Assembly: GCA_043782525.1 (NCBI GenBank)
Contig: JAYWAJ010000452.1
Span: 1-57,192, forward strand
DNA from: Deltaproteobacteria bacterium
GTDB lineage: Bacteria; Myxococcota; Myxococcia; Myxococcales; 40CM-4-68-19
Reading direction: 5' to 3'
DNA length: 57,192 nucleotides
Shown: piece by piece, positions 1 through 57,192 of the stretch
Position numbering within the stretch: the stretch's first letter is position 1
Layout of the letters: each line of letters starts with the position of its first letter
Notes under the pieces: generated by a model
The model's database searches: none
What the model saw: the letters and a program-made list of their open reading frames with translations, nothing else
Told to the model about the DNA's origin: nothing
Translations under genes and position numbers: made by a program

Positions 1-374
1 CTCGGCGCCGACCTTCCCGCCGAGCTCTCCCTGCGCGGGGACGCGCGCGCCGTGGAGCAGATCCTCGTCAACCTGCTCGACAACGCCATCAAGTACACGC
101 CGGAAGGCGGGCACGTCCCCTGCTCGCCGACGCCGCCGGTCCGCACATCATGCTCTCGGTGCTGGACACCGGCCCCGGCATCGAGGCGCGCCACCAGCAG
201 CGCATCTTCGAGCGCTTCTACCGGGTGGACGGCGGCCGCGCCCGGGCCGACGGCGGCACCGGCCTCGGACTCGCCATCGTCAAACACCTGGTGCAGGCCC
301 AGGGCGGCGAGGTCGGGGTCGAGAGCGGGCGGGGCGGCAGCCGCTTCTGGATCAAGCTGCCGGCCGCCGCCTGA
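1..374 (+). CDS. phoR: Sensor histidine kinase C-terminus (HATPase_c), PhoR-like, 5'-partial, with an apparent frameshift near 115-120
   Basis: N-box 'EQILVNLLDNAIKYTPEGGHV' is in frame 1. G1/G2 boxes 'LLADAAGPHIMLSVLDTGPGIE...GGTGLGLAIVKHLVQAQGG' are in frame 3, ending at stop 372-374. The gene lies directly upstream of pstSCAB-phoU. Confidence 0.8.
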   Translation, partial: RRRPSRRALPARGRARRGADPRQPARQRHQVHAGRRARPLLADAAGPHIMLSVLDTGPGIEARHQQRIFERFYRVDGGRARADGGTGLGLAIVKHLVQAQGGEVGVESGRGGSRFWIKLPAAA

Positions 375-396
375 GCGCACCCAATCGATACCGCTT

Positions 397-419
397 CGTC
401 ACCGCAGCGTCACAAAGAG
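397..419 (+). promoter_or_regulatory. Pho-box-like pair of direct repeats (CGTCAC at an 11-nt period) upstream of pstS
   Basis: 'CGTCACcgcagCGTCACaaag' lies 20-40 nt upstream of the pstS RBS. The 11-nt direct-repeat geometry resembles PhoB/PhoP boxes. Confidence 0.4.
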
Positions 420-438
420 ACCCCTACAAGGAGTGCCC

Positions 439-1473
439 ATGAAGAAACTCGTCCTCATCGCCGGCTTCACCCTCGCACTGGGCAGCGCCGCCTTCGCCGA
501 CAAGCTGCTCATCAACGGCGCGGGGGCGACCTTCCCGTTCCCCATCTATTCGAAGTGGTTCAGCGAGTACAACAAGCTGCACCCTGATATCCAAATCAAT
601 TACCAATCGATCGGCTCGGGCGGCGGTATCAAGCAGATCACCGAGAGGACCGTCGACTTCGGCGCCAGCGACGCGCCCATGAGCGACGCCGAGTTGGGAA
701 AGGCACCCGGCCTGCTCCACCTCCCCACCGTGATGGGCGCGGTGGTGGTGGTCTACAACCTGCCGTCGGTCCCGGCGCTCCGCCTCACCCCCGAGGCGCT
801 GGCCGGCATCTTCCTCGGCAAGATCACCAGCTGGAACGATCCGGCCATCGCCAAGGAGAACTCCAAGGCGAAGCTGCCGGAGTCGGCCATCTCGGTCGTG
901 CACCGCTCCGACGGCTCGGGCACCACCTCGGTCTTCACCGACTACCTCGCCAAGGTCTCGCCGGAATGGAAGGCAGGCCCGGGCGCCGGCAAGAGCGTCA
1001 ACTGGCCCGCCGGCCTGGGCGGCAAGGGCAACGAAGGCGTCACCGGCACCGTCAAGCAGACCGAGGGCGGCGTCGGCTACGTCGAATTGGCCTATGCCAA
1101 CCAGAACAAGCTCCCCATGGCGGAGCTGAAGAACCACGACGGCCAGTGGGTGAAGCCGTCGCTCGCGTCGGTGTCGGCCGCCGCCGCCCAGGCGGAGATC
1201 CCCGACGACTACCGCGTCTCCATCACCGACGCGCCGGGCAAGGACGCCTATCCGATCGCGGGCTTCACCTGGCTGCTGGTCTACCGGGACCAGGCCGACG
1301 CGCAGAAGGGCGAGGCGATGGCGCGCTTCCTCTGGTGGGCGGAGCACGACGGGCAGAAGCAGGCGGCCGCGCTCGACTACGCGCCGCTGCCGCACGCGCT
1401 GCTCACCAGGGTGGAGAAGACGCTGCAGACGATCACCGTCCAGGGGAAGGCAGTGCTTGCAGCGCGCAAGTGA
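439..1473 (+). CDS. pstS: Phosphate ABC transporter substrate-binding protein PstS
   Basis: Signal peptide MKKLVLIAGFTLALGSAAFA. Motifs 'GAGATFPFPIYSKW', 'YQSIGSGGGIKQ', 'FGASDAPM', 'HRSDGSGTT'. AAGGAG RBS at 428-433. Confidence 0.95.
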   Translation: MKKLVLIAGFTLALGSAAFADKLLINGAGATFPFPIYSKWFSEYNKLHPDIQINYQSIGSGGGIKQITERTVDFGASDAPMSDAELGKAPGLLHLPTVMGAVVVVYNLPSVPALRLTPEALAGIFLGKITSWNDPAIAKENSKAKLPESAISVVHRSDGSGTTSVFTDYLAKVSPEWKAGPGAGKSVNWPAGLGGKGNEGVTGTVKQTEGGVGYVELAYANQNKLPMAELKNHDGQWVKPSLASVSAAAAQAEIPDDYRVSITDAPGKDAYPIAGFTWLLVYRDQADAQKGEAMARFLWWAEHDGQKQAAALDYAPLPHALLTRVEKTLQTITVQGKAVLAARK

Positions 1474-2413
1474 CCAGGGCGTCCACCTCCCGGCGCGGGT
1501 CAACCTGCCCGACCGGGCCTGGGCGGTGGCGCTCACCGTCCTCGGCGCCACGGTGCTGCTGGTCGCCGCCGTCATCGTCGCCGAGCTTGTCCGGGTCGGT
1601 GGGCCGACCCTGGCGCAGACGGGCCTCGCCGCCTTCGTCAAGAACTCCGTCTGGGACGTGACCCGCGACGTCTACGGCGCGCTGCCCTTCATCTACGGCA
1701 CGCTGGTGACCAGCGGCGTGGCGCTGCTCCTGGCGCTGCCCGTCTCGGTGGGCCTCGCGCTCTTCCTCACCGAGATGGCGCCGCCGCGGGTGCGCTCCAT
1801 CGTCTCCTTTCCCATCTCGCTGCTGGCCGGGATTCCCAGCGTCGTCTATGGGCTGTGGGGATTGTTCGTGCTGGTGCCGCTCCTGCGCCGCCCGGTCGAG
1901 CCGTTCTTGGCCAGGACGCACCTGCCGCTCTTTACCGGGGCCCCCATCGGCCTCGGCTACCTGGCCGCCGGCATCGTGCTGGCGATCATGATCCTCCCGA
2001 CCATTACCTCGATTGCGATCGAAGTCCTGCGCACGGTGCCCGGCCCGCTGCGCGAAGCCGCGCTGGCCCTGGGCGCGACGCGCTGGGAGGCCATTCGCAC
2101 CGCGGTCATTCCCTATGCCCGCACCGGAATCATCGGCGCCACCATGCTGGGCCTCGGGCGCGCGCTGGGCGAGACCATGGCGGTGACCATGGTGATCGGA
2201 AATTCGCCGACCATCCGCGCTTCCTTGTTTGCGCCCGGCTATACGCTGCCGGCGGTGATCGCCAACGAGTTCGCCGAGGCCAGCGGCGCCCTGCAGACCG
2301 GCGCCCTGGCCGCGCTGGGCCTGCTCCTCTTCGCGGTGACGGTGCTCCTCAATGTCGCGGCGCGGCTGCTGGTGCGGATGGTGCGGCGCGGGCCGGCGCG
2401 AGTGACGGCATGA
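1457..2413 (+). CDS. pstC: Phosphate ABC transporter permease PstC
   Basis: Multi-TM permease with '[19 protein letters not shown]' and EAA-type loop '[28 protein letters not shown]'. The called TTG start overlaps the pstS end, so the exact start is uncertain. Confidence 0.9.
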
Positions 2414-3246
2414 AGTCGCTCGGGCTCCGGCGCGGGGTGAACTGGGCGATGACGGCGCTGTGCGCGCTGGCGCTGGTGGTCGCGCTGGTGCCGCTCGCCT
2501 CGCTCCTCTGGCTGGTGGTCTCGCGCGGCCTGGCCGGGCTCTCCTGGGAGTTCTTCACCGCCACGCCCGCGCCGGTGGGCGAGTCGGGGGGCGGAGTGGC
2601 CAATGCCATCGCCGGCACGCTCTATATCGTCGGTATCGCCTGCCTGATTGGAGTTCCGCTCGGCGTCGGCGCCGGCGTCTACCTGGCCGAGCGCGGCGAC
2701 GGCCCGCTGGGCGGCGCCATCCGTTTCACCGCCGAGGTCCTGTCGGGCGTGCCCTCCATCGTCATCGGCATCGTCGCCTATGCGCTGGTGGTGCTGCCGA
2801 TGCGGCGCTTCTCGGCGCTGGCCGGCGGCGTCGCGCTGGCGGTGCTGATGGTGCCGACGCTGGCCCGCAGCACCGAGGAGCTGGTGCGGCTGGTGCCGCG
2901 ATCATTGCGCGAGGCTTCGCTCGCGCTGGGAGTATCCGAATGGCGGACTTCACTGAGCGTGGTGCTGCGGACGGCGCTGGGCGGGATCCTGACCGCGATC
3001 CTGCTTGCGGTGGCGCGGGCGGCGGGGGAGACGGCGCCGCTGCTCTTCACCGCCCTCAACAACCAGTACTGGAACTTTCGCGCCGACCAGCCGACGGCCT
3101 CGCTCACCGTCCAGATCTACAACTACGCGGTCAGCCCGTACCAGGATTGGCACGACAAGGCCTGGAGCGCGGCGCTGGTGCTGCTCCTCTTGGTGGGGAC
3201 CCTCTCGCTCGCGGCGCGGCTCCTGGCGCGGAACCGCTTTCGATGA
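2410..3246 (+). CDS. pstA: Phosphate ABC transporter permease PstA
   Basis: '[25 protein letters not shown]' and '[16 protein letters not shown]'. ATGA start/stop overlap with pstC. Confidence 0.92.
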
Positions 3247-3989
3247 AGATCGAGGTGCAGAAGCTCAATGCCTGGTTCAAGACCACGCACGCGCTCAAGG
3301 ACGTCTCGCTGACGGTGCCGAAAAACACGGTGCTCGCCATCATCGGCCCGAGCGGCTGCGGCAAGAGCACCTTCGTCCGCTGCCTCAACCGCATGCACGA
3401 GCTGGTGCCGGGCGCCCGCCAGGCGGGGAAAGTCCTGGTGGACGGGCAGGACCTGCACGCGCGCCGGGTCGATCCGGTCCAACTGCGACGGCGGGTGGGC
3501 ATGGTCTTCCAGCGGCCCAATCCGTTTCCCACCATGTCGATCGAAGGCAACGTGGTGGCCGGGCTCAAGCTGAACGGCATCCGCGGCAACTCCGCCGAGC
3601 GGGTGGAGAAGAGCCTGCGGCAGGCGGCGCTCTGGGACGAGGTCAAGGATCGCCTGCAGCACAGCGCGCTCTCGCTCTCGGGCGGGCAGCAGCAGCGGCT
3701 CTGCATCGCGCGGTCCCTGGCCATCGAGCCGGAGGTGCTGCTGATGGACGAGCCGGCCAGCGCCCTCGACCCCATCGCCACCGCCAAGATCGAGGAGTTG
3801 ATCCACGATCTGCGGGCGACGTTGACCATCGTCATCGTCACGCACAACATGCAGCAGGCGGCCCGCGTCTCCGACTCCACCGCCTTCTTCTACCTGGGGG
3901 AGCTGGTCGAGCACGGACCGACCGAGGAGATCTTCACCAACCCGCGCGAGCCGCGCACCGAGGATTACGTGACGGGAAAGTTCGGATGA
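3243..3989 (+). CDS. pstB: Phosphate ABC transporter ATP-binding protein PstB
   Basis: Walker [10 protein letters not shown], signature [13 protein letters not shown], Walker [13 protein letters not shown], and the PstB-type C-terminus '[10 protein letters not shown]'. ATGA overlap with pstA. Confidence 0.96.
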
Positions 3990-4678
3990 AGGCGCATACC
4001 GACAAGACCTACGACGTGCAGCTGGACGACCTGCGCAACAAGCTGCTCAGCCTGGGCGGCAAGGTCGAGACCGAGATCGCCCTCTGCATGCGCTCGCTGG
4101 CCGAGCGCGACTCGGTGCTGGCCGAGCAGGTGATCGCGCAGGACCGGGAAGTGAACCGGATGGAGGTGGAGATCGACGAGGCCTGCCGCCGCCTGCTGGT
4201 CCTGCGGCAGCCGGCGGCGAGCGACCTGCGGTTCATTACCACGGCCTTGAAGATCGTCGTCGACCTGGAGCGCATCGGCGACCTGGCCGTCAACGTCGCC
4301 GAGCGGGCCATCGACCTGAACCAGAGCCCGCCGCTGCGGCCGGTGCACGACCTGACCCGGCTCGCCGAGCTGTGCCAGAAGCAGGTGCGGGCGGCGCTGG
4401 ACGCCTTCGTCGACGGCGATGTCGCGAAGGCGGAGGCGGTCATCAAGAACGACGACCTGCTCGATTCCGTCTATCATAACCTCTTCAATGAATTATTGGC
4501 ATTGATGATGGAGGACCCGCGCAACATCCGGCGCGCCAACAGCCTGCTCTTCGTTGCCAAGCACCTCGAGCGCCTGGGGGACCACGCCACCAACGTGGCG
4601 GAGATGGTCATCTATATGGTGCGCGGGACCGACGTGCGGCATCCGGGGAGCCGGAACTCGAAGAGCGTTCCGCCGTAA
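3986..4678 (+). CDS. phoU: Phosphate signalling regulator PhoU
   Basis: Two PhoU repeats ('[13 protein letters not shown]' and '[13 protein letters not shown]'). ATGA overlap with pstB. Confidence 0.95.
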
Positions 4679-4721
4679 GGAAGGGGCCCCGGGTGACGAG
4701 GCCCGCACGCCCGGATAGAAG

Positions 4722-6008
4722 CTAGTGGCAGATCCCGGGGGGATTGGCCGTCTCACCGTGGTCATTGATCCAGAAGTTGGCGGTACCCGAGGTTCCGGGG
4801 CCCTTGCTCTGGTCCTCGCAGTCGAAGACGGCGTCATGGTGGGCCTGGTTGTCGGTCAGCGTATTTCCGGTCGCGGGGGCGTAAGCGGCTGGGCTCATCT
4901 GGATGCCGTCCACGCTGTTGTCGCGGACGTCGTTGTCATTGAAGTCGCTGTCCAGGACATTGCTGCCACGGATGCCGTAACCGAAGTTGCGCGCGCGATT
5001 GTGGGTGATGCTCATCTGGAGGTTCGGGCCGACCGCGCCGAAGTATGGCCCGGTCAGCCGGATCCCCGAGAAAGAGCTGCCCGGGCCGGCCTCGAGGTCG
5101 TTGCCCACCACCAGCACGCCCGCGTTCTGCCCGAAGAAGTAGAGGGCACTCTGTGCTGTCCCCTCGGTGCGGTTGTCGCTCACCACCGATCCGGTGGCCC
5201 TGCCCAGCACCAGGAAGGTGGCGTCATTGGCCGAGGTGTTCTGGTTGATCACCAGCCCGTGCTGGGAGCCGTCGCCCAGGTTGAGGGCCGAGTCGAGGTG
5301 GCCGCTGAAGGAGTTGTCCTCGATCTCCGTGTCGTTGATCACGAGGCCCTGGGTGAAGATCGCCGTCCCCGTGTTCGGGCTGGGAAATCCACCGGCGTTG
5401 TTGGCGACGAAGGCGTTGCGCTGGATGCGCGATGGGGTCCCGCCAATGCTGTGGAAATACATCCCGACGTTGTTCCCGGTGATGAGGTTATTGAGGATCT
5501 GATACCCGGTGCCCGAGGGATCGGTCACGTTGATCCCGGCATTGAAGACCGGTTGCGCGCCCCCGGTAATGACCAAGCCATCGATGATGGTGCCCGCGCT
5601 GTTTGCTGCCAGGTTGAACCCGTCGCCGAGTGGTCCGGCGTGGACGATGGCTTCCCGGCTGCTGTCGGTTGCGCTCCTGCGGCGCGCGTCGCGGCGACTC
5701 CCTTCCCGCTGACCCTCGCCGGCGTCGGCCCGGGTCACGGCAATGAAGGCGAGTTGCCTCGTGACCAGGACCGGTCCCGGATACAACCCCGGGCAGACCA
5801 GGAGGGTGGCGCCGGGCGGAGCCGCCAGCGCCGCGAGGCGCAGGTCGGTGAACTGGGCCTCCGGGCACTCCTTCCTGTCGTCATCCACGATCAGGGTCTG
5901 TCCCTCCAATGATGACGGGCTGGCGCGTGCGCCACCGGCAAGGAGCAGCCAGCCTGCAAGCAACAGTGTGCCAACGCCGGCGGCGCGAAATGAAAGCAGG
6001 TCGTGCAT
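4722..6008 (-). CDS. Secreted right-handed parallel beta-helix repeat protein (pectin-lyase fold)
   Basis: The start MHDLLSFRAAGVGTLLLAGWLLLAGGARA is a Sec signal. Repeated N/G-rich turns are present ('ILNNLITGNNVGMYF', 'IQRNAFVANNAGG', 'EIEDNSFSGH', 'VVSDNRTEG', 'FNDNDVRDNSVDG'). The track's longer ORF to 7307 is a spurious upstream extension. Confidence 0.75.
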   Translation of the reverse strand: MHDLLSFRAAGVGTLLLAGWLLLAGGARASPSSLEGQTLIVDDDRKECPEAQFTDLRLAALAAPPGATLLVCPGLYPGPVLVTRQLAFIAVTRADAGEGQREGSRRDARRRSATDSSREAIVHAGPLGDGFNLAANSAGTIIDGLVITGGAQPVFNAGINVTDPSGTGYQILNNLITGNNVGMYFHSIGGTPSRIQRNAFVANNAGGFPSPNTGTAIFTQGLVINDTEIEDNSFSGHLDSALNLGDGSQHGLVINQNTSANDATFLVLGRATGSVVSDNRTEGTAQSALYFFGQNAGVLVVGNDLEAGPGSSFSGIRLTGPYFGAVGPNLQMSITHNRARNFGYGIRGSNVLDSDFNDNDVRDNSVDGIQMSPAAYAPATGNTLTDNQAHHDAVFDCEDQSKGPGTSGTANFWINDHGETANPPGICH

Positions 6009-6017
6009 GGGGCTCCC

Positions 6018-6041
6018 AAAGAAGCATTGCGTGGCTTCTTT
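6018..6041 (-). terminator. Hairpin between the transposase-like gene and the beta-helix gene
   Basis: 8-bp stem aaagaagc/gcttcttt with an 8-nt loop. On the minus strand it is followed by TTTGGG. It lies 10 nt upstream of the beta-helix ATG. Confidence 0.35.
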
Positions 6042-6106
6042 ACGGGCCGGACTACTCTCTCCTCGGCGGTCGTGCAAGCGTCGCCGCGTCGAACGCGCTG
6101 CGGCCG

Positions 6107-6712
6107 TCAGCTGTCCCAGGAGGAGACCGGCAACGGCCCCGCCCGGCTGCGCAGCCAGCCCACCGTCAGCAGCCAGGTGCGCGGCTGGACCAGCGGCGCT
6201 GCCGAGGCGCAGACGTCCGCCTGCGGTGCCTGGCGGACGTGGAGCCTCCGGTTGTCGAGCACGTACCGGACCGCCCGACGCACTTCGGCTGGCGTCTTCA
6301 ACTCTCGCGCAAAGTAGTGGTCCGCGAAGACGCGCCCCTTGCGGTCCGCGGCCCGGTTGACCGCCCGCGCGATGCGCACCGCGAGGCCCTGCATCCCGCG
6401 CGAGAGCGCGACCGTGTCCACCGACTCGACCACGAGGTGCAGGTGGTTGCCCTGCACGGAGAAGTGAATGAGCCGAAAGCCGGCCTTGGCCGCCCCCGCT
6501 GCCAGCGCCGCCCGCACCTCGCGAAACACCTGCCCGCGGCGCAGTCCGGGGGCGTCGGACCGCGCACGCAGGACGACGTGGACCGGAAACCGGGCCAGGT
6601 GCATGGGCCGGCGCTTGTGGGAAACGAGGCGCATCGGCGACTGGCGCTTCCGGCCCGCGCCGGCGCGCTTGCCTCCCCAGGTGGGCAGCACGAGCTGGAC
6701 TGGCTTCATCAT
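6107..6712 (-). mobile_element. REP-associated-type tyrosine (Y1/HUH, IS200-like) transposase homologue, solo copy
   Basis: HUH motif in 'FRLIHFSVQGNHLHLVVE', catalytic-Tyr region 'RRAVRYVLDN', about 200 aa. No partner tnpB and no terminal repeats were seen. Confidence 0.7.
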
Positions 6713-6872
6713 CTTGATTGGGGACTGTAATTTGGGCGGGCAAGGATGTCAAGCGGGCCAAGTCGTTGGCTCCTTGTGACGTTTGCGCAACCGGTTGGTG
6801 CTGAGAATTCACCGGTCCGCGACCGGTTCTCCACGAACGTGCGCGAGGATGCCTCAGCCAAAGGAGGGCTGC

Positions 6873-7379
6873 ATGGTTCGCCTGATGCTCGCGTACGACG
6901 AAGCCATCCTGCTGGGAATGCGCCGCTGGCGTCCCGCAGCGATCACCATCCTCATGAAGCTCTTCACGCAGCTGGGCGACGCGCTCAGCTGGGCTTTCGC
7001 CGCGCTGGTGCTGATCGCCGCCGGCGGAGACGCGACCCGCGCCGGGCTCAGGCTGGGCGTCGCCGCGGGCCTCGCGGCGCTGGTCTCCCAGGTGCTCAAG
7101 CGCCTGTGGCGCCGCGCCCGGCCCACCGCGGGCATCGTCGGCTTCACCGCGCTGGTGGAGAATCCCGACGCCTTCTCCTTTCCCTCGGGCCACTCCGCCG
7201 CCGCCTTCGCGGTGGCTCTGGCCCTGGCGGGCGTGGTCCCCGGCGGCCCGGGCTTCGCTGCCCTCGCCTTCGCCGTCGGCCTCTCCCGCGTCTACCTGGG
7301 CGCGCACTATCCGCTCGACGTCGCCGTGGGCGCCTGCATCGGGCTGCTCTGCGGAGGCGCGACCCGGATGCTCCTGTGA
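6873..7379 (+). CDS. PAP2-family lipid phosphatase
   Basis: The three PAP2 motifs 'KRLWRRARP', 'PSGH' and 'SRVYLGAHYPLDV'. AAGGAGG RBS precedes the ATG at 6873. Confidence 0.85.
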   Translation: MVRLMLAYDEAILLGMRRWRPAAITILMKLFTQLGDALSWAFAALVLIAAGGDATRAGLRLGVAAGLAALVSQVLKRLWRRARPTAGIVGFTALVENPDAFSFPSGHSAAAFAVALALAGVVPGGPGFAALAFAVGLSRVYLGAHYPLDVAVGACIGLLCGGATRMLL

Positions 7380-8545
7380 CGGCGGCGGCGCTGCTCTGCC
7401 TCGCCGGCGCCGCGCTCCTGCTCGCCGTGGTGCAGGCCACCGCGCTGCGCCTGCATCTGAACGGACGCACCCCGGAGCCGCGCGCGTTTCCCTTCATCTC
7501 CATCCTCAAGCCGCTCTGCGGTGTCGACGACGATCTCTGGAGCAACCTGGAATCCTTCACCCGCCAGCGCTATCCCCGCTACGAGATCCTCCTCGGCGTC
7601 AAGGACCGCCGCGATGCGGGGTACGCCCTGGCGCTGCGGGCCGCGCAGCGCTGGCCGGGCCTGGTGCGGGTGGTCCTGCAGAGAGGCGCGCCGGGCTTCA
7701 ATCCCAAGGTCAATCAATTGATCACCCTGGCCGCCGTCGCGCGGGGCGGAGTCCTCGTCGTCAGCGACTCCAACATCCGCGTCGCCCGCGCTTACCTGCG
7801 CGGCATCGCGGCCGCCTTCGAGGACCCGCAGGTCGGCCTCGTCACCCACCCGGTGGCCGGCATCGGCGAGCGCAACCTGGGCGCGCTCCTCGACAACCTC
7901 ACGCTGTGCGGCTCCGTCGCCGCGGGCGTGGTCAGCGCCAGGCGGCTGGCGCGAAAGGACCTGGTGGTCGGCAAGTCCATGGCGCTGCGGCGCAGCGACC
8001 TGCGCGCCATGGGCGGCTTCGAGCGGCTCAAGGACGTGCTCGCCGAAGACTTCCTCTGCGGCCGCATCGTCACCGCCGAGCTGGGCAAGAAGGTGGCGCT
8101 CCTGCCTGAGCCAGTCTTCAACGTCTGCCGTGCGCAGTGCGTGACGGCCTTCTTCTCGCGCTACCAGCGCTGGAGCGTGATGCAGCGCAAGGCGGTGGGC
8201 AACGCGACGTACGCGGCGCAGGTCCTGCTCAACCCGGTGGCGTTGGCCGCGGCGGCGGTGCTGGCGGCGCCGGGCCAGACCACGGCTTCCGCCTTCTGCC
8301 TCGCGGCGGTGGTGCGCGCCTGCCTGCACGAATCGTCGGCGCGCGCACTGCGCGGGCGCGGCTTCTCCACATCCGCCCTGCTGGCGCCGCTGGCCGACCT
8401 CCTCCTCGGGTGCGCCTGGGCCTCCGGCTTTTTCCGCAGCGAGATCACCTGGCGCGGCAACCGGCTCGCGGTGCGGGAAGGAACGCGGCTGGAGCCGGTG
8501 GCGCGCCCGGCCTTCGCTGCGCCCGAGCCCCGCGCCGCCGCTTGA
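7376..8545 (+). CDS. GT21/GT2-family glycosyltransferase (ceramide glucosyltransferase / HpnI-like)
   Basis: 'FISILKPLCGVDDDL', 'VVSDSNI' and 'RYQRWSVMQR' (Q/RxxRW), plus N- and C-terminal TM segments. GTGA overlap with the PAP2 stop. Confidence 0.75.
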   Translation: MTAAALLCLAGAALLLAVVQATALRLHLNGRTPEPRAFPFISILKPLCGVDDDLWSNLESFTRQRYPRYEILLGVKDRRDAGYALALRAAQRWPGLVRVVLQRGAPGFNPKVNQLITLAAVARGGVLVVSDSNIRVARAYLRGIAAAFEDPQVGLVTHPVAGIGERNLGALLDNLTLCGSVAAGVVSARRLARKDLVVGKSMALRRSDLRAMGGFERLKDVLAEDFLCGRIVTAELGKKVALLPEPVFNVCRAQCVTAFFSRYQRWSVMQRKAVGNATYAAQVLLNPVALAAAAVLAAPGQTTASAFCLAAVVRACLHESSARALRGRGFSTSALLAPLADLLLGCAWASGFFRSEITWRGNRLAVREGTRLEPVARPAFAAPEPRAAA

Positions 8546-8583
8546 CCCCGCGGCCGCCTGATTCCCGCCGGCCGCCCGCGCCG

Positions 8584-9762
8584 TTACGGCTCGAAGAGCA
8601 GCAGCCGCACCTCGAGCGCGCCGTTCACCAGCGGGATCTCGCGCCGCGCCCGCAGTCCGATGGCATCGCCGGGCGCCGCGGCCGGGACCAGCAGCGCGGC
8701 GCGCCACTTCTGGAACCGCTCGCGCAAGGTGCGGCCCACCTCCTGGTAGAGCGCGGCGAACTGTCCGCGCCCGATGCGCTCTCCATAAGGCAGGTTCGCG
8801 ACCAGCAGGCCCTGCGCAGCCGGCGGCTGCAGGTCATAGAGCGAGGCAGTGGCGAAGGTGATGTGCTTCTCGACCCGCGCCCGCAGCGCCGTCTTGCGCG
8901 CCAGCTCGACGAAGTCGGGCTGCACATCCGAGGCAAAGATGGGCGCGGGCGGCGCCGGAAGCTTCGCCGCGCGCGCCTGCTCGGAGACGCGCCGCCAGAG
9001 CGCGCGATCGAAGCCGGCCTGGTGCTCGAAGCCGAAGTCGTCCTTGCCGCGGTGGATGAGCGGCGCCTTGTGCAGGGCGAGATACGCGCCTTCGATGACC
9101 AACGTCCCCGAGCCGCACATCGGGTCGAGCAGCGGCTCGCTGCCGTCGTAGCCGGCGAGCAGCAGCACCGCCGCGGCCAGCGTCTCCTTGAGGACCGCGG
9201 GGTGGCCGCCGAGGCGCCAGCCGCGCTTGTGCAGGGCGCGGCCGGCGGTGTCCAGTCCGAGCGTACAGACCCCGGCGCGCAAGTGCGCGACCAGCGTCAC
9301 CGCGTGTTCCGCCTCGCCGTCCTGGCGCGGCGCCGCAAGTCCCGCGGCGGCGAAGCTCCTGGCGATGCCTTTGGCGATGGCCGCGCGGACGGCAGCCTCC
9401 CCCAGCGCCTTGGCCTCGTCGTCGGTGAGGATGGGCGAGACGGCAAACGGAACCCGGGCGAGGAGCCAGCGGCTCCAGGCGATCGCCGCCGCGGCGGCTT
9501 CCAGCGCGGAAGCTGAAGCTGCCGGCAGGTCCGCGACGATCCGCTGGATGCGGCTGGCGGTGCGCAGCCACAGGTGCGCGCGATAGCCGACCTCCAGCGT
9601 CGCCTCGAAGGCCGCGCCCCGGTAGATCGGCCGCGGCGCGGGAACGCCCAGCGCCTGCAACTCGCCGACCAGCACGCCCTTGGTGTCGTCGGGGCAGGTG
9701 GCGATCCAGCGGACGGGCGCGGCCCCGGCCTCCGGCGGATCCATTTGCGGTTCGGTCTGCAT
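8584..9762 (-). CDS. THUMP-domain class I SAM-dependent RNA methyltransferase (RlmL/COG0116-like)
   Basis: SAM motif I 'LLDPMCGSGTLVIEGA', catalytic motif 'ANLPYGERIG', and an N-terminal THUMP-like region. Confidence 0.8.
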   Translation of the reverse strand: MQTEPQMDPPEAGAAPVRWIATCPDDTKGVLVGELQALGVPAPRPIYRGAAFEATLEVGYRAHLWLRTASRIQRIVADLPAASASALEAAAAAIAWSRWLLARVPFAVSPILTDDEAKALGEAAVRAAIAKGIARSFAAAGLAAPRQDGEAEHAVTLVAHLRAGVCTLGLDTAGRALHKRGWRLGGHPAVLKETLAAAVLLLAGYDGSEPLLDPMCGSGTLVIEGAYLALHKAPLIHRGKDDFGFEHQAGFDRALWRRVSEQARAAKLPAPPAPIFASDVQPDFVELARKTALRARVEKHITFATASLYDLQPPAAQGLLVANLPYGERIGRGQFAALYQEVGRTLRERFQKWRAALLVPAAAPGDAIGLRARREIPLVNGALEVRLLLFEP

Positions 9763-9800
9763 CCGGGCGCGAGACTATCCGAAGATGGTATCTCCGCCCC

Positions 9801-10556
9801 GTGCCCTTCCGGATCGCGCTCCCGCTCCTGCTCGCCTCCTTCGCCGCCGCGGCCCAGGATCGCTTCGAGATCCAGGTCTACGACACCGAGGTGGCCGAGG
9901 CGGGCCGCATCGGGATCGAGCTGCACACCAACTACGTCTTCCGGGGCAGCCGGTCGTCCTCGCCGGAAGGCGAGCTGCCCACCGAGCACGTGCTGCACGC
10001 GACGCTCGAGCCGCACCTGGGCGTCTTCGGCTGGGGCGAGCTGGGCGGATATCTCCAGTCCGCGCTGCGGCCCGACGGCTCCTTCGCTTACGCCGGAGTG
10101 AAGCTGCGCTTCAAGGCGAAGTGGCCCGCGAAGTTCTTCGGCGACCGCCTCGGGCTGGCGATCAACTTCGAGGTGTCGCGCGTTCCCGCCGCCTACGAGC
10201 CCAACGTCTGGGGCACCGAGGTCCGCCCCGTCCTCGATCTGCGCGTCGGGCGCATCTACGGCTCCGTCAACCCCATCATCGCCATCGATCTGCAGGGGCC
10301 GCAGGCGGGCCGGCCGCAGCTCGAGCCGGCCTTCAAGCTGGCCGTCTTCGCGCTCCCCTCGCTGTCGTTCGGGGGCGAGTACTACGCCGCCTTCGGTCCC
10401 TTCGACGGGCTCTTGCCCGCCGCGCAGCAGAACCACCGCCTCTACGGCGCCGTCGACTTCGCCGGCAGCCTCTTCGATGTCAACCTCGGCGTCGGCCGCG
10501 GCTTCGGGAGCGCCGAGCCCTGGGTGGCGAAGGCGATCCTCGGCTTCCACCCGTAG
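9801..10556 (+). CDS. Hypothetical secreted / outer-membrane beta-barrel-like protein
   Basis: Signal peptide MPFRIALPLLLASFAAAAQD, alternating amphipathic beta pattern, aromatic-rich C-terminus. Confidence 0.6.
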   Translation: MPFRIALPLLLASFAAAAQDRFEIQVYDTEVAEAGRIGIELHTNYVFRGSRSSSPEGELPTEHVLHATLEPHLGVFGWGELGGYLQSALRPDGSFAYAGVKLRFKAKWPAKFFGDRLGLAINFEVSRVPAAYEPNVWGTEVRPVLDLRVGRIYGSVNPIIAIDLQGPQAGRPQLEPAFKLAVFALPSLSFGGEYYAAFGPFDGLLPAAQQNHRLYGAVDFAGSLFDVNLGVGRGFGSAEPWVAKAILGFHP

Positions 10557-10621
10557 GCAGGGCACATCCCCAGAGCGGACCGGGCGCCCTCGCGTTAACC
10601 TCCTGAAAAAGGAGCCCACCA

Positions 10622-11062
10622 ATGAACCCGACCGCCGCGACCTGGGTGCTGGTCGCCGACGCCAAAGGCGCCCGCATCTTCAACTTCACCGAACCGAACG
10701 GCGACTGGAAGCTCCAGGACACCATCAAGGGCGACGGCAGCAGCCACCCCGACCAGACCAACGACTTCGGGACCAAGGCCTCGGAGCACAAGGGCGCGCT
10801 GCACGGCCACGGCGAGAACAATCCCAAGGAGACGCAGGAGCGGCGCTTCGCTCACACGCTCGCCCACGTGCTGGAGCGAGGGCTCGTCAACAAGGCCTTC
10901 AGCCGCCTGGTGCTGGTGGCGCCGCCCAAGCTGCTCGGCGACCTGCGCGAGAACCTCAGCCGCGGACTCCAGGGTGCGGTGGTCTCCGAGGTGCACAAGG
11001 ACTACACGCACAACGGCGTCGCCGAGCTGATGACCCTGCTGCGGCCCGGGTTGCATTCCTGA
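10622..11062 (+). CDS. Host-attachment-protein family protein (PF10116-like)
   Basis: 'WVLVADAKGARIF' N-terminus and 'LVLVAPPKLLGDLRENL...V.KDY' core, typical of this family. AAGGAG RBS. Confidence 0.7.
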   Translation: MNPTAATWVLVADAKGARIFNFTEPNGDWKLQDTIKGDGSSHPDQTNDFGTKASEHKGALHGHGENNPKETQERRFAHTLAHVLERGLVNKAFSRLVLVAPPKLLGDLRENLSRGLQGAVVSEVHKDYTHNGVAELMTLLRPGLHS

Positions 11063-11099
11063 CCGCCATCTGACCCTTTCCAGGAATGGAGAAATTCCT

Positions 11100-11396
11100 A
11101 TGACCTTGCATTCCCTCTTTGCGGCGTCGTTCGGCATCCTCCTGGCGGCAGGCTGCGCCCACGCGCCGGGCGACCGGGCCGCGCTGAAGGAGACGAGGCC
11201 GCCGACGGCGGTCGTCACCGGGTCGCGCCTTGCCCAGCGCGTGGATGCGTCGTCCGGCGTCCCCGCGACGATCGGGCCGGCCCGGATCTACACCCGGCAA
11301 CAGCTCGCCGAGACGGGTCGCCCGTACGACATCGCCGCGGCGCTGCGCGAGCTGGATCCGTCGATCACGGTCGGCGGGCAGTCGACCAAGAAGTAG
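11100..11396 (+). CDS. Small lipoprotein, unknown function
   Basis: Lipobox 'LLAAGC' after a hydrophobic N-terminus; 98 aa. Confidence 0.55.
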   Translation: MTLHSLFAASFGILLAAGCAHAPGDRAALKETRPPTAVVTGSRLAQRVDASSGVPATIGPARIYTRQQLAETGRPYDIAAALRELDPSITVGGQSTKK

Positions 11397-11419
11397 CCGC
11401 CAAGCTCTCGCGAGGCGTA

Positions 11420-11445
11420 CGCCGGGCGGTGCGATCCGCCCGGCG
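11420..11445. terminator. GC-rich hairpin between convergent genes
   Basis: 10-bp stem cgccgggcgg/ccgcccggcg with loop tgcgat. Confidence 0.5.
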
Positions 11446-11457
11446 CGCAGCTTCCTG

Positions 11458-13269
11458 CTAAGGCACGTTGATGGTCGTCTTCGAAGGACTGGCGGCGCCG
11501 ACTATCGTGAACGCGCCCGCCCCCGTTGCCCCTGCCAGGACCCGGCCATTGAGCGTCGAGCCGTTGTTGACGGTCGCCGTCCGGCCCGCGAGGATGTTTC
11601 CATTCCAGGTGGTCCCGGATCCGATGGTGATGTCGAGCCCGGCCACGAAATAGATGTTCTTGGCCTGGGCTCCATTGAGCAGCTTGATCGAGGTCGGAAG
11701 CAGCAGGGTGCCCGAGTCGACCAGCGTGCTGTCCACCTTGAAGATGAAGACCGCGTTCTGGTCGTTTTGCGCGTCCATGGTGGCGAATCCATTGGCGGCC
11801 AATCCAAGGTTGGCATTGTGATAGACGCCGGGGGTGAAGACCTTGCCGCTCATCTCGTCTCCGACCACCGCGCCATTGGTATCCGCCTTGTTCTTGCCCT
11901 CGTTCCAGGCAATCACCAGGTCATTGGTGACGGAATTGGCAGTTCCGCCATTGTCGAACGGATCGCCGGCGAAGAAGATGGAGCCATTGACGGTCAACCC
12001 GGTGGGGCTCGAGTAGGTCTTTTTCAGGCAGGTCTGGGAGGCGCCCGCGTTGCCGGTGGAGTCGGTGCACGACGCCAGCGAATAGAGCGCGACGTTTCCA
12101 TTCACCACCGTGACGCCGGTCGAGGTCAATCCATCGTGCGAGGCCAGCCCGAAGCTGGCGATGCCGCGCAGGTTGATGGGCTGCGTGCACAAGGTCGAGC
12201 TGGTGCCGAAGGTGAAGATCTTGTCGGCCGCCAGCGGATTGCCGCCCGCGTCCTTGACGCCGGTAGAGACCTTGGCGCTGTAGTTGGTGCCTCCGCTCAG
12301 CGGGTTCGAAGGGGAGAAGGTGGCGATCTTGTTCTGCCCATCATAGGAGACGGTTCCATTGACCGGGGTATTGGCCGCGCCGGAGGTGAGCGTGAAGTTG
12401 GCGGGAGTGACCGTGAGCGGATCCATCAGCTTGTCGAAGGTGGCGCTGATGGTCAGCGGGATGCAGAGGTTGGTCGCGCCATTGAGGGGATTGGTCGAAA
12501 TGACCTGCGGCGCGAGGGCGGGGCCGGCGGTGGTGGTGAAGCTCCAGACGTAGTTGGCCGCCAGCGCGTTGCCGGCCGTGTCCTTGGCGCCGGTGGTCAC
12601 GGTGGCGGTGTACTTGGTGCTGGGGGCGAGGTTGGAGGTGGGCGTGAAGGTCGCCACCAGCGCGGCCAGGTTGATGCTCACGGCGCCGGGCACCGCGACC
12701 GCGGGCGTTCCCGTCGTCAGCGTATAGGTGGTCGAGGTGAGGGTGGTCGGGTCCATCGCCTTGCTGAAGGTGGCACTCACTTTCTGGGCAACGGGGACGT
12801 TGACGGCGAGGTTGACCGGATCGGTCGCGGTCACCGTCGGCGGCGTGGTGTCGGCGGTGGTGCCGGTGGTGAAGCTCCAGGTGTAATCCGCCGCCAGCGC
12901 ATTGCCCGAGGCATCCTTGACCCCGGCCTTGATGGTCGCGGTGTAGAGCGTACTGACGGCGAGGTTGGCCGCCGGCGCGAAGCTGGCGGTGGCGCCCACC
13001 GTCGTCACGGCTCCGGCGACGGCGGTGGTCCCCTGCGAGACGAGGAAGGTCGTCGCGTTCAGGGTGGTGGCGTCCATCGCCGTGCTGAAGAGCGCGCTCA
13101 CCTTGCTGTTGATGAAGACGCCGGTGGCGGCGCTGGCCGGGATGGTCGAGGTGACCGTCGGCGCGTTGGGATTGGGAGGCGGCGCGCCGCCGAATTCGAC
13201 CAGCTGCTGTCCGCAGCCGGCCAGCGACGCGAGCAGCACGATCATCAGGGACTTCTGCCGCGTCTTCAT
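11458..13269 (-). CDS. Lipoprotein with 3 tandem Ig-like (SbsA/Big_5-type) domains and a C-terminal DUF3494 ice-binding-like beta-solenoid domain (paralogue a)
   Basis: Lipobox 'LASLAGC'. Three units of about 100 aa follow the pattern '...SATFSKAMDP.TLT..TF.L..G...V.G.V......ATF.P...L...T.Y.A.V..G.KD..GN.LAA...W.FTT'. The C-terminus has DUF3494 hallmarks ('GVTVVNGNVAL', 'FTPGVYH', 'DAQNDQNAVFIFKV', 'LNGAQAKNIYF', 'NGRVLA'). ATGA overlap with the upstream OmpA-like gene. Confidence 0.85.
   Translation of the reverse strand: MKTRQKSLMIVLLASLAGCGQQLVEFGGAPPPNPNAPTVTSTIPASAATGVFINSKVSALFSTAMDATTLNATTFLVSQGTTAVAGAVTTVGATASFAPAANLAVSTLYTATIKAGVKDASGNALAADYTWSFTTGTTADTTPPTVTATDPVNLAVNVPVAQKVSATFSKAMDPTTLTSTTYTLTTGTPAVAVPGAVSINLAALVATFTPTSNLAPSTKYTATVTTGAKDTAGNALAANYVWSFTTTAGPALAPQVISTNPLNGATNLCIPLTISATFDKLMDPLTVTPANFTLTSGAANTPVNGTVSYDGQNKIATFSPSNPLSGGTNYSAKVSTGVKDAGGNPLAADKIFTFGTSSTLCTQPINLRGIASFGLASHDGLTSTGVTVVNGNVALYSLASCTDSTGNAGASQTCLKKTYSSPTGLTVNGSIFFAGDPFDNGGTANSVTNDLVIAWNEGKNKADTNGAVVGDEMSGKVFTPGVYHNANLGLAANGFATMDAQNDQNAVFIFKVDSTLVDSGTLLLPTSIKLLNGAQAKNIYFVAGLDITIGSGTTWNGNILAGRTATVNNGSTLNGRVLAGATGAGAFTIVGAASPSKTTINVP
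12202..13161 (-). repeat. Three tandem Ig-like domain-encoding repeats inside paralogue a
   Basis: Roughly aa 37-136, 143-246 and 253-356 share the same motif order. Confidence 0.7.
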
Positions 13270-14357
13270 TGGGGGCTCTCTTCCTTCAAGATGATGAATG
13301 ACACGACGAAGTCGACCCGGCGGTTGGCTTCGCGGCCGGCGGCGGTCACGTTCGATTCGATGGGTCGCGAGGAGCCGAAGCCGGTGGCGAGGAGCCGGTC
13401 GCGCGCGACGCCGCGGGCGGCTAGGTAGTCGAGGACCGCCTGCGCCCGCTCCTGCGAGAGCGTCAGGTTGCGCGCGTCGCCGCCCTCGGAGGAGGAGTGG
13501 CCGTCGAGCTGGACCTTGAAGCCCGGGTTGTCGCGCAGCACCTTGGCGACCTGGTCGAGCACCGGGAAGGAGGAGGGCTCGAGGACGGCCTGGTCGTTGA
13601 GGAACTGGATCTTGTCCTTCAGCTCCAGCTTGCCCGGCTTGATGACCACCTTGTCGATGATGATCGCGGGGCAGGCGGGGCAGGTGGCCGCGGCGGCCAC
13701 GGTCTTTGCCGCCGGAGGAGCGGACTCGGCCGCGGGGGACGGCTTCACCAGGCGCGTCCCCATCTCGAGGCTGAGGCCGACGATGATGTTCTTCGAATCG
13801 TTGTTCTGGTAGCTGGTGCGGTTGCCCTGGAAGATCTGCAGGTAGCGGACAAAGGGTCCCAGCCACGCCGAGCGGCTCTCGCCGACCGGAAACGAGACAC
13901 CCGCGGCCAGCGCAAAGCCGGCGCGATCGAGCCCGCCGGTGCGCACGTACAGCAGGTCGCCGTCCACCCAGGGCTTGGCTCCCCAGAGCCCCTCGGGCGC
14001 GTGCGTCTTGCCGAGGCGCAGCGCTTCCGACTCGCGCGGCTTCTGGATGCGGACGCCGAGGCCCGGGGCCCAGGCGGTGCCGCCCTGGCCCGACTGCGCC
14101 GGCAAGCCGAGGAAGGTCAGGCCGGCCACGAAGCTGGCCCAGCCGTCTTCGGGTCCGACGATTCCTTTGACAGTTCCGGCCCCTCCCACCTTGAACCGGT
14201 CGGACTGCGGGGTGCTGAGGGGAAAGGCGAAGCCCGGCTCGATCTTGACCTCGAGGTCGGCGGCGCGCGCCGCCAGCGGGACTGCCAGGAAGACCGAGCC
14301 GAGGAGCTGCGCCGCGACGCGGGAGCTGCGGAGTCGTGGCAACGAGAGTCTGAACAT
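13266..14357 (-). CDS. OmpA-family protein (N-terminal barrel-like region plus C-terminal OmpA/peptidoglycan-binding domain)
   Basis: Signal 'MFRLSLPRLRSSRVAAQLLGSVFLAVPLAARA'. C-terminal 'F..D.AVLEPSSFPVLDQVAKVL...V.LDGHSSSEGGDARNLTLSQERAQAVLDYL...GFGSSRP......GREANRRVDF'. GGTGGAGA RBS. Confidence 0.88.
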   Translation of the reverse strand: MFRLSLPRLRSSRVAAQLLGSVFLAVPLAARAADLEVKIEPGFAFPLSTPQSDRFKVGGAGTVKGIVGPEDGWASFVAGLTFLGLPAQSGQGGTAWAPGLGVRIQKPRESEALRLGKTHAPEGLWGAKPWVDGDLLYVRTGGLDRAGFALAAGVSFPVGESRSAWLGPFVRYLQIFQGNRTSYQNNDSKNIIVGLSLEMGTRLVKPSPAAESAPPAAKTVAAAATCPACPAIIIDKVVIKPGKLELKDKIQFLNDQAVLEPSSFPVLDQVAKVLRDNPGFKVQLDGHSSSEGGDARNLTLSQERAQAVLDYLAARGVARDRLLATGFGSSRPIESNVTAAGREANRRVDFVVSFIILKEESPQ

Positions 14358-14410
14358 GGAGTCTCCACCTGTGGTCAAGCGGGCGGTGCGAGGGATTGCT
14401 TGCATACAGA

Positions 14411-14426
14411 GCATGACACGGGCCAA
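14411..14426 (-). promoter_or_regulatory. Sigma-54 (-24/-12) promoter candidate for the OmpA-like / Ig-DUF3494 operon
   Basis: The minus strand reads TGGCCCG-TGTC-ATGCT, against consensus TGGCACG-N4-TTGCW. GG-N10-GC spacing is correct. It lies about 55 nt upstream of the ATG at 14357. Confidence 0.6.
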
Positions 14427-14455
14427 GCGCTTTCGGGCACAATTCGGTTGTAACC

Positions 14456-14489
14456 CCGCAGGGCCAGCGCTTGGTGGCTGGCCCTGCGG
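14456..14489 (-). terminator. Perfect 13-bp stem hairpin downstream of the coiled-coil gene
   Basis: ccgcagggccagc / gctggccctgcgg with an 8-nt loop, 33 nt after the stop at 14522. Confidence 0.6.
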
Positions 14490-14506
14490 ACGTCCGCGAA
14501 CGTTCG
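14487..14506. promoter_or_regulatory. Two abutting palindromic decamers, CGGACGTCCG and CGAACGTTCG (candidate activator site)
   Basis: Both are perfect palindromes, 61-80 nt upstream of the -24 element at 14426. The same decamer family recurs at 14920, 16424, 16435 and 29321. Confidence 0.45.
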
Positions 14507-14521
14507 AGCGACACGCGCGCG

Positions 14522-14800
14522 TTATTTGAAATCTCCGTTCGCCGGCGGGTTGAGATCCTTCCATGCCAGCTCGACGCCAACCCTGAGCGCGGCCCAGGCC
14601 TGCTCCCCCGCGAGCTTGAGCTCGTCGAGGTGCTGGCAGGCGATCTCGTGCTGGTGCTGCGACGCTTCGACCTGCTTGTGGAACTCGATCCGTCCCTGGA
14701 GCTCGGCCTCTTCGAGCCTGGCCTTCATCGAGTCCAGACGTGCGCGCCAGGCGTTGAGCTGCGCCTCCATCTTCGCGACGTACAACTCCTTCTGCGACAT
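14522..14800 (-). CDS. Small coiled-coil protein (92 aa), unknown function
   Basis: Heptad-like 'YVAKMEAQLNAWRARLDSMKARLEEAELQGRIEFHKQVE...LDELKLAGEQAWAALRVGVELAWKDL'. GGGAGG RBS and its own -24/-12 promoter match. Confidence 0.7.
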   Translation of the reverse strand: MSQKELYVAKMEAQLNAWRARLDSMKARLEEAELQGRIEFHKQVEASQHQHEIACQHLDELKLAGEQAWAALRVGVELAWKDLNPPANGDFK

Positions 14801-14835
14801 CGAGCCTCCCGAAGCACTTGCCTGTCCGCCGCTTA

Positions 14836-14851
14836 CGCATTCGCCGTGCCA
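14836..14851 (-). promoter_or_regulatory. Sigma-54 (-24/-12) promoter candidate for the coiled-coil gene
   Basis: The minus strand reads TGGCACG-GCGA-ATGCG: a perfect -24 box and GC at -12 with correct spacing, about 36 nt upstream of the ATG at 14800. Confidence 0.65.
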
Positions 14852-14911
14852 CCCCCGGGACCGGCTTTCCGGGCAGAGAGGAGGATCGTGAGACCCTCCA
14901 CTCCGTCCGCG

Positions 14912-14945
14912 CGCGTCCAGCGGACGTTCGCACGCCAGCTGGACG
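14912..14945 (-). terminator. Hairpin downstream of DUF3494 paralogue b (its loop contains a CGGACGTTCG decamer)
   Basis: 9-bp stem gcgtccagc/gctggacgc with a 16-nt loop, 24 nt after the stop at 14969. Confidence 0.4.
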
Positions 14946-14968
14946 CACGCCGGTTGCCGGACCCGCCC

Positions 14969-16207
14969 TTAGTCGTCGTCGCCCTCGTGGTCGTCGCCCT
15001 CGTGGTCGTCGTCCTTGTCGCAGGCGTCGCCCGCCTTGTGCAGCTTGATGTTGCCGCCGGCCAGGTTGCCCGAGGCGCCGTAGGCGAAGGCCCCGTTGGC
15101 GCCGCTCACCCGCAGCGAGAACTTGTCGTTGCGGCCGGGCTCGCCGTTGTCGGTCACGTCCGCCTGCCAGGTAAATCCGTCGCGGCCGTTCAACTGCGCG
15201 TTGCCCGAGATGCGCCGCGTGGTGCTGTCGAGGACCAGGTACCCGGTGACGCTGGTGCTCTTCACTTCCGGACCGCCGCTTCTGTGGTCCTGGTAGGTGA
15301 GGTGGCCACGGAAGGCGCCGTGCCTGGTGCCGCCGGAGACGCCAAAGGTGCCCTTCGCTCCCGAGGGCGTGGTCTTGATCCACCCGCCGCCGGTGACGAA
15401 GTCCTTGCCGCGGCACGAGGGAGGAGGGTTGCCGCCGCCCAGCGCGCAGCTGGTGACGACGTCGCCGGTGATGGTGATGGCGGCCTTCGAGTAGGCGTCG
15501 CCGTTGAAGGTGCCGCGGGTGAGGGTGATGGCCTGGCCGGCGAGGACGGTCCCGACGAACTTGGAGTCGGTCAGGGTGACCGCCTCGGCGACCCACCAGT
15601 AGACGCTGCCGCAGGCGGGCGCCGTGCCGCTGCTGGTGACTACCGAGAAGTTGGTGCCGGTCAGGGCGCCGGTCCCGAGCGTTCCGACCTTGAAGATCCA
15701 GGTCCCGTTGGACGGCCCGTTCAGCGTCAGCACGCCGCCGGTCGAGGTGGCCGCGGCGTCGAAGCAGTAGATGCCGGGGGAGAGGGTGAGGCCGTCGAGC
15801 GTGGTCAAGGTCTGGCCGCAAGGCAGCGCCGCGAAGGCGGCGTAGGCGGTGAGGAAGTCGGTGTGGGCCTGCGCGGCGGTGGCATCGCCCGCGTCGATGG
15901 TGCCCGTCACGGGGCAGCTCGTCTGGGTGATGGTGTTGCCGGGAGAGACGCCGACGTTGCCGGCCACGGTGGCGTCGGTGCAGGTCACTGCCGTCGAGGC
16001 GAGGACGGCGAAGTTGGCCGCCGTGCCCAGCGACGGGACCGGGCTGCCGGAAGAGAGGGACGCGGGAAGAGCCGGCACCAGCGACGACTGCGCAGGCTCC
16101 ATTCCCCCGCAGGCAGCGACGGCGATCGCCAGCAGGGCGATCGAGCGGGGGATCGACGGGAGGCTCAGCGCAGACGGATAACCTGGTTGGGTATTGAACG
16201 AATTCAT
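14969..16207 (-). CDS. Lipoprotein with an N-terminal DUF3494 ice-binding-like domain and a C-terminal beta-rich domain with an acidic His/Asp tail (paralogue b)
   Basis: Lipobox 'AVAACG'. DUF3494 hallmarks 'LGTAANFAVLASTAVT', 'VAGNVGVSPG', 'AAQAHTDFLTAY', 'LSPGIYCF', 'LTLNGPSNGTWIFKVG', 'VYWWV', 'FVGTVLA'. C-terminal 'FVTGGGWI...DNGEPGRNDKF...GGNIKLH' and tail 'DKDDDHEGDDHEGDDD'. Confidence 0.85.
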   Translation of the reverse strand: MNSFNTQPGYPSALSLPSIPRSIALLAIAVAACGGMEPAQSSLVPALPASLSSGSPVPSLGTAANFAVLASTAVTCTDATVAGNVGVSPGNTITQTSCPVTGTIDAGDATAAQAHTDFLTAYAAFAALPCGQTLTTLDGLTLSPGIYCFDAAATSTGGVLTLNGPSNGTWIFKVGTLGTGALTGTNFSVVTSSGTAPACGSVYWWVAEAVTLTDSKFVGTVLAGQAITLTRGTFNGDAYSKAAITITGDVVTSCALGGGNPPPSCRGKDFVTGGGWIKTTPSGAKGTFGVSGGTRHGAFRGHLTYQDHRSGGPEVKSTSVTGYLVLDSTTRRISGNAQLNGRDGFTWQADVTDNGEPGRNDKFSLRVSGANGAFAYGASGNLAGGNIKLHKAGDACDKDDDHEGDDHEGDDD

Positions 16208-16258
16208 GATTGCCTCGGGGGGGAACCTGCGGAAGGCGGAAAAACAGGAGCGAACCCC

Positions 16259-16297
16259 TTGCCCGAGCGAGTCTCGCGAGGGAGGGACCGGCCCAAC
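16259..16297 (-). promoter_or_regulatory. Conserved upstream block shared with the upstream region of paralogue d (30869-30906)
   Basis: Plus strand TTGCCCGAGCGAGTCTCGCGAGGGAGGGACCGGCCCAAC versus TTGCCCGAGCGATTCTCGCAAGGGAGGACGGCCCCAAC. Both lie about 50-95 nt upstream of the respective start codon. Confidence 0.5.
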
Positions 16298-16423
16298 ATA
16301 GGGGCGCGATGGGCTCCGTCAAGGCGCCGCGCGCTCATTGACCGGCAAGTGCCGGCCGTTGCGGCCTATCTATTTTCATTGACCGCCCAACGCCGCGCGC
16401 CTGCCTCGAACCTCGCGTGATTT

Positions 16424-16444
16424 CGAACGTTCGCCGAACGTTCG
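16424..16444. promoter_or_regulatory. Tandem CGAACGTTCG palindromes (11-nt period) in the divergent region between paralogue b and the EBP gene
   Basis: 'tCGAACGTTCGcCGAACGTTCGc'. It lies 53-73 nt upstream of the EBP start and is followed by an AT-rich stretch with TATATT. Confidence 0.45.
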
Positions 16445-16496
16445 CTGTTGCGATGAGCCTACGAACTGGGTAAAAAACACCCTTAGTGTTTGTATA

Positions 16497-17840
16497 TTGA
16501 ACAATGCGCCCCGCGCGCGGAAGGAGGGCCCGATCCTGGTCACCGCGAACGGCCCACCGTCGGAGAGCGCAGAGCTGGTTCCCTCGCTCACGCTCGCCTT
16601 CAAGAACCAGGGGCGCGGCGCCACCGAGCACCGGCTCATTCCCCGCGCGGGCCTGATGCTCGGCCTGGGCGCGAGCGTCTTCGACGAGCCGTTCGACGAC
16701 ACGAGGATGTCCGTCCGGCACGCCGAGGTCGGGGTCGACTCTGGCCAGCCGTTCGTCCGCGATCTCTCGAGCAGCGGCGGGACCCGCGTCAACGGCGACG
16801 CGCTGATGGGAAAGCGATCGCTGGTGGCCGGCGACGTCATCCGGATTGGCGACACCCTCTTCGTCTACGCGGCCGCGGCGGCGGTGACGTTGCCCGAGCC
16901 CGAATCGGAGCTGATCGGCGAGAGCGCGGCGCTGGTCGCCGTTCGCCGCAGCATCGAGGCGGTGGCCCGCCACATGCATACGGTGGTGGTCACCGGCGAG
17001 ACCGGCACCGGCAAGGAAGTGGTCGCGCGCGTCCTCCACCAGCGCAGCGGCCGCACCGGCCCGTTGGTCGCCGTCAACTGCGGCGCCTTCGCCGAAGGCC
17101 TCTTGCCCAGCGACCTGTTCGGCCACGTGCGCGGCGCCTTCACCGGCGCGGTCACCGAGGAGCAGGGCCTCTTCCGCGCCGCCCGCGCCGGGACGCTGCT
17201 GCTCGACGAGGTGGCCGAGATCGCCATCGGGCTGCAGGCCAACCTGCTCCGTGTGATGGAGGCCCGGCAGGTGCGCCCGGTGGGAAGCACGCGCGACATC
17301 GCCATCGACGTGCGGGTCGTCGCCACCAGCAACCGGGAGCTGATGGCGCTGGTGCAGGAGCGATCGTTCCGCTCCGACCTCTACTCGCGGCTGGCGCAGT
17401 GGACCATCCGGCTGCCGCCGCTGCGGGAGCGGCGCGAGGACATCCCTTCGCTCACCCGCAGCCTGCTGGGCCGCTGCGACGCCTCGGGCCGGGCCATGAC
17501 CAGCGACCTCGCCGAGGCGCTGCTGCTGCACGACTGGCCGCTCAACGTCCGGGGGCTCTTCAACGTGCTGGCCATCGCGGCCATCTGCGCGCCGTCCGGC
17601 GTCCCGCTCTCGCTGGGCGCAGAGGTCCGCTCCGCGATGTGGACCAGCCGGACGCTGGCCCTGATCCCCGACGAGAAGGGGCCGCTGGTCGTGGACAAGG
17701 ACGCCCTCGAGCAGCTCCTCGGGCGCTTCAACGGCGGCGTCGCCGCGGCGGCGCGCCACCTCGGCATCACCCGGCCCAGGCTCTACCGGCTGCTCAAGGT
17801 CCGCGGCGTCGAGCCGTCGGCCTTCCGGCACCGCGGCTGA
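16497..17840 (+). CDS. Sigma-54-dependent transcriptional activator with an N-terminal FHA domain (bEBP)
   Basis: FHA region ('SVRHAEV...VRDLSSSGGTRVNG...GDVIRIGDTLFVY'). AAA+ Walker A 'GETGTGKE', 'GAFTGA' loop, Walker B 'LLLDEV'. C-terminal HTH 'AARHLGITRPRLYRLLK'. The TTG start as called has no RBS, so the start is uncertain. Confidence 0.9.
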   Translation: MNNAPRARKEGPILVTANGPPSESAELVPSLTLAFKNQGRGATEHRLIPRAGLMLGLGASVFDEPFDDTRMSVRHAEVGVDSGQPFVRDLSSSGGTRVNGDALMGKRSLVAGDVIRIGDTLFVYAAAAAVTLPEPESELIGESAALVAVRRSIEAVARHMHTVVVTGETGTGKEVVARVLHQRSGRTGPLVAVNCGAFAEGLLPSDLFGHVRGAFTGAVTEEQGLFRAARAGTLLLDEVAEIAIGLQANLLRVMEARQVRPVGSTRDIAIDVRVVATSNRELMALVQERSFRSDLYSRLAQWTIRLPPLRERREDIPSLTRSLLGRCDASGRAMTSDLAEALLLHDWPLNVRGLFNVLAIAAICAPSGVPLSLGAEVRSAMWTSRTLALIPDEKGPLVVDKDALEQLLGRFNGGVAAAARHLGITRPRLYRLLKVRGVEPSAFRHRG

Positions 17841-17883
17841 CCCGTCCGGGTCCAGCCGCGGCCTCCAGATCCGGACCGGCTGA

Positions 17884-18687
17884 TCAGGGCAGCGTGACGG
17901 CGTTGCCGTCCAGCGCCACCTGCGACTGCGCCAGCGCCCGGCCGTGGAGCGAGGCGCCGGTGTTGAGGGTGATGGCCGTCTGGCAGAGGATGGTGCCCTC
18001 GAAGTGCGAGGTGGTGCCGAGAGTGGTCTGCCCCGCCACCTGCCAGGTGATGTTCTTGGCGCTGGCCCCGCCGCTCAAGAGGACCTTCTTGGCCGCGGCG
18101 ATGGTCAGGTCGCCCGCGATCTGGAAGATCCAGACGTCGTTGGCGCCGCCGGCGATGGTGACGTCGGTCGGGATCGACACCGAGTTCGACCACTTGTAGA
18201 GGCCCGGCGCGAGGGTGAGGCCGCCGATGAGGCCGGTGCCCAGCTCGGTGTGGTCGGGGTTGGTCCGGCCGGCGGCATCGGTATAGGCGGTCTGCATCTT
18301 GCCGATGGCCGAGGTCAGGTTGGCGGGAGTGGGCACGGCATAGTCCGAGGCATAGATCTTCCCGGTCACCTGGGCGGAGGTCGAAGCCGCGCCTCCCGCC
18401 GGGAGCGTCTGGCTGAAGCCGGTCAGATAGGTCGCGGCGGCGGGGCTCAAGCCGATGTCGCCGGTGACCGCGGTCGTGCCGGTGTTGGAGACTCCGGTCT
18501 TGGCGAGGATGGCGTAGTCGGCGGCGCCGGCGACGTCCCCGGGAGCTCCCAGGCCGACCGGAGCGGGGCCGGCGCCGGCCGGGTTCTGCGGGTTGTTGGG
18601 TGCGGTGGTGCTCCCGCAGGCAGCGAGCAGCAGCGTCGAGAGGCAGATTCGGGCCAGCGTTCCAGGACAGCTCTTGCGTTCACGCAT
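17884..18687 (-). CDS. DUF3494 ice-binding-like lipoprotein (paralogue c)
   Basis: Lipobox 'LLLAACG'. 'YAILAKTGVSNTGTTAVTGDIGLSP', 'MQTAYTDAAGR', 'LAPGLYKWSNSV', 'GGANDVWIFQIAGDLT', 'GGASAKNITWQVAG', 'FEGTILC', 'HGRALAQ'. AAGGAGAA RBS. It is about 60 percent identical by eye to the C-terminal domain of paralogue d. Confidence 0.9.
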   Translation of the reverse strand: MRERKSCPGTLARICLSTLLLAACGSTTAPNNPQNPAGAGPAPVGLGAPGDVAGAADYAILAKTGVSNTGTTAVTGDIGLSPAAATYLTGFSQTLPAGGAASTSAQVTGKIYASDYAVPTPANLTSAIGKMQTAYTDAAGRTNPDHTELGTGLIGGLTLAPGLYKWSNSVSIPTDVTIAGGANDVWIFQIAGDLTIAAAKKVLLSGGASAKNITWQVAGQTTLGTTSHFEGTILCQTAITLNTGASLHGRALAQSQVALDGNAVTLP

Positions 18688-18728
18688 TGGTGGTTCTCCT
18701 TGTTGTGCAGCATTGAAAATGGAAATCC

Positions 18729-19898
18729 TCAGCGGGACGCCCAGGGGCGGGACTCGAGCCGCCGCGCGGCGCCCACCAGGCGGTCCAGCCGGTCGACCAC
18801 GCCGACCAGCGCGGGCGAGGCCGGAGTGGGCGACTGCGCGATGCGCCCGCGCAGCGTGACGAGGCGGCGCGCGACCTCCCGCAGATCGCCCGAGACCGCC
18901 GAACGCGGCGAGAAGAGCAGCCGCTCGCCGAGGATCTGGATCACCGCGGCGACCGGCGCCGCCGCGAAGAGGCCGGGGACTCCGTAGGCGTCGGCCAGCG
19001 CCACCAGCGTGACGATCTCGAGGATGGCGTTGCTGCGACGGAGCGGAAGCGCGCGGGCGCCGACCACGGCGATGAGCATGAAGGTCGCCGCCGTCAGCAG
19101 GCCCGCGCCGGCCGCCGTCACCGTCCCGTCGGCGAAGCCCACCAGGATGGCCCCCAGCACGGCGCAGGGGATCCCGGCCACGGGAATGAGCCGGGCCAGC
19201 CCGGCGACCACCGCCGGCAGCGTCGCGAAGCGCAGGCCCAGCGCGTGAAAGCCCAGGTCGAGGATGACGATGGCGACCAGGCTCTGCGCCAGCTGCGAGC
19301 GCAGGTACGCTCCCACGCCGGCCTTGGCGGCGCGCCAGGTCTCCCGCGTGCGCACGCGCAGCCCGGACGAGAGCAGCGAGAGGCCCCAGTGCTCGAAGGC
19401 GTCGCGGTTGGCGAGCCAGTAGACGCTCATGGCGAGGACGATGACCGCGCGCCCGAAGAGCTCGACCGCGCCCATGGTGATGCCCAGGACTGCTTGGGCG
19501 CCCGAGCCCGGGGTCTGCGAGCCGAGTGCGCGGTAGAGCTCCGCCGAGGCGGGCAGGCGCTCGACCAGCACCCGGCGCAACAGGTTGAGCTGCGAGCCGC
19601 TGGCGCCGTCCCAGGCGTGCATCAGCTCGTTGGCGGCGTCCTGGGCCTCGGAGAGGAGCGGCGGCACCAGCGCCATTGCCAGGACGGCGACGCCCGCCAA
19701 CAGGCCCGCGAAAGTCAGGGCGAGCGCGATCGAGCGCCGGACGCGGCGGGCGACGAGGAAGTCCACCGCCGGCCGCACCATGGCCACGGTGGCGAGCGCC
19801 AGCACGAAGAGGAAGATGGCTTCGCGGAACTGCCAGAGCAGCGCCGCGCCCGCGACGGTGGCGAAGACCAGCGCGACGAAGAACGCGAGGCGCTTCAC
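18729..19898 (-). CDS. AI-2E family (PerM/UPF0118) transporter, copy 2
   Basis: Polytopic membrane protein with the AI-2E-type C-terminal core 'LARLIPVAGIPCAVLGAILVGF'. GTGA overlap with the upstream paralogue. Confidence 0.8.
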   Translation of the reverse strand: MKRLAFFVALVFATVAGAALLWQFREAIFLFVLALATVAMVRPAVDFLVARRVRRSIALALTFAGLLAGVAVLAMALVPPLLSEAQDAANELMHAWDGASGSQLNLLRRVLVERLPASAELYRALGSQTPGSGAQAVLGITMGAVELFGRAVIVLAMSVYWLANRDAFEHWGLSLLSSGLRVRTRETWRAAKAGVGAYLRSQLAQSLVAIVILDLGFHALGLRFATLPAVVAGLARLIPVAGIPCAVLGAILVGFADGTVTAAGAGLLTAATFMLIAVVGARALPLRRSNAILEIVTLVALADAYGVPGLFAAAPVAAVIQILGERLLFSPRSAVSGDLREVARRLVTLRGRIAQSPTPASPALVGVVDRLDRLVGAARRLESRPWASR

Positions 19899-21166
19899 GA
19901 GGCCGCCTCCCGCAGCGCCGCCGTCTCGGCGAGGATGCGGTCGAGGTCGGCCGCGATCGACTCGACCGACGACTCCAGCTCGAGGGGGTCTTCGTGCACG
20001 CCGCCGGCGTCGTGGTGCACCAGCCGCCGCACGTCGGCCGCCAGCTGGTTGGCCTGCGCGCGCAGGAGGTCCGCGCCCCCTTCGCCGTCCTCTTCCGGAG
20101 GCGCCGGCGCACGCTGCCGCACGATGAAGCGCTCGAGGATGAGCTGGAGGATGGCGGCGATGGGGATGGCGAGGAAGAGGCCGGCGAGGCCCAGGAGCGA
20201 GCCGAAGGCGCTGATGGAGAGGAGCGTCACCAGCGGGTTGACGCCGACGGTCTTGCCCATCACCCGCGGCGCCAGCACGTTGGTCTCGAAGAGGTGGATG
20301 ACGAGGTAGGTGGCGACGACCCAGACCGCCAGCGACGGCCGCACCGAGAGCGCGATGAAGACCGCCGGCACCGTCCCGAGGATGGGCCCGATGAGCGGCA
20401 CCGCGTCGAGCACGCCCGCGATCAGTCCCAGCACCGGCGCGTGGGGCAGGCCGATGGCGGCGTAGGCGCCGAGCGAGAGCGCCCCCACCGTCAGGCAGAC
20501 GATGCCCTGGCTCCAGACGTAGCGTCCCATCTTGTCCTGCGCGGCGTCGAGGAAGGCGCGGTAGCGCTCGCGACTCTCGTCGGGGGCGAGGCGCAGCAGG
20601 CTCTGCAGCGTGCGCTCTCCGTCGACGGTCCAGTAGAAGCCGAGCGCGACTACCGCCGCGCCGAGAAAGAGGCTGCGCCCGAGTCCGGCCACGCTGGAGA
20701 GGCCGGAGAGCGTGTCGAGCGGCCGGCCCGCGGTGCTGGGAACTTCCGCGGGCAGCGCCTCGGGAAGGTGTCGCACCAGCCGGCCCAGCGCGCCGCTCGA
20801 GGATCCGAGCAGCACGTTGCGGGTGCTCTGGTAGAAGGCGGGGAGCCGCGCCAGGATCAACGCCGACTGCTCGATGACCAGCGGCAGCACCACCAGGAGA
20901 AAGGCCACCACCAAGGCAAGCAGCACCAGGTGGACGGCCAAGGCGCTGGCCCAGCGCGTGAGGCCGCGGCGGACGAGAAAGTCCACCGCCGGCAGGATGG
21001 AGCGCGAGACGACCACGGCGATGAAGAGCCCCACGCAGGCCGTCGCCGAGCGGTAGAGCAGGGCGGCGGCGCAAGCGATGGCGAGCACGACGATGGTCGC
21101 GGTCACCACCCGGCGGGCGGTCCAGGCCACGCGCCGCGACACCGGCTGGAGCAGCAGGGGGCCCAT
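19895..21166 (-). CDS. AI-2E family (PerM/UPF0118) transporter, copy 1
   Basis: 'GVLDAVPLIGPILGTVPAVFIAL...LVIHLFETNVLAPRVMGKTVGVNPLVTLLSI' is typical of AI-2E. It has a cytoplasmic helical C-terminal tail. Confidence 0.85.
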   Translation of the reverse strand: MGPLLLQPVSRRVAWTARRVVTATIVVLAIACAAALLYRSATACVGLFIAVVVSRSILPAVDFLVRRGLTRWASALAVHLVLLALVVAFLLVVLPLVIEQSALILARLPAFYQSTRNVLLGSSSGALGRLVRHLPEALPAEVPSTAGRPLDTLSGLSSVAGLGRSLFLGAAVVALGFYWTVDGERTLQSLLRLAPDESRERYRAFLDAAQDKMGRYVWSQGIVCLTVGALSLGAYAAIGLPHAPVLGLIAGVLDAVPLIGPILGTVPAVFIALSVRPSLAVWVVATYLVIHLFETNVLAPRVMGKTVGVNPLVTLLSISAFGSLLGLAGLFLAIPIAAILQLILERFIVRQRAPAPPEEDGEGGADLLRAQANQLAADVRRLVHHDAGGVHEDPLELESSVESIAADLDRILAETAALREAAS

Positions 21167-21168
21167 GG

Positions 21169-21774
21169 CTACTGCGCGGCCCTGCTGGCGGGAAGCGCGA
21201 CCAGCCTGGCGACGACCCGGTCCGCGATCTGGTCCACGCCCCGGTGCAGCGCCCGCGAGAGCGCCTCGACCACCGCGACGTCGCCGTCCGCACCCGCGGC
21301 CACCGGCTCCTCGACGGTGAGGGTCTCCTCCATCCGCCCGCTGCGCTCGTCGTGCAGCATCAGCAGCGCCTGCAGGCGGACGTGCGGCTTCGGCTTGAGC
21401 ACTTCCTCGAACGCCGCCAGCTCGATCTCCAGCGTCGGGGCGCTGCCCGAGAGCGCCTCGACCAGCCCGCGCTCCTCGAAGAGCGTGCGCTCGAGCGCGG
21501 CCTTGAGATAGACCTCGGGTCGCTCGGTCCAGCGCCGGTCCTCGGCGAAGCTCAACTCTTGTGGAGAGCTGCGCACCACCATCCGCTCGCGCAGGTGCGC
21601 CCAGGAGCTGACCCGCCCGAGGCGCAGCCGCAGCTCGGGATGGCCCGGCGCCGTGACCGCGCCGGACTCGTACTGCGGCGTGAAGTACCGCGGCACCACC
21701 GGATCGTTCTTGCCCAGGAGCGCGCAGCCCGCCGAGGCGAGGGCGCAAAAGACCACCAGCGTGCGCAGCGTCAT
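21169..21774 (-). CDS. ABC-transport auxiliary lipoprotein (PqiC/YmbA/DUF330-like)
   Basis: Lipobox 'LASAGC', then 'PRYFTP' and the pattern 'L.LGRV..W..L..R.VVR.S..E......RW.ERPE.Y...AL'. ATGA overlap with the MCE gene. Confidence 0.7.
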   Translation of the reverse strand: MTLRTLVVFCALASAGCALLGKNDPVVPRYFTPQYESGAVTAPGHPELRLRLGRVSSWAHLRERMVVRSSPQELSFAEDRRWTERPEVYLKAALERTLFEERGLVEALSGSAPTLEIELAAFEEVLKPKPHVRLQALLMLHDERSGRMEETLTVEEPVAAGADGDVAVVEALSRALHRGVDQIADRVVARLVALPASRAAQ

Positions 21775-22736
21775 TTCTTCCCCCTGGCGCGGCCCTTGAT
21801 GAGCATGTCGGAATCGCCTTCGAGCGCCTGCACCAGCTGGCGGAACGACCCGGCCGCCTCGCGCAGATCGCGCACCGTCTCCTCCAGCTCCGGCCCCAGG
21901 GACCGCGTGTTCACCGCCACGTCGCCGAGCGAATCGGAGGTCCGCTGCACGCTGGCGAGCAGCCCCTGCTCGCCGTTCACCTGGTCGAGCGCCGCCTGCG
22001 CCTTGGTGAGCGTCTTGTTCAGGTTGGCCATCGCCCGGCGGCTCTCCCCCGAGAGCGCGTCGAGCTGGAGGCCCGCCACCGTCCGCCGCAGCTCGACCAC
22101 CAGGAGGTTGACGTTGCCGAGGGTCGCCGCGGTCCTTCCCGGCAGGTCGCGCCCGTGGACGTCCTGCAGGATGGCCTCGACGGTGATCAGCACCTTGCCC
22201 AGCTCGTCGGTGAGCCGCGGCAGGGAGTCGATGGCCTTCACCACCGCGTCCTCGAGGTTCTTCATCGTCGAGGGGGTGGCGGGGATGTACTTCTCCGGAA
22301 CCGGAAAGGGCAGCACCGGCGGCGGCGGCGTGTCCTTGGCGTCGAAGAAGTCGAGCTGCAGGACCTTGGCGCCGGTGAGGCCGGTGCTGGCGATCTGGAT
22401 CCGCAGCGCATCGGGAATGGTCAGCTTCGTCTCCCGGCCCTGCGACTCGGAGAGGCCCAGCCGCTTGAGGACGCGGACGCCGAGCGCGTAGCTGATCTCG
22501 ACGTGGCGGCGATCGGGCGCGACGTCGATGATCGAGATGTTGCCGACGGTGACGCCGCGGAAGTTGACCGGCGAGCCGGTCTCGAGCCCGGTCACCGACT
22601 CGTCGAAGTACGACGTATAGGTGACCGTCTCCTTGTGCAGCGCCCGCTGCGCGAGGAAGATCACGGCCAAAAGGCCGAGCAGCGCCGAGGCCACCACGAA
22701 GAGACCCAGCTTCCAGCGATTGGTCGGAGCGGCCAT
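21771..22736 (-). CDS. MlaD/MCE-family substrate-binding protein
   Basis: One N-terminal TM, then the MCE domain 'YTSYFDESVTGLETGSPVNFRGVTVGNISII', then a long helical C-terminus. Confidence 0.85.
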   Translation of the reverse strand: MAAPTNRWKLGLFVVASALLGLLAVIFLAQRALHKETVTYTSYFDESVTGLETGSPVNFRGVTVGNISIIDVAPDRRHVEISYALGVRVLKRLGLSESQGRETKLTIPDALRIQIASTGLTGAKVLQLDFFDAKDTPPPPVLPFPVPEKYIPATPSTMKNLEDAVVKAIDSLPRLTDELGKVLITVEAILQDVHGRDLPGRTAATLGNVNLLVVELRRTVAGLQLDALSGESRRAMANLNKTLTKAQAALDQVNGEQGLLASVQRTSDSLGDVAVNTRSLGPELEETVRDLREAAGSFRQLVQALEGDSDMLIKGRARGKK

Positions 22737-23488
22737 CAGGCGCCTTTCGGGGTGCGGTTGAAGAAGTCGCGCACGCGCGGGTCGTCGCTCGAGTCGCGTA
22801 AGGTCCGCGGGTCGCCCCTGGCGATGATGCTCTTGGTCTCGCGGTCGAGCATGATGCAGCGCTTGGCCATCTTGAAGATGCTGTCGAGGTCGTGGGTGAC
22901 GATGACCAGGGTCAGCCCGAGGTGGGCGTTGAGCGAGAGGATGAGCTCGTCGAGGTCCGCCGCCGTGATCGGGTCGAGCCCCGCCGACGGCTCGTCGAGG
23001 AAGAGCAGCGAAGGCTCGAGCGCCATGGCCCGCGCGATGGCGGCGCGCTTCTTCATGCCGCCGGAGAGCTCCGACGGCATCTGATCGATGGCGCGCTCGA
23101 GGCCGACCAGGCGCAGCTTGGCCCCGACGATGGCGGCGATGGCGTCGTCGGGCAGGTCGGTCCACTGGCTGAGCTGGAGGGCGACGTTCTCGCCGACGCT
23201 GAGCGAGCCGAGCAGCGCGCCCGACTGGAACATCACCCCGAAGTCCGGGCGCTCGGAGTGGGTTGCGTCGGGCGGAAGGTCGAGCTCGATGGTGCCCTCG
23301 AGCGGCTCTTCCAGCCCGACCAGGTAGCGGAGCAGCGTCGACTTTCCGCAGCCACTGCCGCCGAGGATGACGAAGATGTCGCCGCGCTCGACGTCGAAGG
23401 TCGCCGATTGTTGAAGGATGTGGCCGGGCCAGCCGATGGTCAGGCCCGAGACGCGGATCATCGGCGCCGGCGTTCCGCTGGTGGTCAT
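22736..23488 (-). CDS. MlaF-like ABC transporter ATP-binding protein
   Basis: Walker A 'GGSGCGKST', signature 'LSGGMKKRAAIARA', Walker B 'LLFLDEPSAGLDP', H-loop 'VTHD'. Confidence 0.92.
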   Translation of the reverse strand: MTTSGTPAPMIRVSGLTIGWPGHILQQSATFDVERGDIFVILGGSGCGKSTLLRYLVGLEEPLEGTIELDLPPDATHSERPDFGVMFQSGALLGSLSVGENVALQLSQWTDLPDDAIAAIVGAKLRLVGLERAIDQMPSELSGGMKKRAAIARAMALEPSLLFLDEPSAGLDPITAADLDELILSLNAHLGLTLVIVTHDLDSIFKMAKRCIMLDRETKSIIARGDPRTLRDSSDDPRVRDFFNRTPKGA

Positions 23489-24648
23489 GATTCGACCAGC
23501 CGGAAGAAGACGGTGAAGATCGAATCGACCAGGACCAGCGTGAAGAGGCTGACCACCACCGTCGCGGTGGTGCGGCGGCCCACGCCCTCGGCGCCGCCGG
23601 TGGTGGCGAGGCCCTGCTGGCAGGCGATGAGCGAGATGGCCAGGGCGAAGAAGACGCTCTTGATCAGGCCGGAGCCGACGTCCCAGAGGCTGACCACGGC
23701 GACGGTCTCGTGGAAGTAGCCCGACATGGTCAGGTCGAGGTTGACGAGCCCGACCAGCAGCCCGCCGAGGATCCCGAAGAGGTCGGCGACCAGGGTGAGC
23801 ATGGGCACCACCAGGATCAGCGCCACCGTCCGCGGCACCACCAGAAAGCGCATGGGGCCGAAGCCCATGGTCCGCAGCGCGTCGACCTCCTCGTTGACCT
23901 GCATGAAGCCGAGCTCGGCGGCGAAGGCCGCGCCCGACCGGCCGCAGATGACGATGGCGGTCATGAGCGGGGCCAGCTCGCGGGTCACCGAGATGCCGAT
24001 CAGATCGGCCACCAGGAGCTGCGCGCCGAAGCGCTTCAGCTGGGCCGCCGCCTGGAAGGCCATCGCCAGCCCGACGAGGAAGTTGATGAGGACGACGATG
24101 GGCACCGCGTTGGCGCCGGAGCGCTCCATGGTCGGGGCCAGCTCCTTCCAGTTGGCCCCGCGCGGATTGCGGGCGAGCTTGACGACCGTGACCACCATCT
24201 GGCCGAAGAAGGCCAGCACCAGCTGGACCTCCTGCATGATCTCCAGCGTCGACTCGCCGATCTGATCGAGCAGGCCCTGCGGCTTGCGGCGCTTGAGCTT
24301 GCCGACCTCGAGGTCGCCGCCGTAGAGGTGGATGACCTCCTGCACGCTCCCGCTGGCGCCGGTGAACTCCGACTTGACGCCGCGCCGGTGCAGGTTGGCG
24401 CGCACCGAGGCGAGCAGCGCCATGGCGCCGCCGTCCACCGACCGCACCCGCGACATGTCGAAGTCGAGGGTGCCGCCCCTCCCGGTGGCGGAGTCCATCC
24501 GCTGCAGCTCCGCCCAGAGCCGGCCGGCGTCGGCCAGCGTCAGCTCGCCTTCGAGGCGCAGCTCATAGCGCGCGTCGGCGGCCGCATAGGCGCCGAGCGC
24601 GAAGGAGGTCTTCGCCAGGGGCGGGCGTGCGCGGGTCGGCAAGGACAT
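23485..24648 (-). CDS. MlaE-family ABC permease with an N-terminal STAS-like domain
   Basis: The first 110 aa or so are STAS-like ('YELRLEGELTLADAGRLW...LDFDMSRVRSVDGGAMALL...GVKSEFTGASG'). The MlaE core follows: 'ELAPLMTAIVICGRSGAAFAAELGFMQVNEEVDALRTMG'. Confidence 0.85.
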   Translation of the reverse strand: MSLPTRARPPLAKTSFALGAYAAADARYELRLEGELTLADAGRLWAELQRMDSATGRGGTLDFDMSRVRSVDGGAMALLASVRANLHRRGVKSEFTGASGSVQEVIHLYGGDLEVGKLKRRKPQGLLDQIGESTLEIMQEVQLVLAFFGQMVVTVVKLARNPRGANWKELAPTMERSGANAVPIVVLINFLVGLAMAFQAAAQLKRFGAQLLVADLIGISVTRELAPLMTAIVICGRSGAAFAAELGFMQVNEEVDALRTMGFGPMRFLVVPRTVALILVVPMLTLVADLFGILGGLLVGLVNLDLTMSGYFHETVAVVSLWDVGSGLIKSVFFALAISLIACQQGLATTGGAEGVGRRTTATVVVSLFTLVLVDSIFTVFFRLVES

Positions 24649-24652
24649 CGGT

Positions 24653-25039
24653 TTACGAGGCGGAGGGCGTCTGCAGCACGGTGAGGAACTTGTCGAGCGC
24701 CTCGTCGTCGCGGAAGAGCATCAGCCCGTCGAGCGCCTTGATGATCTCGAAGGTCTTCTCGATGCGCGGCTGCACCCCCAGCATCATGCAGGAGCCGTTG
24801 CGCTCGATGACCCGCTTGCGCGCGGTGAGGATGACGCGAACTCCGCCGCTGGAGAGGAAGTTGAGCTTGGCCAGATCGAAGACGATGATCTGGGTCGGCC
24901 CGGCGAAGACCTCGAGCAGCTCCTTCTCGAGCTGCGGCGCGGTGGCCGTGTCGAGCGAGCCGTTGAGGCCGATCTTGGCCATCTGCTTGCCGTCTTTCCA
25001 GGGACGAAACGAGACGCTGGTGATGAGAGCCATGCTCAC
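24653..25039 (-). CDS. STAS-domain protein (anti-sigma-factor antagonist / SpoIIAA-RsbV-like)
   Basis: 'IGLNGSLDTATAPQLEKELLE...IIVFDLAKLNFLSSGGVRVIL' with a Ser in the phospho-acceptor position. GTGA overlap with the upstream gene; an alternative ATG is at 25033. Confidence 0.85.
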   Translation of the reverse strand: MSMALITSVSFRPWKDGKQMAKIGLNGSLDTATAPQLEKELLEVFAGPTQIIVFDLAKLNFLSSGGVRVILTARKRVIERNGSCMMLGVQPRIEKTFEIIKALDGLMLFRDDEALDKFLTVLQTPSAS

Positions 25040-26606
25040 TCCTGTGGGGGCTTGCGGTTCAGGTCGCGCACCAGCGTGAGGAGGTTTTCGTTCCCATCGC
25101 GCTGGTAGGCGATGCGATCGGTGGCGTTCTTGACGAGGAGGATCCCGAGGTCGCCGCTGGCCCGCTCGTCGAGGGGCACCTCGAGGTGGGGGGCCTGGGC
25201 CATGCGCGGATCGAAGAAGACGCCGCGGTCGCGGATCTCGATCTTGACCGCGACGGCGTCGATGGCGACGCGCAGCCCCATCGGCCCCTCGGTGCCGGCG
25301 TAGCCGTGGCGGACCAGGTTGGAGAGGACCTCCTCGACGGCGAGCCCGAGGTCGTGGACCACGTCGTCCGAGGCGCCGCGCGCGCGGAGGAACGCCTGCA
25401 CCGCCTCGTAGCCCCGCACCACCTCGGCCAGGTTGCTGTGGAGGGTGAGCTTCAGCTCGGCCGGGGGGCGCCAGCGGATGGCGAGGAGCGCGATGTCGTC
25501 CGACTGGGGCTCGCCCCGCGCAAAGGTCCGCACCGCCGCCAGCACGCGGTCGACCATCACCTTCGAGCTGGGCGCGGCCTCGCGCAGCGCCTGGAGCAGC
25601 CGCTCCTCGCCGAAGAGATCGTGGGCGGGATCGAAGGCCTCGGTGACGCCGTCGGTGTAGAGGAGGAGCGCGTCGCCCGTCTGCAGTTGCACCTCGCGCG
25701 CCTCGAAGGCCAGGTCGGGCTGGATGCCGATGAGCGTCCCCGGCCGGTCGGCGAGGAGCTGGGGCGGCTGGCCCGCGCGGAGCAGCACCGGAGCGGTGTG
25801 GCCGCCGCTGGCGCAGGAGAGCAGGCCGGTCCGGGTGTCGAGGACGGCGCAGAAGAGGGTGACGAACATCGAGCTGGGGTTGTCTCGCGACAGCTCCTGG
25901 TTGACGTGGGAGAGGATCTCCTCCGGGCGCTTGACGTGGCGGGCGGTCGAGCGCAGCAGCGTGGCGGTGATGGCCATGAAGAGCGCGGCGGGGATGCCCT
26001 TGCCCGAGACGTCGCCGAGCACGATGCAGAGGCGTCCGTCGCCGAGCGGGAAGACGTCGTAGAGATCTCCGCCCACTTCCTTGGCCGGCTCGAGCAGCGC
26101 GTGCACGTCGACGGGCAGGCCGGAGCCCAGGCTGCGGAAGTCCTTGGGGACCATCCCGCGCTGGATCTCCTGCGCCACCCGCAGCTCGCTCTCCAGATTG
26201 GCGCGGACGCTGTCCTGGTACATCTTGCCCTTGAGCAGCGAGCGCACCCGCGCCCGGACTTCGACCGCCTCGAAGGGCTTGGTGATGTAGTCGGTGCCGC
26301 CGGCCTCGAAGCCGCGCGCCTTGCTCTTCGGCTCCGCCAGCGCGGAGAGGAAGATGACCGGCAGGTCGCGGGTGGCGGGCTGTTCGCGCAGGCGGCGGCA
26401 GACTTCGTAGCCGTCCACCCGCGGCATCATGAGATCGAGCAGCACCAGGTCAGGCGCGCTCTGCGCGATGCTGCGCAGCGCGCTCTCGCCGTCGAGCGCC
26501 ACCGAGAGGAGGTGGTGGCCCTGCAGCGCTTCGACGAGGACGTCGAGGCTGGAGCGGGCGTCGTCGACGAGGAGGACGCGGCACTTGGAGAGGTCGAGCG
26601 TGTCCA

Positions 26607-26610
<4 letters not shown>
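25036..26610 (-). CDS. Response-regulator receiver + PP2C/SpoIIE phosphatase + C-terminal RsbW/SpoIIAB-like HATPase domain fusion
   Basis: REC 'VLLVDD...LVLLDLMMPRVDGYEV...ITKP'. PP2C 'GGDLYDVF...VLGDVSGKGIPAALFMA...LLLYTDGVTEA...SDDIALLAIR'. C-terminal 'LAVEEVLSNLVRHGY...IEIRDRGVFFDP...GDLGILLVKNATD'. Confidence 0.88.
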
Positions 26611-29168
<2,558 letters not shown>

Positions 29169-29234
29169 AGGACCTCCAAAGAGTGCGAGCGCATGCTTCG
29201 CGTGCGCGAACCTGCGACCGATCGATCAGAACTT

Positions 29235-29250
29235 TGCAGCGAACGTGCCG
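29235..29250 (-). promoter_or_regulatory. Sigma-54 (-24/-12) promoter candidate for the hybrid-kinase / partner-switch / Mla operon
   Basis: The minus strand reads CGGCACG-TTCG-CTGCA with correct GG-N10-GC spacing, about 67 nt upstream of the ATG at 29168 (GGAGG RBS). Confidence 0.55.
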
Positions 29251-29280
29251 CACGTCCGTTACCCCAAACGCCCGACGTGC

Positions 29281-29311
29281 CTCGGGCCACCGAGGCTGCC
29301 GGTGGCCCGAG
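29281..29311 (-). terminator. Perfect 12-bp stem hairpin downstream of DUF3494 paralogue d
   Basis: ctcgggccaccg / cggtggcccgag with a 7-nt loop. A second small hairpin (gtccgcg/cgcggac) lies at about 29326-29346. Confidence 0.55.
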
Positions 29312-29362
29312 CACCGTTCACGAGCGTCCGCGAAGCGTCCGCGGACTCTTTGCCCGACCCGA

Positions 29363-30817
29363 CTACGGAGCGGGCTGCACGACCGTCGCCTTTTGCAGGG
29401 CGACCGCCGTCTGCGAGAGGAGCCTGCCGTTCATCGAGGCGCCGGTCACCAGCGTGACGTCTGTCTTGCAGAGCAGGACGCCTTCGAAGTGCGCGCCGGC
29501 CCCGATGCTCGCCTTGCCGGCGACCTGCCACCAGATGTTCTTCGCCAGCGCGCCGCCGGCCAGAATGACCTTCATGTTGTCGGCCTGGGTGAGGTCGCCG
29601 GTGGTCTGGAAGATCCAAGTGTCGTTGGGGCCGCCGGAGATGGTCACGTCCGAGAGGATGTCCACGCTGCTCGTCCACTTGTAGAGGCCCGGCGCCAGCG
29701 TCTGGCCTCCGATGTGGCCGGTGAGGAGCTCGTTGAAGTCGGGCGTGGTTCGGCCCGCGGCGTCGGTGTAAGCGCCTTCCATGTTGCCGACCGCGGTGGT
29801 CAGGTTGATCGGAGTCGGATCCGCCTGGTCGGCGGCGTAGACCTTGCCGACCACCTGGGGCGAGGTCGCGTACCCGGTGGCGTCGGTCAGCCCAAAGCCG
29901 GTGATGAAGCTCTCGGCGGCAGGGCTCACCGCGATGTCTCCGGTGATGGTTGCGGTCACTGGCACGGTGGGGACCGAGGAGATGGCCGTTTTCGCCAGGA
30001 CGACGTAGTTGCCCGCCGTCCCGAGCAACACCGGCGCGGGCCCCTTTGCGACGGTGGTGCCGGTGGTGAAGTTCCACGAGTAGGCGCTCGCCAGCGGGTT
30101 GCCTACCGAGTCCTTGACTCCGGTGGAGAGAGAAGCCGTGTAGACGAGGCTGCCGCTCAGCGGGCTGGTAGGCTTGAAGGTTGCGGAGGTGCCCGGACCA
30201 TAGGAGACGCTACCCGGTACAGCAGTGGTCCCCTGCTTCAGCGTAAACGTGATGGCGGTGATCGTCGAGGCGTCCATCGCCTTGCTGAAGCTGGCGGCGA
30301 CCGTCGTGTTGAGGGCCACGCCAGTAGCGTCCTTCACCGGGGTCGTCGCGCTGACCACCGGCGGGGTGGTGCTCGCGGTCGTCCCGGTGGTGAAGGTCCA
30401 GGCATGATCCGCAGCCAGAGCGGCTCCTGCCGTCGAGGTCGCCCCGGCGGTGATGGTGGCGGTGAAGGCGGTGCTCGCGGCCAGCGCGCTGGTAGGCGTG
30501 AAGGTCGCGGTCAGGCCGTCTGCGCTGGTGGTCACAGCTCCCGCGACCGCGGTGGCGCCTTGCTTGAGCGTGAAGCTGGTCGCGCCGAGCGGAGCCATCG
30601 CCCGGTCGAAGGTGGCGGTGGGCTTGATGTTGAGCGCCACGTTGGTGGCTGCGTTCAGGGGCGTCGTCGAGCTGATCGTGGGCGCCGGGGGAGGGGGTGT
30701 GGCGGGTGTGTCGCTCCCGCAGCCGAGCGCGGTGAGCGCCAGGAGGACGAGCGCTAAGGGGGCGACGCGACTGGTTCGGACAGACGGGTGGTGGGAATTT
30801 GCGAGAGACGAACGCAT
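29363..30817 (-). CDS. Lipoprotein with 2 tandem Ig-like (SbsA/Big_5-type) domains and a C-terminal DUF3494 ice-binding-like domain (paralogue d)
   Basis: Start chosen at MRSSLANS... with lipobox 'LTALGC' and a GGAG RBS; the track's longer ORF to 30946 has no signal peptide. Two Ig units are present. The DUF3494 part reads 'LGTAGNYVVLAKTAIS', 'ITGDIAVSP', 'MEGAYTDAAGR', 'LAPGLYKWTSSV', 'GGPNDTWIFQTTGDLT', 'GGALAKNIWWQVAG', 'FEGVLLC', 'NGRLLSQ'. Confidence 0.88.
   Translation of the reverse strand: MRSSLANSHHPSVRTSRVAPLALVLLALTALGCGSDTPATPPPPAPTISSTTPLNAATNVALNIKPTATFDRAMAPLGATSFTLKQGATAVAGAVTTSADGLTATFTPTSALAASTAFTATITAGATSTAGAALAADHAWTFTTGTTASTTPPVVSATTPVKDATGVALNTTVAASFSKAMDASTITAITFTLKQGTTAVPGSVSYGPGTSATFKPTSPLSGSLVYTASLSTGVKDSVGNPLASAYSWNFTTGTTVAKGPAPVLLGTAGNYVVLAKTAISSVPTVPVTATITGDIAVSPAAESFITGFGLTDATGYATSPQVVGKVYAADQADPTPINLTTAVGNMEGAYTDAAGRTTPDFNELLTGHIGGQTLAPGLYKWTSSVDILSDVTISGGPNDTWIFQTTGDLTQADNMKVILAGGALAKNIWWQVAGKASIGAGAHFEGVLLCKTDVTLVTGASMNGRLLSQTAVALQKATVVQPAP
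30059..30685 (-). repeat. Two tandem Ig-like domain-encoding repeats inside paralogue d
   Basis: Roughly aa 45-145 and 152-253 share the motif order seen in paralogue a. Confidence 0.65.
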
Positions 30818-30953
30818 TGATTTGCTCCGGATTACTTCAATGGATAGTACGAAAGGAGACTCAATCCGTTGCCCGAGCGATTCTCGCAAGGGAGGACGGC
30901 CCCAACCTAAGACCCGGAAATTCCAAGTCAAGGCAATCGAGTTCAAATGCCAT

Positions 30954-31007
30954 TCAAGCGCTCGCTACTGTGGGCCTTTCTTGGTTTACGATTGAGCGAG
31001 CGCTTGA
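30954..31007. repeat. 13-bp perfect inverted repeat with a 28-nt spacer in a long, lower-GC divergent intergenic region
   Basis: TCAAGCGCTCGCT ... AGCGAGCGCTTGA, followed on the plus strand by TTTGATTG. No adjacent gene reads into it. Confidence 0.5.
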
Positions 31008-31254
31008 TTTGATTGTCGTGAACTCAACTGCCGGGGCCAGTGCAGTCCAGCAGGCGCGCAAAAAACCGTCTTAGGCGGAGCGCCGGCGGGACGCCCCGGG
31101 CGTGGTGGCGACCCGGGAGGAGCCAGCCACTTGGCGGGAAAATGACCGTTGGGAGAATGTTAGCAGGTCGCTGCAGTCCAACCAGCGAAGAACGATGGGG
31201 CTGCCGTCTCAGTGCCGGGCGTCAGCAGGGTTCGATTTCGGCGGAGAGCGCGTC

Positions 31255-32376
31255 ATGAACGACCGCGTCTGGAAGATCGCTTTCTTTCTGTCTCTCGTCT
31301 TGCCGGCCTGCTTCTCCGAGACGGCCAGCCTCAAGCCGCTGGTCTGGGAGAAGGTGCCGGGCGGGGGGCCGCGAGGCTCGGTGCTCGGACTGGGAGGCAG
31401 CGGCGCCTTCGACGCCCTGGCAAACTTCACCACCCGCGCCTTCAAGGACGGCGCGACCTACGCGCTCTATTACGGCGGCAGCGACGCCGGCGGCAGCTGC
31501 GCCGGCATCAACGGCACGCACTGGCGCATCGGGCTCGCCCGCTCGCCCGACGGGCTGTCTTTCACCCGCGTTCCGGGGACGGAGACGGGCGGCGCCATCC
31601 TCGATCTCGGCACCGCCGGCCATTTCGACGATTACCTGACCTATCGTCCCTATGTCCTCAAGGACGATAACGTCTATCGCATGTGGTATAACGGCAGCAC
31701 CCATCCATTCAATTGTCCCGCCGGCCAGCTCGCCCTCGACCGGCGCCTCGGCTACGCCGAATCCGCCGACGGAGTCTCCTGGACGCGGAGGTATGACGGC
31801 GCCGGGCCGGGCGGCAGCGTGCTTCCCCTCGGCGCCAGCGGGGAGTTCGACGCCCAGCAGGTGGCCTATGCCTGGATCATCAAGGATACGGCTGATTACA
31901 AAATGTATTACTCCGCCAATGACGCCAACAACTTCTGGCGGGTGGGCCTCGCGGTCTCCGCCGACGCCCGCACCTGGACCAAGGTGCGCGGCAAGCTCGC
32001 CAACGGCTCCATCCTCGATCTCGGGCCGGCCGGCGCCTTCGACGTGGCCTGCGCCTACCAGCCTTCGGTGGTGAAGGAGAACGGGAGCCTCTACCGGATG
32101 TGGTACCGCGGCTGCCAGGCGCCCGGTCCCTTGGGCGGGCCCAGCCGCGGCGCCATCGGCTATGCGGAGTCCAACGACGGAAGGACCTGGCTGAAGATTC
32201 CGCAGCAGGGCCCGCTGGGCGAGGCGCTGCGGGTGGGCGCGGCCGGCCAGTTCGATTCCGGCGGCCTGACCACGCCGTCGGTCTTTCTCGATGGCAATAC
32301 CTGGAACATGTATTACGCGGGGTTCGATACCACCGGCCAATACCTCTCCGGGCTGGCGCGGGCGGCGCGCCAGTGA
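31255..32376 (+). CDS. Secreted five-bladed beta-propeller, glycoside-hydrolase-like (GH32/43/130-clan fold) protein
   Basis: N-terminal hydrophobic signal or lipobox 'LVLPAC'. A blade motif repeats four to five times: 'G..G.FD......P.V.....Y.MWY.G......IG.A.S.DG..W'. Confidence 0.6.
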   Translation: MNDRVWKIAFFLSLVLPACFSETASLKPLVWEKVPGGGPRGSVLGLGGSGAFDALANFTTRAFKDGATYALYYGGSDAGGSCAGINGTHWRIGLARSPDGLSFTRVPGTETGGAILDLGTAGHFDDYLTYRPYVLKDDNVYRMWYNGSTHPFNCPAGQLALDRRLGYAESADGVSWTRRYDGAGPGGSVLPLGASGEFDAQQVAYAWIIKDTADYKMYYSANDANNFWRVGLAVSADARTWTKVRGKLANGSILDLGPAGAFDVACAYQPSVVKENGSLYRMWYRGCQAPGPLGGPSRGAIGYAESNDGRTWLKIPQQGPLGEALRVGAAGQFDSGGLTTPSVFLDGNTWNMYYAGFDTTGQYLSGLARAARQ

Positions 32377-33128
32377 TCCGCCTCGCGCCTTGGCTCCTGC
32401 TGCTCACCGCTGGCGCGGCCTCCGCGCAGACCATGCTCGATCAGGAGCAGCGCCTCATCGACATCCATTCGCTCTTGCTCGACCTCCCCGCGGTCGAGGC
32501 GCCCGGCGCCCTGGGCGCGGGCCAGCTCGACGTGGGCGTGGAGGTCATCACCATTCCCCTCATCGACGGCACCACCGGCAGCAAGCGGCAGATCACCGCC
32601 TCCGACCAGACGCGCGTCTTTCCCCGGCCGCGACTCGCCTACGGCCTGCCGGCGCCCAGCGGCTTCCGCGCCTTCGTGGGGGCTTCCTTCATTCCGCCGG
32701 TCCAGCTGCGCAACGTCAGCACCAGCTACCTGGCGGGAGAGGCCGGAGTCGCCTGGGCTCCCGGCCCGCTGCGGCTGGGGGTGCGCGGGTACCTGCTGCA
32801 TGCCGTCTCGCGGAGCCCGGTCACCGATCCGGCGATCCGCGACACGCTGCGGACCACTTCTTCCGGTGTGGATCTTTCGGGCGCGTTCCCCTTGCCGCTG
32901 GGCCTGACTCCCTATGCCGGGCTCGGCCTCACCCACCTGAGCGGCAACTTCCAGGTGACCAGCGACGCCGAGGTCCTCACCAGCGCGGCCACCCTGCTCA
33001 CGCTCCACGCGGGCCTGCGCCTCCTGCTCGGCGATCGATGGGAAGGTGTCGCCGAGCTCGGTTACTATCCCGGCCGGCTCATGCATCCGAACTTCCGCCT
33101 CGCTTACCTGTTCGGTCCGAATTCCTGA
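32373..33128 (+). CDS. Hypothetical outer-membrane beta-barrel-like protein
   Basis: GTGA overlap with the upstream gene. Signal 'VIRLAPWLLLLTAGAASAQ'. C-terminal 'FRLAYLF' aromatic end. Confidence 0.55.
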   Translation: MIRLAPWLLLLTAGAASAQTMLDQEQRLIDIHSLLLDLPAVEAPGALGAGQLDVGVEVITIPLIDGTTGSKRQITASDQTRVFPRPRLAYGLPAPSGFRAFVGASFIPPVQLRNVSTSYLAGEAGVAWAPGPLRLGVRGYLLHAVSRSPVTDPAIRDTLRTTSSGVDLSGAFPLPLGLTPYAGLGLTHLSGNFQVTSDAEVLTSAATLLTLHAGLRLLLGDRWEGVAELGYYPGRLMHPNFRLAYLFGPNS

Positions 33129-33147
33129 AGCCACAAGGAGAACTGCC

Positions 33148-33507
33148 ATGCGCCTGTTCATCGTGCCCGTCGCCGCCCTGCTCGCCGCCTGCGGCGGCAG
33201 TTCCGGGGGCGGCAACAAGGCGGCCGCCGTCCAGGTCAGCCTCGTCGCCAGCGGGGTCTCGCCCGCGTCCGTGAACGTCGGCAGCGGCGGCCAGGTGCAC
33301 TTCGTCAACAACGACACCGCGCCCCACCAGATCGCCTCGACCAGCTGCACCGAGCTGGTCTCCCCCAGCCTGGCCGCCGGCAAGGACTTCACCGCCCCGA
33401 TCGGGACCGGCCCCAAGACCTGCACCTACGACGACGGCCTCAATCCTTCGGCGGCGGCTTTCGCGGGGACCATCAACGTCGCCGCGCCTTCCGCGCCCGG
33501 CTACTGA
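33148..33507 (+). CDS. Cupredoxin-like small lipoprotein
   Basis: Lipobox 'LLAACG'. 'VNVGSGGQVHFVNNDTAPHQI' resembles cupredoxin_1-type proteins. AAGGAG RBS. Confidence 0.55.
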   Translation: MRLFIVPVAALLAACGGSSGGGNKAAAVQVSLVASGVSPASVNVGSGGQVHFVNNDTAPHQIASTSCTELVSPSLAAGKDFTAPIGTGPKTCTYDDGLNPSAAAFAGTINVAAPSAPGY

Positions 33508-33509
33508 GC

Positions 33510-34181
33510 TTGAAGAGCTTGCGCGCCGCTCTCCTCCTCGCCTCGCTGGCGACCGCGGCCCAGGCCGATCCGGCGCAGTCGTACCGGCTGGCGCAGGGCG
33601 CGGCGGGTCCCGGCCTCACCGTCTCGCTCCATTACACCTTCGGCACCCACCAGGTGCGCGCCCTGCGCGCGACGGGCGAGGTGCGCTTCGATCCCGACGC
33701 ACCGGAGGCCCTCCGCGGAAGGCTACAGGTCGCCATCGGCGATCTGCAGAGCGACAACGCCGAGCGCGATTGCCATATGCGCGAGGCGCTGGGCCTGGAC
33801 TATGCGCGCTCGCGCTATCCCAGGGACCACGTCTGCAGCGGCGACGCGATCCCGGCGGGAATGGTCTCCTTTCCCGAGATCGCGCTCGAGCTGCAGGGCG
33901 CCCGCTCGCCGCCGGTGGCGACGCTGGCGGTGGGCAAGGAGACGCCCGTCGCCGTCGACGCGGCCTGGGTGATCCACGGTGTCCGGCGCCCGGCGAAGCT
34001 GGACCTCACCGTCTCGCGGGACGCAAGGACGCCGGGCGCGCTGCGCATCCGCGGCAGCGCGCCGATCCGGCTGCAGGACTTCGGCGTGGTGGTGAAGAGC
34101 GCGACCATCGTCTTCGTGACCAGCTCCGTGGACGAGATCGCCACCGTCCACTTCGACCTCACGCTTACCCCGGTGCGGTAG
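33510..34181 (+). CDS. YceI-like domain periplasmic protein
   Basis: Signal 'MKSLRAALLLASLATAAQA' and a lipocalin-like beta pattern 'L.V.I..L.S.N..RD.H+....L' with C-terminal 'V.F.L.L'. Confidence 0.55.
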   Translation: MKSLRAALLLASLATAAQADPAQSYRLAQGAAGPGLTVSLHYTFGTHQVRALRATGEVRFDPDAPEALRGRLQVAIGDLQSDNAERDCHMREALGLDYARSRYPRDHVCSGDAIPAGMVSFPEIALELQGARSPPVATLAVGKETPVAVDAAWVIHGVRRPAKLDLTVSRDARTPGALRIRGSAPIRLQDFGVVVKSATIVFVTSSVDEIATVHFDLTLTPVR

Positions 34182-34183
34182 AC

Positions 34184-34744
34184 CTAGAACTCCCAGCCGA
34201 GGATCACCGTCGCCAGGGGAAAGACCCGCAGCTGGTGGAAGGTGTGCGCGCCCACCGCGGCGGTGCGCGCGCCGAGGAGCGGAAGCCCCGCGCTCACGAA
34301 CGGCTTGACGAAGAACCCCACGCCCTCGAATGGAAAGGCGCGGAAGGCGAGGGTCGGAAACGCATAGATCTGGTCGAGCGTCCCCTCTCCCGGCTCGCCC
34401 TGGAAGTGCGCCGCGAACCGGTCGAAGTGCAGCTGCGCGCCGAGGAGCAGCGCATTGCGGGTCCACTGGACCGCGTGCCAGTACCCCTCCACCGTCACGC
34501 CCTTGAGGTCGGCGGTGAAGCCCTGGTTGCCCGGCTCCACCAGCGTCAGGAGCGACTCGGAGAGGCGCGAGGAGAAGAGCGCCACCTCGACGCTAAACCG
34601 TCCGCCCGGGAGGACGGCGCCGCCGTGGAGGGAGAAGCCGTGCAGCACGTACGGCAGCGGGTCGGCGGCCAGGTAGAAATGGGCGGGCGCGCTCTCGGCG
34701 AGAGCGGCGAGGGGCGCGAGGGTGAGCAGGAGCGCGAGTCGCAT
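34184..34744 (-). CDS. Hypothetical outer-membrane protein
   Basis: Signal 'MRLALLLTLAPLAALA' at the internal ATG, and a C-terminal 'GWEF' beta-barrel-type terminus. The called GTG at 34804 adds 20 non-signal residues. Confidence 0.5.
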   Translation of the reverse strand: MRLALLLTLAPLAALAESAPAHFYLAADPLPYVLHGFSLHGGAVLPGGRFSVEVALFSSRLSESLLTLVEPGNQGFTADLKGVTVEGYWHAVQWTRNALLLGAQLHFDRFAAHFQGEPGEGTLDQIYAFPTLAFRAFPFEGVGFFVKPFVSAGLPLLGARTAAVGAHTFHQLRVFPLATVILGWEF

Positions 34745-34824
34745 CCGGAAACGATAGGCATCGGGCGGGGGCTTCGCCTTGGGGATGGACTTCCCGGGCG
34801 TCACCTGACCATGACCGTGCGCCG

Positions 34825-36513
34825 ATGAGCGCGTTCTACCGAGCGCTGGGCAAGCACCGGCACGGCGAGAGCGGCCGCCGCTGGATCTTCGTGCCGCCCG
34901 ACCAGCTCAGCGATCAGCTCGGCCCCCTGGCGCGGGAGCCGCCGCGCACGCTGGGCATCGTCCTCGTCGAGACTCCCGCCAAGGCGGCGCGGCGGCCCTA
35001 CCACCAGCAGAAGCTGGCGCTGGTGCTCGCCAACCTGCGCCACTTCGCGCTCGAGCAGGCGGAGCGCGGCGTCGCGGTCCGCCACCTGGTCTCGCCCGCT
35101 GGCTACGCCTCCGCCCTGGCGCCGCTCGCCGCTGCGCTGGGTCCGCTGCGGATGATGCGCGCCGCCGAGCGGGAGCTGCGGGTCGAGCTGCAGCCGCTGG
35201 TCGAGTCGGGCGCGCTGCAGGTCCAGCCCCACGAAGGCTGGCTCACCAGCGAGGCCGACTTCAACGAGAGCCAGCACGGCGGGCACCCCCCGTTCCGCAT
35301 GGACGCGTTCTACCGCCACGTGCGCCGCGGCACCGGGCTGCTCATGGAGAAGGACAAGCCCAAAGGCGGGCGCTTCAGCTTCGACACCGAGAACCGGCAG
35401 CGCTGGAACGGCGACCCGCCCGCGCCCGAGGCGCCCCGCTTTCCCCGCGACGCCATCAAGGACGAGGTCTGCAACTTGATTGGGGAGCAATTCGCGCACC
35501 ATCCGGGAACGCTCGATCCGGAAGCGCTGCCGGCCACCCGCGCCGACGCCGAGTCGATCTGGGCGCGGGCGCTCGCGCTCTTGCCCTGGTTCGGCCCTTA
35601 CGAGGACGCGATGGCGCAGCGGTCGTCGTCGCTCTTCCATAGTCGCGTCTCCGGCCTGCTCAACCTGCACCGCCTGCTGCCGGAACGGCTGGTGCGGGAA
35701 GCGGCCAGCGCCGAGGCGCCGCTGGCGTCGCGGGAAGGCTTCGTGCGGCAGATCCTCGGCTGGCGCGAGTTCGTCCGCCACGTGCACGAGCACACCGACG
35801 GCTTTCGCCTTCTCCCGGCGGGCCCGGTGGCCCAGCTCGATGCTCCCGGCGACGGCGGCTATGCGCGCTGGGCAAAAAAGCCCTGGCCGCGCGTTCCGGG
35901 CGGCGACGGCGGCGCGCTGCCGGGTTTCCTGCGGGCGGAGGCGCCGCTGCCGCCCGCGTACTGGGGCGCGCCTTCCGGGCTGCATTGTCTCGACAGCGTG
36001 GTGCAGGACGTCTGGCGCGAGGCCTACAGCCATCACATCACGCGGCTGATGGTGCTCTCCAACATCGCCACGCTGCTCGGGGTCTCGCCGCGCGAATTGA
36101 CCGACTGGTTCTGGGCCGCCTATCTCGACGCCTATGACTGGGTGGTCGAGCCCAATGTCCTGGCGATGGGATCGTTCGCGGCCGGCGAGGTGATGACCAC
36201 CAAGCCCTACGTCGCCGGCGCCGCTTACATCCACCGGATGAGCGATCTCTGCGGCGGCTGCGCCTTCGACCCGCGCCGCGACTGCCCGCTGACGCCGATG
36301 TACTGGGACTTCCTCGCCCGCAACGACGCGCGCCTCGCCAAAAACCCGCGGATGAAGCTGCCGCTCGCATCGATGCGCAAGCGCACGGCCGCGCAACACG
36401 CCCACGACGCGCGCGTGCACCGCCTGGCGCTCGTCAAGCTGGGCCGGGGCGAGCGGCTCGCGCCGGAAGACTTTGCCGCCGCCGCCGCCGGTGCCAGGCC
36501 GGCCAGGCGCTGA
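34825..36513 (+). CDS. Cryptochrome/photolyase-family protein of the FeS-BCP (CryB/PhrB, COG3046) type
   Basis: 'RWIFVPPDQL' N-terminus, 'FRMDAFYR', 'GWREFVRHV', 'HITRLMVLSN', and C-terminal 'YIHRMSDLCGGCAFDPRRDCPLTPMYWDFL' with the clustered Cys typical of the Fe-S subgroup. Confidence 0.8.
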   Translation: MSAFYRALGKHRHGESGRRWIFVPPDQLSDQLGPLAREPPRTLGIVLVETPAKAARRPYHQQKLALVLANLRHFALEQAERGVAVRHLVSPAGYASALAPLAAALGPLRMMRAAERELRVELQPLVESGALQVQPHEGWLTSEADFNESQHGGHPPFRMDAFYRHVRRGTGLLMEKDKPKGGRFSFDTENRQRWNGDPPAPEAPRFPRDAIKDEVCNLIGEQFAHHPGTLDPEALPATRADAESIWARALALLPWFGPYEDAMAQRSSSLFHSRVSGLLNLHRLLPERLVREAASAEAPLASREGFVRQILGWREFVRHVHEHTDGFRLLPAGPVAQLDAPGDGGYARWAKKPWPRVPGGDGGALPGFLRAEAPLPPAYWGAPSGLHCLDSVVQDVWREAYSHHITRLMVLSNIATLLGVSPRELTDWFWAAYLDAYDWVVEPNVLAMGSFAAGEVMTTKPYVAGAAYIHRMSDLCGGCAFDPRRDCPLTPMYWDFLARNDARLAKNPRMKLPLASMRKRTAAQHAHDARVHRLALVKLGRGERLAPEDFAAAAAGARPARR

Positions 36514-36514
36514 C

Positions 36515-39483
36515 CTACACTGCGCCGGGACGCGCGCCAGCCCGGAGAGGAGGTCGCGCAGCTGATCCAGATCGACTGGCTTGACCAGGTGGTGGTTGAA
36601 GCCGGCTTCCCGCCCTCGCCTCAGGTTCGCGGGCTCGCCATAGCCCGTCACCGCCACCAGGAGCGGCGTCGCCCCCGCGAGCGCCACGCGCAGGCGCCTC
36701 GCCACCTCGAACCCGTCCATGACCGGGAGCCCGATGTCGAGGAGCACCGCCGCGGGCCGTTCGCGCACGGCAAGCTCCAGCGCGGAGGGACCGTCGTGGG
36801 CCACCAGCGTCCGATAGCCCATGTCTCCGAGCGCATCCGAGAGCAGCAGCGCGGCGTCGGCGTTGTCGTCCACCACCAGGATCTGCAGCCCGTCCGCGGG
36901 CGGCCGTAGGGCGATGGCCAGCGCCTCATGCGGGACCTGTGCAGAGAGGTCGCCCGCCTGCGGCAGGCGCACCGTCACCACCGTCCCCTGGCCGCGGCCC
37001 GGGCTCCGCACGCTCACCGTGCCGTCGTGCGCCTCCACCAGCCGCTGCACGATGGTGAGCCCGATGCCGAGCCCGCCCTGGGCGCGGTCGATCGACTGCG
37101 CGCCCTGGATGAAGAGGTCGAAGATCCGCGGCAGGAGCTCGGGGCTGATGCCTTCGCCGTCGTCCTCCACCGTCACCGTCGCCTGGCTGCCGTCGCCGGT
37201 CGCGGTCACCACCAGCCGCCCGCCGTCGGGGGTGAACTTGGCCGCGTTGTTGAGCAGGTTTCCGAAGACCTGCGAGAGCCGCAAAAGGTCGCCGTCCACC
37301 GCGACCCCCGGGTCCACGCGCAGCGAGAGCTGCTGCCGCTTCTGCTCGAAGAGCGGGCTCGCCGTCTCCACGGCGCGGGAGATGACCTCGCGCAGGTCGA
37401 GGCGCTCGCGGCGCAGCTCCACCTTGCCCCGGGTGATGCGGGAGACGTCGAGCAGGTCCTCCACCAGCCGGACCATGTGCAGCACCTGCCGCTCGACGAT
37501 GGCGCGCTCGCGCGAGGCGCCGGTCTCCCCCCGCAGCTTCATCAGCTGCAGCGCGGTGACGATGGGCGCGAGGGGGTTGCGCAGCTCGTGGCCGAGCATG
37601 GCGAGGAACTCGTCCTTGGACCGGCTCGCCGCCTCGGCTTCGGCGCGGGAGGCCTGCTCCGAGCGCAGCAGCCGGTCGCGCTCGTCTTCCTGCGCGATGC
37701 GCGCGCTGATGTCCTGGTTGGCGCCGATCCACTCCAGCACCTCGCCCCTCTCGTCGAGCACCGGGGCGCCGCGCACCGCCATCGGCACGTAGACGCCGTC
37801 GGCGCGCCGGAGGCGATACTCGGTGGCGTAGGCCCGGCGCGTGCGGATGGCTGTTTCCCAGGCGGAGGTGGCGGTGCCGCGGTCGTCGGGGTGGATGGCC
37901 TCCCAGCTGCGGCTCTCCATCCAGGTCTCCACCGACTGCCCGGTGAAGGCCCGCCAGCTGGGCGAGTCGGTGCGCGCCCGGCCTTGCGGATCGGTCCGCC
38001 AGACGATGTCGCTGGTCGCTTCCGCGAGCGTGCGAAACCGCCGCTCGCTCGCCTCCGTCTCCGCCTTGGCGGTCCGTTCGCGGAGGAGATCCTCGCGCTC
38101 CTGCTGGGCGCGCATCCGCTCGGTGACGTCGCGGTTGACCCCGATGAGCGCGACCGGCTCCCCGGCGGCGTTGCGCCAGGTGGTCGCGGTCACCTCGATC
38201 TGGATCTCGCGCCCGTCCCCCCGGATGCAGGGAATGACGCCGAGGTAGCTGCCGGTCCTGCCCAGGCTCTCGAGGATCTCCTGGCTGGCTTTCTCCCGGA
38301 CGTCGGGCCGGTTGAAGAAGCCCGCCGGCCTTCCCATCGCCTCGGCGGAGGAGAACCCGAGGACTTTTTCGGCGCCGCCAGCCCAGCGGATGATGTTGCC
38401 CTTCAGGTCGGCGACCAGCACCGCATCGGGGACGGCGCGGAGGATCTCGTCGGAGAGCCGCAGCGCCTCGCGGCTCGCGGCCAGGGTCTCGGCGCGGACC
38501 GCCCGCTCGCGCAAGGCGATGCGCTCCTGCTCGGCCCGCTTCTCCGCGGTGGTCTCGCGGACCACCAGGCCGAGCATCCAGACCGCGCCGCCGGAACGGC
38601 GGACCGGGAAGGCGCTGACGGAGAACTGCCGCTCTTCGGGCGAGGCGGGCGTCACGGCCGAGAGCTGGTAGTCGATGAGGGGCTCGCCCGTCTCCAGCAC
38701 GCGGCGGTAGACGGGCTCGAGCACCGGCGCCACCCTCGGCACCACCTCGGCCAGCGTCCTGCCGATGGAGTCCGCGACCGAGACGCCGTTCAGGTCCGCC
38801 AGCAGCTTGTTGATGCGGACGTAGCGCAGATCGCGGTCGTAGAAGCAGAGGCCCACCGGCGCGGTGTCGAGCAGGTTCTCGAAGAGCGCGAGCAGGCTCT
38901 CGGCCTCGGCGCGGGTCGCCTTCTCGTTCTCCAGCGCCGCCGTCCGATCGCGCGCTTCCTGCTCGCGCTCGGTGACGTCGCGGGTGATGACCATGGCGCC
39001 GGCGGAGCTGCCGTCGGCCCGGCGGATGGGGGTGGCGGTGCCGGCGAGGATGCGCACGGTGCCGTCGGGGCGCCGCACCTGCCAGCGCGCCTCTTCCACC
39101 CGCGCTCCCTGCAGGGCCCGGTAGAGCGGCGTCTCGTCGAGCGGCAAGGGCGATCCGTCCACCCGCTCGAGCCCGTAGGTCGGCCCCCACGACGAGGCCG
39201 CGATCTCGGCGAAGGATCGGCCGTGCTGCCGCTCCGCTTCGGCGTTGAAGACCCGCAAGACCCCGGCGGCATCGGCGACGATGATCCCTTCGCCGCTGGC
39301 ATCCACCAAGGCGTTGAGCAGCTCGCGATCGGGCCCGGCCCCTTCCACTGCGTCGGGGAGCGCGGACGCGCCCCCGCTCGCGAGTTCCTTCCCCCCGGGC
39401 TGATCTGGATGGCGCGGCTTGATGTCGAAGCTCCCGGCAGCAGGGTACGCCCGACCTAGGGCTGGTGAGCGGCAATTCGCCAA
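36515..39483 (-). CDS. Hybrid sensor histidine kinase (4x PAS, HisKA, HATPase_c, REC). As sequenced the ORF has no stop and runs on to 34801.
   Basis: H-box 'FLAMLGHELRNPLAPI', 'FGNLLNNAAKFT', 'GGLGIGLTIVQRLVEAHDG'. REC 'ILVVDDNADA...LLDIGLPVMDGFEVAR...HLVKPVDLDQL'. The 3' end given here assumes a +1 correction that brings TAG (36515-36517) into frame. The TTG start is uncertain. Confidence 0.8.
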
Positions 39484-39528
39484 GGGGATCGCTCCCCCCC
39501 GCGTTCGCTGGGAAACGCGGGCCGCCGC

Positions 39529-42500
39529 TCAGCCGCCCGACGCAGTTCCCGCCCCGCCCGACTCGCCGGGAAGCGAGACGGCCGGAAGCTCCAGCTTGCG
39601 CGCCTCTTCGTTGATCGACTGGAGATCCCGCCCGCGCACCTGCCGCCAGCGTCCGACCTGCGCCTGCAGCGCTTCGTCGTAGGAAGCGAGGGCCTCGCGC
39701 AGGGCCGCGACCGGCGCGGCCTCCGCGCCTTCCAGCGTCTGGCGCAGGGTCTCGAGCTGCTCGTTGAGCTGCACGGGAAACCGCAGCGTTCCCTCGGTGC
39801 TCTTCACGTCCACCGCCACCAGCCGCCGCTCGACCTCGGTGAGCGCCGCCGCGGTGGCCTCGGCGCGCGAGACCAGCTGCGCAAAGCGCGGGTCCTTGCC
39901 GGCCCTGCGGCCGAGCGCGCCCAGTTGGTCGCGCGCCGACCGGACCGCGAGCACCGTCTCGTGCAGGAGCGACATCCGGTCGCGCACCAGCAGCTGGAGG
40001 TCGACCAGCTCGGCCAGCGCCTGCGGCGTCACCTTGGAGCGGGGGTCGAGCCTGACCTCCAACGGCGCGGTCAGCACCTTGCCCGAGGCCTTGAGGCGCA
40101 GCGTGTACTTCCCCGGCAGCACGAGCGGGCCGCGCGGCGGCAGGCCCGGGTAGAACGCGCCCGGCAGCTCCGAGGGCGGGTCGTGGCGCAGGTCCCAGGG
40201 AAAGCGGTTCATGCCCGCCTCGGCGGAGAGCAGCTCGGCCGGCTTCTGCAGATCGGGCCACTCCTGCGGCTGCTCCGCGCCGATGGCGTGCCGCTGCGAG
40301 GAGAGCGTCCGGACCACCTTGCCGCCTTCGGCCAGGACTTCGATGATCACCTCGCCCGCGGGCTTGCTCTTGAAGAAGGTGTCGATGATCGCGCCCGGCG
40401 GCGGGTTCTCGCCGGCGGGGAGCCGCTTGTCGAACTGCTCGGGATACTGCAGGCGCAGCGCCACCTGGGGCCGGTAGAGGAAGATCTCGGCGCCCGCCGC
40501 CGCCGAGACCTGCCGCAGAGGGGTGAGGTCGTCGAGGATCCAGAAGGCGCGCCCGTGCGTCGCCACCAGCAGGTCGTCGTCCTTGACGAGGAGGTCGTGC
40601 ACCGGCACCACCGGGAGGTTGAGCCGGAGCGGCTGCCAGCGCGCGCCCTCGTCGAAGGAGACGAAGACGCCGGCCTCGGTGCCGGCGTAGAGGAGCCCGG
40701 CCTGCTTCGGATCCTCGCGCACCGAGCGGGTGAAGGCGCCCTCGGGGATGCCGGCGACGATGCTGCGCCAGCTCTTGCCGAAGTCGGTGGTGCGGAAGAG
40801 GTAGGGCTTGAGGTCGTCGAGGCGGTGCCGATCGACGGCGACGGTGGCGGTGCCCGCGGCGAAGGGCGAGGCCTCGATGACGCTGACCGTGCCCCAGGCG
40901 GGCAGCTCGCGGGGCGTGACGTTGGCCCACTTGCCGCCGCCGTCGCGGGAGAGGTGGACGAGGCCGTCGTCGGTGCCGGCCCAGAGCACGCCGCGCTCCA
41001 CCGGCGACTCGGCCAGCGCGAAGACGGTGTCGTAGTACTCGACGCTGGTGATGTCGAGGGTGAGCGCGCCGCCCGAGGCCTTCTGCTTCGACTTGTCGTT
41101 GCGGGTGAGGTCGGGGCTGATCGCCTTCCAGGTGCGGCCCTGGTCGGCGCTCTTGAAGACCACCTCGGCGCCCGCGTAGAGCACCTCGGGATCGTGCGGC
41201 GACATCAGGAGCGGGGTGAGCCACTGGAAGCGGTGGGCCAGCTCGAAGGCGCCGCGGCCCGCGGTCTCCTGCGGCCAGGGGCCGAGCGCCTGCGACTGCT
41301 CGGTGCGGTGATCGTAGCGCACCATCGCGCCGGTGCTGGTCGAGCCGAAGGCGACCTCGGGGTCGCGCGGGTCGGGGGCGATGTACGCCGCCTCGCCGAT
41401 GCCGATCGGGTACCACTCCCGCGCGCCGATCACGCCGCTGTCGGAGCGGCTCTGCACCGAGACGCTGGAGTTGTCCTGCTGCGCGCCGTAGAGGCGGTAG
41501 GGGAAGCGGGTGTCGGCGGCCACGTGATAAAATTGCGCGGTGGGCTGGTTGTCGTCGGTGCGCGACCAGGTCTGCCCGCCGTCGAGGCTGATCGACGCGC
41601 CGCCGTCGCTGCTCTCGATCAGGTGGCGCGGCTGGTCGGGGTCGATCCAGAGGCCGTGGTGGTCGCCGTGCCGGGCGGGGAGGAGCTGGAGGGTGTGGCC
41701 CCCGTCGGTCGAGCGGTAGAGGCCGGTGTTGGCGAGGTAGAGGGTGTCGCGCGCCTTGGGGTCGGCCCAGAGGTGGCTGAAGTACCAGGCGCGCTGGCGG
41801 ATGCGCTCGTCGTCGCTGACCTTCGTCCAGCTCTCGCCGCCGTCGTCGGAGACGAAGAGCCCGCCTTCCTTCGCCTCGATGGCGGCGTAGACCCGCTGCC
41901 CGTCCACCGGCGAGACCGCGACGCCGATGCGCCCGAGATCGCCGCCGGGCAGCCCGTGTCCCGACAGTCGCGTCCAGGTGCTGCCGCCGTCCCGCGAGCG
42001 GTAGAGGCCGCTGCCGGGCCCGCCGCTCTCGAGGGACCACGGCTGCCGCCGCACCTGCCAGAGGGCGGCGAAGATCACCTGTGGATTCTGCGGGTCGAAG
42101 GCGAGGTCGATGGCGCCGGTGTCGGCGTTCTTGAAGAGGACCTTCTCCCAGTTGCGGCCGCCGTCGCGGGAGCGGAAGACCCCGCGCTCCGGGTTGGGCC
42201 CGAAGGCGTGGCCCAGCGCCGCGACGAAGACCAGGTCGGGGTTGCGCGGGTGCACCAGCACGCGGCCGATCTGCCGGGTGTCGGCGAGGCCGAGGTGGCG
42301 CCAGCTGTGGCCGGCGTCGTCCGACCGGTAGACTCCCTTGCCGTAGGTGACGTTGCCGCGGATGCAGGCCTCGCCGGTGCCGACATAGATGATGTTGGGG
42401 TCCGAGTCCGCCACCGCCAGGGCGCCGATGGAGAGGTTGTCCTGCTGGTCGAAGAGGGGCGTCCAGGTCTGGCCGGCGTTGTCGGTGCGGAAGACGCCGC

Positions 42501-42681
42501 CCGCCGCCGCGCCGAAGTAAAACGTCAGCGGCTGCCCGCGCACCCCGCTCACCGCCAGTGCGCGACCGCCCCGGAAAGGACCGACCGGCCGGTAGCGCAT
42601 GCCTCCGTAGAGCGCTTCGGGGACCTGGGCGAAAGCGGCGGCCGAAAGAAGGAGTGCGGCGGCGGCGAGCGTCTTGGGCAT
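39529..42681 (-). CDS. Secreted BNR/Asp-box repeat protein, sortilin/VPS10-like double beta-propeller (GH74-like fold)
   Basis: Signal 'MPKTLAAAALLLSAAAFAQ'. At least 10 Asp-boxes ('TDNAGQTW', 'SDDAGHSW', 'SRDGGRNW', 'SRDGGSTW', 'SDDGGESW', 'SLDGGQTW', 'SADQGRTW', 'SRDGGGKW', 'TTDFGKSW'). Confidence 0.85.
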   Translation of the reverse strand: MPKTLAAAALLLSAAAFAQVPEALYGGMRYRPVGPFRGGRALAVSGVRGQPLTFYFGAAAGGVFRTDNAGQTWTPLFDQQDNLSIGALAVADSDPNIIYVGTGEACIRGNVTYGKGVYRSDDAGHSWRHLGLADTRQIGRVLVHPRNPDLVFVAALGHAFGPNPERGVFRSRDGGRNWEKVLFKNADTGAIDLAFDPQNPQVIFAALWQVRRQPWSLESGGPGSGLYRSRDGGSTWTRLSGHGLPGGDLGRIGVAVSPVDGQRVYAAIEAKEGGLFVSDDGGESWTKVSDDERIRQRAWYFSHLWADPKARDTLYLANTGLYRSTDGGHTLQLLPARHGDHHGLWIDPDQPRHLIESSDGGASISLDGGQTWSRTDDNQPTAQFYHVAADTRFPYRLYGAQQDNSSVSVQSRSDSGVIGAREWYPIGIGEAAYIAPDPRDPEVAFGSTSTGAMVRYDHRTEQSQALGPWPQETAGRGAFELAHRFQWLTPLLMSPHDPEVLYAGAEVVFKSADQGRTWKAISPDLTRNDKSKQKASGGALTLDITSVEYYDTVFALAESPVERGVLWAGTDDGLVHLSRDGGGKWANVTPRELPAWGTVSVIEASPFAAGTATVAVDRHRLDDLKPYLFRTTDFGKSWRSIVAGIPEGAFTRSVREDPKQAGLLYAGTEAGVFVSFDEGARWQPLRLNLPVVPVHDLLVKDDDLLVATHGRAFWILDDLTPLRQVSAAAGAEIFLYRPQVALRLQYPEQFDKRLPAGENPPPGAIIDTFFKSKPAGEVIIEVLAEGGKVVRTLSSQRHAIGAEQPQEWPDLQKPAELLSAEAGMNRFPWDLRHDPPSELPGAFYPGLPPRGPLVLPGKYTLRLKASGKVLTAPLEVRLDPRSKVTPQALAELVDLQLLVRDRMSLLHETVLAVRSARDQLGALGRRAGKDPRFAQLVSRAEATAAALTEVERRLVAVDVKSTEGTLRFPVQLNEQLETLRQTLEGAEAAPVAALREALASYDEALQAQVGRWRQVRGRDLQSINEEARKLELPAVSLPGESGGAGTASGG

Positions 42682-42795
42682 GGATTCTCCGGAAAGGGGG
42701 CAGGAGTCTTGCGCGGCGGCGCGCCCGGAGTAAAGCGCCGGCGAGGCGCCCGCGGCACGAATGCCGCGAGCGCCCCTTCATCGGTGCAGCCGGGC

Positions 42796-43677
42796 TCAGT
42801 TGTCGATGCAGCCGCGCTGGCCGCTGTTGTTGGGATAGCCGGTTCCGGCGGTGAAGGCCGCGTTCGACCACTCGGCCTGCGCCTTCCACTGCGTGCCGTT
42901 GGAGAAGGTCACCAGCGGGTGGGCGAAGATGAAGTTGCACTTGTCGCCGTTCTCCTGCCCGGAGGTGTCGTACCAGCCGCCGTTGTTCGGGTCGGTGCGC
43001 GCCTCGGAGAGCTCGTGCGAGCTGGTGTTGGCGATGGCGGCGAGGCCCTGCGAGTGCAGTCCCGAAGTGTCGCCCGGGTCGCAGCCCGGGTCGCCGTCGA
43101 GGTTGAAGAAGAAGGCGAACTGGACGATGACGCCGTTGCAGGTGCCGGCGCTGTGGTAGCCGCAGTAGCCGGCGTTGCCGCGCGGCTGATCGCTGTAGAC
43201 CGGATAATACCCGCTGTGGACGGCGTTGGTGCCGATCACCTTGCACACCTCAGCAAGGATGGTGCTCGCCTGCGCCGGGCTGCCCGCGGCCGACCCGTCG
43301 ACGACGTGTCCGTGCGACACCACCGTCGAGGTCACCGCGCCGTTCGTCCCCGTGTACTCGTTGGAGGCGTGGGCGTAGCCCGAGTTGCCGAAGCCGGCGT
43401 AGTAGCTGTCGATGCCGGTGATCTTGTCACCCGCGTAGCCGGGCCAGGTCGTTCCCCAGAAGATCGACGTCACATCGGCGGCCGGCATGATTTCGCCGTT
43501 GTGGAAGACCATGTTCCCGGCGCTGCGCCTGGCGGCGTTGGGGAGGGCCCTGTCGCCGGCTGCGTCCTTGGCCAGGTGCAGGCCGAGGATGGGCGGTTCA
43601 ATGGCGTCAGGGGAAGTGACCGCGCCGCCGCAGGCGACGAGGGAGAGGGCGAGGAGAGAGAGACCGATCGTCTTCAC
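42796..43677 (-). CDS. Secreted lipoprotein, unknown function
   Basis: GTG start with a GGAGG RBS, lipobox 'LSLVACG', Cys-, Gly- and aromatic-rich mature part. Confidence 0.6.
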   Translation of the reverse strand: MKTIGLSLLALSLVACGGAVTSPDAIEPPILGLHLAKDAAGDRALPNAARRSAGNMVFHNGEIMPAADVTSIFWGTTWPGYAGDKITGIDSYYAGFGNSGYAHASNEYTGTNGAVTSTVVSHGHVVDGSAAGSPAQASTILAEVCKVIGTNAVHSGYYPVYSDQPRGNAGYCGYHSAGTCNGVIVQFAFFFNLDGDPGCDPGDTSGLHSQGLAAIANTSSHELSEARTDPNNGGWYDTSGQENGDKCNFIFAHPLVTFSNGTQWKAQAEWSNAAFTAGTGYPNNSGQRGCIDN

Positions 43678-43796
43678 TGATGAACCTCCGTGAGAGTGAG
43701 GGACAGCTGCTCGCGGTGAGCGAGCCTGCAAGCGTTTACCCGGACGGCCGTGCCGGGGGCAAGTGGGGGCGCGCAAGTCCGTGGATGTGATTACTG

Positions 43797-45668
43797 TTGG
43801 CCGTGCTTTCCACCGCCCTCCTCTCCTTTCTGCTCGCGCAGCCCGCCGCCCACCGGGAGCAGCCGGCCGCCCGCGACCAGGCCGTGGTCGCCTACCTCAA
43901 CCAGACGCTCGGCTGGTACCGTCAACAGAGCTCCCGTTCCCTCTTCGTCAACGAGCCTTCCGACCTGGTGGCGGTGACCGAGGAGCGGCGCCTCGGCCGC
44001 GAGGTGGTCTCGCTCGCGTTCGACTTCGCCCGCGCGGCCGTTGCCCTCCATCCGCAGCCGGCAGCGGCTCCCCGCGCCGGGGGATCCGCGGCCAAGGCGG
44101 AGGCCATCGCCCGCCTGACCGCGGACGCGGCCAGCCGGGTGCAGCAGCTGCGAGGGGAGATCGACCAGCTCCAGCACGAGTTGGGGGCCGCGCGGGGCGA
44201 GGCGGAGAAGAGGAGCGCGGCGCAGCGCCTGGCGGAGACGCGCAGCGAGCTCGATCTCGCCCTCGCGCGGCAAGGGACGGTGCAGGCCTTCACCGAGTTC
44301 ATGCGGCAGGGGGCGGCGGCGGCGGGAGGCGGGCTGCTGGCGCAGATCGAGGAGCTGCGCCGCTCGGTGCCGGAGACGGCGGTGAGCGCCGAGGCGTCCA
44401 AGGCCGCGGCTCCCCTTGCCGCCGCGCTGGGGACGGAAGCGCGGAGACCGGCGCCGACCGGCGTGCTCGCCCTCACCAGCGACCTGATCACGCTCTCCCG
44501 CAAGAAGCGCTCCGTCCGCGAGGGCATCGCGCTCACCTCCCAGCTGCTCGCCGCGGTGAACAAGCTGCGCGAGCCGCTCCTCGCCGAGACCGACCAGACG
44601 CTGCAGCAGGGCGACCTCCTGGCGCAGGCGGCCGACACCTCCGCGGGCGCGACGCTCGAGCAGCGCGGCCGCGAGATCGATCAGCTGACGGCGCGCTACA
44701 AGGCGCAGTCGGCGGCCATCGTCCCGCTCGAGAAGACCGCGGTGCTGGTCGAGACCGACGAGGCCAACCTCAAGGAGTGGCTGGGCAGCATCGAGTCCCA
44801 GCGCGGCACCGAGCTGCGCATGCTCCTCGTGCACCTGGGCCTGCTCGGCGCCGCCATCACCGCCCTGTTGGCGGCCTCCGAGTTCTGGAGGCGCGCCACC
44901 CTGCGCTACGTCAAGGACCTGCGGCGGCGGCACCAGTCGCTGGTCCTGCGGCGGGTGGTGGTCGCGGCCGTGGTCGCGCTCATGGTGACCTTCTCGCTGG
45001 TCACCGAGCTGGGCTCGCTCGCGACCTTTGCCGGCTTCATCACCGCCGGCCTGGCGGTGGCGCTGCAGAACGTCATCCTCTCCGTCGCCGCCTACTTCTT
45101 CCTCATCGGCAAGTACGGGATCCGCGTCGGCGATCGCGTCCAGATCACCAACGTCACCGGCGACGTCCTCGACATCGGCCTGGTCCGCCTGCACCTGATG
45201 GAGCTGCGCAGCGACGGGCTGCCGACGGGCCGGGTGGTGGTCTTCTCCAACTCGGTGCTCTTCCAGCCCGCGGCCAGCTTCTTCAAGCAGCTCCCCGGCT
45301 CCAACTTCGCCTGGCACCAGATCGCGCTCACCCTCTCGCGGGACACCGACTACCGCGCCGCCGAGAAGCGCCTGACGGAGGCCGTCGAGCGCGTCTACGC
45401 CGGGTACCGCGACAGCATCAAGCAGCAGCACGCGGAGATGTCGCAGAACCTCGCCATCGAGGTGAAGGAGCCGCGGCCCAACAGCCAGCTGCGGCTCACC
45501 GACGCGGCGCTGGAGATGTCGATCCGCTATCCGGTGCCGCTGGAGCGCGGGTCGGCCATCGACGACCTGGTGACGCGCGCGCTGCTGGACGCGCTGGCGG
45601 CCGATCCCAGGCTCACGCTCCTCGGGACCAGCGCGCCCGCCGTGCTGCCGGCTGCGGCGGGAAGCTAG
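43797..45668 (+). CDS. Mechanosensitive ion channel family protein (MscS/MscK-like with a long N-terminal coiled-coil region)
   Basis: TM block followed by the MscS beta-domain 'IGKYGIRVGDRVQITNVTGDVLDIGLVRLHLMEL...VVVFSNS'. Confidence 0.85.
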   Translation: MAVLSTALLSFLLAQPAAHREQPAARDQAVVAYLNQTLGWYRQQSSRSLFVNEPSDLVAVTEERRLGREVVSLAFDFARAAVALHPQPAAAPRAGGSAAKAEAIARLTADAASRVQQLRGEIDQLQHELGAARGEAEKRSAAQRLAETRSELDLALARQGTVQAFTEFMRQGAAAAGGGLLAQIEELRRSVPETAVSAEASKAAAPLAAALGTEARRPAPTGVLALTSDLITLSRKKRSVREGIALTSQLLAAVNKLREPLLAETDQTLQQGDLLAQAADTSAGATLEQRGREIDQLTARYKAQSAAIVPLEKTAVLVETDEANLKEWLGSIESQRGTELRMLLVHLGLLGAAITALLAASEFWRRATLRYVKDLRRRHQSLVLRRVVVAAVVALMVTFSLVTELGSLATFAGFITAGLAVALQNVILSVAAYFFLIGKYGIRVGDRVQITNVTGDVLDIGLVRLHLMELRSDGLPTGRVVVFSNSVLFQPAASFFKQLPGSNFAWHQIALTLSRDTDYRAAEKRLTEAVERVYAGYRDSIKQQHAEMSQNLAIEVKEPRPNSQLRLTDAALEMSIRYPVPLERGSAIDDLVTRALLDALAADPRLTLLGTSAPAVLPAAAGS

Positions 45669-45734
45669 CCGCTCGCGGGCGGGCATTGCGGGCGCGGGCG
45701 GCTCCACTGCGGAACCGCCCGTCCCTGGCGTGCC

Positions 45735-46319
45735 TTACTGCGGGAGCAGCACCTTGTCGACGACGTGGATGACGCCGTTCGACTGGTAGACGTCGGCGAT
45801 GGTGACCTTCGCCGAGCCGCCCTTCTCGTCGGTGATGACCACGTTCGACCCGCTCATGCTGGCCACCAGCGTGCCGCCGCTCACGGTCTTGAGCGAGGCG
45901 CGGCCGCCGCCGGCGCGGATCTGCTCGGCGAGGGCGGCGGAGTCCACGCGGCCGGAGACCACGTGGTAGGTGAGCACCTTGGTCAGGGTCGCCTTGTTCT
46001 CGGGCTTGAGCAGTGTGTCGACGGTTCCGGCCGGCAGCGCCGAGAAGGCTTCGTTGGTGGGCGCGAAGACGGTGAACGGGCCCGGGCTCTTCAGCGTCTC
46101 GACCAGGCCGGCCGCCTTGACCGCCGCGACCAGCGTGGTGTGGTCCTTCGAGTTCACCGCGTTGTCGACGATGTCCTTGCTCGGATACATCGCCGCGCCG
46201 CCCACCATCTTGGTGTCGGCCTTGTTGTCGGACATCGAAGCGCTCGGGCTCTTGCTGCCCATGCTGGCGCAGGCGCCGAGGAGGGAAGCGAGACCGACCG
46301 CGATCAGTGATTTCTTCAT
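45735..46319 (-). CDS. Fasciclin (FAS1) domain lipoprotein
   Basis: Lipobox 'LLGACA'. 'FTVFAPTNEAF', 'LTYHVV', 'NGVIHVVDKVLLP'. Confidence 0.9.
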   Translation of the reverse strand: MKKSLIAVGLASLLGACASMGSKSPSASMSDNKADTKMVGGAAMYPSKDIVDNAVNSKDHTTLVAAVKAAGLVETLKSPGPFTVFAPTNEAFSALPAGTVDTLLKPENKATLTKVLTYHVVSGRVDSAALAEQIRAGGGRASLKTVSGGTLVASMSGSNVVITDEKGGSAKVTIADVYQSNGVIHVVDKVLLPQ

Positions 46320-46543
46320 GCAGGACTCTCCGGTGAATGGTTCAGGGGACGTTTTCTCAGCAGCGATACGAGCGCGGGGGGCGGGCGGATTCGGGATCTC
46401 GGACGCCCGCTGGGGGATGCGCGCGTTGCGATTCTGTCCGGTAAACGACCGGGCAGCTGCCGGGCAAGTTGTTTGCGAATCGGGAATCAGTGTCTTGAAA
46501 GCGTCCGCAAACCTCGTCGGCGGACCATCCAACCGGAGTCTTC

Positions 46544-48469
46544 ATGACACGCATCGCAACAGCGTCATGGTCGGCAGCGGTCGCCGCCATGCTCGCCTTC
46601 TCGCTCCCCGCGCTCGCCGAGCCGACCTACAAAGGGAAGCCGATCTCGGAGCTGCTCTCGTCCGGCGGGCTGGCCGCCTGGAGGGCGACGCAAGCCCATT
46701 CGCCCAAGGGCTTCGCGCCGGTCGGCGTCAACTTCGATGACGACAACCCTTTCATCGACCCCGACGCGCCCTTGACCGGATTTCCCTCGGTGGCCGAGGA
46801 GGGGGGCGAGCCCGGCCCCTACCTCGCCAACGGGAAGAATGTCTTCGTCAACGATCCCTGCCTCGACCCGCCGCCGCCGTCGCGCCGGCGCACCGTGCAG
46901 AGCGAGACGGAGCTGGCGGTGCTCAACGGCCGCCTTTCCCACGGCAAGAAGATCGTGGTCGGCTACAACGATTCCTACGGCTTCTACGACAACACCCAGG
47001 GCCTGAGTGGCTTCTCCTATTCGATCGACGGCGGCAAGACCTTCATCGACGGCGGCGGGCTGCCGCCGGTGGTGCCCGATCACACGCCGATCGGCACGCC
47101 CGGCAGCGACCACTACGCCGGCGACCCCGTGGTGGTGGTGCACAACCGATCCGGGACGTTCTACTTCGCGTCGATCTACATTACCCCCAACGGCTTCCAG
47201 ACCCTGGCGGTGAACCGCGGCCGCTTCAAGAAGGCGGCTCCGCAGGGCATCGAGAGCCGCGCCAACACCCGCTGCGCCGGCAACCCGGCCGCCAACGGCA
47301 TCCCCGACACGCCGGACAACGAAGAGCGCATCATCTGGGAGCCGCCGGTGGTCGCGGTCTCCGAAGCCGAGCTCGGCGGCGGCCCCTCGCCCGATCCGGC
47401 CGTGGCAGACGCCCTCGACAAGGAGTGGCTTTTCGTGGACCAGCGCACCGGCGTTCTCTACATGAGCTTCACGCGCTTCGGCGTCGACGGCTCCACGCCG
47501 ATCGAGCTGGTGCGCTCTTATGACGGCGGCACCACCTGGACGCCGCCCTCGGTCATCGTCCCCAACCTCGACGACACCTTCAACCAGGCGACGCAGCCGA
47601 TCGTGACCCGGACCGGGCGCGTGGTCGTGACCTGGCACGCGCGGACCTTCTCGCTCATCACCGGCGCCGAGATCTTCCAGCGCATCGGCGCCGCCTTCTC
47701 CGACGACGACGGCACGACCTTCGGGCCGCCGGTGGTGGTGGCGACGGTCAACCCGCAGGGAGAGCCGCTCGGCTACAACCGGCGCCGCTTCGCCATCCTC
47801 AACGCCCCGTACCTCGCCACCGAGCGCCGCGGCCAGGACGGAGAAGGCGAAGACGAGGGGGCCGACGACAGGACCCAGCACCGCGCCAATGTCTACGTCA
47901 GCTACTTCAACGGCAGGACAGCGCTGCCGGTGGTCTTCCCGCCGGGCGCGACGCCGCAGGGCCCGGCCAACCCCCTCGCGCGGTCCGCGGACATCCAGGT
48001 GAGCCGCTCGCGGGACGACGGCACCACCTGGGATCCGCCGGTGATCGCGAACGACGACCGGACCAACACCACCCATGTCTTTCCCAGCATGCAGGTGGAT
48101 CGGGAGGGCGGCCTGCACGTCGCCTGGACCGACCGGCGCCTCGACCCGAACAACGTCCTCAACGACGTCTGGGCCACCACCTCGCTCGACCGGGGCCGCA
48201 CGTTCAGCCCCAACGCACGGGTCACCGACGTCTCGACCTCGTGGTACCAGCGGGCCGACGCGCGGCCAAACTTCGGCGACTACAACTCGAGCGAGCTGAT
48301 CGACTTCACCCGCTTCGTGACGGTCTGGGCCGATGGCCGCTTCCCGACGGGGACGTACGTGCCCCCGACCTGCGTCCCGAAGCCGCCGCCGGGCAAGTCT
48401 TGCCCGCCGACGCTGGCCGGCACGCCGGACACGCTCTTCGCCATCGTGCCTGAAGGCAGCGACGACTGA
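46544..48469 (+). CDS. Secreted sialidase-fold / BNR-repeat beta-propeller protein
   Basis: Signal 'AAVAAMLAFSLPALA'. Asp-boxes 'SIDGGKTF', 'SYDGGTTW', 'SDDDGTTF', 'SRDDGTTW', 'SLDRGRTF'. Confidence 0.75.
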   Translation: MTRIATASWSAAVAAMLAFSLPALAEPTYKGKPISELLSSGGLAAWRATQAHSPKGFAPVGVNFDDDNPFIDPDAPLTGFPSVAEEGGEPGPYLANGKNVFVNDPCLDPPPPSRRRTVQSETELAVLNGRLSHGKKIVVGYNDSYGFYDNTQGLSGFSYSIDGGKTFIDGGGLPPVVPDHTPIGTPGSDHYAGDPVVVVHNRSGTFYFASIYITPNGFQTLAVNRGRFKKAAPQGIESRANTRCAGNPAANGIPDTPDNEERIIWEPPVVAVSEAELGGGPSPDPAVADALDKEWLFVDQRTGVLYMSFTRFGVDGSTPIELVRSYDGGTTWTPPSVIVPNLDDTFNQATQPIVTRTGRVVVTWHARTFSLITGAEIFQRIGAAFSDDDGTTFGPPVVVATVNPQGEPLGYNRRRFAILNAPYLATERRGQDGEGEDEGADDRTQHRANVYVSYFNGRTALPVVFPPGATPQGPANPLARSADIQVSRSRDDGTTWDPPVIANDDRTNTTHVFPSMQVDREGGLHVAWTDRRLDPNNVLNDVWATTSLDRGRTFSPNARVTDVSTSWYQRADARPNFGDYNSSELIDFTRFVTVWADGRFPTGTYVPPTCVPKPPPGKSCPPTLAGTPDTLFAIVPEGSDD

Positions 48470-48767
48470 GGGCCGACGGCAGCGGGGGGATCGCCTCCCC
48501 CCATGTCGGCGAGGTGCTTTTTGAACTTCGCCTGCCAAGCGCCGAACTGGGCGTACATCTCCCGCATCTGGGGGGCCGAGGGCTTCTGCCCCTTCGGGCT
48601 GTCTGCACTCCGCAGATTTGCCTTGACCATCCGCCGGGAGCGAGGTCGCAGCGGCGCGCTCCGTGCGCCGCCGACCTGGTCGTCGGACCGTGCCCTGTAA
48701 CCCGGTGAGAAGGCTCGCGCTTCGGTGTAACGTCCACCCAGGCTGGCTGTCGGTACACGGAGGCCCC

Positions 48768-49181
48768 ATGGTGCCGAGCTCGTTGCGCAGATGGTTCGTG
48801 GTCCACTTCGTGGCGGACCTCGCCTTTGCCTTGCCCCTCTTCCTCGCGCCGCAATGGACGCTGACCCTCCTCGGCTGGCGCGCCGTCGACCCGATCGCCA
48901 CGCGGCTGGTGGCGGCCGCCCTCTTCGGCATCGGTATCCAATCGCTGCTGGGGCGCGACGAGGACGCGGCCACTTTCCGGGCCCTCTTGAACCTCAAGAT
49001 CATCTGGTCGGCGACCGCCACGCTGGGGATCATCTGGTCGCAGCTCGAAGGCGGTCCTCCACTCGGCTGGGCGTTCGCCGCGGTCTTCGCAGCGTTCAAT
49101 GCGCTCTGGGTGCGGTACCGTTTCGCCCCGGCGATGAAGATCGGCCCGGCGCAGATCGCTCCGATGCGCCGCCAGGGATAG
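48768..49181 (+). CDS. Small integral membrane protein (about 4 TM), unknown function
   Basis: ACGGAGG RBS and hydrophobic segments 'FVVHFVADLAFALPLFLAP', 'LVAAALFGIGIQSLL', 'IIWSATATLGIIW', 'GWAFAAVFAAFNALWV'. Confidence 0.6.
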   Translation: MVPSSLRRWFVVHFVADLAFALPLFLAPQWTLTLLGWRAVDPIATRLVAAALFGIGIQSLLGRDEDAATFRALLNLKIIWSATATLGIIWSQLEGGPPLGWAFAAVFAAFNALWVRYRFAPAMKIGPAQIAPMRRQG

Positions 49182-49208
49182 CGTCACCGATGGTCCGGAC
49201 GAAGGGCG

Positions 49209-49439
49209 TCAGCCGTCCCAGTCGCCGAAGTGCGCCAGCAGCGAATCCATCACCGCGTCAGGAACCGGTTCGGGCGGCATGCCGCCGAGCACGGCGACCG
49301 AGAGCTTCATTTGCCTCAGGTAGCTGCGGCAATCCTTGCACATGCCGATGTGGACCTGAAACCGCGCCCGGTCCAGGAAGGAAATGCGCCCTTCGAGGTA
49401 ATCGGTGATCAGCGTGGTCATCTGCTGGCAGGTCAACAT
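49209..49439 (-). CDS. zf-HC2 anti-sigma factor (short, cytoplasmic)
   Basis: 'C..M..LI.DYLEG' and 'HIGMCKDCRSYL' (H-x3-C-x2-C), immediately downstream of an ECF sigma gene. Confidence 0.8.
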   Translation of the reverse strand: MLTCQQMTTLITDYLEGRISFLDRARFQVHIGMCKDCRSYLRQMKLSVAVLGGMPPEPVPDAVMDSLLAHFGDWDG

Positions 49440-49442
49440 TCG

Positions 49443-50057
49443 CTACGCTTCCTCCTCGGCATAGAGCAGTTCCAGTGCGTGCCGGACTCGCGACCGGGCG
49501 CGGTGAAGCAGCACCCGCTGGTTCGACTCGCTCAGCTCGAGCACGTTACAGACCTCCACCGACTCGAGCCCCTGCATGTCTCGCAGGGTGAGAACGGCGC
49601 GCTGCATGGCGGGCATTCCGGCGAGTGTGCGCTGGATCTCCTGGACAGCCTCCGCGCGATCGAGCACGCGCTCCGGCGTGTCGTCGCTCCAGGCCTCCGG
49701 GGGATGTGCCCAATGGCCGGCTCGGTTGAACCGGGAGGGATCGACCGGCGCGTCTCCAGGCTCCTCCAGCTCCGAGAACGGCGTCGAGCGCGCTTCGCGC
49801 TCGGCCAGGGTCTTCGCGCGGTTGGTGCAGATGCGGAAGATCCAGGTCTGCAGCGAGGAGCGGCCCTCGAACCGATCGAGGGAAGCGAGCACGCTGCCCC
49901 AGGTGTCCTGCGCGACCTCCTCCGCGGTGGCGCGGCTCTTGACGAACATCATCGCCACCCGCACGAGGCTGCCGTTCAGCTCGCGCACGAGTGCTGCGAA
50001 CGCGGCCTTGTCGCGGGCGCGCAACTTGTCGACCAGCGCCTGATCGTCCTGAAGCAT
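49443..50057 (-). CDS. ECF-type RNA polymerase sigma-70 family factor
   Basis: Region 2 'FAALVRELNGSLVRVAMMFV...AEEVAQDTW' and region 4 'VLTLRDMQGLESVEVCNVLELSESNQRVLLHRARSRVR'. The ATG at 50057 has a GGGGAGG RBS; the called start at 50084 is also possible. Confidence 0.88.
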   Translation of the reverse strand: MLQDDQALVDKLRARDKAAFAALVRELNGSLVRVAMMFVKSRATAEEVAQDTWGSVLASLDRFEGRSSLQTWIFRICTNRAKTLAEREARSTPFSELEEPGDAPVDPSRFNRAGHWAHPPEAWSDDTPERVLDRAEAVQEIQRTLAGMPAMQRAVLTLRDMQGLESVEVCNVLELSESNQRVLLHRARSRVRHALELLYAEEEA

Positions 50058-50255
50058 GGGCAATGTGCCTCCCCATACGCCCACATCACGGCGCCAGTTA
50101 CGGAGGGCTCCGGCTCACCCGAGGCAGCGCGCGGCGGTCGACGGACCCGCGCGGGGCATAGTCTCGCGCGGCCCGCTCGGCCGCGCATCCGCATCCCCTG
50201 AATCGCGCTGCGCTGGGGATTGAATCCCATCATCCATCCGCTACTCTTATTTCCC

Positions 50256-52336
50256 ATGGATCCAAAAGGCACCTCGCCGTCGCCGCAAGCGGCACCCGCC
50301 ACCTCCGCCTACGCGAGGCTCTTCCAGGCGTCGCCAGACGCCATCCTCGTCGCTGACGACCAGGGCCGGTTCGTCGATGCGAATCCAGCCGCCTGCAGCC
50401 TGTTCGGGCTCTCGAGAAAGCAGCGGGTCGGCCGCTGCCTCGCCGACTTCGCCGACCCGGCTGGGGCGGCGCTGACCCAAGCTTCCCTCGGCCGCCCCGC
50501 CTCTGGGCGCCCCGAGCTCCGCATCCGCCGCCCCGACGGCGAGATCCGTTCGCTCGAGTTCGTCGCCGTACCGGACTTCCTGCCCGGGCGGCACGCCTCC
50601 TTCCTTCGCGACGTCACCGAGCGCAAGAGCAGCGAAGCCCTGACCTTGAAATTCAAGTCGCTGATCGAGAACAGCACCGATTTCATCGGCTTTGCTACGA
50701 CGGCTGGGGTCCCCATCTACATCAACAATGCCAGTCTGACCATGATGGGCCTGAACGGCATCGCAGACGCCCAGAGCCGGCGCGTCATCGACTTCCACAT
50801 GGAAGACGACAAGGCGTTCGTGCTGGACACCATCATTCCGGAGGTCATGAGGAGCGGTCGATGGCAGGGCGAGTTTCGCTTCCGTCATTTCGGGACCGGC
50901 CTGCCTGTCCCGGTCTTCTATACGTTCTTCCGCATCGACGACCCGGTCACCGGCGACGTCTCGGGAATCGCCACCGTGACCCGCGACATCTCGGAGTCCA
51001 AACGCCAGCGCGAAAGCCTGGAGGCCACCGCACGAGAGCTCCGCTTGATCACCGAGATCATGCCGCAGATGGTCTGGACGACGACCCCCGACGGAACGCA
51101 CATCTACTTCAACAAGGGCTGGACTGATTATACCGGCCTGAGCCTCGATCAAGGTCGCAGCTGGCGCGCGCGCAGCCGCTGCGCGACGGGGACGGAAAGA
51201 TCCTGCAGTGGTTCGGTACCTGCACGGACATCGACGCCCAGAAGAACGCTCAGGAAGTGCTCAGAGCGGCGCAAAGCGCCACCGACCGCGAGCGAGAGCG
51301 CCTCTACGCGATCTTCATGGACGCGCCCGTCGTCATCAACGTGGTCCGCGGACAGGAGCTCCGGATCGAGTTCACCAACGGGCTGTACCAACAGCTCTTC
51401 GGCCGGGCCCGGAAGCTGGATGGTCTGCGGCTCGAGGAAGCGCTGCCCGAGCTCGCCCCCGAACTGGTCGCCCTGCACCGCGAGGTGATCCGGAGCGGCC
51501 GCAGACATGTCTCGGGGGAGCTGTCCGCGATCCTGGATTACGACAACAATGGAAAGCCATATGAAAAGATATGGCACGCGATCTACCAGCCACTGCGCAA
51601 CCAGCAGGGTGTAGTCGACGCGCTGATGACCTTCGGCCTCGAAGTGACCGAGCAGGTCCGGGCTCGAAAGCAAACCCAGGACCTCATCTCCAGGCTCGAG
51701 CAGGAGCGCGCGATCCGCGAGCAGTTCGTCTCCAGCTTGACGCACGATCTCCGCTCACCTCTCTCTGCCGCGCGGATGAGCGCGCAATTGATCGGCCGCA
51801 ACCCGGATGATCCGGAAAGGGTGGAGAGGAACTCGGCTCGCATCACCCTCAACATCGACCGCGCAGACGCGATGATTCGCGACTTGCTCGATTCCAGCCT
51901 CATCCGGGCGGGTGAGCCGCTGCCCATCCATGCGGAAGAGTGCGATCTCCACCGGCAGATCCAGAAGACCCTCGACGAGCTGGCCACCGTGCACGGCGAC
52001 CGCTTCGATCTGGTCTCGAAGTCCCCGGTCGTTGGCTTCTGGGACTACCGCAACCTCCAGCGCGCGCTGGAAAACCTGTCCAACAACGCCGTCAAGTACG
52101 GTTCACCTCACCAGAGGATCGGCGTCCGATTGACCGCCTCCCCCGACGAAGTGCAGATCTCGGTGCACAACCTGGGGCACCCGATCTCGGACGACGACCA
52201 GAAGAATCTCTTCAAGTACTTCCATCGCGCCGCCGCGGCCCGGTCGAGCACGAGCGGAGGCTGGGGGGCGGCCCGACCGCAAAGCTTGAAGACCCGAAGA
52301 CGTTCAAGCGACCAGCCGAGGAGAAGTCGCAGATGA
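50256..52336 (+). pseudogene. PAS-domain sensor histidine kinase, disrupted: internal out-of-frame deletion near 51161 and loss of the G2 box and C-terminus
   Basis: Frame 0 carries PAS domains up to 'GWTDYTGLSLDQGRSW'. Frame 2 resumes immediately with 'LARAQPLRDGDGKILQWFGTCTDID', which is the end of the same PAS type. It continues through H-box 'FVSSLTHDLRSPLSA' and N-box 'LENLSNNAVKYG', then breaks off after 'SGGWG'. Confidence 0.75.
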
Positions 52337-52412
52337 CGGGTCCCGGCAGCGCCGGGTACTTCTCCATTCCGGCCTCTACCGTGTGCGACAGATCGACGAG
52401 CGGCAGGGTCCT
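52270..52412 (-). pseudogene. N-terminal fragment of a putative-cyclase / kynurenine-formamidase-family gene
   Basis: 'LPLVDLSHTVEAGMEKYPALPGPVI' matches the family N-terminus (IDLSH..GMP.YPG.P). It is preceded by GGAGGAAGG but has no ATG or GTG. The catalytic 'H.GTH.DAP' region is absent. Confidence 0.5.
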
Positions 52413-52455
52413 TCCTCCGGGGTTGGCGCAACGCAAGTTCCCGCGCAGCGCGAGC

Positions 52456-53781
52456 CTAGTGCTGCGCCGGCCGCTGCGGCGGGTCGAGCACCTCGAGGGT
52501 TGCACCCGAGGCGAGCCGTTCGTGGCTCAGCCGCGCACCGACCCCTTCGGCGGCGGACAACGCCCGCAAGACGTTCTCGCCGGCGACTTTCGCCACCTCG
52601 GCGTCCGACCAGCCGCGCCGCATCAGCTCGGCGAGCAGCGCCGGGAAGCGGTCGACGCTCTCGAGACCGAGGGGTGCCGCGGGGATGCCGTCGAAGTCGG
52701 AGCCGAGCCCGACGTGGTCGACGCCGGCCACGCTGCGGATGTACTCGATGTGATCGGCTACCTGCGCGAGCGTCACCGGTGGCTGCGGGTGCGCGCGCTC
52801 CCAGGCCTCCAGCGCCGCCTTGGCCCGCTCGGGCTGGCCGATGTAGAGGCCGCCGAAGGGCGGGCTGTTGAAGCGGGCCGCCTCCGCCGCGCGGTCGGCG
52901 TCCCAGCGGTTGCGCGCTTCGGAGACGTAGCCGGGGGCGAAGTTGACCATCACCACGCCGCCATTGGCGGGCATCTGCCTGAGCACGTCGTCCGGAACGT
53001 TGCGCGGGTGATCGACCAGCGCCCGTGCCGAAGAGTGGGAGAAGATCACCGGCGCCGCGGTGAGCGCCAGCACCTGCTTCATCACCTCGGGCGAGACGTG
53101 GCTCAGGTCGACCAGCATGCCGAGCCGGTTCATCTCCCGGACCACCTCGCGTCCGAAGGGGGTGAGGCCGCCGTGCGCGGGCGCGTCGGTCGCCGCGTCG
53201 GCCCACGGTGTGTTGATCGAATGGGTCAGCGTCAGGTAGCGCGCGCCCAGCGCGTACATCTGCCGCAGCACCGCCAGCGAGCTGTTGATCTGGTGGCCGC
53301 CTTCGACGCCAATGAGCGAGGCGATCCTGCCGGCCCGGTGCAGCCGGCGGACGTCGGCGGCGGTGGTGGCCATCGCCAGATCTGCGGGGTACCGCTCGAC
53401 CAGGCGATGCACCACGTCGATCTGCTCCAGCGTCGCCTGCACCGCCTCGGCCCCTTTCAGGCTGGTGGGCACCCACACCGACCAGAACTGGCCGCCGACC
53501 CGGCCGCGACGCAGGCGCGGCAGATCGGTCATCAGCGGCGGGTCGCCCGGTGGCGCCAAGAGCTTCGAGGTGTCGCCCGCGAGGTCGACGGCCCCGAGGT
53601 CGTTCTTGAAGCGGGCCAACAACTGCTCGGGCAGGTCGTTGTGCCCGTCGACCATGGGGGTTGCGGCGAGCACCCGCGCGACCCGCGCCTCGAAATCGGA
53701 CGCGGCCTCGGCGCCCAGGCACACGGCCAGGCACAACAGGCCGGCGGGAAGGCGGCTGCGCTCGGCAACGCTCCGGATCAT
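52456..53781 (-). CDS. Membrane dipeptidase (peptidase M19, renal dipeptidase family), secreted
   Basis: 'VDGHNDLP', 'GVEGGH', 'LTLTHSINTPWAD', 'VDLSHVS', 'IFSHSSARAL', 'GLGSDFDGI'. Signal 'MIRSVAERSRLPAGLLCLAVCLGAEA' from the ATG at 53781. Confidence 0.9.
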   Translation of the reverse strand: MIRSVAERSRLPAGLLCLAVCLGAEAASDFEARVARVLAATPMVDGHNDLPEQLLARFKNDLGAVDLAGDTSKLLAPPGDPPLMTDLPRLRRGRVGGQFWSVWVPTSLKGAEAVQATLEQIDVVHRLVERYPADLAMATTAADVRRLHRAGRIASLIGVEGGHQINSSLAVLRQMYALGARYLTLTHSINTPWADAATDAPAHGGLTPFGREVVREMNRLGMLVDLSHVSPEVMKQVLALTAAPVIFSHSSARALVDHPRNVPDDVLRQMPANGGVVMVNFAPGYVSEARNRWDADRAAEAARFNSPPFGGLYIGQPERAKAALEAWERAHPQPPVTLAQVADHIEYIRSVAGVDHVGLGSDFDGIPAAPLGLESVDRFPALLAELMRRGWSDAEVAKVAGENVLRALSAAEGVGARLSHERLASGATLEVLDPPQRPAQH

Positions 53782-54006
53782 GGGTGCACTCTCCCGCGCG
53801 GCTCGGGCGGCGGAGGGATCCGCTTTCGGCACGCGCAGGAGCGGGACGGTACACTTTCCCGGCGCGGCCTCCTACCTGCGCCTCGAGCCTTGCAGGTGGA
53901 CGAAGCGTCGAGATCAATGCTCCGCCCGCCAACCTTCGACGACCGGTTCGTCAGCGATACGCCGCTCCCGGTCAAGCCGGGCAAGGCAAAGCGATCACCG
54001 TCGCAT

Positions 54007-54510
54007 TCACGCGCCGGGCGGCATGACCAGCGCTTCGATCCGCGCGAGCTCGAGGCGAAAGTGGCCCGCCTGGCGCTCGGCGATCATCAGGCCCAGCGTG
54101 CGGACCTTGCCCGAGTCGAGGGCAGGCACTCCGGACAGCGGCCGCCCGCGGAAACTGGCGACGAAGCCCGAGGCGGGCAACACCACCCGCTGCCACGCGG
54201 GCGACGCGGCGAACGATGCCTGGTACTGGATTCCGTCGAAGCCGTCGTCGGTGCGCAGGGTGAATTTGTAGCGGCGGCCGTCGCCGCGCACCGTGAGCGC
54301 GAACGCGTCCGCACCGGCCGCCGGCCAGCTGCGGGGCCCGGCGCGGATCGAGGCGAACCCGCCGCCGCACTCGAGTGACACGGTGCCGGCGAAGGCCGCG
54401 CCGCCTGGGCAGACCTCGAGGCGACTCGCCGAGACGCCGCCCATGACGACGTCGCCGACGGCGCGCCATGCCGCAGTGCTGTCCGGGCTGGTGAAGTCGA
54501 CAAGGGTCAT
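54007..54510 (-). CDS. CIA30-family (complex I intermediate-associated protein 30-like) protein
   Basis: 'W..V.D.VMGGVS.S......G.A.F.G.VSLE..GGFAS+R' and 'Y.F.LRTDD...GI.YQA.F......W..V.LP...F......G' patterns. Confidence 0.75.
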   Translation of the reverse strand: MTLVDFTSPDSTAAWRAVGDVVMGGVSASRLEVCPGGAAFAGTVSLECGGGFASIRAGPRSWPAAGADAFALTVRGDGRRYKFTLRTDDGFDGIQYQASFAASPAWQRVVLPASGFVASFRGRPLSGVPALDSGKVRTLGLMIAERQAGHFRLELARIEALVMPPGA

Positions 54511-54612
54511 GAGCGTCCTGCGGTCGGTTCGCTGTAGCACAGCGCGGTCGGGACTCCAGCAGCGCCCCGGCCGCCCCGCGGGCCATCTGCCCGATCGCGG
54601 TCAGGGATTACG

Positions 54613-54858
54613 GTGACGGGGATCAATATCGATACTGTTCCGCCCGCGTCGAAGGTCGTTGCCACGCCCCCGGCCGCGGCCAGCTGGAACAACACTTCCG
54701 TTTCAGTCAATTGGGGCTGGAGCGACGCTCTTTCGGGTCCTTTGGTTGCGACAGATCTTGGTTCCGGCGTGGCCGCACTCTCCTGCACTTTGGATGGCGT
54801 GGCGATTGCGCTGGCGGCAACCTCGGCGAGCAACAGCGCAATGGCCGGCGACATCTGA
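54613..54858 (+). pseudogene. Orphan fragment resembling an Ig-like surface-protein domain
   Basis: 'IDTVPPASKVVATP..ASWNNTSVSVNWGWSDALSG....DLGSGVAALSCTLDG' resembles 'DTTPP...GW...V.V...A.D..SGV......DG' modules. No signal peptide or context; lower-GC stretch. Confidence 0.3.
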
Positions 54859-54862
54859 GCCT

Positions 54863-55135
54863 CTACCAATTGTCCGTAGAGGCTGCGGTTCCATTTGGCT
54901 GGCTGACGCAATCGCAGGCGGACACGCTCGTGCTTCTGTCGAAGTCGTTGTAACGCGCATTCCCTGGAGCGAGCTTCTCCTTCGGGTCTTCCGCTTCGGT
55001 GGCGGTGACCACGTCCTGATAGCTCACGCCATAGGCACAGAAGGGCGAGTTTTCCAGCGCCTCGACGTCGGTTCCGGGAAGAGTGTACGCTCCACTCCAG
55101 AATGGGTCGCCGGGACGCGGAAGACGGTCTTGCAA
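54863..55135 (-). pseudogene. Orphan fragment resembling a DUF4265-type small protein
   Basis: 'DPFWSGAYTLPGTDVEALENSPFCAYGVSYQDVVTATEAED' resembles the 'LWA...Y.L.N.PF.A.GVS.GDVV.A' core. Both ends look non-homologous. Confidence 0.3.
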
Positions 55136-55240
55136 TCATCCCACCATCTGGCCGAGGTCGAGGGGTTGTGCCACCACGTGGCGGTGCTGCGCGACAGGCG
55201 CCTCATCGCGCAGAACGACATCGCGGCCGTCCGTGAGTGA
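55118..55240 (+). pseudogene. C-terminal remnant of an ABC transporter ATP-binding protein
   Basis: 'RKTVLQSSHHLAEVEGLCHHVAVLRDRRLIAQNDIAAVRE*' matches the H-loop and C-terminal region (TVL.SSH.L.EVE.LCD.V.IL..G+L). No Walker A, signature or Walker B lies upstream in any frame. Confidence 0.55.
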
Positions 55241-55292
55241 GCGCGCCTCACCTCCAGGGCAACCGACCGTTTGGCGGCGCGCCGCGGCCAGA

Positions 55293-57011
55293 GTGCGCGC
55301 CTTGAGCCTCGCTCCCACCGAGGCGCAGCGCCTCTTCCTCCTCACCGTCGTCATCGGCGGCGTGTGTGGCCTCGCGGCCGTGCTCTTCCACCTGGCGATC
55401 CGCTTCGTCGAGCGCCTGGCGATCGGCCAGGCAATGTCCGCGCCGGGCGAGTCGTGGATCCCCTGGACGATCGTCACGCCCGTCCTCGGCGGTCTCGTCA
55501 GCGGCGCGCTCTTGCACTACGTCGTTCCAGGGGCGCGCGGGAGCGGCGTGCCGCAGGTGAAGGCCGCTTACGGGCTCGGCGGTCGCGTGCCCTTCCGCGA
55601 CGCGGTCGGCAAGTTCGCCATTGGGACGATCCAGATCGGAACCGGCGCGTCGCTCGGGCGCGAGGGACCGACGGTGCAGATCTGCGCCGGCATCGCGGGA
55701 TTGGTGGGGCGGATCGCATCGCTCTCGCCGAAGAACCTGCGGCGGCTCCTCCCGGTCGGCGTAGCCGCGGGGATCGCCGCCGCGTTCAACGCTCCGATCA
55801 GCGCCGTGACCTTCACCATCGAGGAGGTCGTCGGCGACCTCGACCAGACCGTGCTCTCGGGCGTTGTCGTCGCCGCCGCCCTCGCCGCCGTCGTCGAGCG
55901 CAGCGTGCTGGGCGAGCACCCCGTCTTCGAAGTCTCCCGCAAGTACGGCCTGAACCATCCCTCGTCCATCCTTCTCTACGCGGCGCTGGGTGTCGCCGCC
56001 GCCGTCGTCTCGCTCGGCTTCACCGATTCGCTCCTCGATCTGCGCCGGTGGTTCGCGCGGCACCCCTTCGCTCGGTGGGCGCACCCGGCGGCCGGCGGCC
56101 TCGTCACGGGGCTCCTCGCCGTCGTCGCCTTGGCCTTGCTCAAGGCCCGCGGCGTCACCGGCGGCGGCTACGAGACGCTCGCCGAAGCGCTCTCGGGCAC
56201 TCTCGGCTTCCGCGTCATGCTCGCGCTCTGCGCCATGAAGCTCGTCGCCACGGTGTTCTGCTACTCGAGCGGCGGCGCGGGCGGCATCTTCGCGCCGGCG
56301 CTGTTCATCGGCGCCATGCTCGGCGGGGCAGTGGGATTTCTCGACGTGCGCCTCCTCGGCCACGGCCACGAGGAGCTCGGCAACTTCGCGCTGGTGGGCA
56401 TGGGCGCCGTGTTCGCGGGGATCGTCCGGGCGCCCATCACGTCGGTGCTCATCATCTTCGAGATGACGGGCGGCTACGGCCTGGTCCTGCCCTTGATGAT
56501 CGCCAACATGACCTCGTACGGCCTCGCGCGCCACTGGCGGCCGACGCCGATCTACGAGGCGCTGCTCGAACAGGACGGCATCCACCTCCCGCACCGCCGG
56601 CGGTCGGTGACGCAGTCCCTCGAGGGCGTGCGGGCGGAGGCGGCGATGGCGCGCCCGCCGCCGCTGCTCGCCGGCGCGACCTACCAGGAGGTGCTGGCGG
56701 CCTTCAGCGGCGGCGCGCACGACGCCCATCCGGTGGTGGACGAGCGCGGCGCTCTCGTCGGCCTGCTCTCCCTCTCGGACCTGCGCCCGGTGCTGGGGGA
56801 AGACCTGCACGGCCTGGCCGTGGCCGGAGACCTCTGCCGCCGCCCGCCGCCGACCATCGCCGAGGACGAGGATCTCGCCGCCGCGCTCGAGCGGATGGCC
56901 GGGGGCGGCGTCGACGAGTTGGTCGTCGTCTCGACGACGGATCCGACGCGGCCGCTCGGCGTGCTCACCCGGGCCGGCCTCTACGAGGCGCTGCGACGCT
57001 CGATCGCGTGA
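55293..57011 (+). CDS. ClC-family voltage-gated chloride channel / H+-Cl- antiporter with two C-terminal CBS domains
   Basis: 'GSGVPQV', 'GREGPTVQ', 'GGIFAPALFIGA', 'ITSVLIIFEMTG'. CBS pair 'HPVVDERGALVGLLSLSDL' and 'ELVVVSTTDPTRPLGVLTRAGL'. The GTG start at 55293 is a guess. Confidence 0.88.
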   Translation: MRALSLAPTEAQRLFLLTVVIGGVCGLAAVLFHLAIRFVERLAIGQAMSAPGESWIPWTIVTPVLGGLVSGALLHYVVPGARGSGVPQVKAAYGLGGRVPFRDAVGKFAIGTIQIGTGASLGREGPTVQICAGIAGLVGRIASLSPKNLRRLLPVGVAAGIAAAFNAPISAVTFTIEEVVGDLDQTVLSGVVVAAALAAVVERSVLGEHPVFEVSRKYGLNHPSSILLYAALGVAAAVVSLGFTDSLLDLRRWFARHPFARWAHPAAGGLVTGLLAVVALALLKARGVTGGGYETLAEALSGTLGFRVMLALCAMKLVATVFCYSSGGAGGIFAPALFIGAMLGGAVGFLDVRLLGHGHEELGNFALVGMGAVFAGIVRAPITSVLIIFEMTGGYGLVLPLMIANMTSYGLARHWRPTPIYEALLEQDGIHLPHRRRSVTQSLEGVRAEAAMARPPPLLAGATYQEVLAAFSGGAHDAHPVVDERGALVGLLSLSDLRPVLGEDLHGLAVAGDLCRRPPPTIAEDEDLAAALERMAGGGVDELVVVSTTDPTRPLGVLTRAGLYEALRRSIA

Positions 57012-57192
57012 GGGCGCGGTGATCTCGACCCGCTCCACGCGCGGGCTGAAGGCCATTGCTCTCTACCGGAAACGAAGCCTGGTGCAGAGCAAGGCCGCGC
57101 GGCGGCAGCCTCGGGTTCAGCCATCCTTATCCACAATCGCAGCCTGCCGGAACGCCCGTACGTTCGCCTGCAGCTGGAGCATGCGGCGGATC

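Follow-up and report, generated by a model that had tools for sequence, protein, structure and literature searches.

Gene content of the locus

The locus occupies positions 11458-30817 of a contig (JAYWAJ010000452.1) from the assembly GCA_043782525.1 of a Deltaproteobacteria bacterium, the 57,192 nt of which—hereafter, the window—constitute the whole stretch of DNA that we analysed. Pfam and NCBIfam assigned to this locus four PF11999 (DUF3494) lipoproteins, here named a to d, an OmpA-family gene, one FHA-domain sigma-54 enhancer-binding protein (EBP), and an 11-kb operon that runs from a hybrid kinase through a REC-PP2C-kinase, a STAS protein, and STAS-MlaE, MlaF, and MlaD plus a lipoprotein to two AI-2E genes and then c (Table 1). 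The initial annotation of this DNA had placed the four DUF3494 proteins at these same positions, each with a lipobox, had ascribed two to three tandem Ig-like domains to two of them, and had located one 41 nt behind two AI-2E transporters as the last gene of an 11-kb operon. All of this was confirmed, the gene in question being c, which follows a close-packed run of genes from the kinase to the second AI-2E gene, and the Ig-like domains being the Big_5 repeats of a and d. The EBP, as had also been observed, is the sole plus-strand gene of the block (FHA, Sigma54_activat, and HTH_8 domains), and the OmpA-family gene is translationally coupled to a through an ATGA stop/start overlap. The earlier gene list was nevertheless incomplete in that the 92-aa gene of the sll1863 family, recognized by NCBIfam, had been overlooked.

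Table 1. Features detected in the locus, with positions in the window (., no strand assigned).
Feature	Position	Strand	Description and evidence
a	11458..13269	-	Lipoprotein (LAGC); 3 Big_5 Ig-like repeats, divergent C-terminal DUF3494; Pfam Big_5 3e-71, Ice_binding 8e-31
OmpA-family protein	13266..14357	-	Signal peptide, ~200-aa N-terminal domain, C-terminal peptidoglycan-binding OmpA domain; Pfam OmpA 9.6e-21
OmpA-a promoter	14411..14425	-	Sigma-54 type -24/-12, TGGCCCGTGTCATGC
Candidate UAS of OmpA-a	14487..14506	.	Perfect CGAACGTTCG at 14497-14506 plus adjoining 2-mismatch copy; centre 91 nt from -12 GC of OmpA promoter
92-aa gene	14522..14800	-	Cytoplasmic coiled-coil, sll1863 stress-response family; NCBIfam NF052504, 73.7 bits (cut-off 35)
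92-aa-gene promoter	14837..14851	-	Sigma-54 type -24/-12, TGGCACGGCGAATGC, 1 mismatch
Candidate UAS of 92-aa gene	14921..14930	.	CGGACGTTCG, 1 mismatch; 89 nt from -12 GC of 92-aa promoter
b	14969..16207	-	Lipoprotein (VAAC); DUF3494 solenoid, post-COAP-1 beta-barrel, acidic HEGDD tail; Pfam 5e-27
b promoter and leader	16208..16322	-	Sigma-70-like TTGACG-16-TATGTT (16322-16295)
Tandem palindromes	16424..16444	.	Two perfect CGAACGTTCG between EBP and b, 53-73 nt upstream of EBP start
EBP	16497..17840	+	FHA-domain sigma-54 enhancer-binding protein; Walker A, GAFTGA, Fis-type HTH; Pfam and sequence
c	17884..18687	-	Lipoprotein (LAAC); canonical ice-binding-protein-type domain; Pfam 3e-77
Two AI-2E family (PF01594) permeases	18729..21166 (18729-19898, 19895-21166)	-	Pfam 1.4e-29, 1.7e-55
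Auxiliary lipoprotein	21169-21774	-	PF03886; Pfam; with the three genes below, Mla/MCE-type ABC transporter (21169..24648)
MlaD	21771-22736	-	Single MCE; Pfam
MlaF ATPase	22736-23488	-	Pfam
STAS(MlaB-like)-MlaE fusion	23485-24648	-	NCBIfam MlaE TIGR00056, 231 bits; mlaB_1 1e-6 on N-terminal domain
STAS antagonist	24653-25033	-	Motif FLSSGG; Pfam; partner switch (24653..26610)
REC-PP2C-HATPase_c_2 protein	25036-26610	-	HsbR/CrsR architecture; Pfam
Hybrid histidine kinase	26607..29168	-	PAS-PAS-HisKA-HATPase-REC-Hpt; Pfam
Candidate kinase-operon promoter	29236..29330	-	Sigma-54; CGGCACGTTCGCTGC at 29236-29250 plus degenerate palindrome CGGACGCTCG at 29321-29330, 90 nt away
d	29363..30817	-	Lipoprotein (ALGC); 2 Big_5 repeats, canonical ice-binding-protein-type domain; Pfam Ice_binding 2.2e-65, Big_5 1.8e-42
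d promoter and leader	30818..30931	-	Sigma-70-like TTGACT-16-TAGGTT (30931-30904)

The N-terminal domain of the OmpA-family protein has an alternating strand pattern. In the window and in the gene tables of its relatives all seven pairs of an OmpA gene and its downstream gene overlap by 4 nt; the OmpA-family gene is in every case translationally coupled to a following DUF3494-type gene. Orthologues of the 92-aa gene were found in L005, L008, and L090, three of the related loci considered below; Sll1863 itself has been described as a general stress protein and the top salt-induced one (PMC8670252). The combination of a REC-PP2C-kinase with a STAS protein is that of HsbR/HsbA and CrsR/CrsA, systems controlling lifestyle and RpoS, the HsbR architecture having been described (PMC6482189).

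The DUF3494 proteins

The DUF3494 domain of c matches that of mFfIBP (4nu3) at 124 of 216 residues (57%; E 8e-77), and c and d together are 57-58% identical to crystallised ice-binding proteins with measured antifreeze activity, the best PDB matches of both being, without exception, ice-binding proteins. These two domains, whose mutual identity—estimated earlier at about 60 percent—was measured as 58%, are on this evidence canonical IBP-1-fold domains; and the premise of the initial annotation that the DUF3494 domains of the locus fall outside ice-binding biology is thus unproven. In contrast, a and b are only 23-34% identical to c and d, and do not form the single subtype that had been proposed: their DUF3494 domains share 26% identity and gave no BLASTP match to each other, while b is closer to c (34%) than to a. 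The four paralogues represent three subtypes. The a protein, which in a phmmer search of the PDB matched IBPv (5uyt) with an E of 2e-13, is a divergent DUF3494 member. In b, the solenoid (residues ~55-255) is followed by a post-COAP-1 beta-barrel (~270-390; NCBIfam, 2.7e-41) that the earlier description had missed. An AlphaFold2 model of b (mean pLDDT 82.9) retrieved through Foldseek 27 top matches that were all DUF3494 ice-binding proteins, with TM scores, normalised by target length, of 0.60-0.84 against single-domain targets. The b protein models as the same IBP-1 fold as c and d.

Promoters and a candidate binding site for the EBP

Sigma-54-type -24/-12 matches had been reported ahead of three transcription units, and we recovered all three, upstream of the 92-aa gene, of the OmpA-a pair, and of the kinase operon. 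Over the whole window such matches are not above chance (41 found versus 54 expected); what speaks for these sites is solely their conservation and their geometry relative to the UAS. Within the OmpA-a promoter, a block TGGCACG-N4-YGTGC aligns in L005, L006, and L008, L098 and L014 contain sites that match it, and the promoter TGGCACGGCGAATGC of the 92-aa gene has the counterpart TGGCATGGCCAATGC in L005. The kinase-operon candidate is weaker than these two, and neither L003 nor L004 has kept its -24/-12.

The palindrome CGAACGTTCG occurs perfectly three times in the window, versus 0.14 expected, a number that none of 100 shuffles reached; and of the 14 matches in the locus with at most two mismatches, 10 are intergenic, although the intergenic DNA of the locus amounts to 1,189 nt. 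We defined as a composite a palindrome (at most one mismatch) accompanied by a -24/-12 element (at most two mismatches). Twenty-one such composites, at ~13 promoters, were present in 233 kb of family loci, as opposed to one in 1.59 Mb of unrelated loci, which lone instance adjoins an EBP homologue; and all three composites of the window fall within the locus. Under relaxed thresholds the background rises to 7 composites per 1.59 Mb. In the window the palindrome stands 88-91 nt upstream of the -12 GC of the -24/-12 elements ahead of the 92-aa gene, the OmpA-a pair, and, more weakly, the kinase operon. The modal spacing between palindrome and promoter is 88-92 nt, as found in the window (twice) and in six relatives, L004, L005, L006, L008, L098, and L093. 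From this shared palindrome at a fixed spacing from sigma-54 promoters, the adjacent EBP is predicted to co-regulate three units of the window through the candidate site. The tandem copies upstream of the EBP gene likely reflect EBP autoregulation or a remnant UAS; the palindrome is located ~100-130 nt upstream of that gene in L091 and L092 as well. EBP relatives of ~60% identity that lack DUF3494 have DUF5670, BON, PAP2, and AI-2E genes as neighbours, and the same palindrome plus promoter precedes DUF5670 near them; along with the sll1863-family gene and the HsbR/CrsR-type switch, this speaks for a stress role.

For b and d the promoter is not of the sigma-54 type, both having a shared sigma-70-like promoter; their leaders have a ~45-nt block in common, and the promoter block of d is kept upstream of its orthologues in L003 and L004. 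No convincing promoter of c's own, including a -24/-12, was found in the window. The co-regulation originally proposed for the block is therefore predicted for three units; with b and d under sigma-70-type promoters and nothing convincing directly ahead of c, the block as a whole is not one uniformly rpoN-dependent regulon.

Recurrence in related contigs

Seven related metagenome contigs carry the gene set as well, and its order takes at least five different forms; as had been surmised, the paralogues are not scattered but stay clustered, though reshuffled. The comparison loci all come from a single clade (protein identities, 60-89%). The gene order itself is maintained in L005, except that b is missing, but not in L003 and L004, which are rearranged yet keep the kinase/PP2C/STAS genes, Mla, two AI-2E genes, c, and a d-like gene; in all three contigs the two AI-2E genes are found upstream of c. 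In L098 the EBP diverges from a series OmpA-a-b-c-STASMlaE-F-D-aux-AI-2E. In L006 we found RR-Hpt, PP2C, STAS, PAP2, EBP, OmpA, Big_5-DUF3494, and two DUF3494 genes, with Mla and AI-2E absent; in the available sequence of L008, c, the EBP, a b-like gene, p91, OmpA, and an a-like gene, with Mla, AI-2E, and partner-switch genes absent. L090 has the EBP divergent from b-p92-OmpA and a second set, OmpA-Big_5-DUF3494-DUF3494; neither Mla nor a partner switch was seen there, and it contains one distant AI-2E gene and a different kinase with response regulators.

Relation to known systems

No described system of this composition was found in a literature search. In their layout of tandem Ig-like beta-sandwiches followed by a C-terminal DUF3494 domain, a and d resemble the cell-associated ice adhesin SfIBP_1 of Shewanella frigidimarina (Vance, Graham & Davies 2018, FEBS J 285:1511; 6bg8), although the similarity to 6bg8 is low (E 2e-25 for c and 3.7e-10 for a). 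The repeats in a and d are, by contrast, Big_5, and the proteins of the locus differ further in their lipoboxes, in the OmpA coupling of one of them, and in the predicted sigma-54/EBP regulon. To our knowledge, and from a literature search, none of these last three traits has been described for SfIBP_1. The soluble DUF3494 proteins—FfIBP/mFfIBP (4nu2/4nu3), that of Candidatus Cryosericum odellii (9lhn), TisAFP, LeIBP, and ColAFP—have the whole domain in common with c and d, and b would adopt the same fold (model TM up to 0.84); but those references are secreted, single- or two-domain proteins from polar organisms, whereas here we find lipid-anchored paralogues of differing subtype, with an extra beta-barrel on b.

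HptB-HsbR-HsbA of Pseudomonas and CrsR-CrsA of Shewanella oneidensis likewise combine a REC-PP2C-kinase (HATPase_c_2), a STAS antagonist, and input from a hybrid kinase via Hpt; in the present locus, however, the Hpt is fused to the hybrid kinase, and the switch is co-operonic with the Mla-type transporter (in the window and L005). As a target for the switch, neither a sigma factor nor an anti-sigma factor nor a diguanylate cyclase was identifiable in the locus. With MlaFEDB the transporter has in common the MlaE permease, the MlaF ATPase, a single-MCE MlaD, and an MlaB-like STAS module, but the last is fused to MlaE, and a PF03886 lipoprotein is present instead of MlaC or MlaA, neither of which lies within the window. 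That arrangement is presumably comparable to the MCE systems with a PqiC/YmbA-type lipoprotein.

The EBP has the FHA, AAA+ sigma-54-interaction, and HTH domains of the FHA EBPs of another myxobacterium, Myxococcus xanthus (Jelsbak, Givskov & Kaiser 2005, PNAS 102:3010). It differs in that the canonical phosphothreonine-binding Arg of its FHA domain is replaced (GL), according to an N-terminal alignment, both in the window and in the majority of its close orthologues; in having a specific predicted UAS, CGAACGTTCG, some 90 nt away; and in that its predicted regulon comprises envelope and stress genes, not developmental ones.

Proposed function and alternatives

The interpretation that we favour, and to which we assign about an even chance, is that the block is an EBP/sigma-54 envelope-stress neighbourhood of an uncultured Myxococcota clade, into which surface-tethered ice-binding-type lipoproteins were recruited. 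The EBP would respond to a stress signal, for which freezing, osmotic stress, and desiccation are the most plausible candidates, and, bound to the palindromes, would drive sigma-54 transcription of the sll1863-family gene and the OmpA-a pair and, more weakly predicted, of the kinase/partner-switch/Mla/AI-2E/c operon, while b and d would be expressed apart from the rest via their shared sigma-70-type promoter. The lipoproteins would be exported, displayed on the outer membrane, and held to peptidoglycan through the OmpA-like protein, and what they bind there might be ice or some other ordered surface; outer-membrane lipid and ion balance may be tuned by the AI-2E permeases together with the Mla-type transporter, and the HsbR/HsbA-like phosphorelay with its partner switch may provide a second regulatory output. 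Ice binding, as well as what the Mla, AI-2E, and partner-switch genes do, we infer; the "envelope-remodelling system" initially suggested is plausible from the gene context, and the block is best read as lineage-specific. The earlier observation is confirmed in part and its interpretation partly supported. The shared control sites suggest that one regulator switches on several of the units, in which case bacterial ice-binding-type proteins would here have their first predicted control circuit. Against the envelope-stress reading we count the sigma-70-like promoters of b and d; the lack of a convincing -24/-12 ahead of c; the kinase-operon promoter not kept in L003 and L004; the modules missing from L006, L008, and L090; the absence of MlaC and MlaA from the window; the higher background of composites under relaxed thresholds; the lost FHA Arg of the EBP; the fact that bacteria of non-icy habitats commonly have DUF3494 proteins, with no established function there (PMC11645318); and the 80 GTDB genomes, spread over many phyla outside the clade, in which domains of the c type were found at 55-69% identity but for the most part without these neighbours.

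The same regulon might instead deploy the DUF3494 lipoproteins not as ice binders but for adhesion to surfaces in general, whether of minerals, polysaccharides, prey, or kin; the locus would then act as a switch for biofilm, adhesion, or lifestyle, as the HptB-HsbR-HsbA pathway of Pseudomonas does. This we consider rather unlikely, even though DUF3494 proteins have been described as substrate-binding as well as ice-binding, a and b are divergent, the Big_5 stalks and OmpA partner look like adhesin architecture, switches of the HsbR/HsbA type govern biofilm versus motility, and Patescibacteria and Gemmatimonadota, among other phyla of groundwater and soil, have c-type domains. Weighing on the other side are the closeness of c and d to antifreeze proteins, the co-regulated sll1863-family gene, which points to osmotic or general stress and not to adhesion, and, weakly, the names of several of the MAGs hosting the nearest c homologues (GL, GFS, ant_bin, palsa), which suggest cold sites. 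We regard it as improbable that the functional unit is the core alone (EBP, 92-aa gene, OmpA, and DUF3494 genes), with the kinase/partner-switch, Mla-type, and AI-2E genes as an independent housekeeping or stress operon that in this lineage happens to be a neighbour. The modules missing from L006, L008, and L090, the weak and unconserved kinase-operon promoter, the general envelope role of MlaFEDB-like systems, and the derivation of all comparison loci from one clade would fit such a core; yet the modules lie at most about 20 kb apart in five arrangements (the window, L003, L004, L005, and L098), the Mla operon of L098 directly follows c on the same strand, and the d-like gene of L004 is 5 nt upstream of the AI-2E pair. 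Moreover, the kinase promoter of the window has the same 90-nt geometry as the two strong sites, and in its -24/-12 it hardly differs from the b-like promoter of L090.

Gene organization of the locus

The genes of the window (ca. 70% G+C) were called from their third-position G+C and checked with Pfam and NCBIfam, which procedure bore out the coordinates and the domain assignments of the initial annotation. All the genes between positions 11458 and 30817 lie on the minus strand except one, which, as had been claimed, encodes an FHA-domain sigma-54 enhancer-binding protein (EBP). The OmpA-family gene is likewise translationally coupled to a DUF3494 paralog, its stop codon overlapping the start of a in an ATGA, and the paralog located 41 nt behind the stop of the AI-2E genes is c. 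A 92-aa gene had been overlooked; this gene belongs to the sll1863 stress-response family (NCBIfam, 73.7 bits; cut-off, 35), and in Synechocystis Sll1863 is a protein of the general stress response and the one most induced by salt (PMC8670252). No Rfam family was detected anywhere in the window at the gathering thresholds.

The locus is flanked on the left by pstSCAB-phoU, an IS200-like transposase, PAP2, GT21, RlmL, and Host_attach genes and on the right by unknown ORFs, sensor kinases, and BNR proteins, with no link to the locus being evident among those flanking genes of the window. Two ORFs diverge from d, and an unannotated gene likewise lies beyond the d-like gene of the comparison locus L003.

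Features of the locus and its surroundings (positions in the window)
Feature	Position	Strand	Remarks
IS200-like (Y1 transposase) gene	6107-6712		4.7 kb left of the locus
1-mismatch palindrome CGAACGTGCG	6834-6843		ca. 45 nt 5' of the PAP2-GT21 pair; no -24/-12 partner
a	11458-13269	-	Lipobox LAGC, 3 Big_5 repeats, PF11999
OmpA-family protein	13266-14357	-
Perfect palindrome CGAACGTTCG	14497-14506		Intergenic
92-aa gene	14522-14800	-	sll1863 family
1-mismatch palindrome	14921-14930
b	14969-16207	-	Lipobox VAAC, PF11999, C-terminal post-COAP-1 domain (14969-15400)
b upstream region	16208-16400	-
Perfect palindromes CGAACGTTCG, tandem pair	16424-16433, 16435-16444		Intergenic
EBP	16497-17840	+	FHA/sigma-54 activator
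c	17884-18687	-	Lipobox LAAC, PF11999 (E 3e-77)
Two AI-2E permeases	18729-21166	-
PF03886 lipoprotein, MlaD, MlaF, STAS-MlaE fusion	21169-24648	-
STAS protein	24653-25033	-
REC-PP2C-HATPase_c_2 protein	25036-26610	-
PAS-PAS-HisKA-HATPase-REC-Hpt hybrid kinase	26607-29168	-
Candidate kinase-operon -24/-12 site	29236-29250		CGGACGCTCG 90 nt away
Perfect stem of ca. 12 bp, CTCGGGCCACCG ... CGGTGGCCCGAG	29281-29312	-	Just past the d stop
d	29363-30817	-	Lipobox ALGC, 2 Big_5 repeats, PF11999 (E 2e-65)
d upstream region	30818-31010	-
Two ORFs divergent from d	31102-32376, 32373-33128	+	No Pfam match
ECF-type sigma factor	49443-50063		ca. 20 kb from the locus; no evident link

The DUF3494 paralogs

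The four paralogs scored 107.7 (a), 95.4 (b), 259.4 (c), and 220.7 (d) bits with PF11999, all above the gathering score of 28.7. The similarity of ca. 60% formerly estimated by eye between c and d agrees with the 58% identity that we found, but the grouping of a with b as one subtype fails: the DUF3494 domains of these two share 26% identity and give no BLASTP match, and b is closer to c (34%). The sequence of c matched 25 PDB sequences, all of them ice-binding or antifreeze proteins, the best being 4nu3 (mFfIBP; E 8e-77, 124 of 216 aligned residues identical), with the Candidatus Cryosericum odellii structures scoring nearly as well. Both c and d stand at 57-58% identity to crystal structures, and a and b are distant members, with PDB E values of 2e-13 and 3e-7, respectively. 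In the NCBIfam IBP_CFB equivalog, c and d scored 236 and 215, both below the cut-off of 400.

In an AlphaFold2 model of b, built on a 54-sequence alignment (mean pLDDT 82.9), residues ca. 55-255 form the IBP-1 solenoid, with a pLDDT of >90 over residues 60-250, including a helix at 109-126; and the first 27 PDB hits in Foldseek were all DUF3494 ice-binding proteins (rmsd mostly ca. 2-3 Å; TM 0.60-0.84, normalized by target length for single-domain targets). The IBP-1 fold expected for the four proteins, a triangular and discontinuous beta-solenoid with one long bracing alpha-helix, is therefore predicted in b by modeling and in c and d by identity to crystal structures, the assignment of a being by sequence only. 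A second domain of b, missed by the initial annotation, is the post-COAP-1 domain (NCBIfam, 2.7e-41; residues ca. 270-412), in which residues ca. 270-390 are predicted to form an eight-stranded beta-barrel followed by the acidic tail HEGDDHEGDDD. Foldseek found no confident structural relative of that barrel in the PDB, and homologs occur in Nitrospirota, Gemmatimonadales, and Limnocylindrales MAGs.

Both a and d reproduce the layout of the SfIBP_1-type ice adhesins—a putative surface anchor (the lipobox), tandem Ig-like domains, and a C-terminal DUF3494. We infer that c and d bind ice; all four lipoproteins would be exposed at the outer membrane, partnered by the OmpA-like protein.

The third-position G+C of a and d was 0.89, versus 0.95-0.97 in the signaling and transport genes. 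Frequent horizontal transfer has been reported for DUF3494 genes, which process would fit those lower values together with the occurrence of c-type domains of 55-69% identity across many phyla.

The EBP and a palindrome linked to sigma-54 promoters

The EBP contains the domains and motifs of a sigma-54 enhancer-binding protein, namely the AAA+ module (Sigma54_activat, 1.8e-56), a helix-turn-helix (HTH_8, 1.1e-5), and, in the translated sequence, GETGTGKE (Walker A) and GAFTGA. Its FHA domain lacks part of the phosphothreonine-reader residues: SVRH and NG are kept, but the GR arginine is replaced, giving GL (residues ca. 50-60), in the window and in most orthologs of at least 75% identity, the GR being kept in the more distant ones; this domain may no longer read phosphothreonine, and no link between it and the partner switch emerged.

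Over the whole window, TGGCAC-N5-TTGC was not enriched (41 found versus 54 expected); specific sites are nevertheless backed by conservation, by a palindrome, and by a fixed geometry. Upstream of OmpA the block TGGCACG-N4-YGTGC is conserved in L005, L006, and L008 amid otherwise diverged DNA, and matching sites precede OmpA in L098 and L014. Three copies of the 10-bp perfect palindrome CGAACGTTCG are present in the window versus 0.14 expected, a count reached in none of 100 shuffles, and all of them are intergenic and inside the locus; moreover, 10 of the 14 matches with up to two mismatches in the locus fall within its 1,189 nt of intergenic DNA. Measured from the palindrome center to the -12 GC, the spacing is 89 nt at the promoter of the 92-aa gene and 91 nt at that of OmpA; and the window and six relatives contain, in silico, conserved TGGCAC-N5-TGC elements at 88-91 nt from the palindrome, with second sites at ca. 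138-165 nt.

The family loci, 233 kb in all, contained the composite of palindrome and -24/-12 element 21 times, at ca. 13 promoters, and 1.59 Mb of unrelated loci contained it once, so that its density in the family is ca. 140 times higher than background; and that lone background instance adjoins an EBP homolog at a spacing of 91 nt. The -24/-12 elements with candidate upstream activator sites match those of sigma-54 target promoters, as judged in silico only. When up to two palindrome mismatches were allowed, the kinase-operon site also qualified, its -24/-12 element differing in one base from the promoter of the b-like gene in L090. Because the background under this relaxed definition rises to 7 per 1.59 Mb, and because the element was sought and not found in L003 and L004, we regard the kinase-operon composite as probable only. 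The three composites in the 57-kb window are all inside the locus. The stem past the d stop, with the degenerate palindrome on one side and the -24/-12 of the kinase operon on the other, probably terminates d transcripts, a T tract being absent.

Regulons of NtrC-family enhancer-binding proteins are, as a standard, laid out in this way, with a palindrome at such a distance from a -24/-12 element and beside the gene of an activator whose HTH is of the Fis type, and we infer from this arrangement that the adjacent EBP binds the palindrome. The tandem pair, 53-73 nt 5' of the EBP start, and similar sites 5' of the EBP genes in L091 and L092 suggest autoregulation.

The upstream regions of b and of d share 76% identity along ca. 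200 nt, and both contain TTGAC(G/T)-16-TA(T/G)GTT, the b promoter being the only sigma-70-like match in the whole 20-kb block. The two genes also have in common a ca. 45-nt leader block, GCGAGANTCGCTCGGGCAA (two copies versus 0.27 expected by chance), absent in its exact form from the relatives, which block we read as a duplicated sigma-70 promoter plus leader, or an operator. As to a riboswitch or attenuator, four leaders were folded, with z-scores of +0.79 to -2.34 and no common structure. The b/d promoter block is conserved 5' of the d orthologs in L003 and L004; the b orthologs in L008 and L090 have the palindrome and a -24/-12 element instead, and the b of the window therefore appears to have acquired a d-type promoter. 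The candidate sigma-54 promoter of b in the window was rejected upon reading the sequence, its GG-to-GC spacing being 9 rather than 10. The gene c has no convincing sigma-54 promoter of its own in the window (-24/-12 elements precede it in L003, L004, and L008); there, it is most simply read as the last of the 11-kb operon. Accordingly, the apparent co-regulation of the locus holds, as a prediction, for the 92-aa gene and OmpA-a, with the kinase operon as a probable further member, but not for b and d, whose promoters are sigma-70-like.

Conservation in relatives

As relatives we took contigs with an ortholog of c or of the EBP and scored all the window proteins against them by tblastn; the nearest named ones were "Myxococcales bacterium" MAGs. 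Seven of these contigs were informative.

Arrangement of the locus in the relatives, and palindrome-to-promoter spacings
Comparison locus	Arrangement	Identity or source	Spacing (promoter)
L003	Kinase-PP2C-STAS-AI-2E x2, then c, 191-aa OmpA-N-terminal-like gene overlapping Big_5-DUF3494 gene, inverted Mla operon, d-like
L004	d-like, AI-2E x2, c; EBP; kinase-PP2C-STAS; Mla operon on opposite strand		88 nt (c)
L005	Window order from kinase to a, without b	Proteins 71-91%	90 nt (92-aa gene ortholog)
L006	RR-Hpt, PP2C, STAS, PAP2, EBP, OmpA overlapping Big_5-DUF3494, two DUF3494 genes	c 64%; 888-kb contig	89 nt (OmpA)
L008	c, EBP, b-like, 92-aa gene ortholog, OmpA overlapping a-like gene	NCBI Myxococcales MAG	91 nt (OmpA)
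L090	EBP divergent from b-like, 92-aa gene ortholog, OmpA, 365-aa gene; second OmpA/Big_5-DUF3494/DUF3494 set 7 kb away
L093			89 nt
L098	EBP divergent from OmpA, a, b, c, STAS-MlaE, MlaF, MlaD, lipoprotein, AI-2E (one strand)		89 nt (OmpA)

The same parts thus recur in at least five different arrangements, which diversity argues for a clustering kept by selection on proximity rather than for simple inherited synteny. The coding overlap between the OmpA-like gene and the gene downstream was 4 nt in all seven pairs. The co-occurrence that the initial annotation had proposed to look for was seen, in varying combinations, in the seven contigs, with L005 in nearly the same order, but was looser for the partner switch, Mla, and AI-2E genes: these are frequent companions of a robust core that, from these comparisons, comprises the DUF3494 genes together with the EBP, OmpA, and the 92-aa gene.

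None of the neighbors accompanies the c ortholog of L009 (64% identical), and the EBP relatives of 60-62% identity (L091, L092) lie among DUF5670, BON, PAP2, AI-2E, and sigma-factor genes, without DUF3494. A GTDB scan with c in 80 genomes of many phyla retrieved the c-type domains almost never with these neighbors, the exceptions being a Haliangiales MAG (OmpA, a-like, c) and a Myxococcales MAG (EBP, b, c); the association is therefore clade-specific, as judged from these genomes, and not a general property of DUF3494. A JGI metagenome scan with the EBP gave only relatives of up to 63% identity, most of them on short contigs, with L098 being informative.

Partner-switch and Mla genes

The REC-PP2C-HATPase_c_2 protein and the STAS protein, whose FLSSGG is the usual phosphorylation motif, fed by the Hpt of the upstream hybrid kinase, have by Pfam the architecture of HsbR/HsbA and CrsR/CrsA, which systems control biofilm/motility and RpoS (PMC6482189). 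No gene of the locus codes for an output partner of that switch, be it an anti-sigma factor, a sigma factor, or a diguanylate cyclase.

The subunits of an MlaFEDB transporter are likewise present (MlaE, 1.7e-72; ABC_tran; MlaD, 1.4e-14; and a STAS domain fused to MlaE). In view of its weak match to mlaB_1 (NCBIfam, 1e-6), we read this N-terminal STAS as a fused MlaB subunit rather than a switch component; in L003 and L004 the kinase and PP2C genes retain the free STAS as their neighbor, and the STAS-MlaE operon lies elsewhere. Unlike the MlaFEDB-MlaC-MlaA system, the window contains a PF03886 lipoprotein in place of MlaC and MlaA, neither of which was found by Pfam among the called genes of the 57 kb, though both could be encoded elsewhere in the genome.

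A candidate envelope-stress regulon

Building on the domain identities, the paralog relationships, the conserved clustering, the translational coupling, and the palindrome/-24/-12 composite, all established at the level of sequence, we tentatively propose a freeze/osmotic envelope-stress regulon that would be the first regulatory circuit for bacterial ice-binding proteins. The EBP, an FHA-type sigma-54 activator, would bind the CGAACGTTCG enhancers and activate OmpA-a and the 92-aa gene and, probably, the operon of the kinase, so that outer-membrane-tethered ice-binding lipoproteins would be produced along with a general stress protein and their OmpA-like anchor; and the partner switch, the MlaB-MlaE-fusion lipid transporter, and the AI-2E permeases would be co-inherited, adapting the envelope to freezing. 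The stimulus would be envelope, osmotic, or freezing stress, judging from the sll1863 family, the stress-type neighbors of the EBP paralogs, and the HsbR/CrsR-like switch.

Two other readings must be weighed against this proposal. The main one keeps the regulon but takes the DUF3494 lipoproteins as general adhesins, which alternative is possible, if doubtful. The literature that we searched treats DUF3494 almost entirely as an ice-binding domain, and the PDB matches of c are all to ice-binding or antifreeze proteins; the domain is also found, with unknown function, in hundreds of bacteria from warmer habitats, where it may bind other surfaces (PMC11645318; PMC12337378). According to the other, which we consider unlikely, the functional unit is limited to the core; the looser association of the partner-switch, Mla, and AI-2E genes would agree with such a limit, and their recurrence beside the core in several relatives, together with the probable composite of the kinase operon, favors the wider regulon that we propose.

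Every component comes from a known family, and the Ig-like plus DUF3494 layout is already that of SfIBP_1. The combination is nonetheless new as far as we have checked: the initial annotation knew of no described system of this composition and our literature search found none, nor any paper joining "ice-binding" with "sigma-54," and none of the 41 papers found to mention DUF3494 dealt with gene regulation by title or abstract. Within that search, the new elements would be the lipid-anchored ice-binding-type paralogs, the conserved OmpA-like partner, and the predicted EBP/sigma-54 regulon with a defined enhancer, along with the recurrent linkage to the partner switch, the MlaB-MlaE-fusion transporter, and the AI-2E permeases, in a system restricted, among the sequences compared, to one uncultured clade.

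To our knowledge, almost nothing has been learned about how bacteria regulate and display DUF3494 ice-binding proteins, or about the role of the many such proteins in soil and freshwater bacteria. With its named activator, a 10-bp candidate site at a fixed spacing, three promoters predicted, and a conserved partner gene of the OmpA type, the locus amounts to a specific circuit that can be put to the test, and it connects DUF3494 proteins with functions in general stress and in envelope lipids. Should c and d bind ice, Myxococcota would have surface-anchored ice-binding proteins controlled by sigma-54; should they not, the locus would give access to what the family does other than bind ice.

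The composite also occurs elsewhere in the relatives: in L006 (16905-17054) between divergent DUF4136 and DUF3300/DUF2950 genes, before DUF5670 in the two EBP relatives without DUF3494 (L091, 12805-12901; L092, 15816-15920), and in a background locus with a 42%-identical EBP (L119, 5754-5849). The EBP family at large may govern a regulon of general envelope stress. In L006, L091, and L092, PAP2 genes are found next to the EBP or the partner switch.
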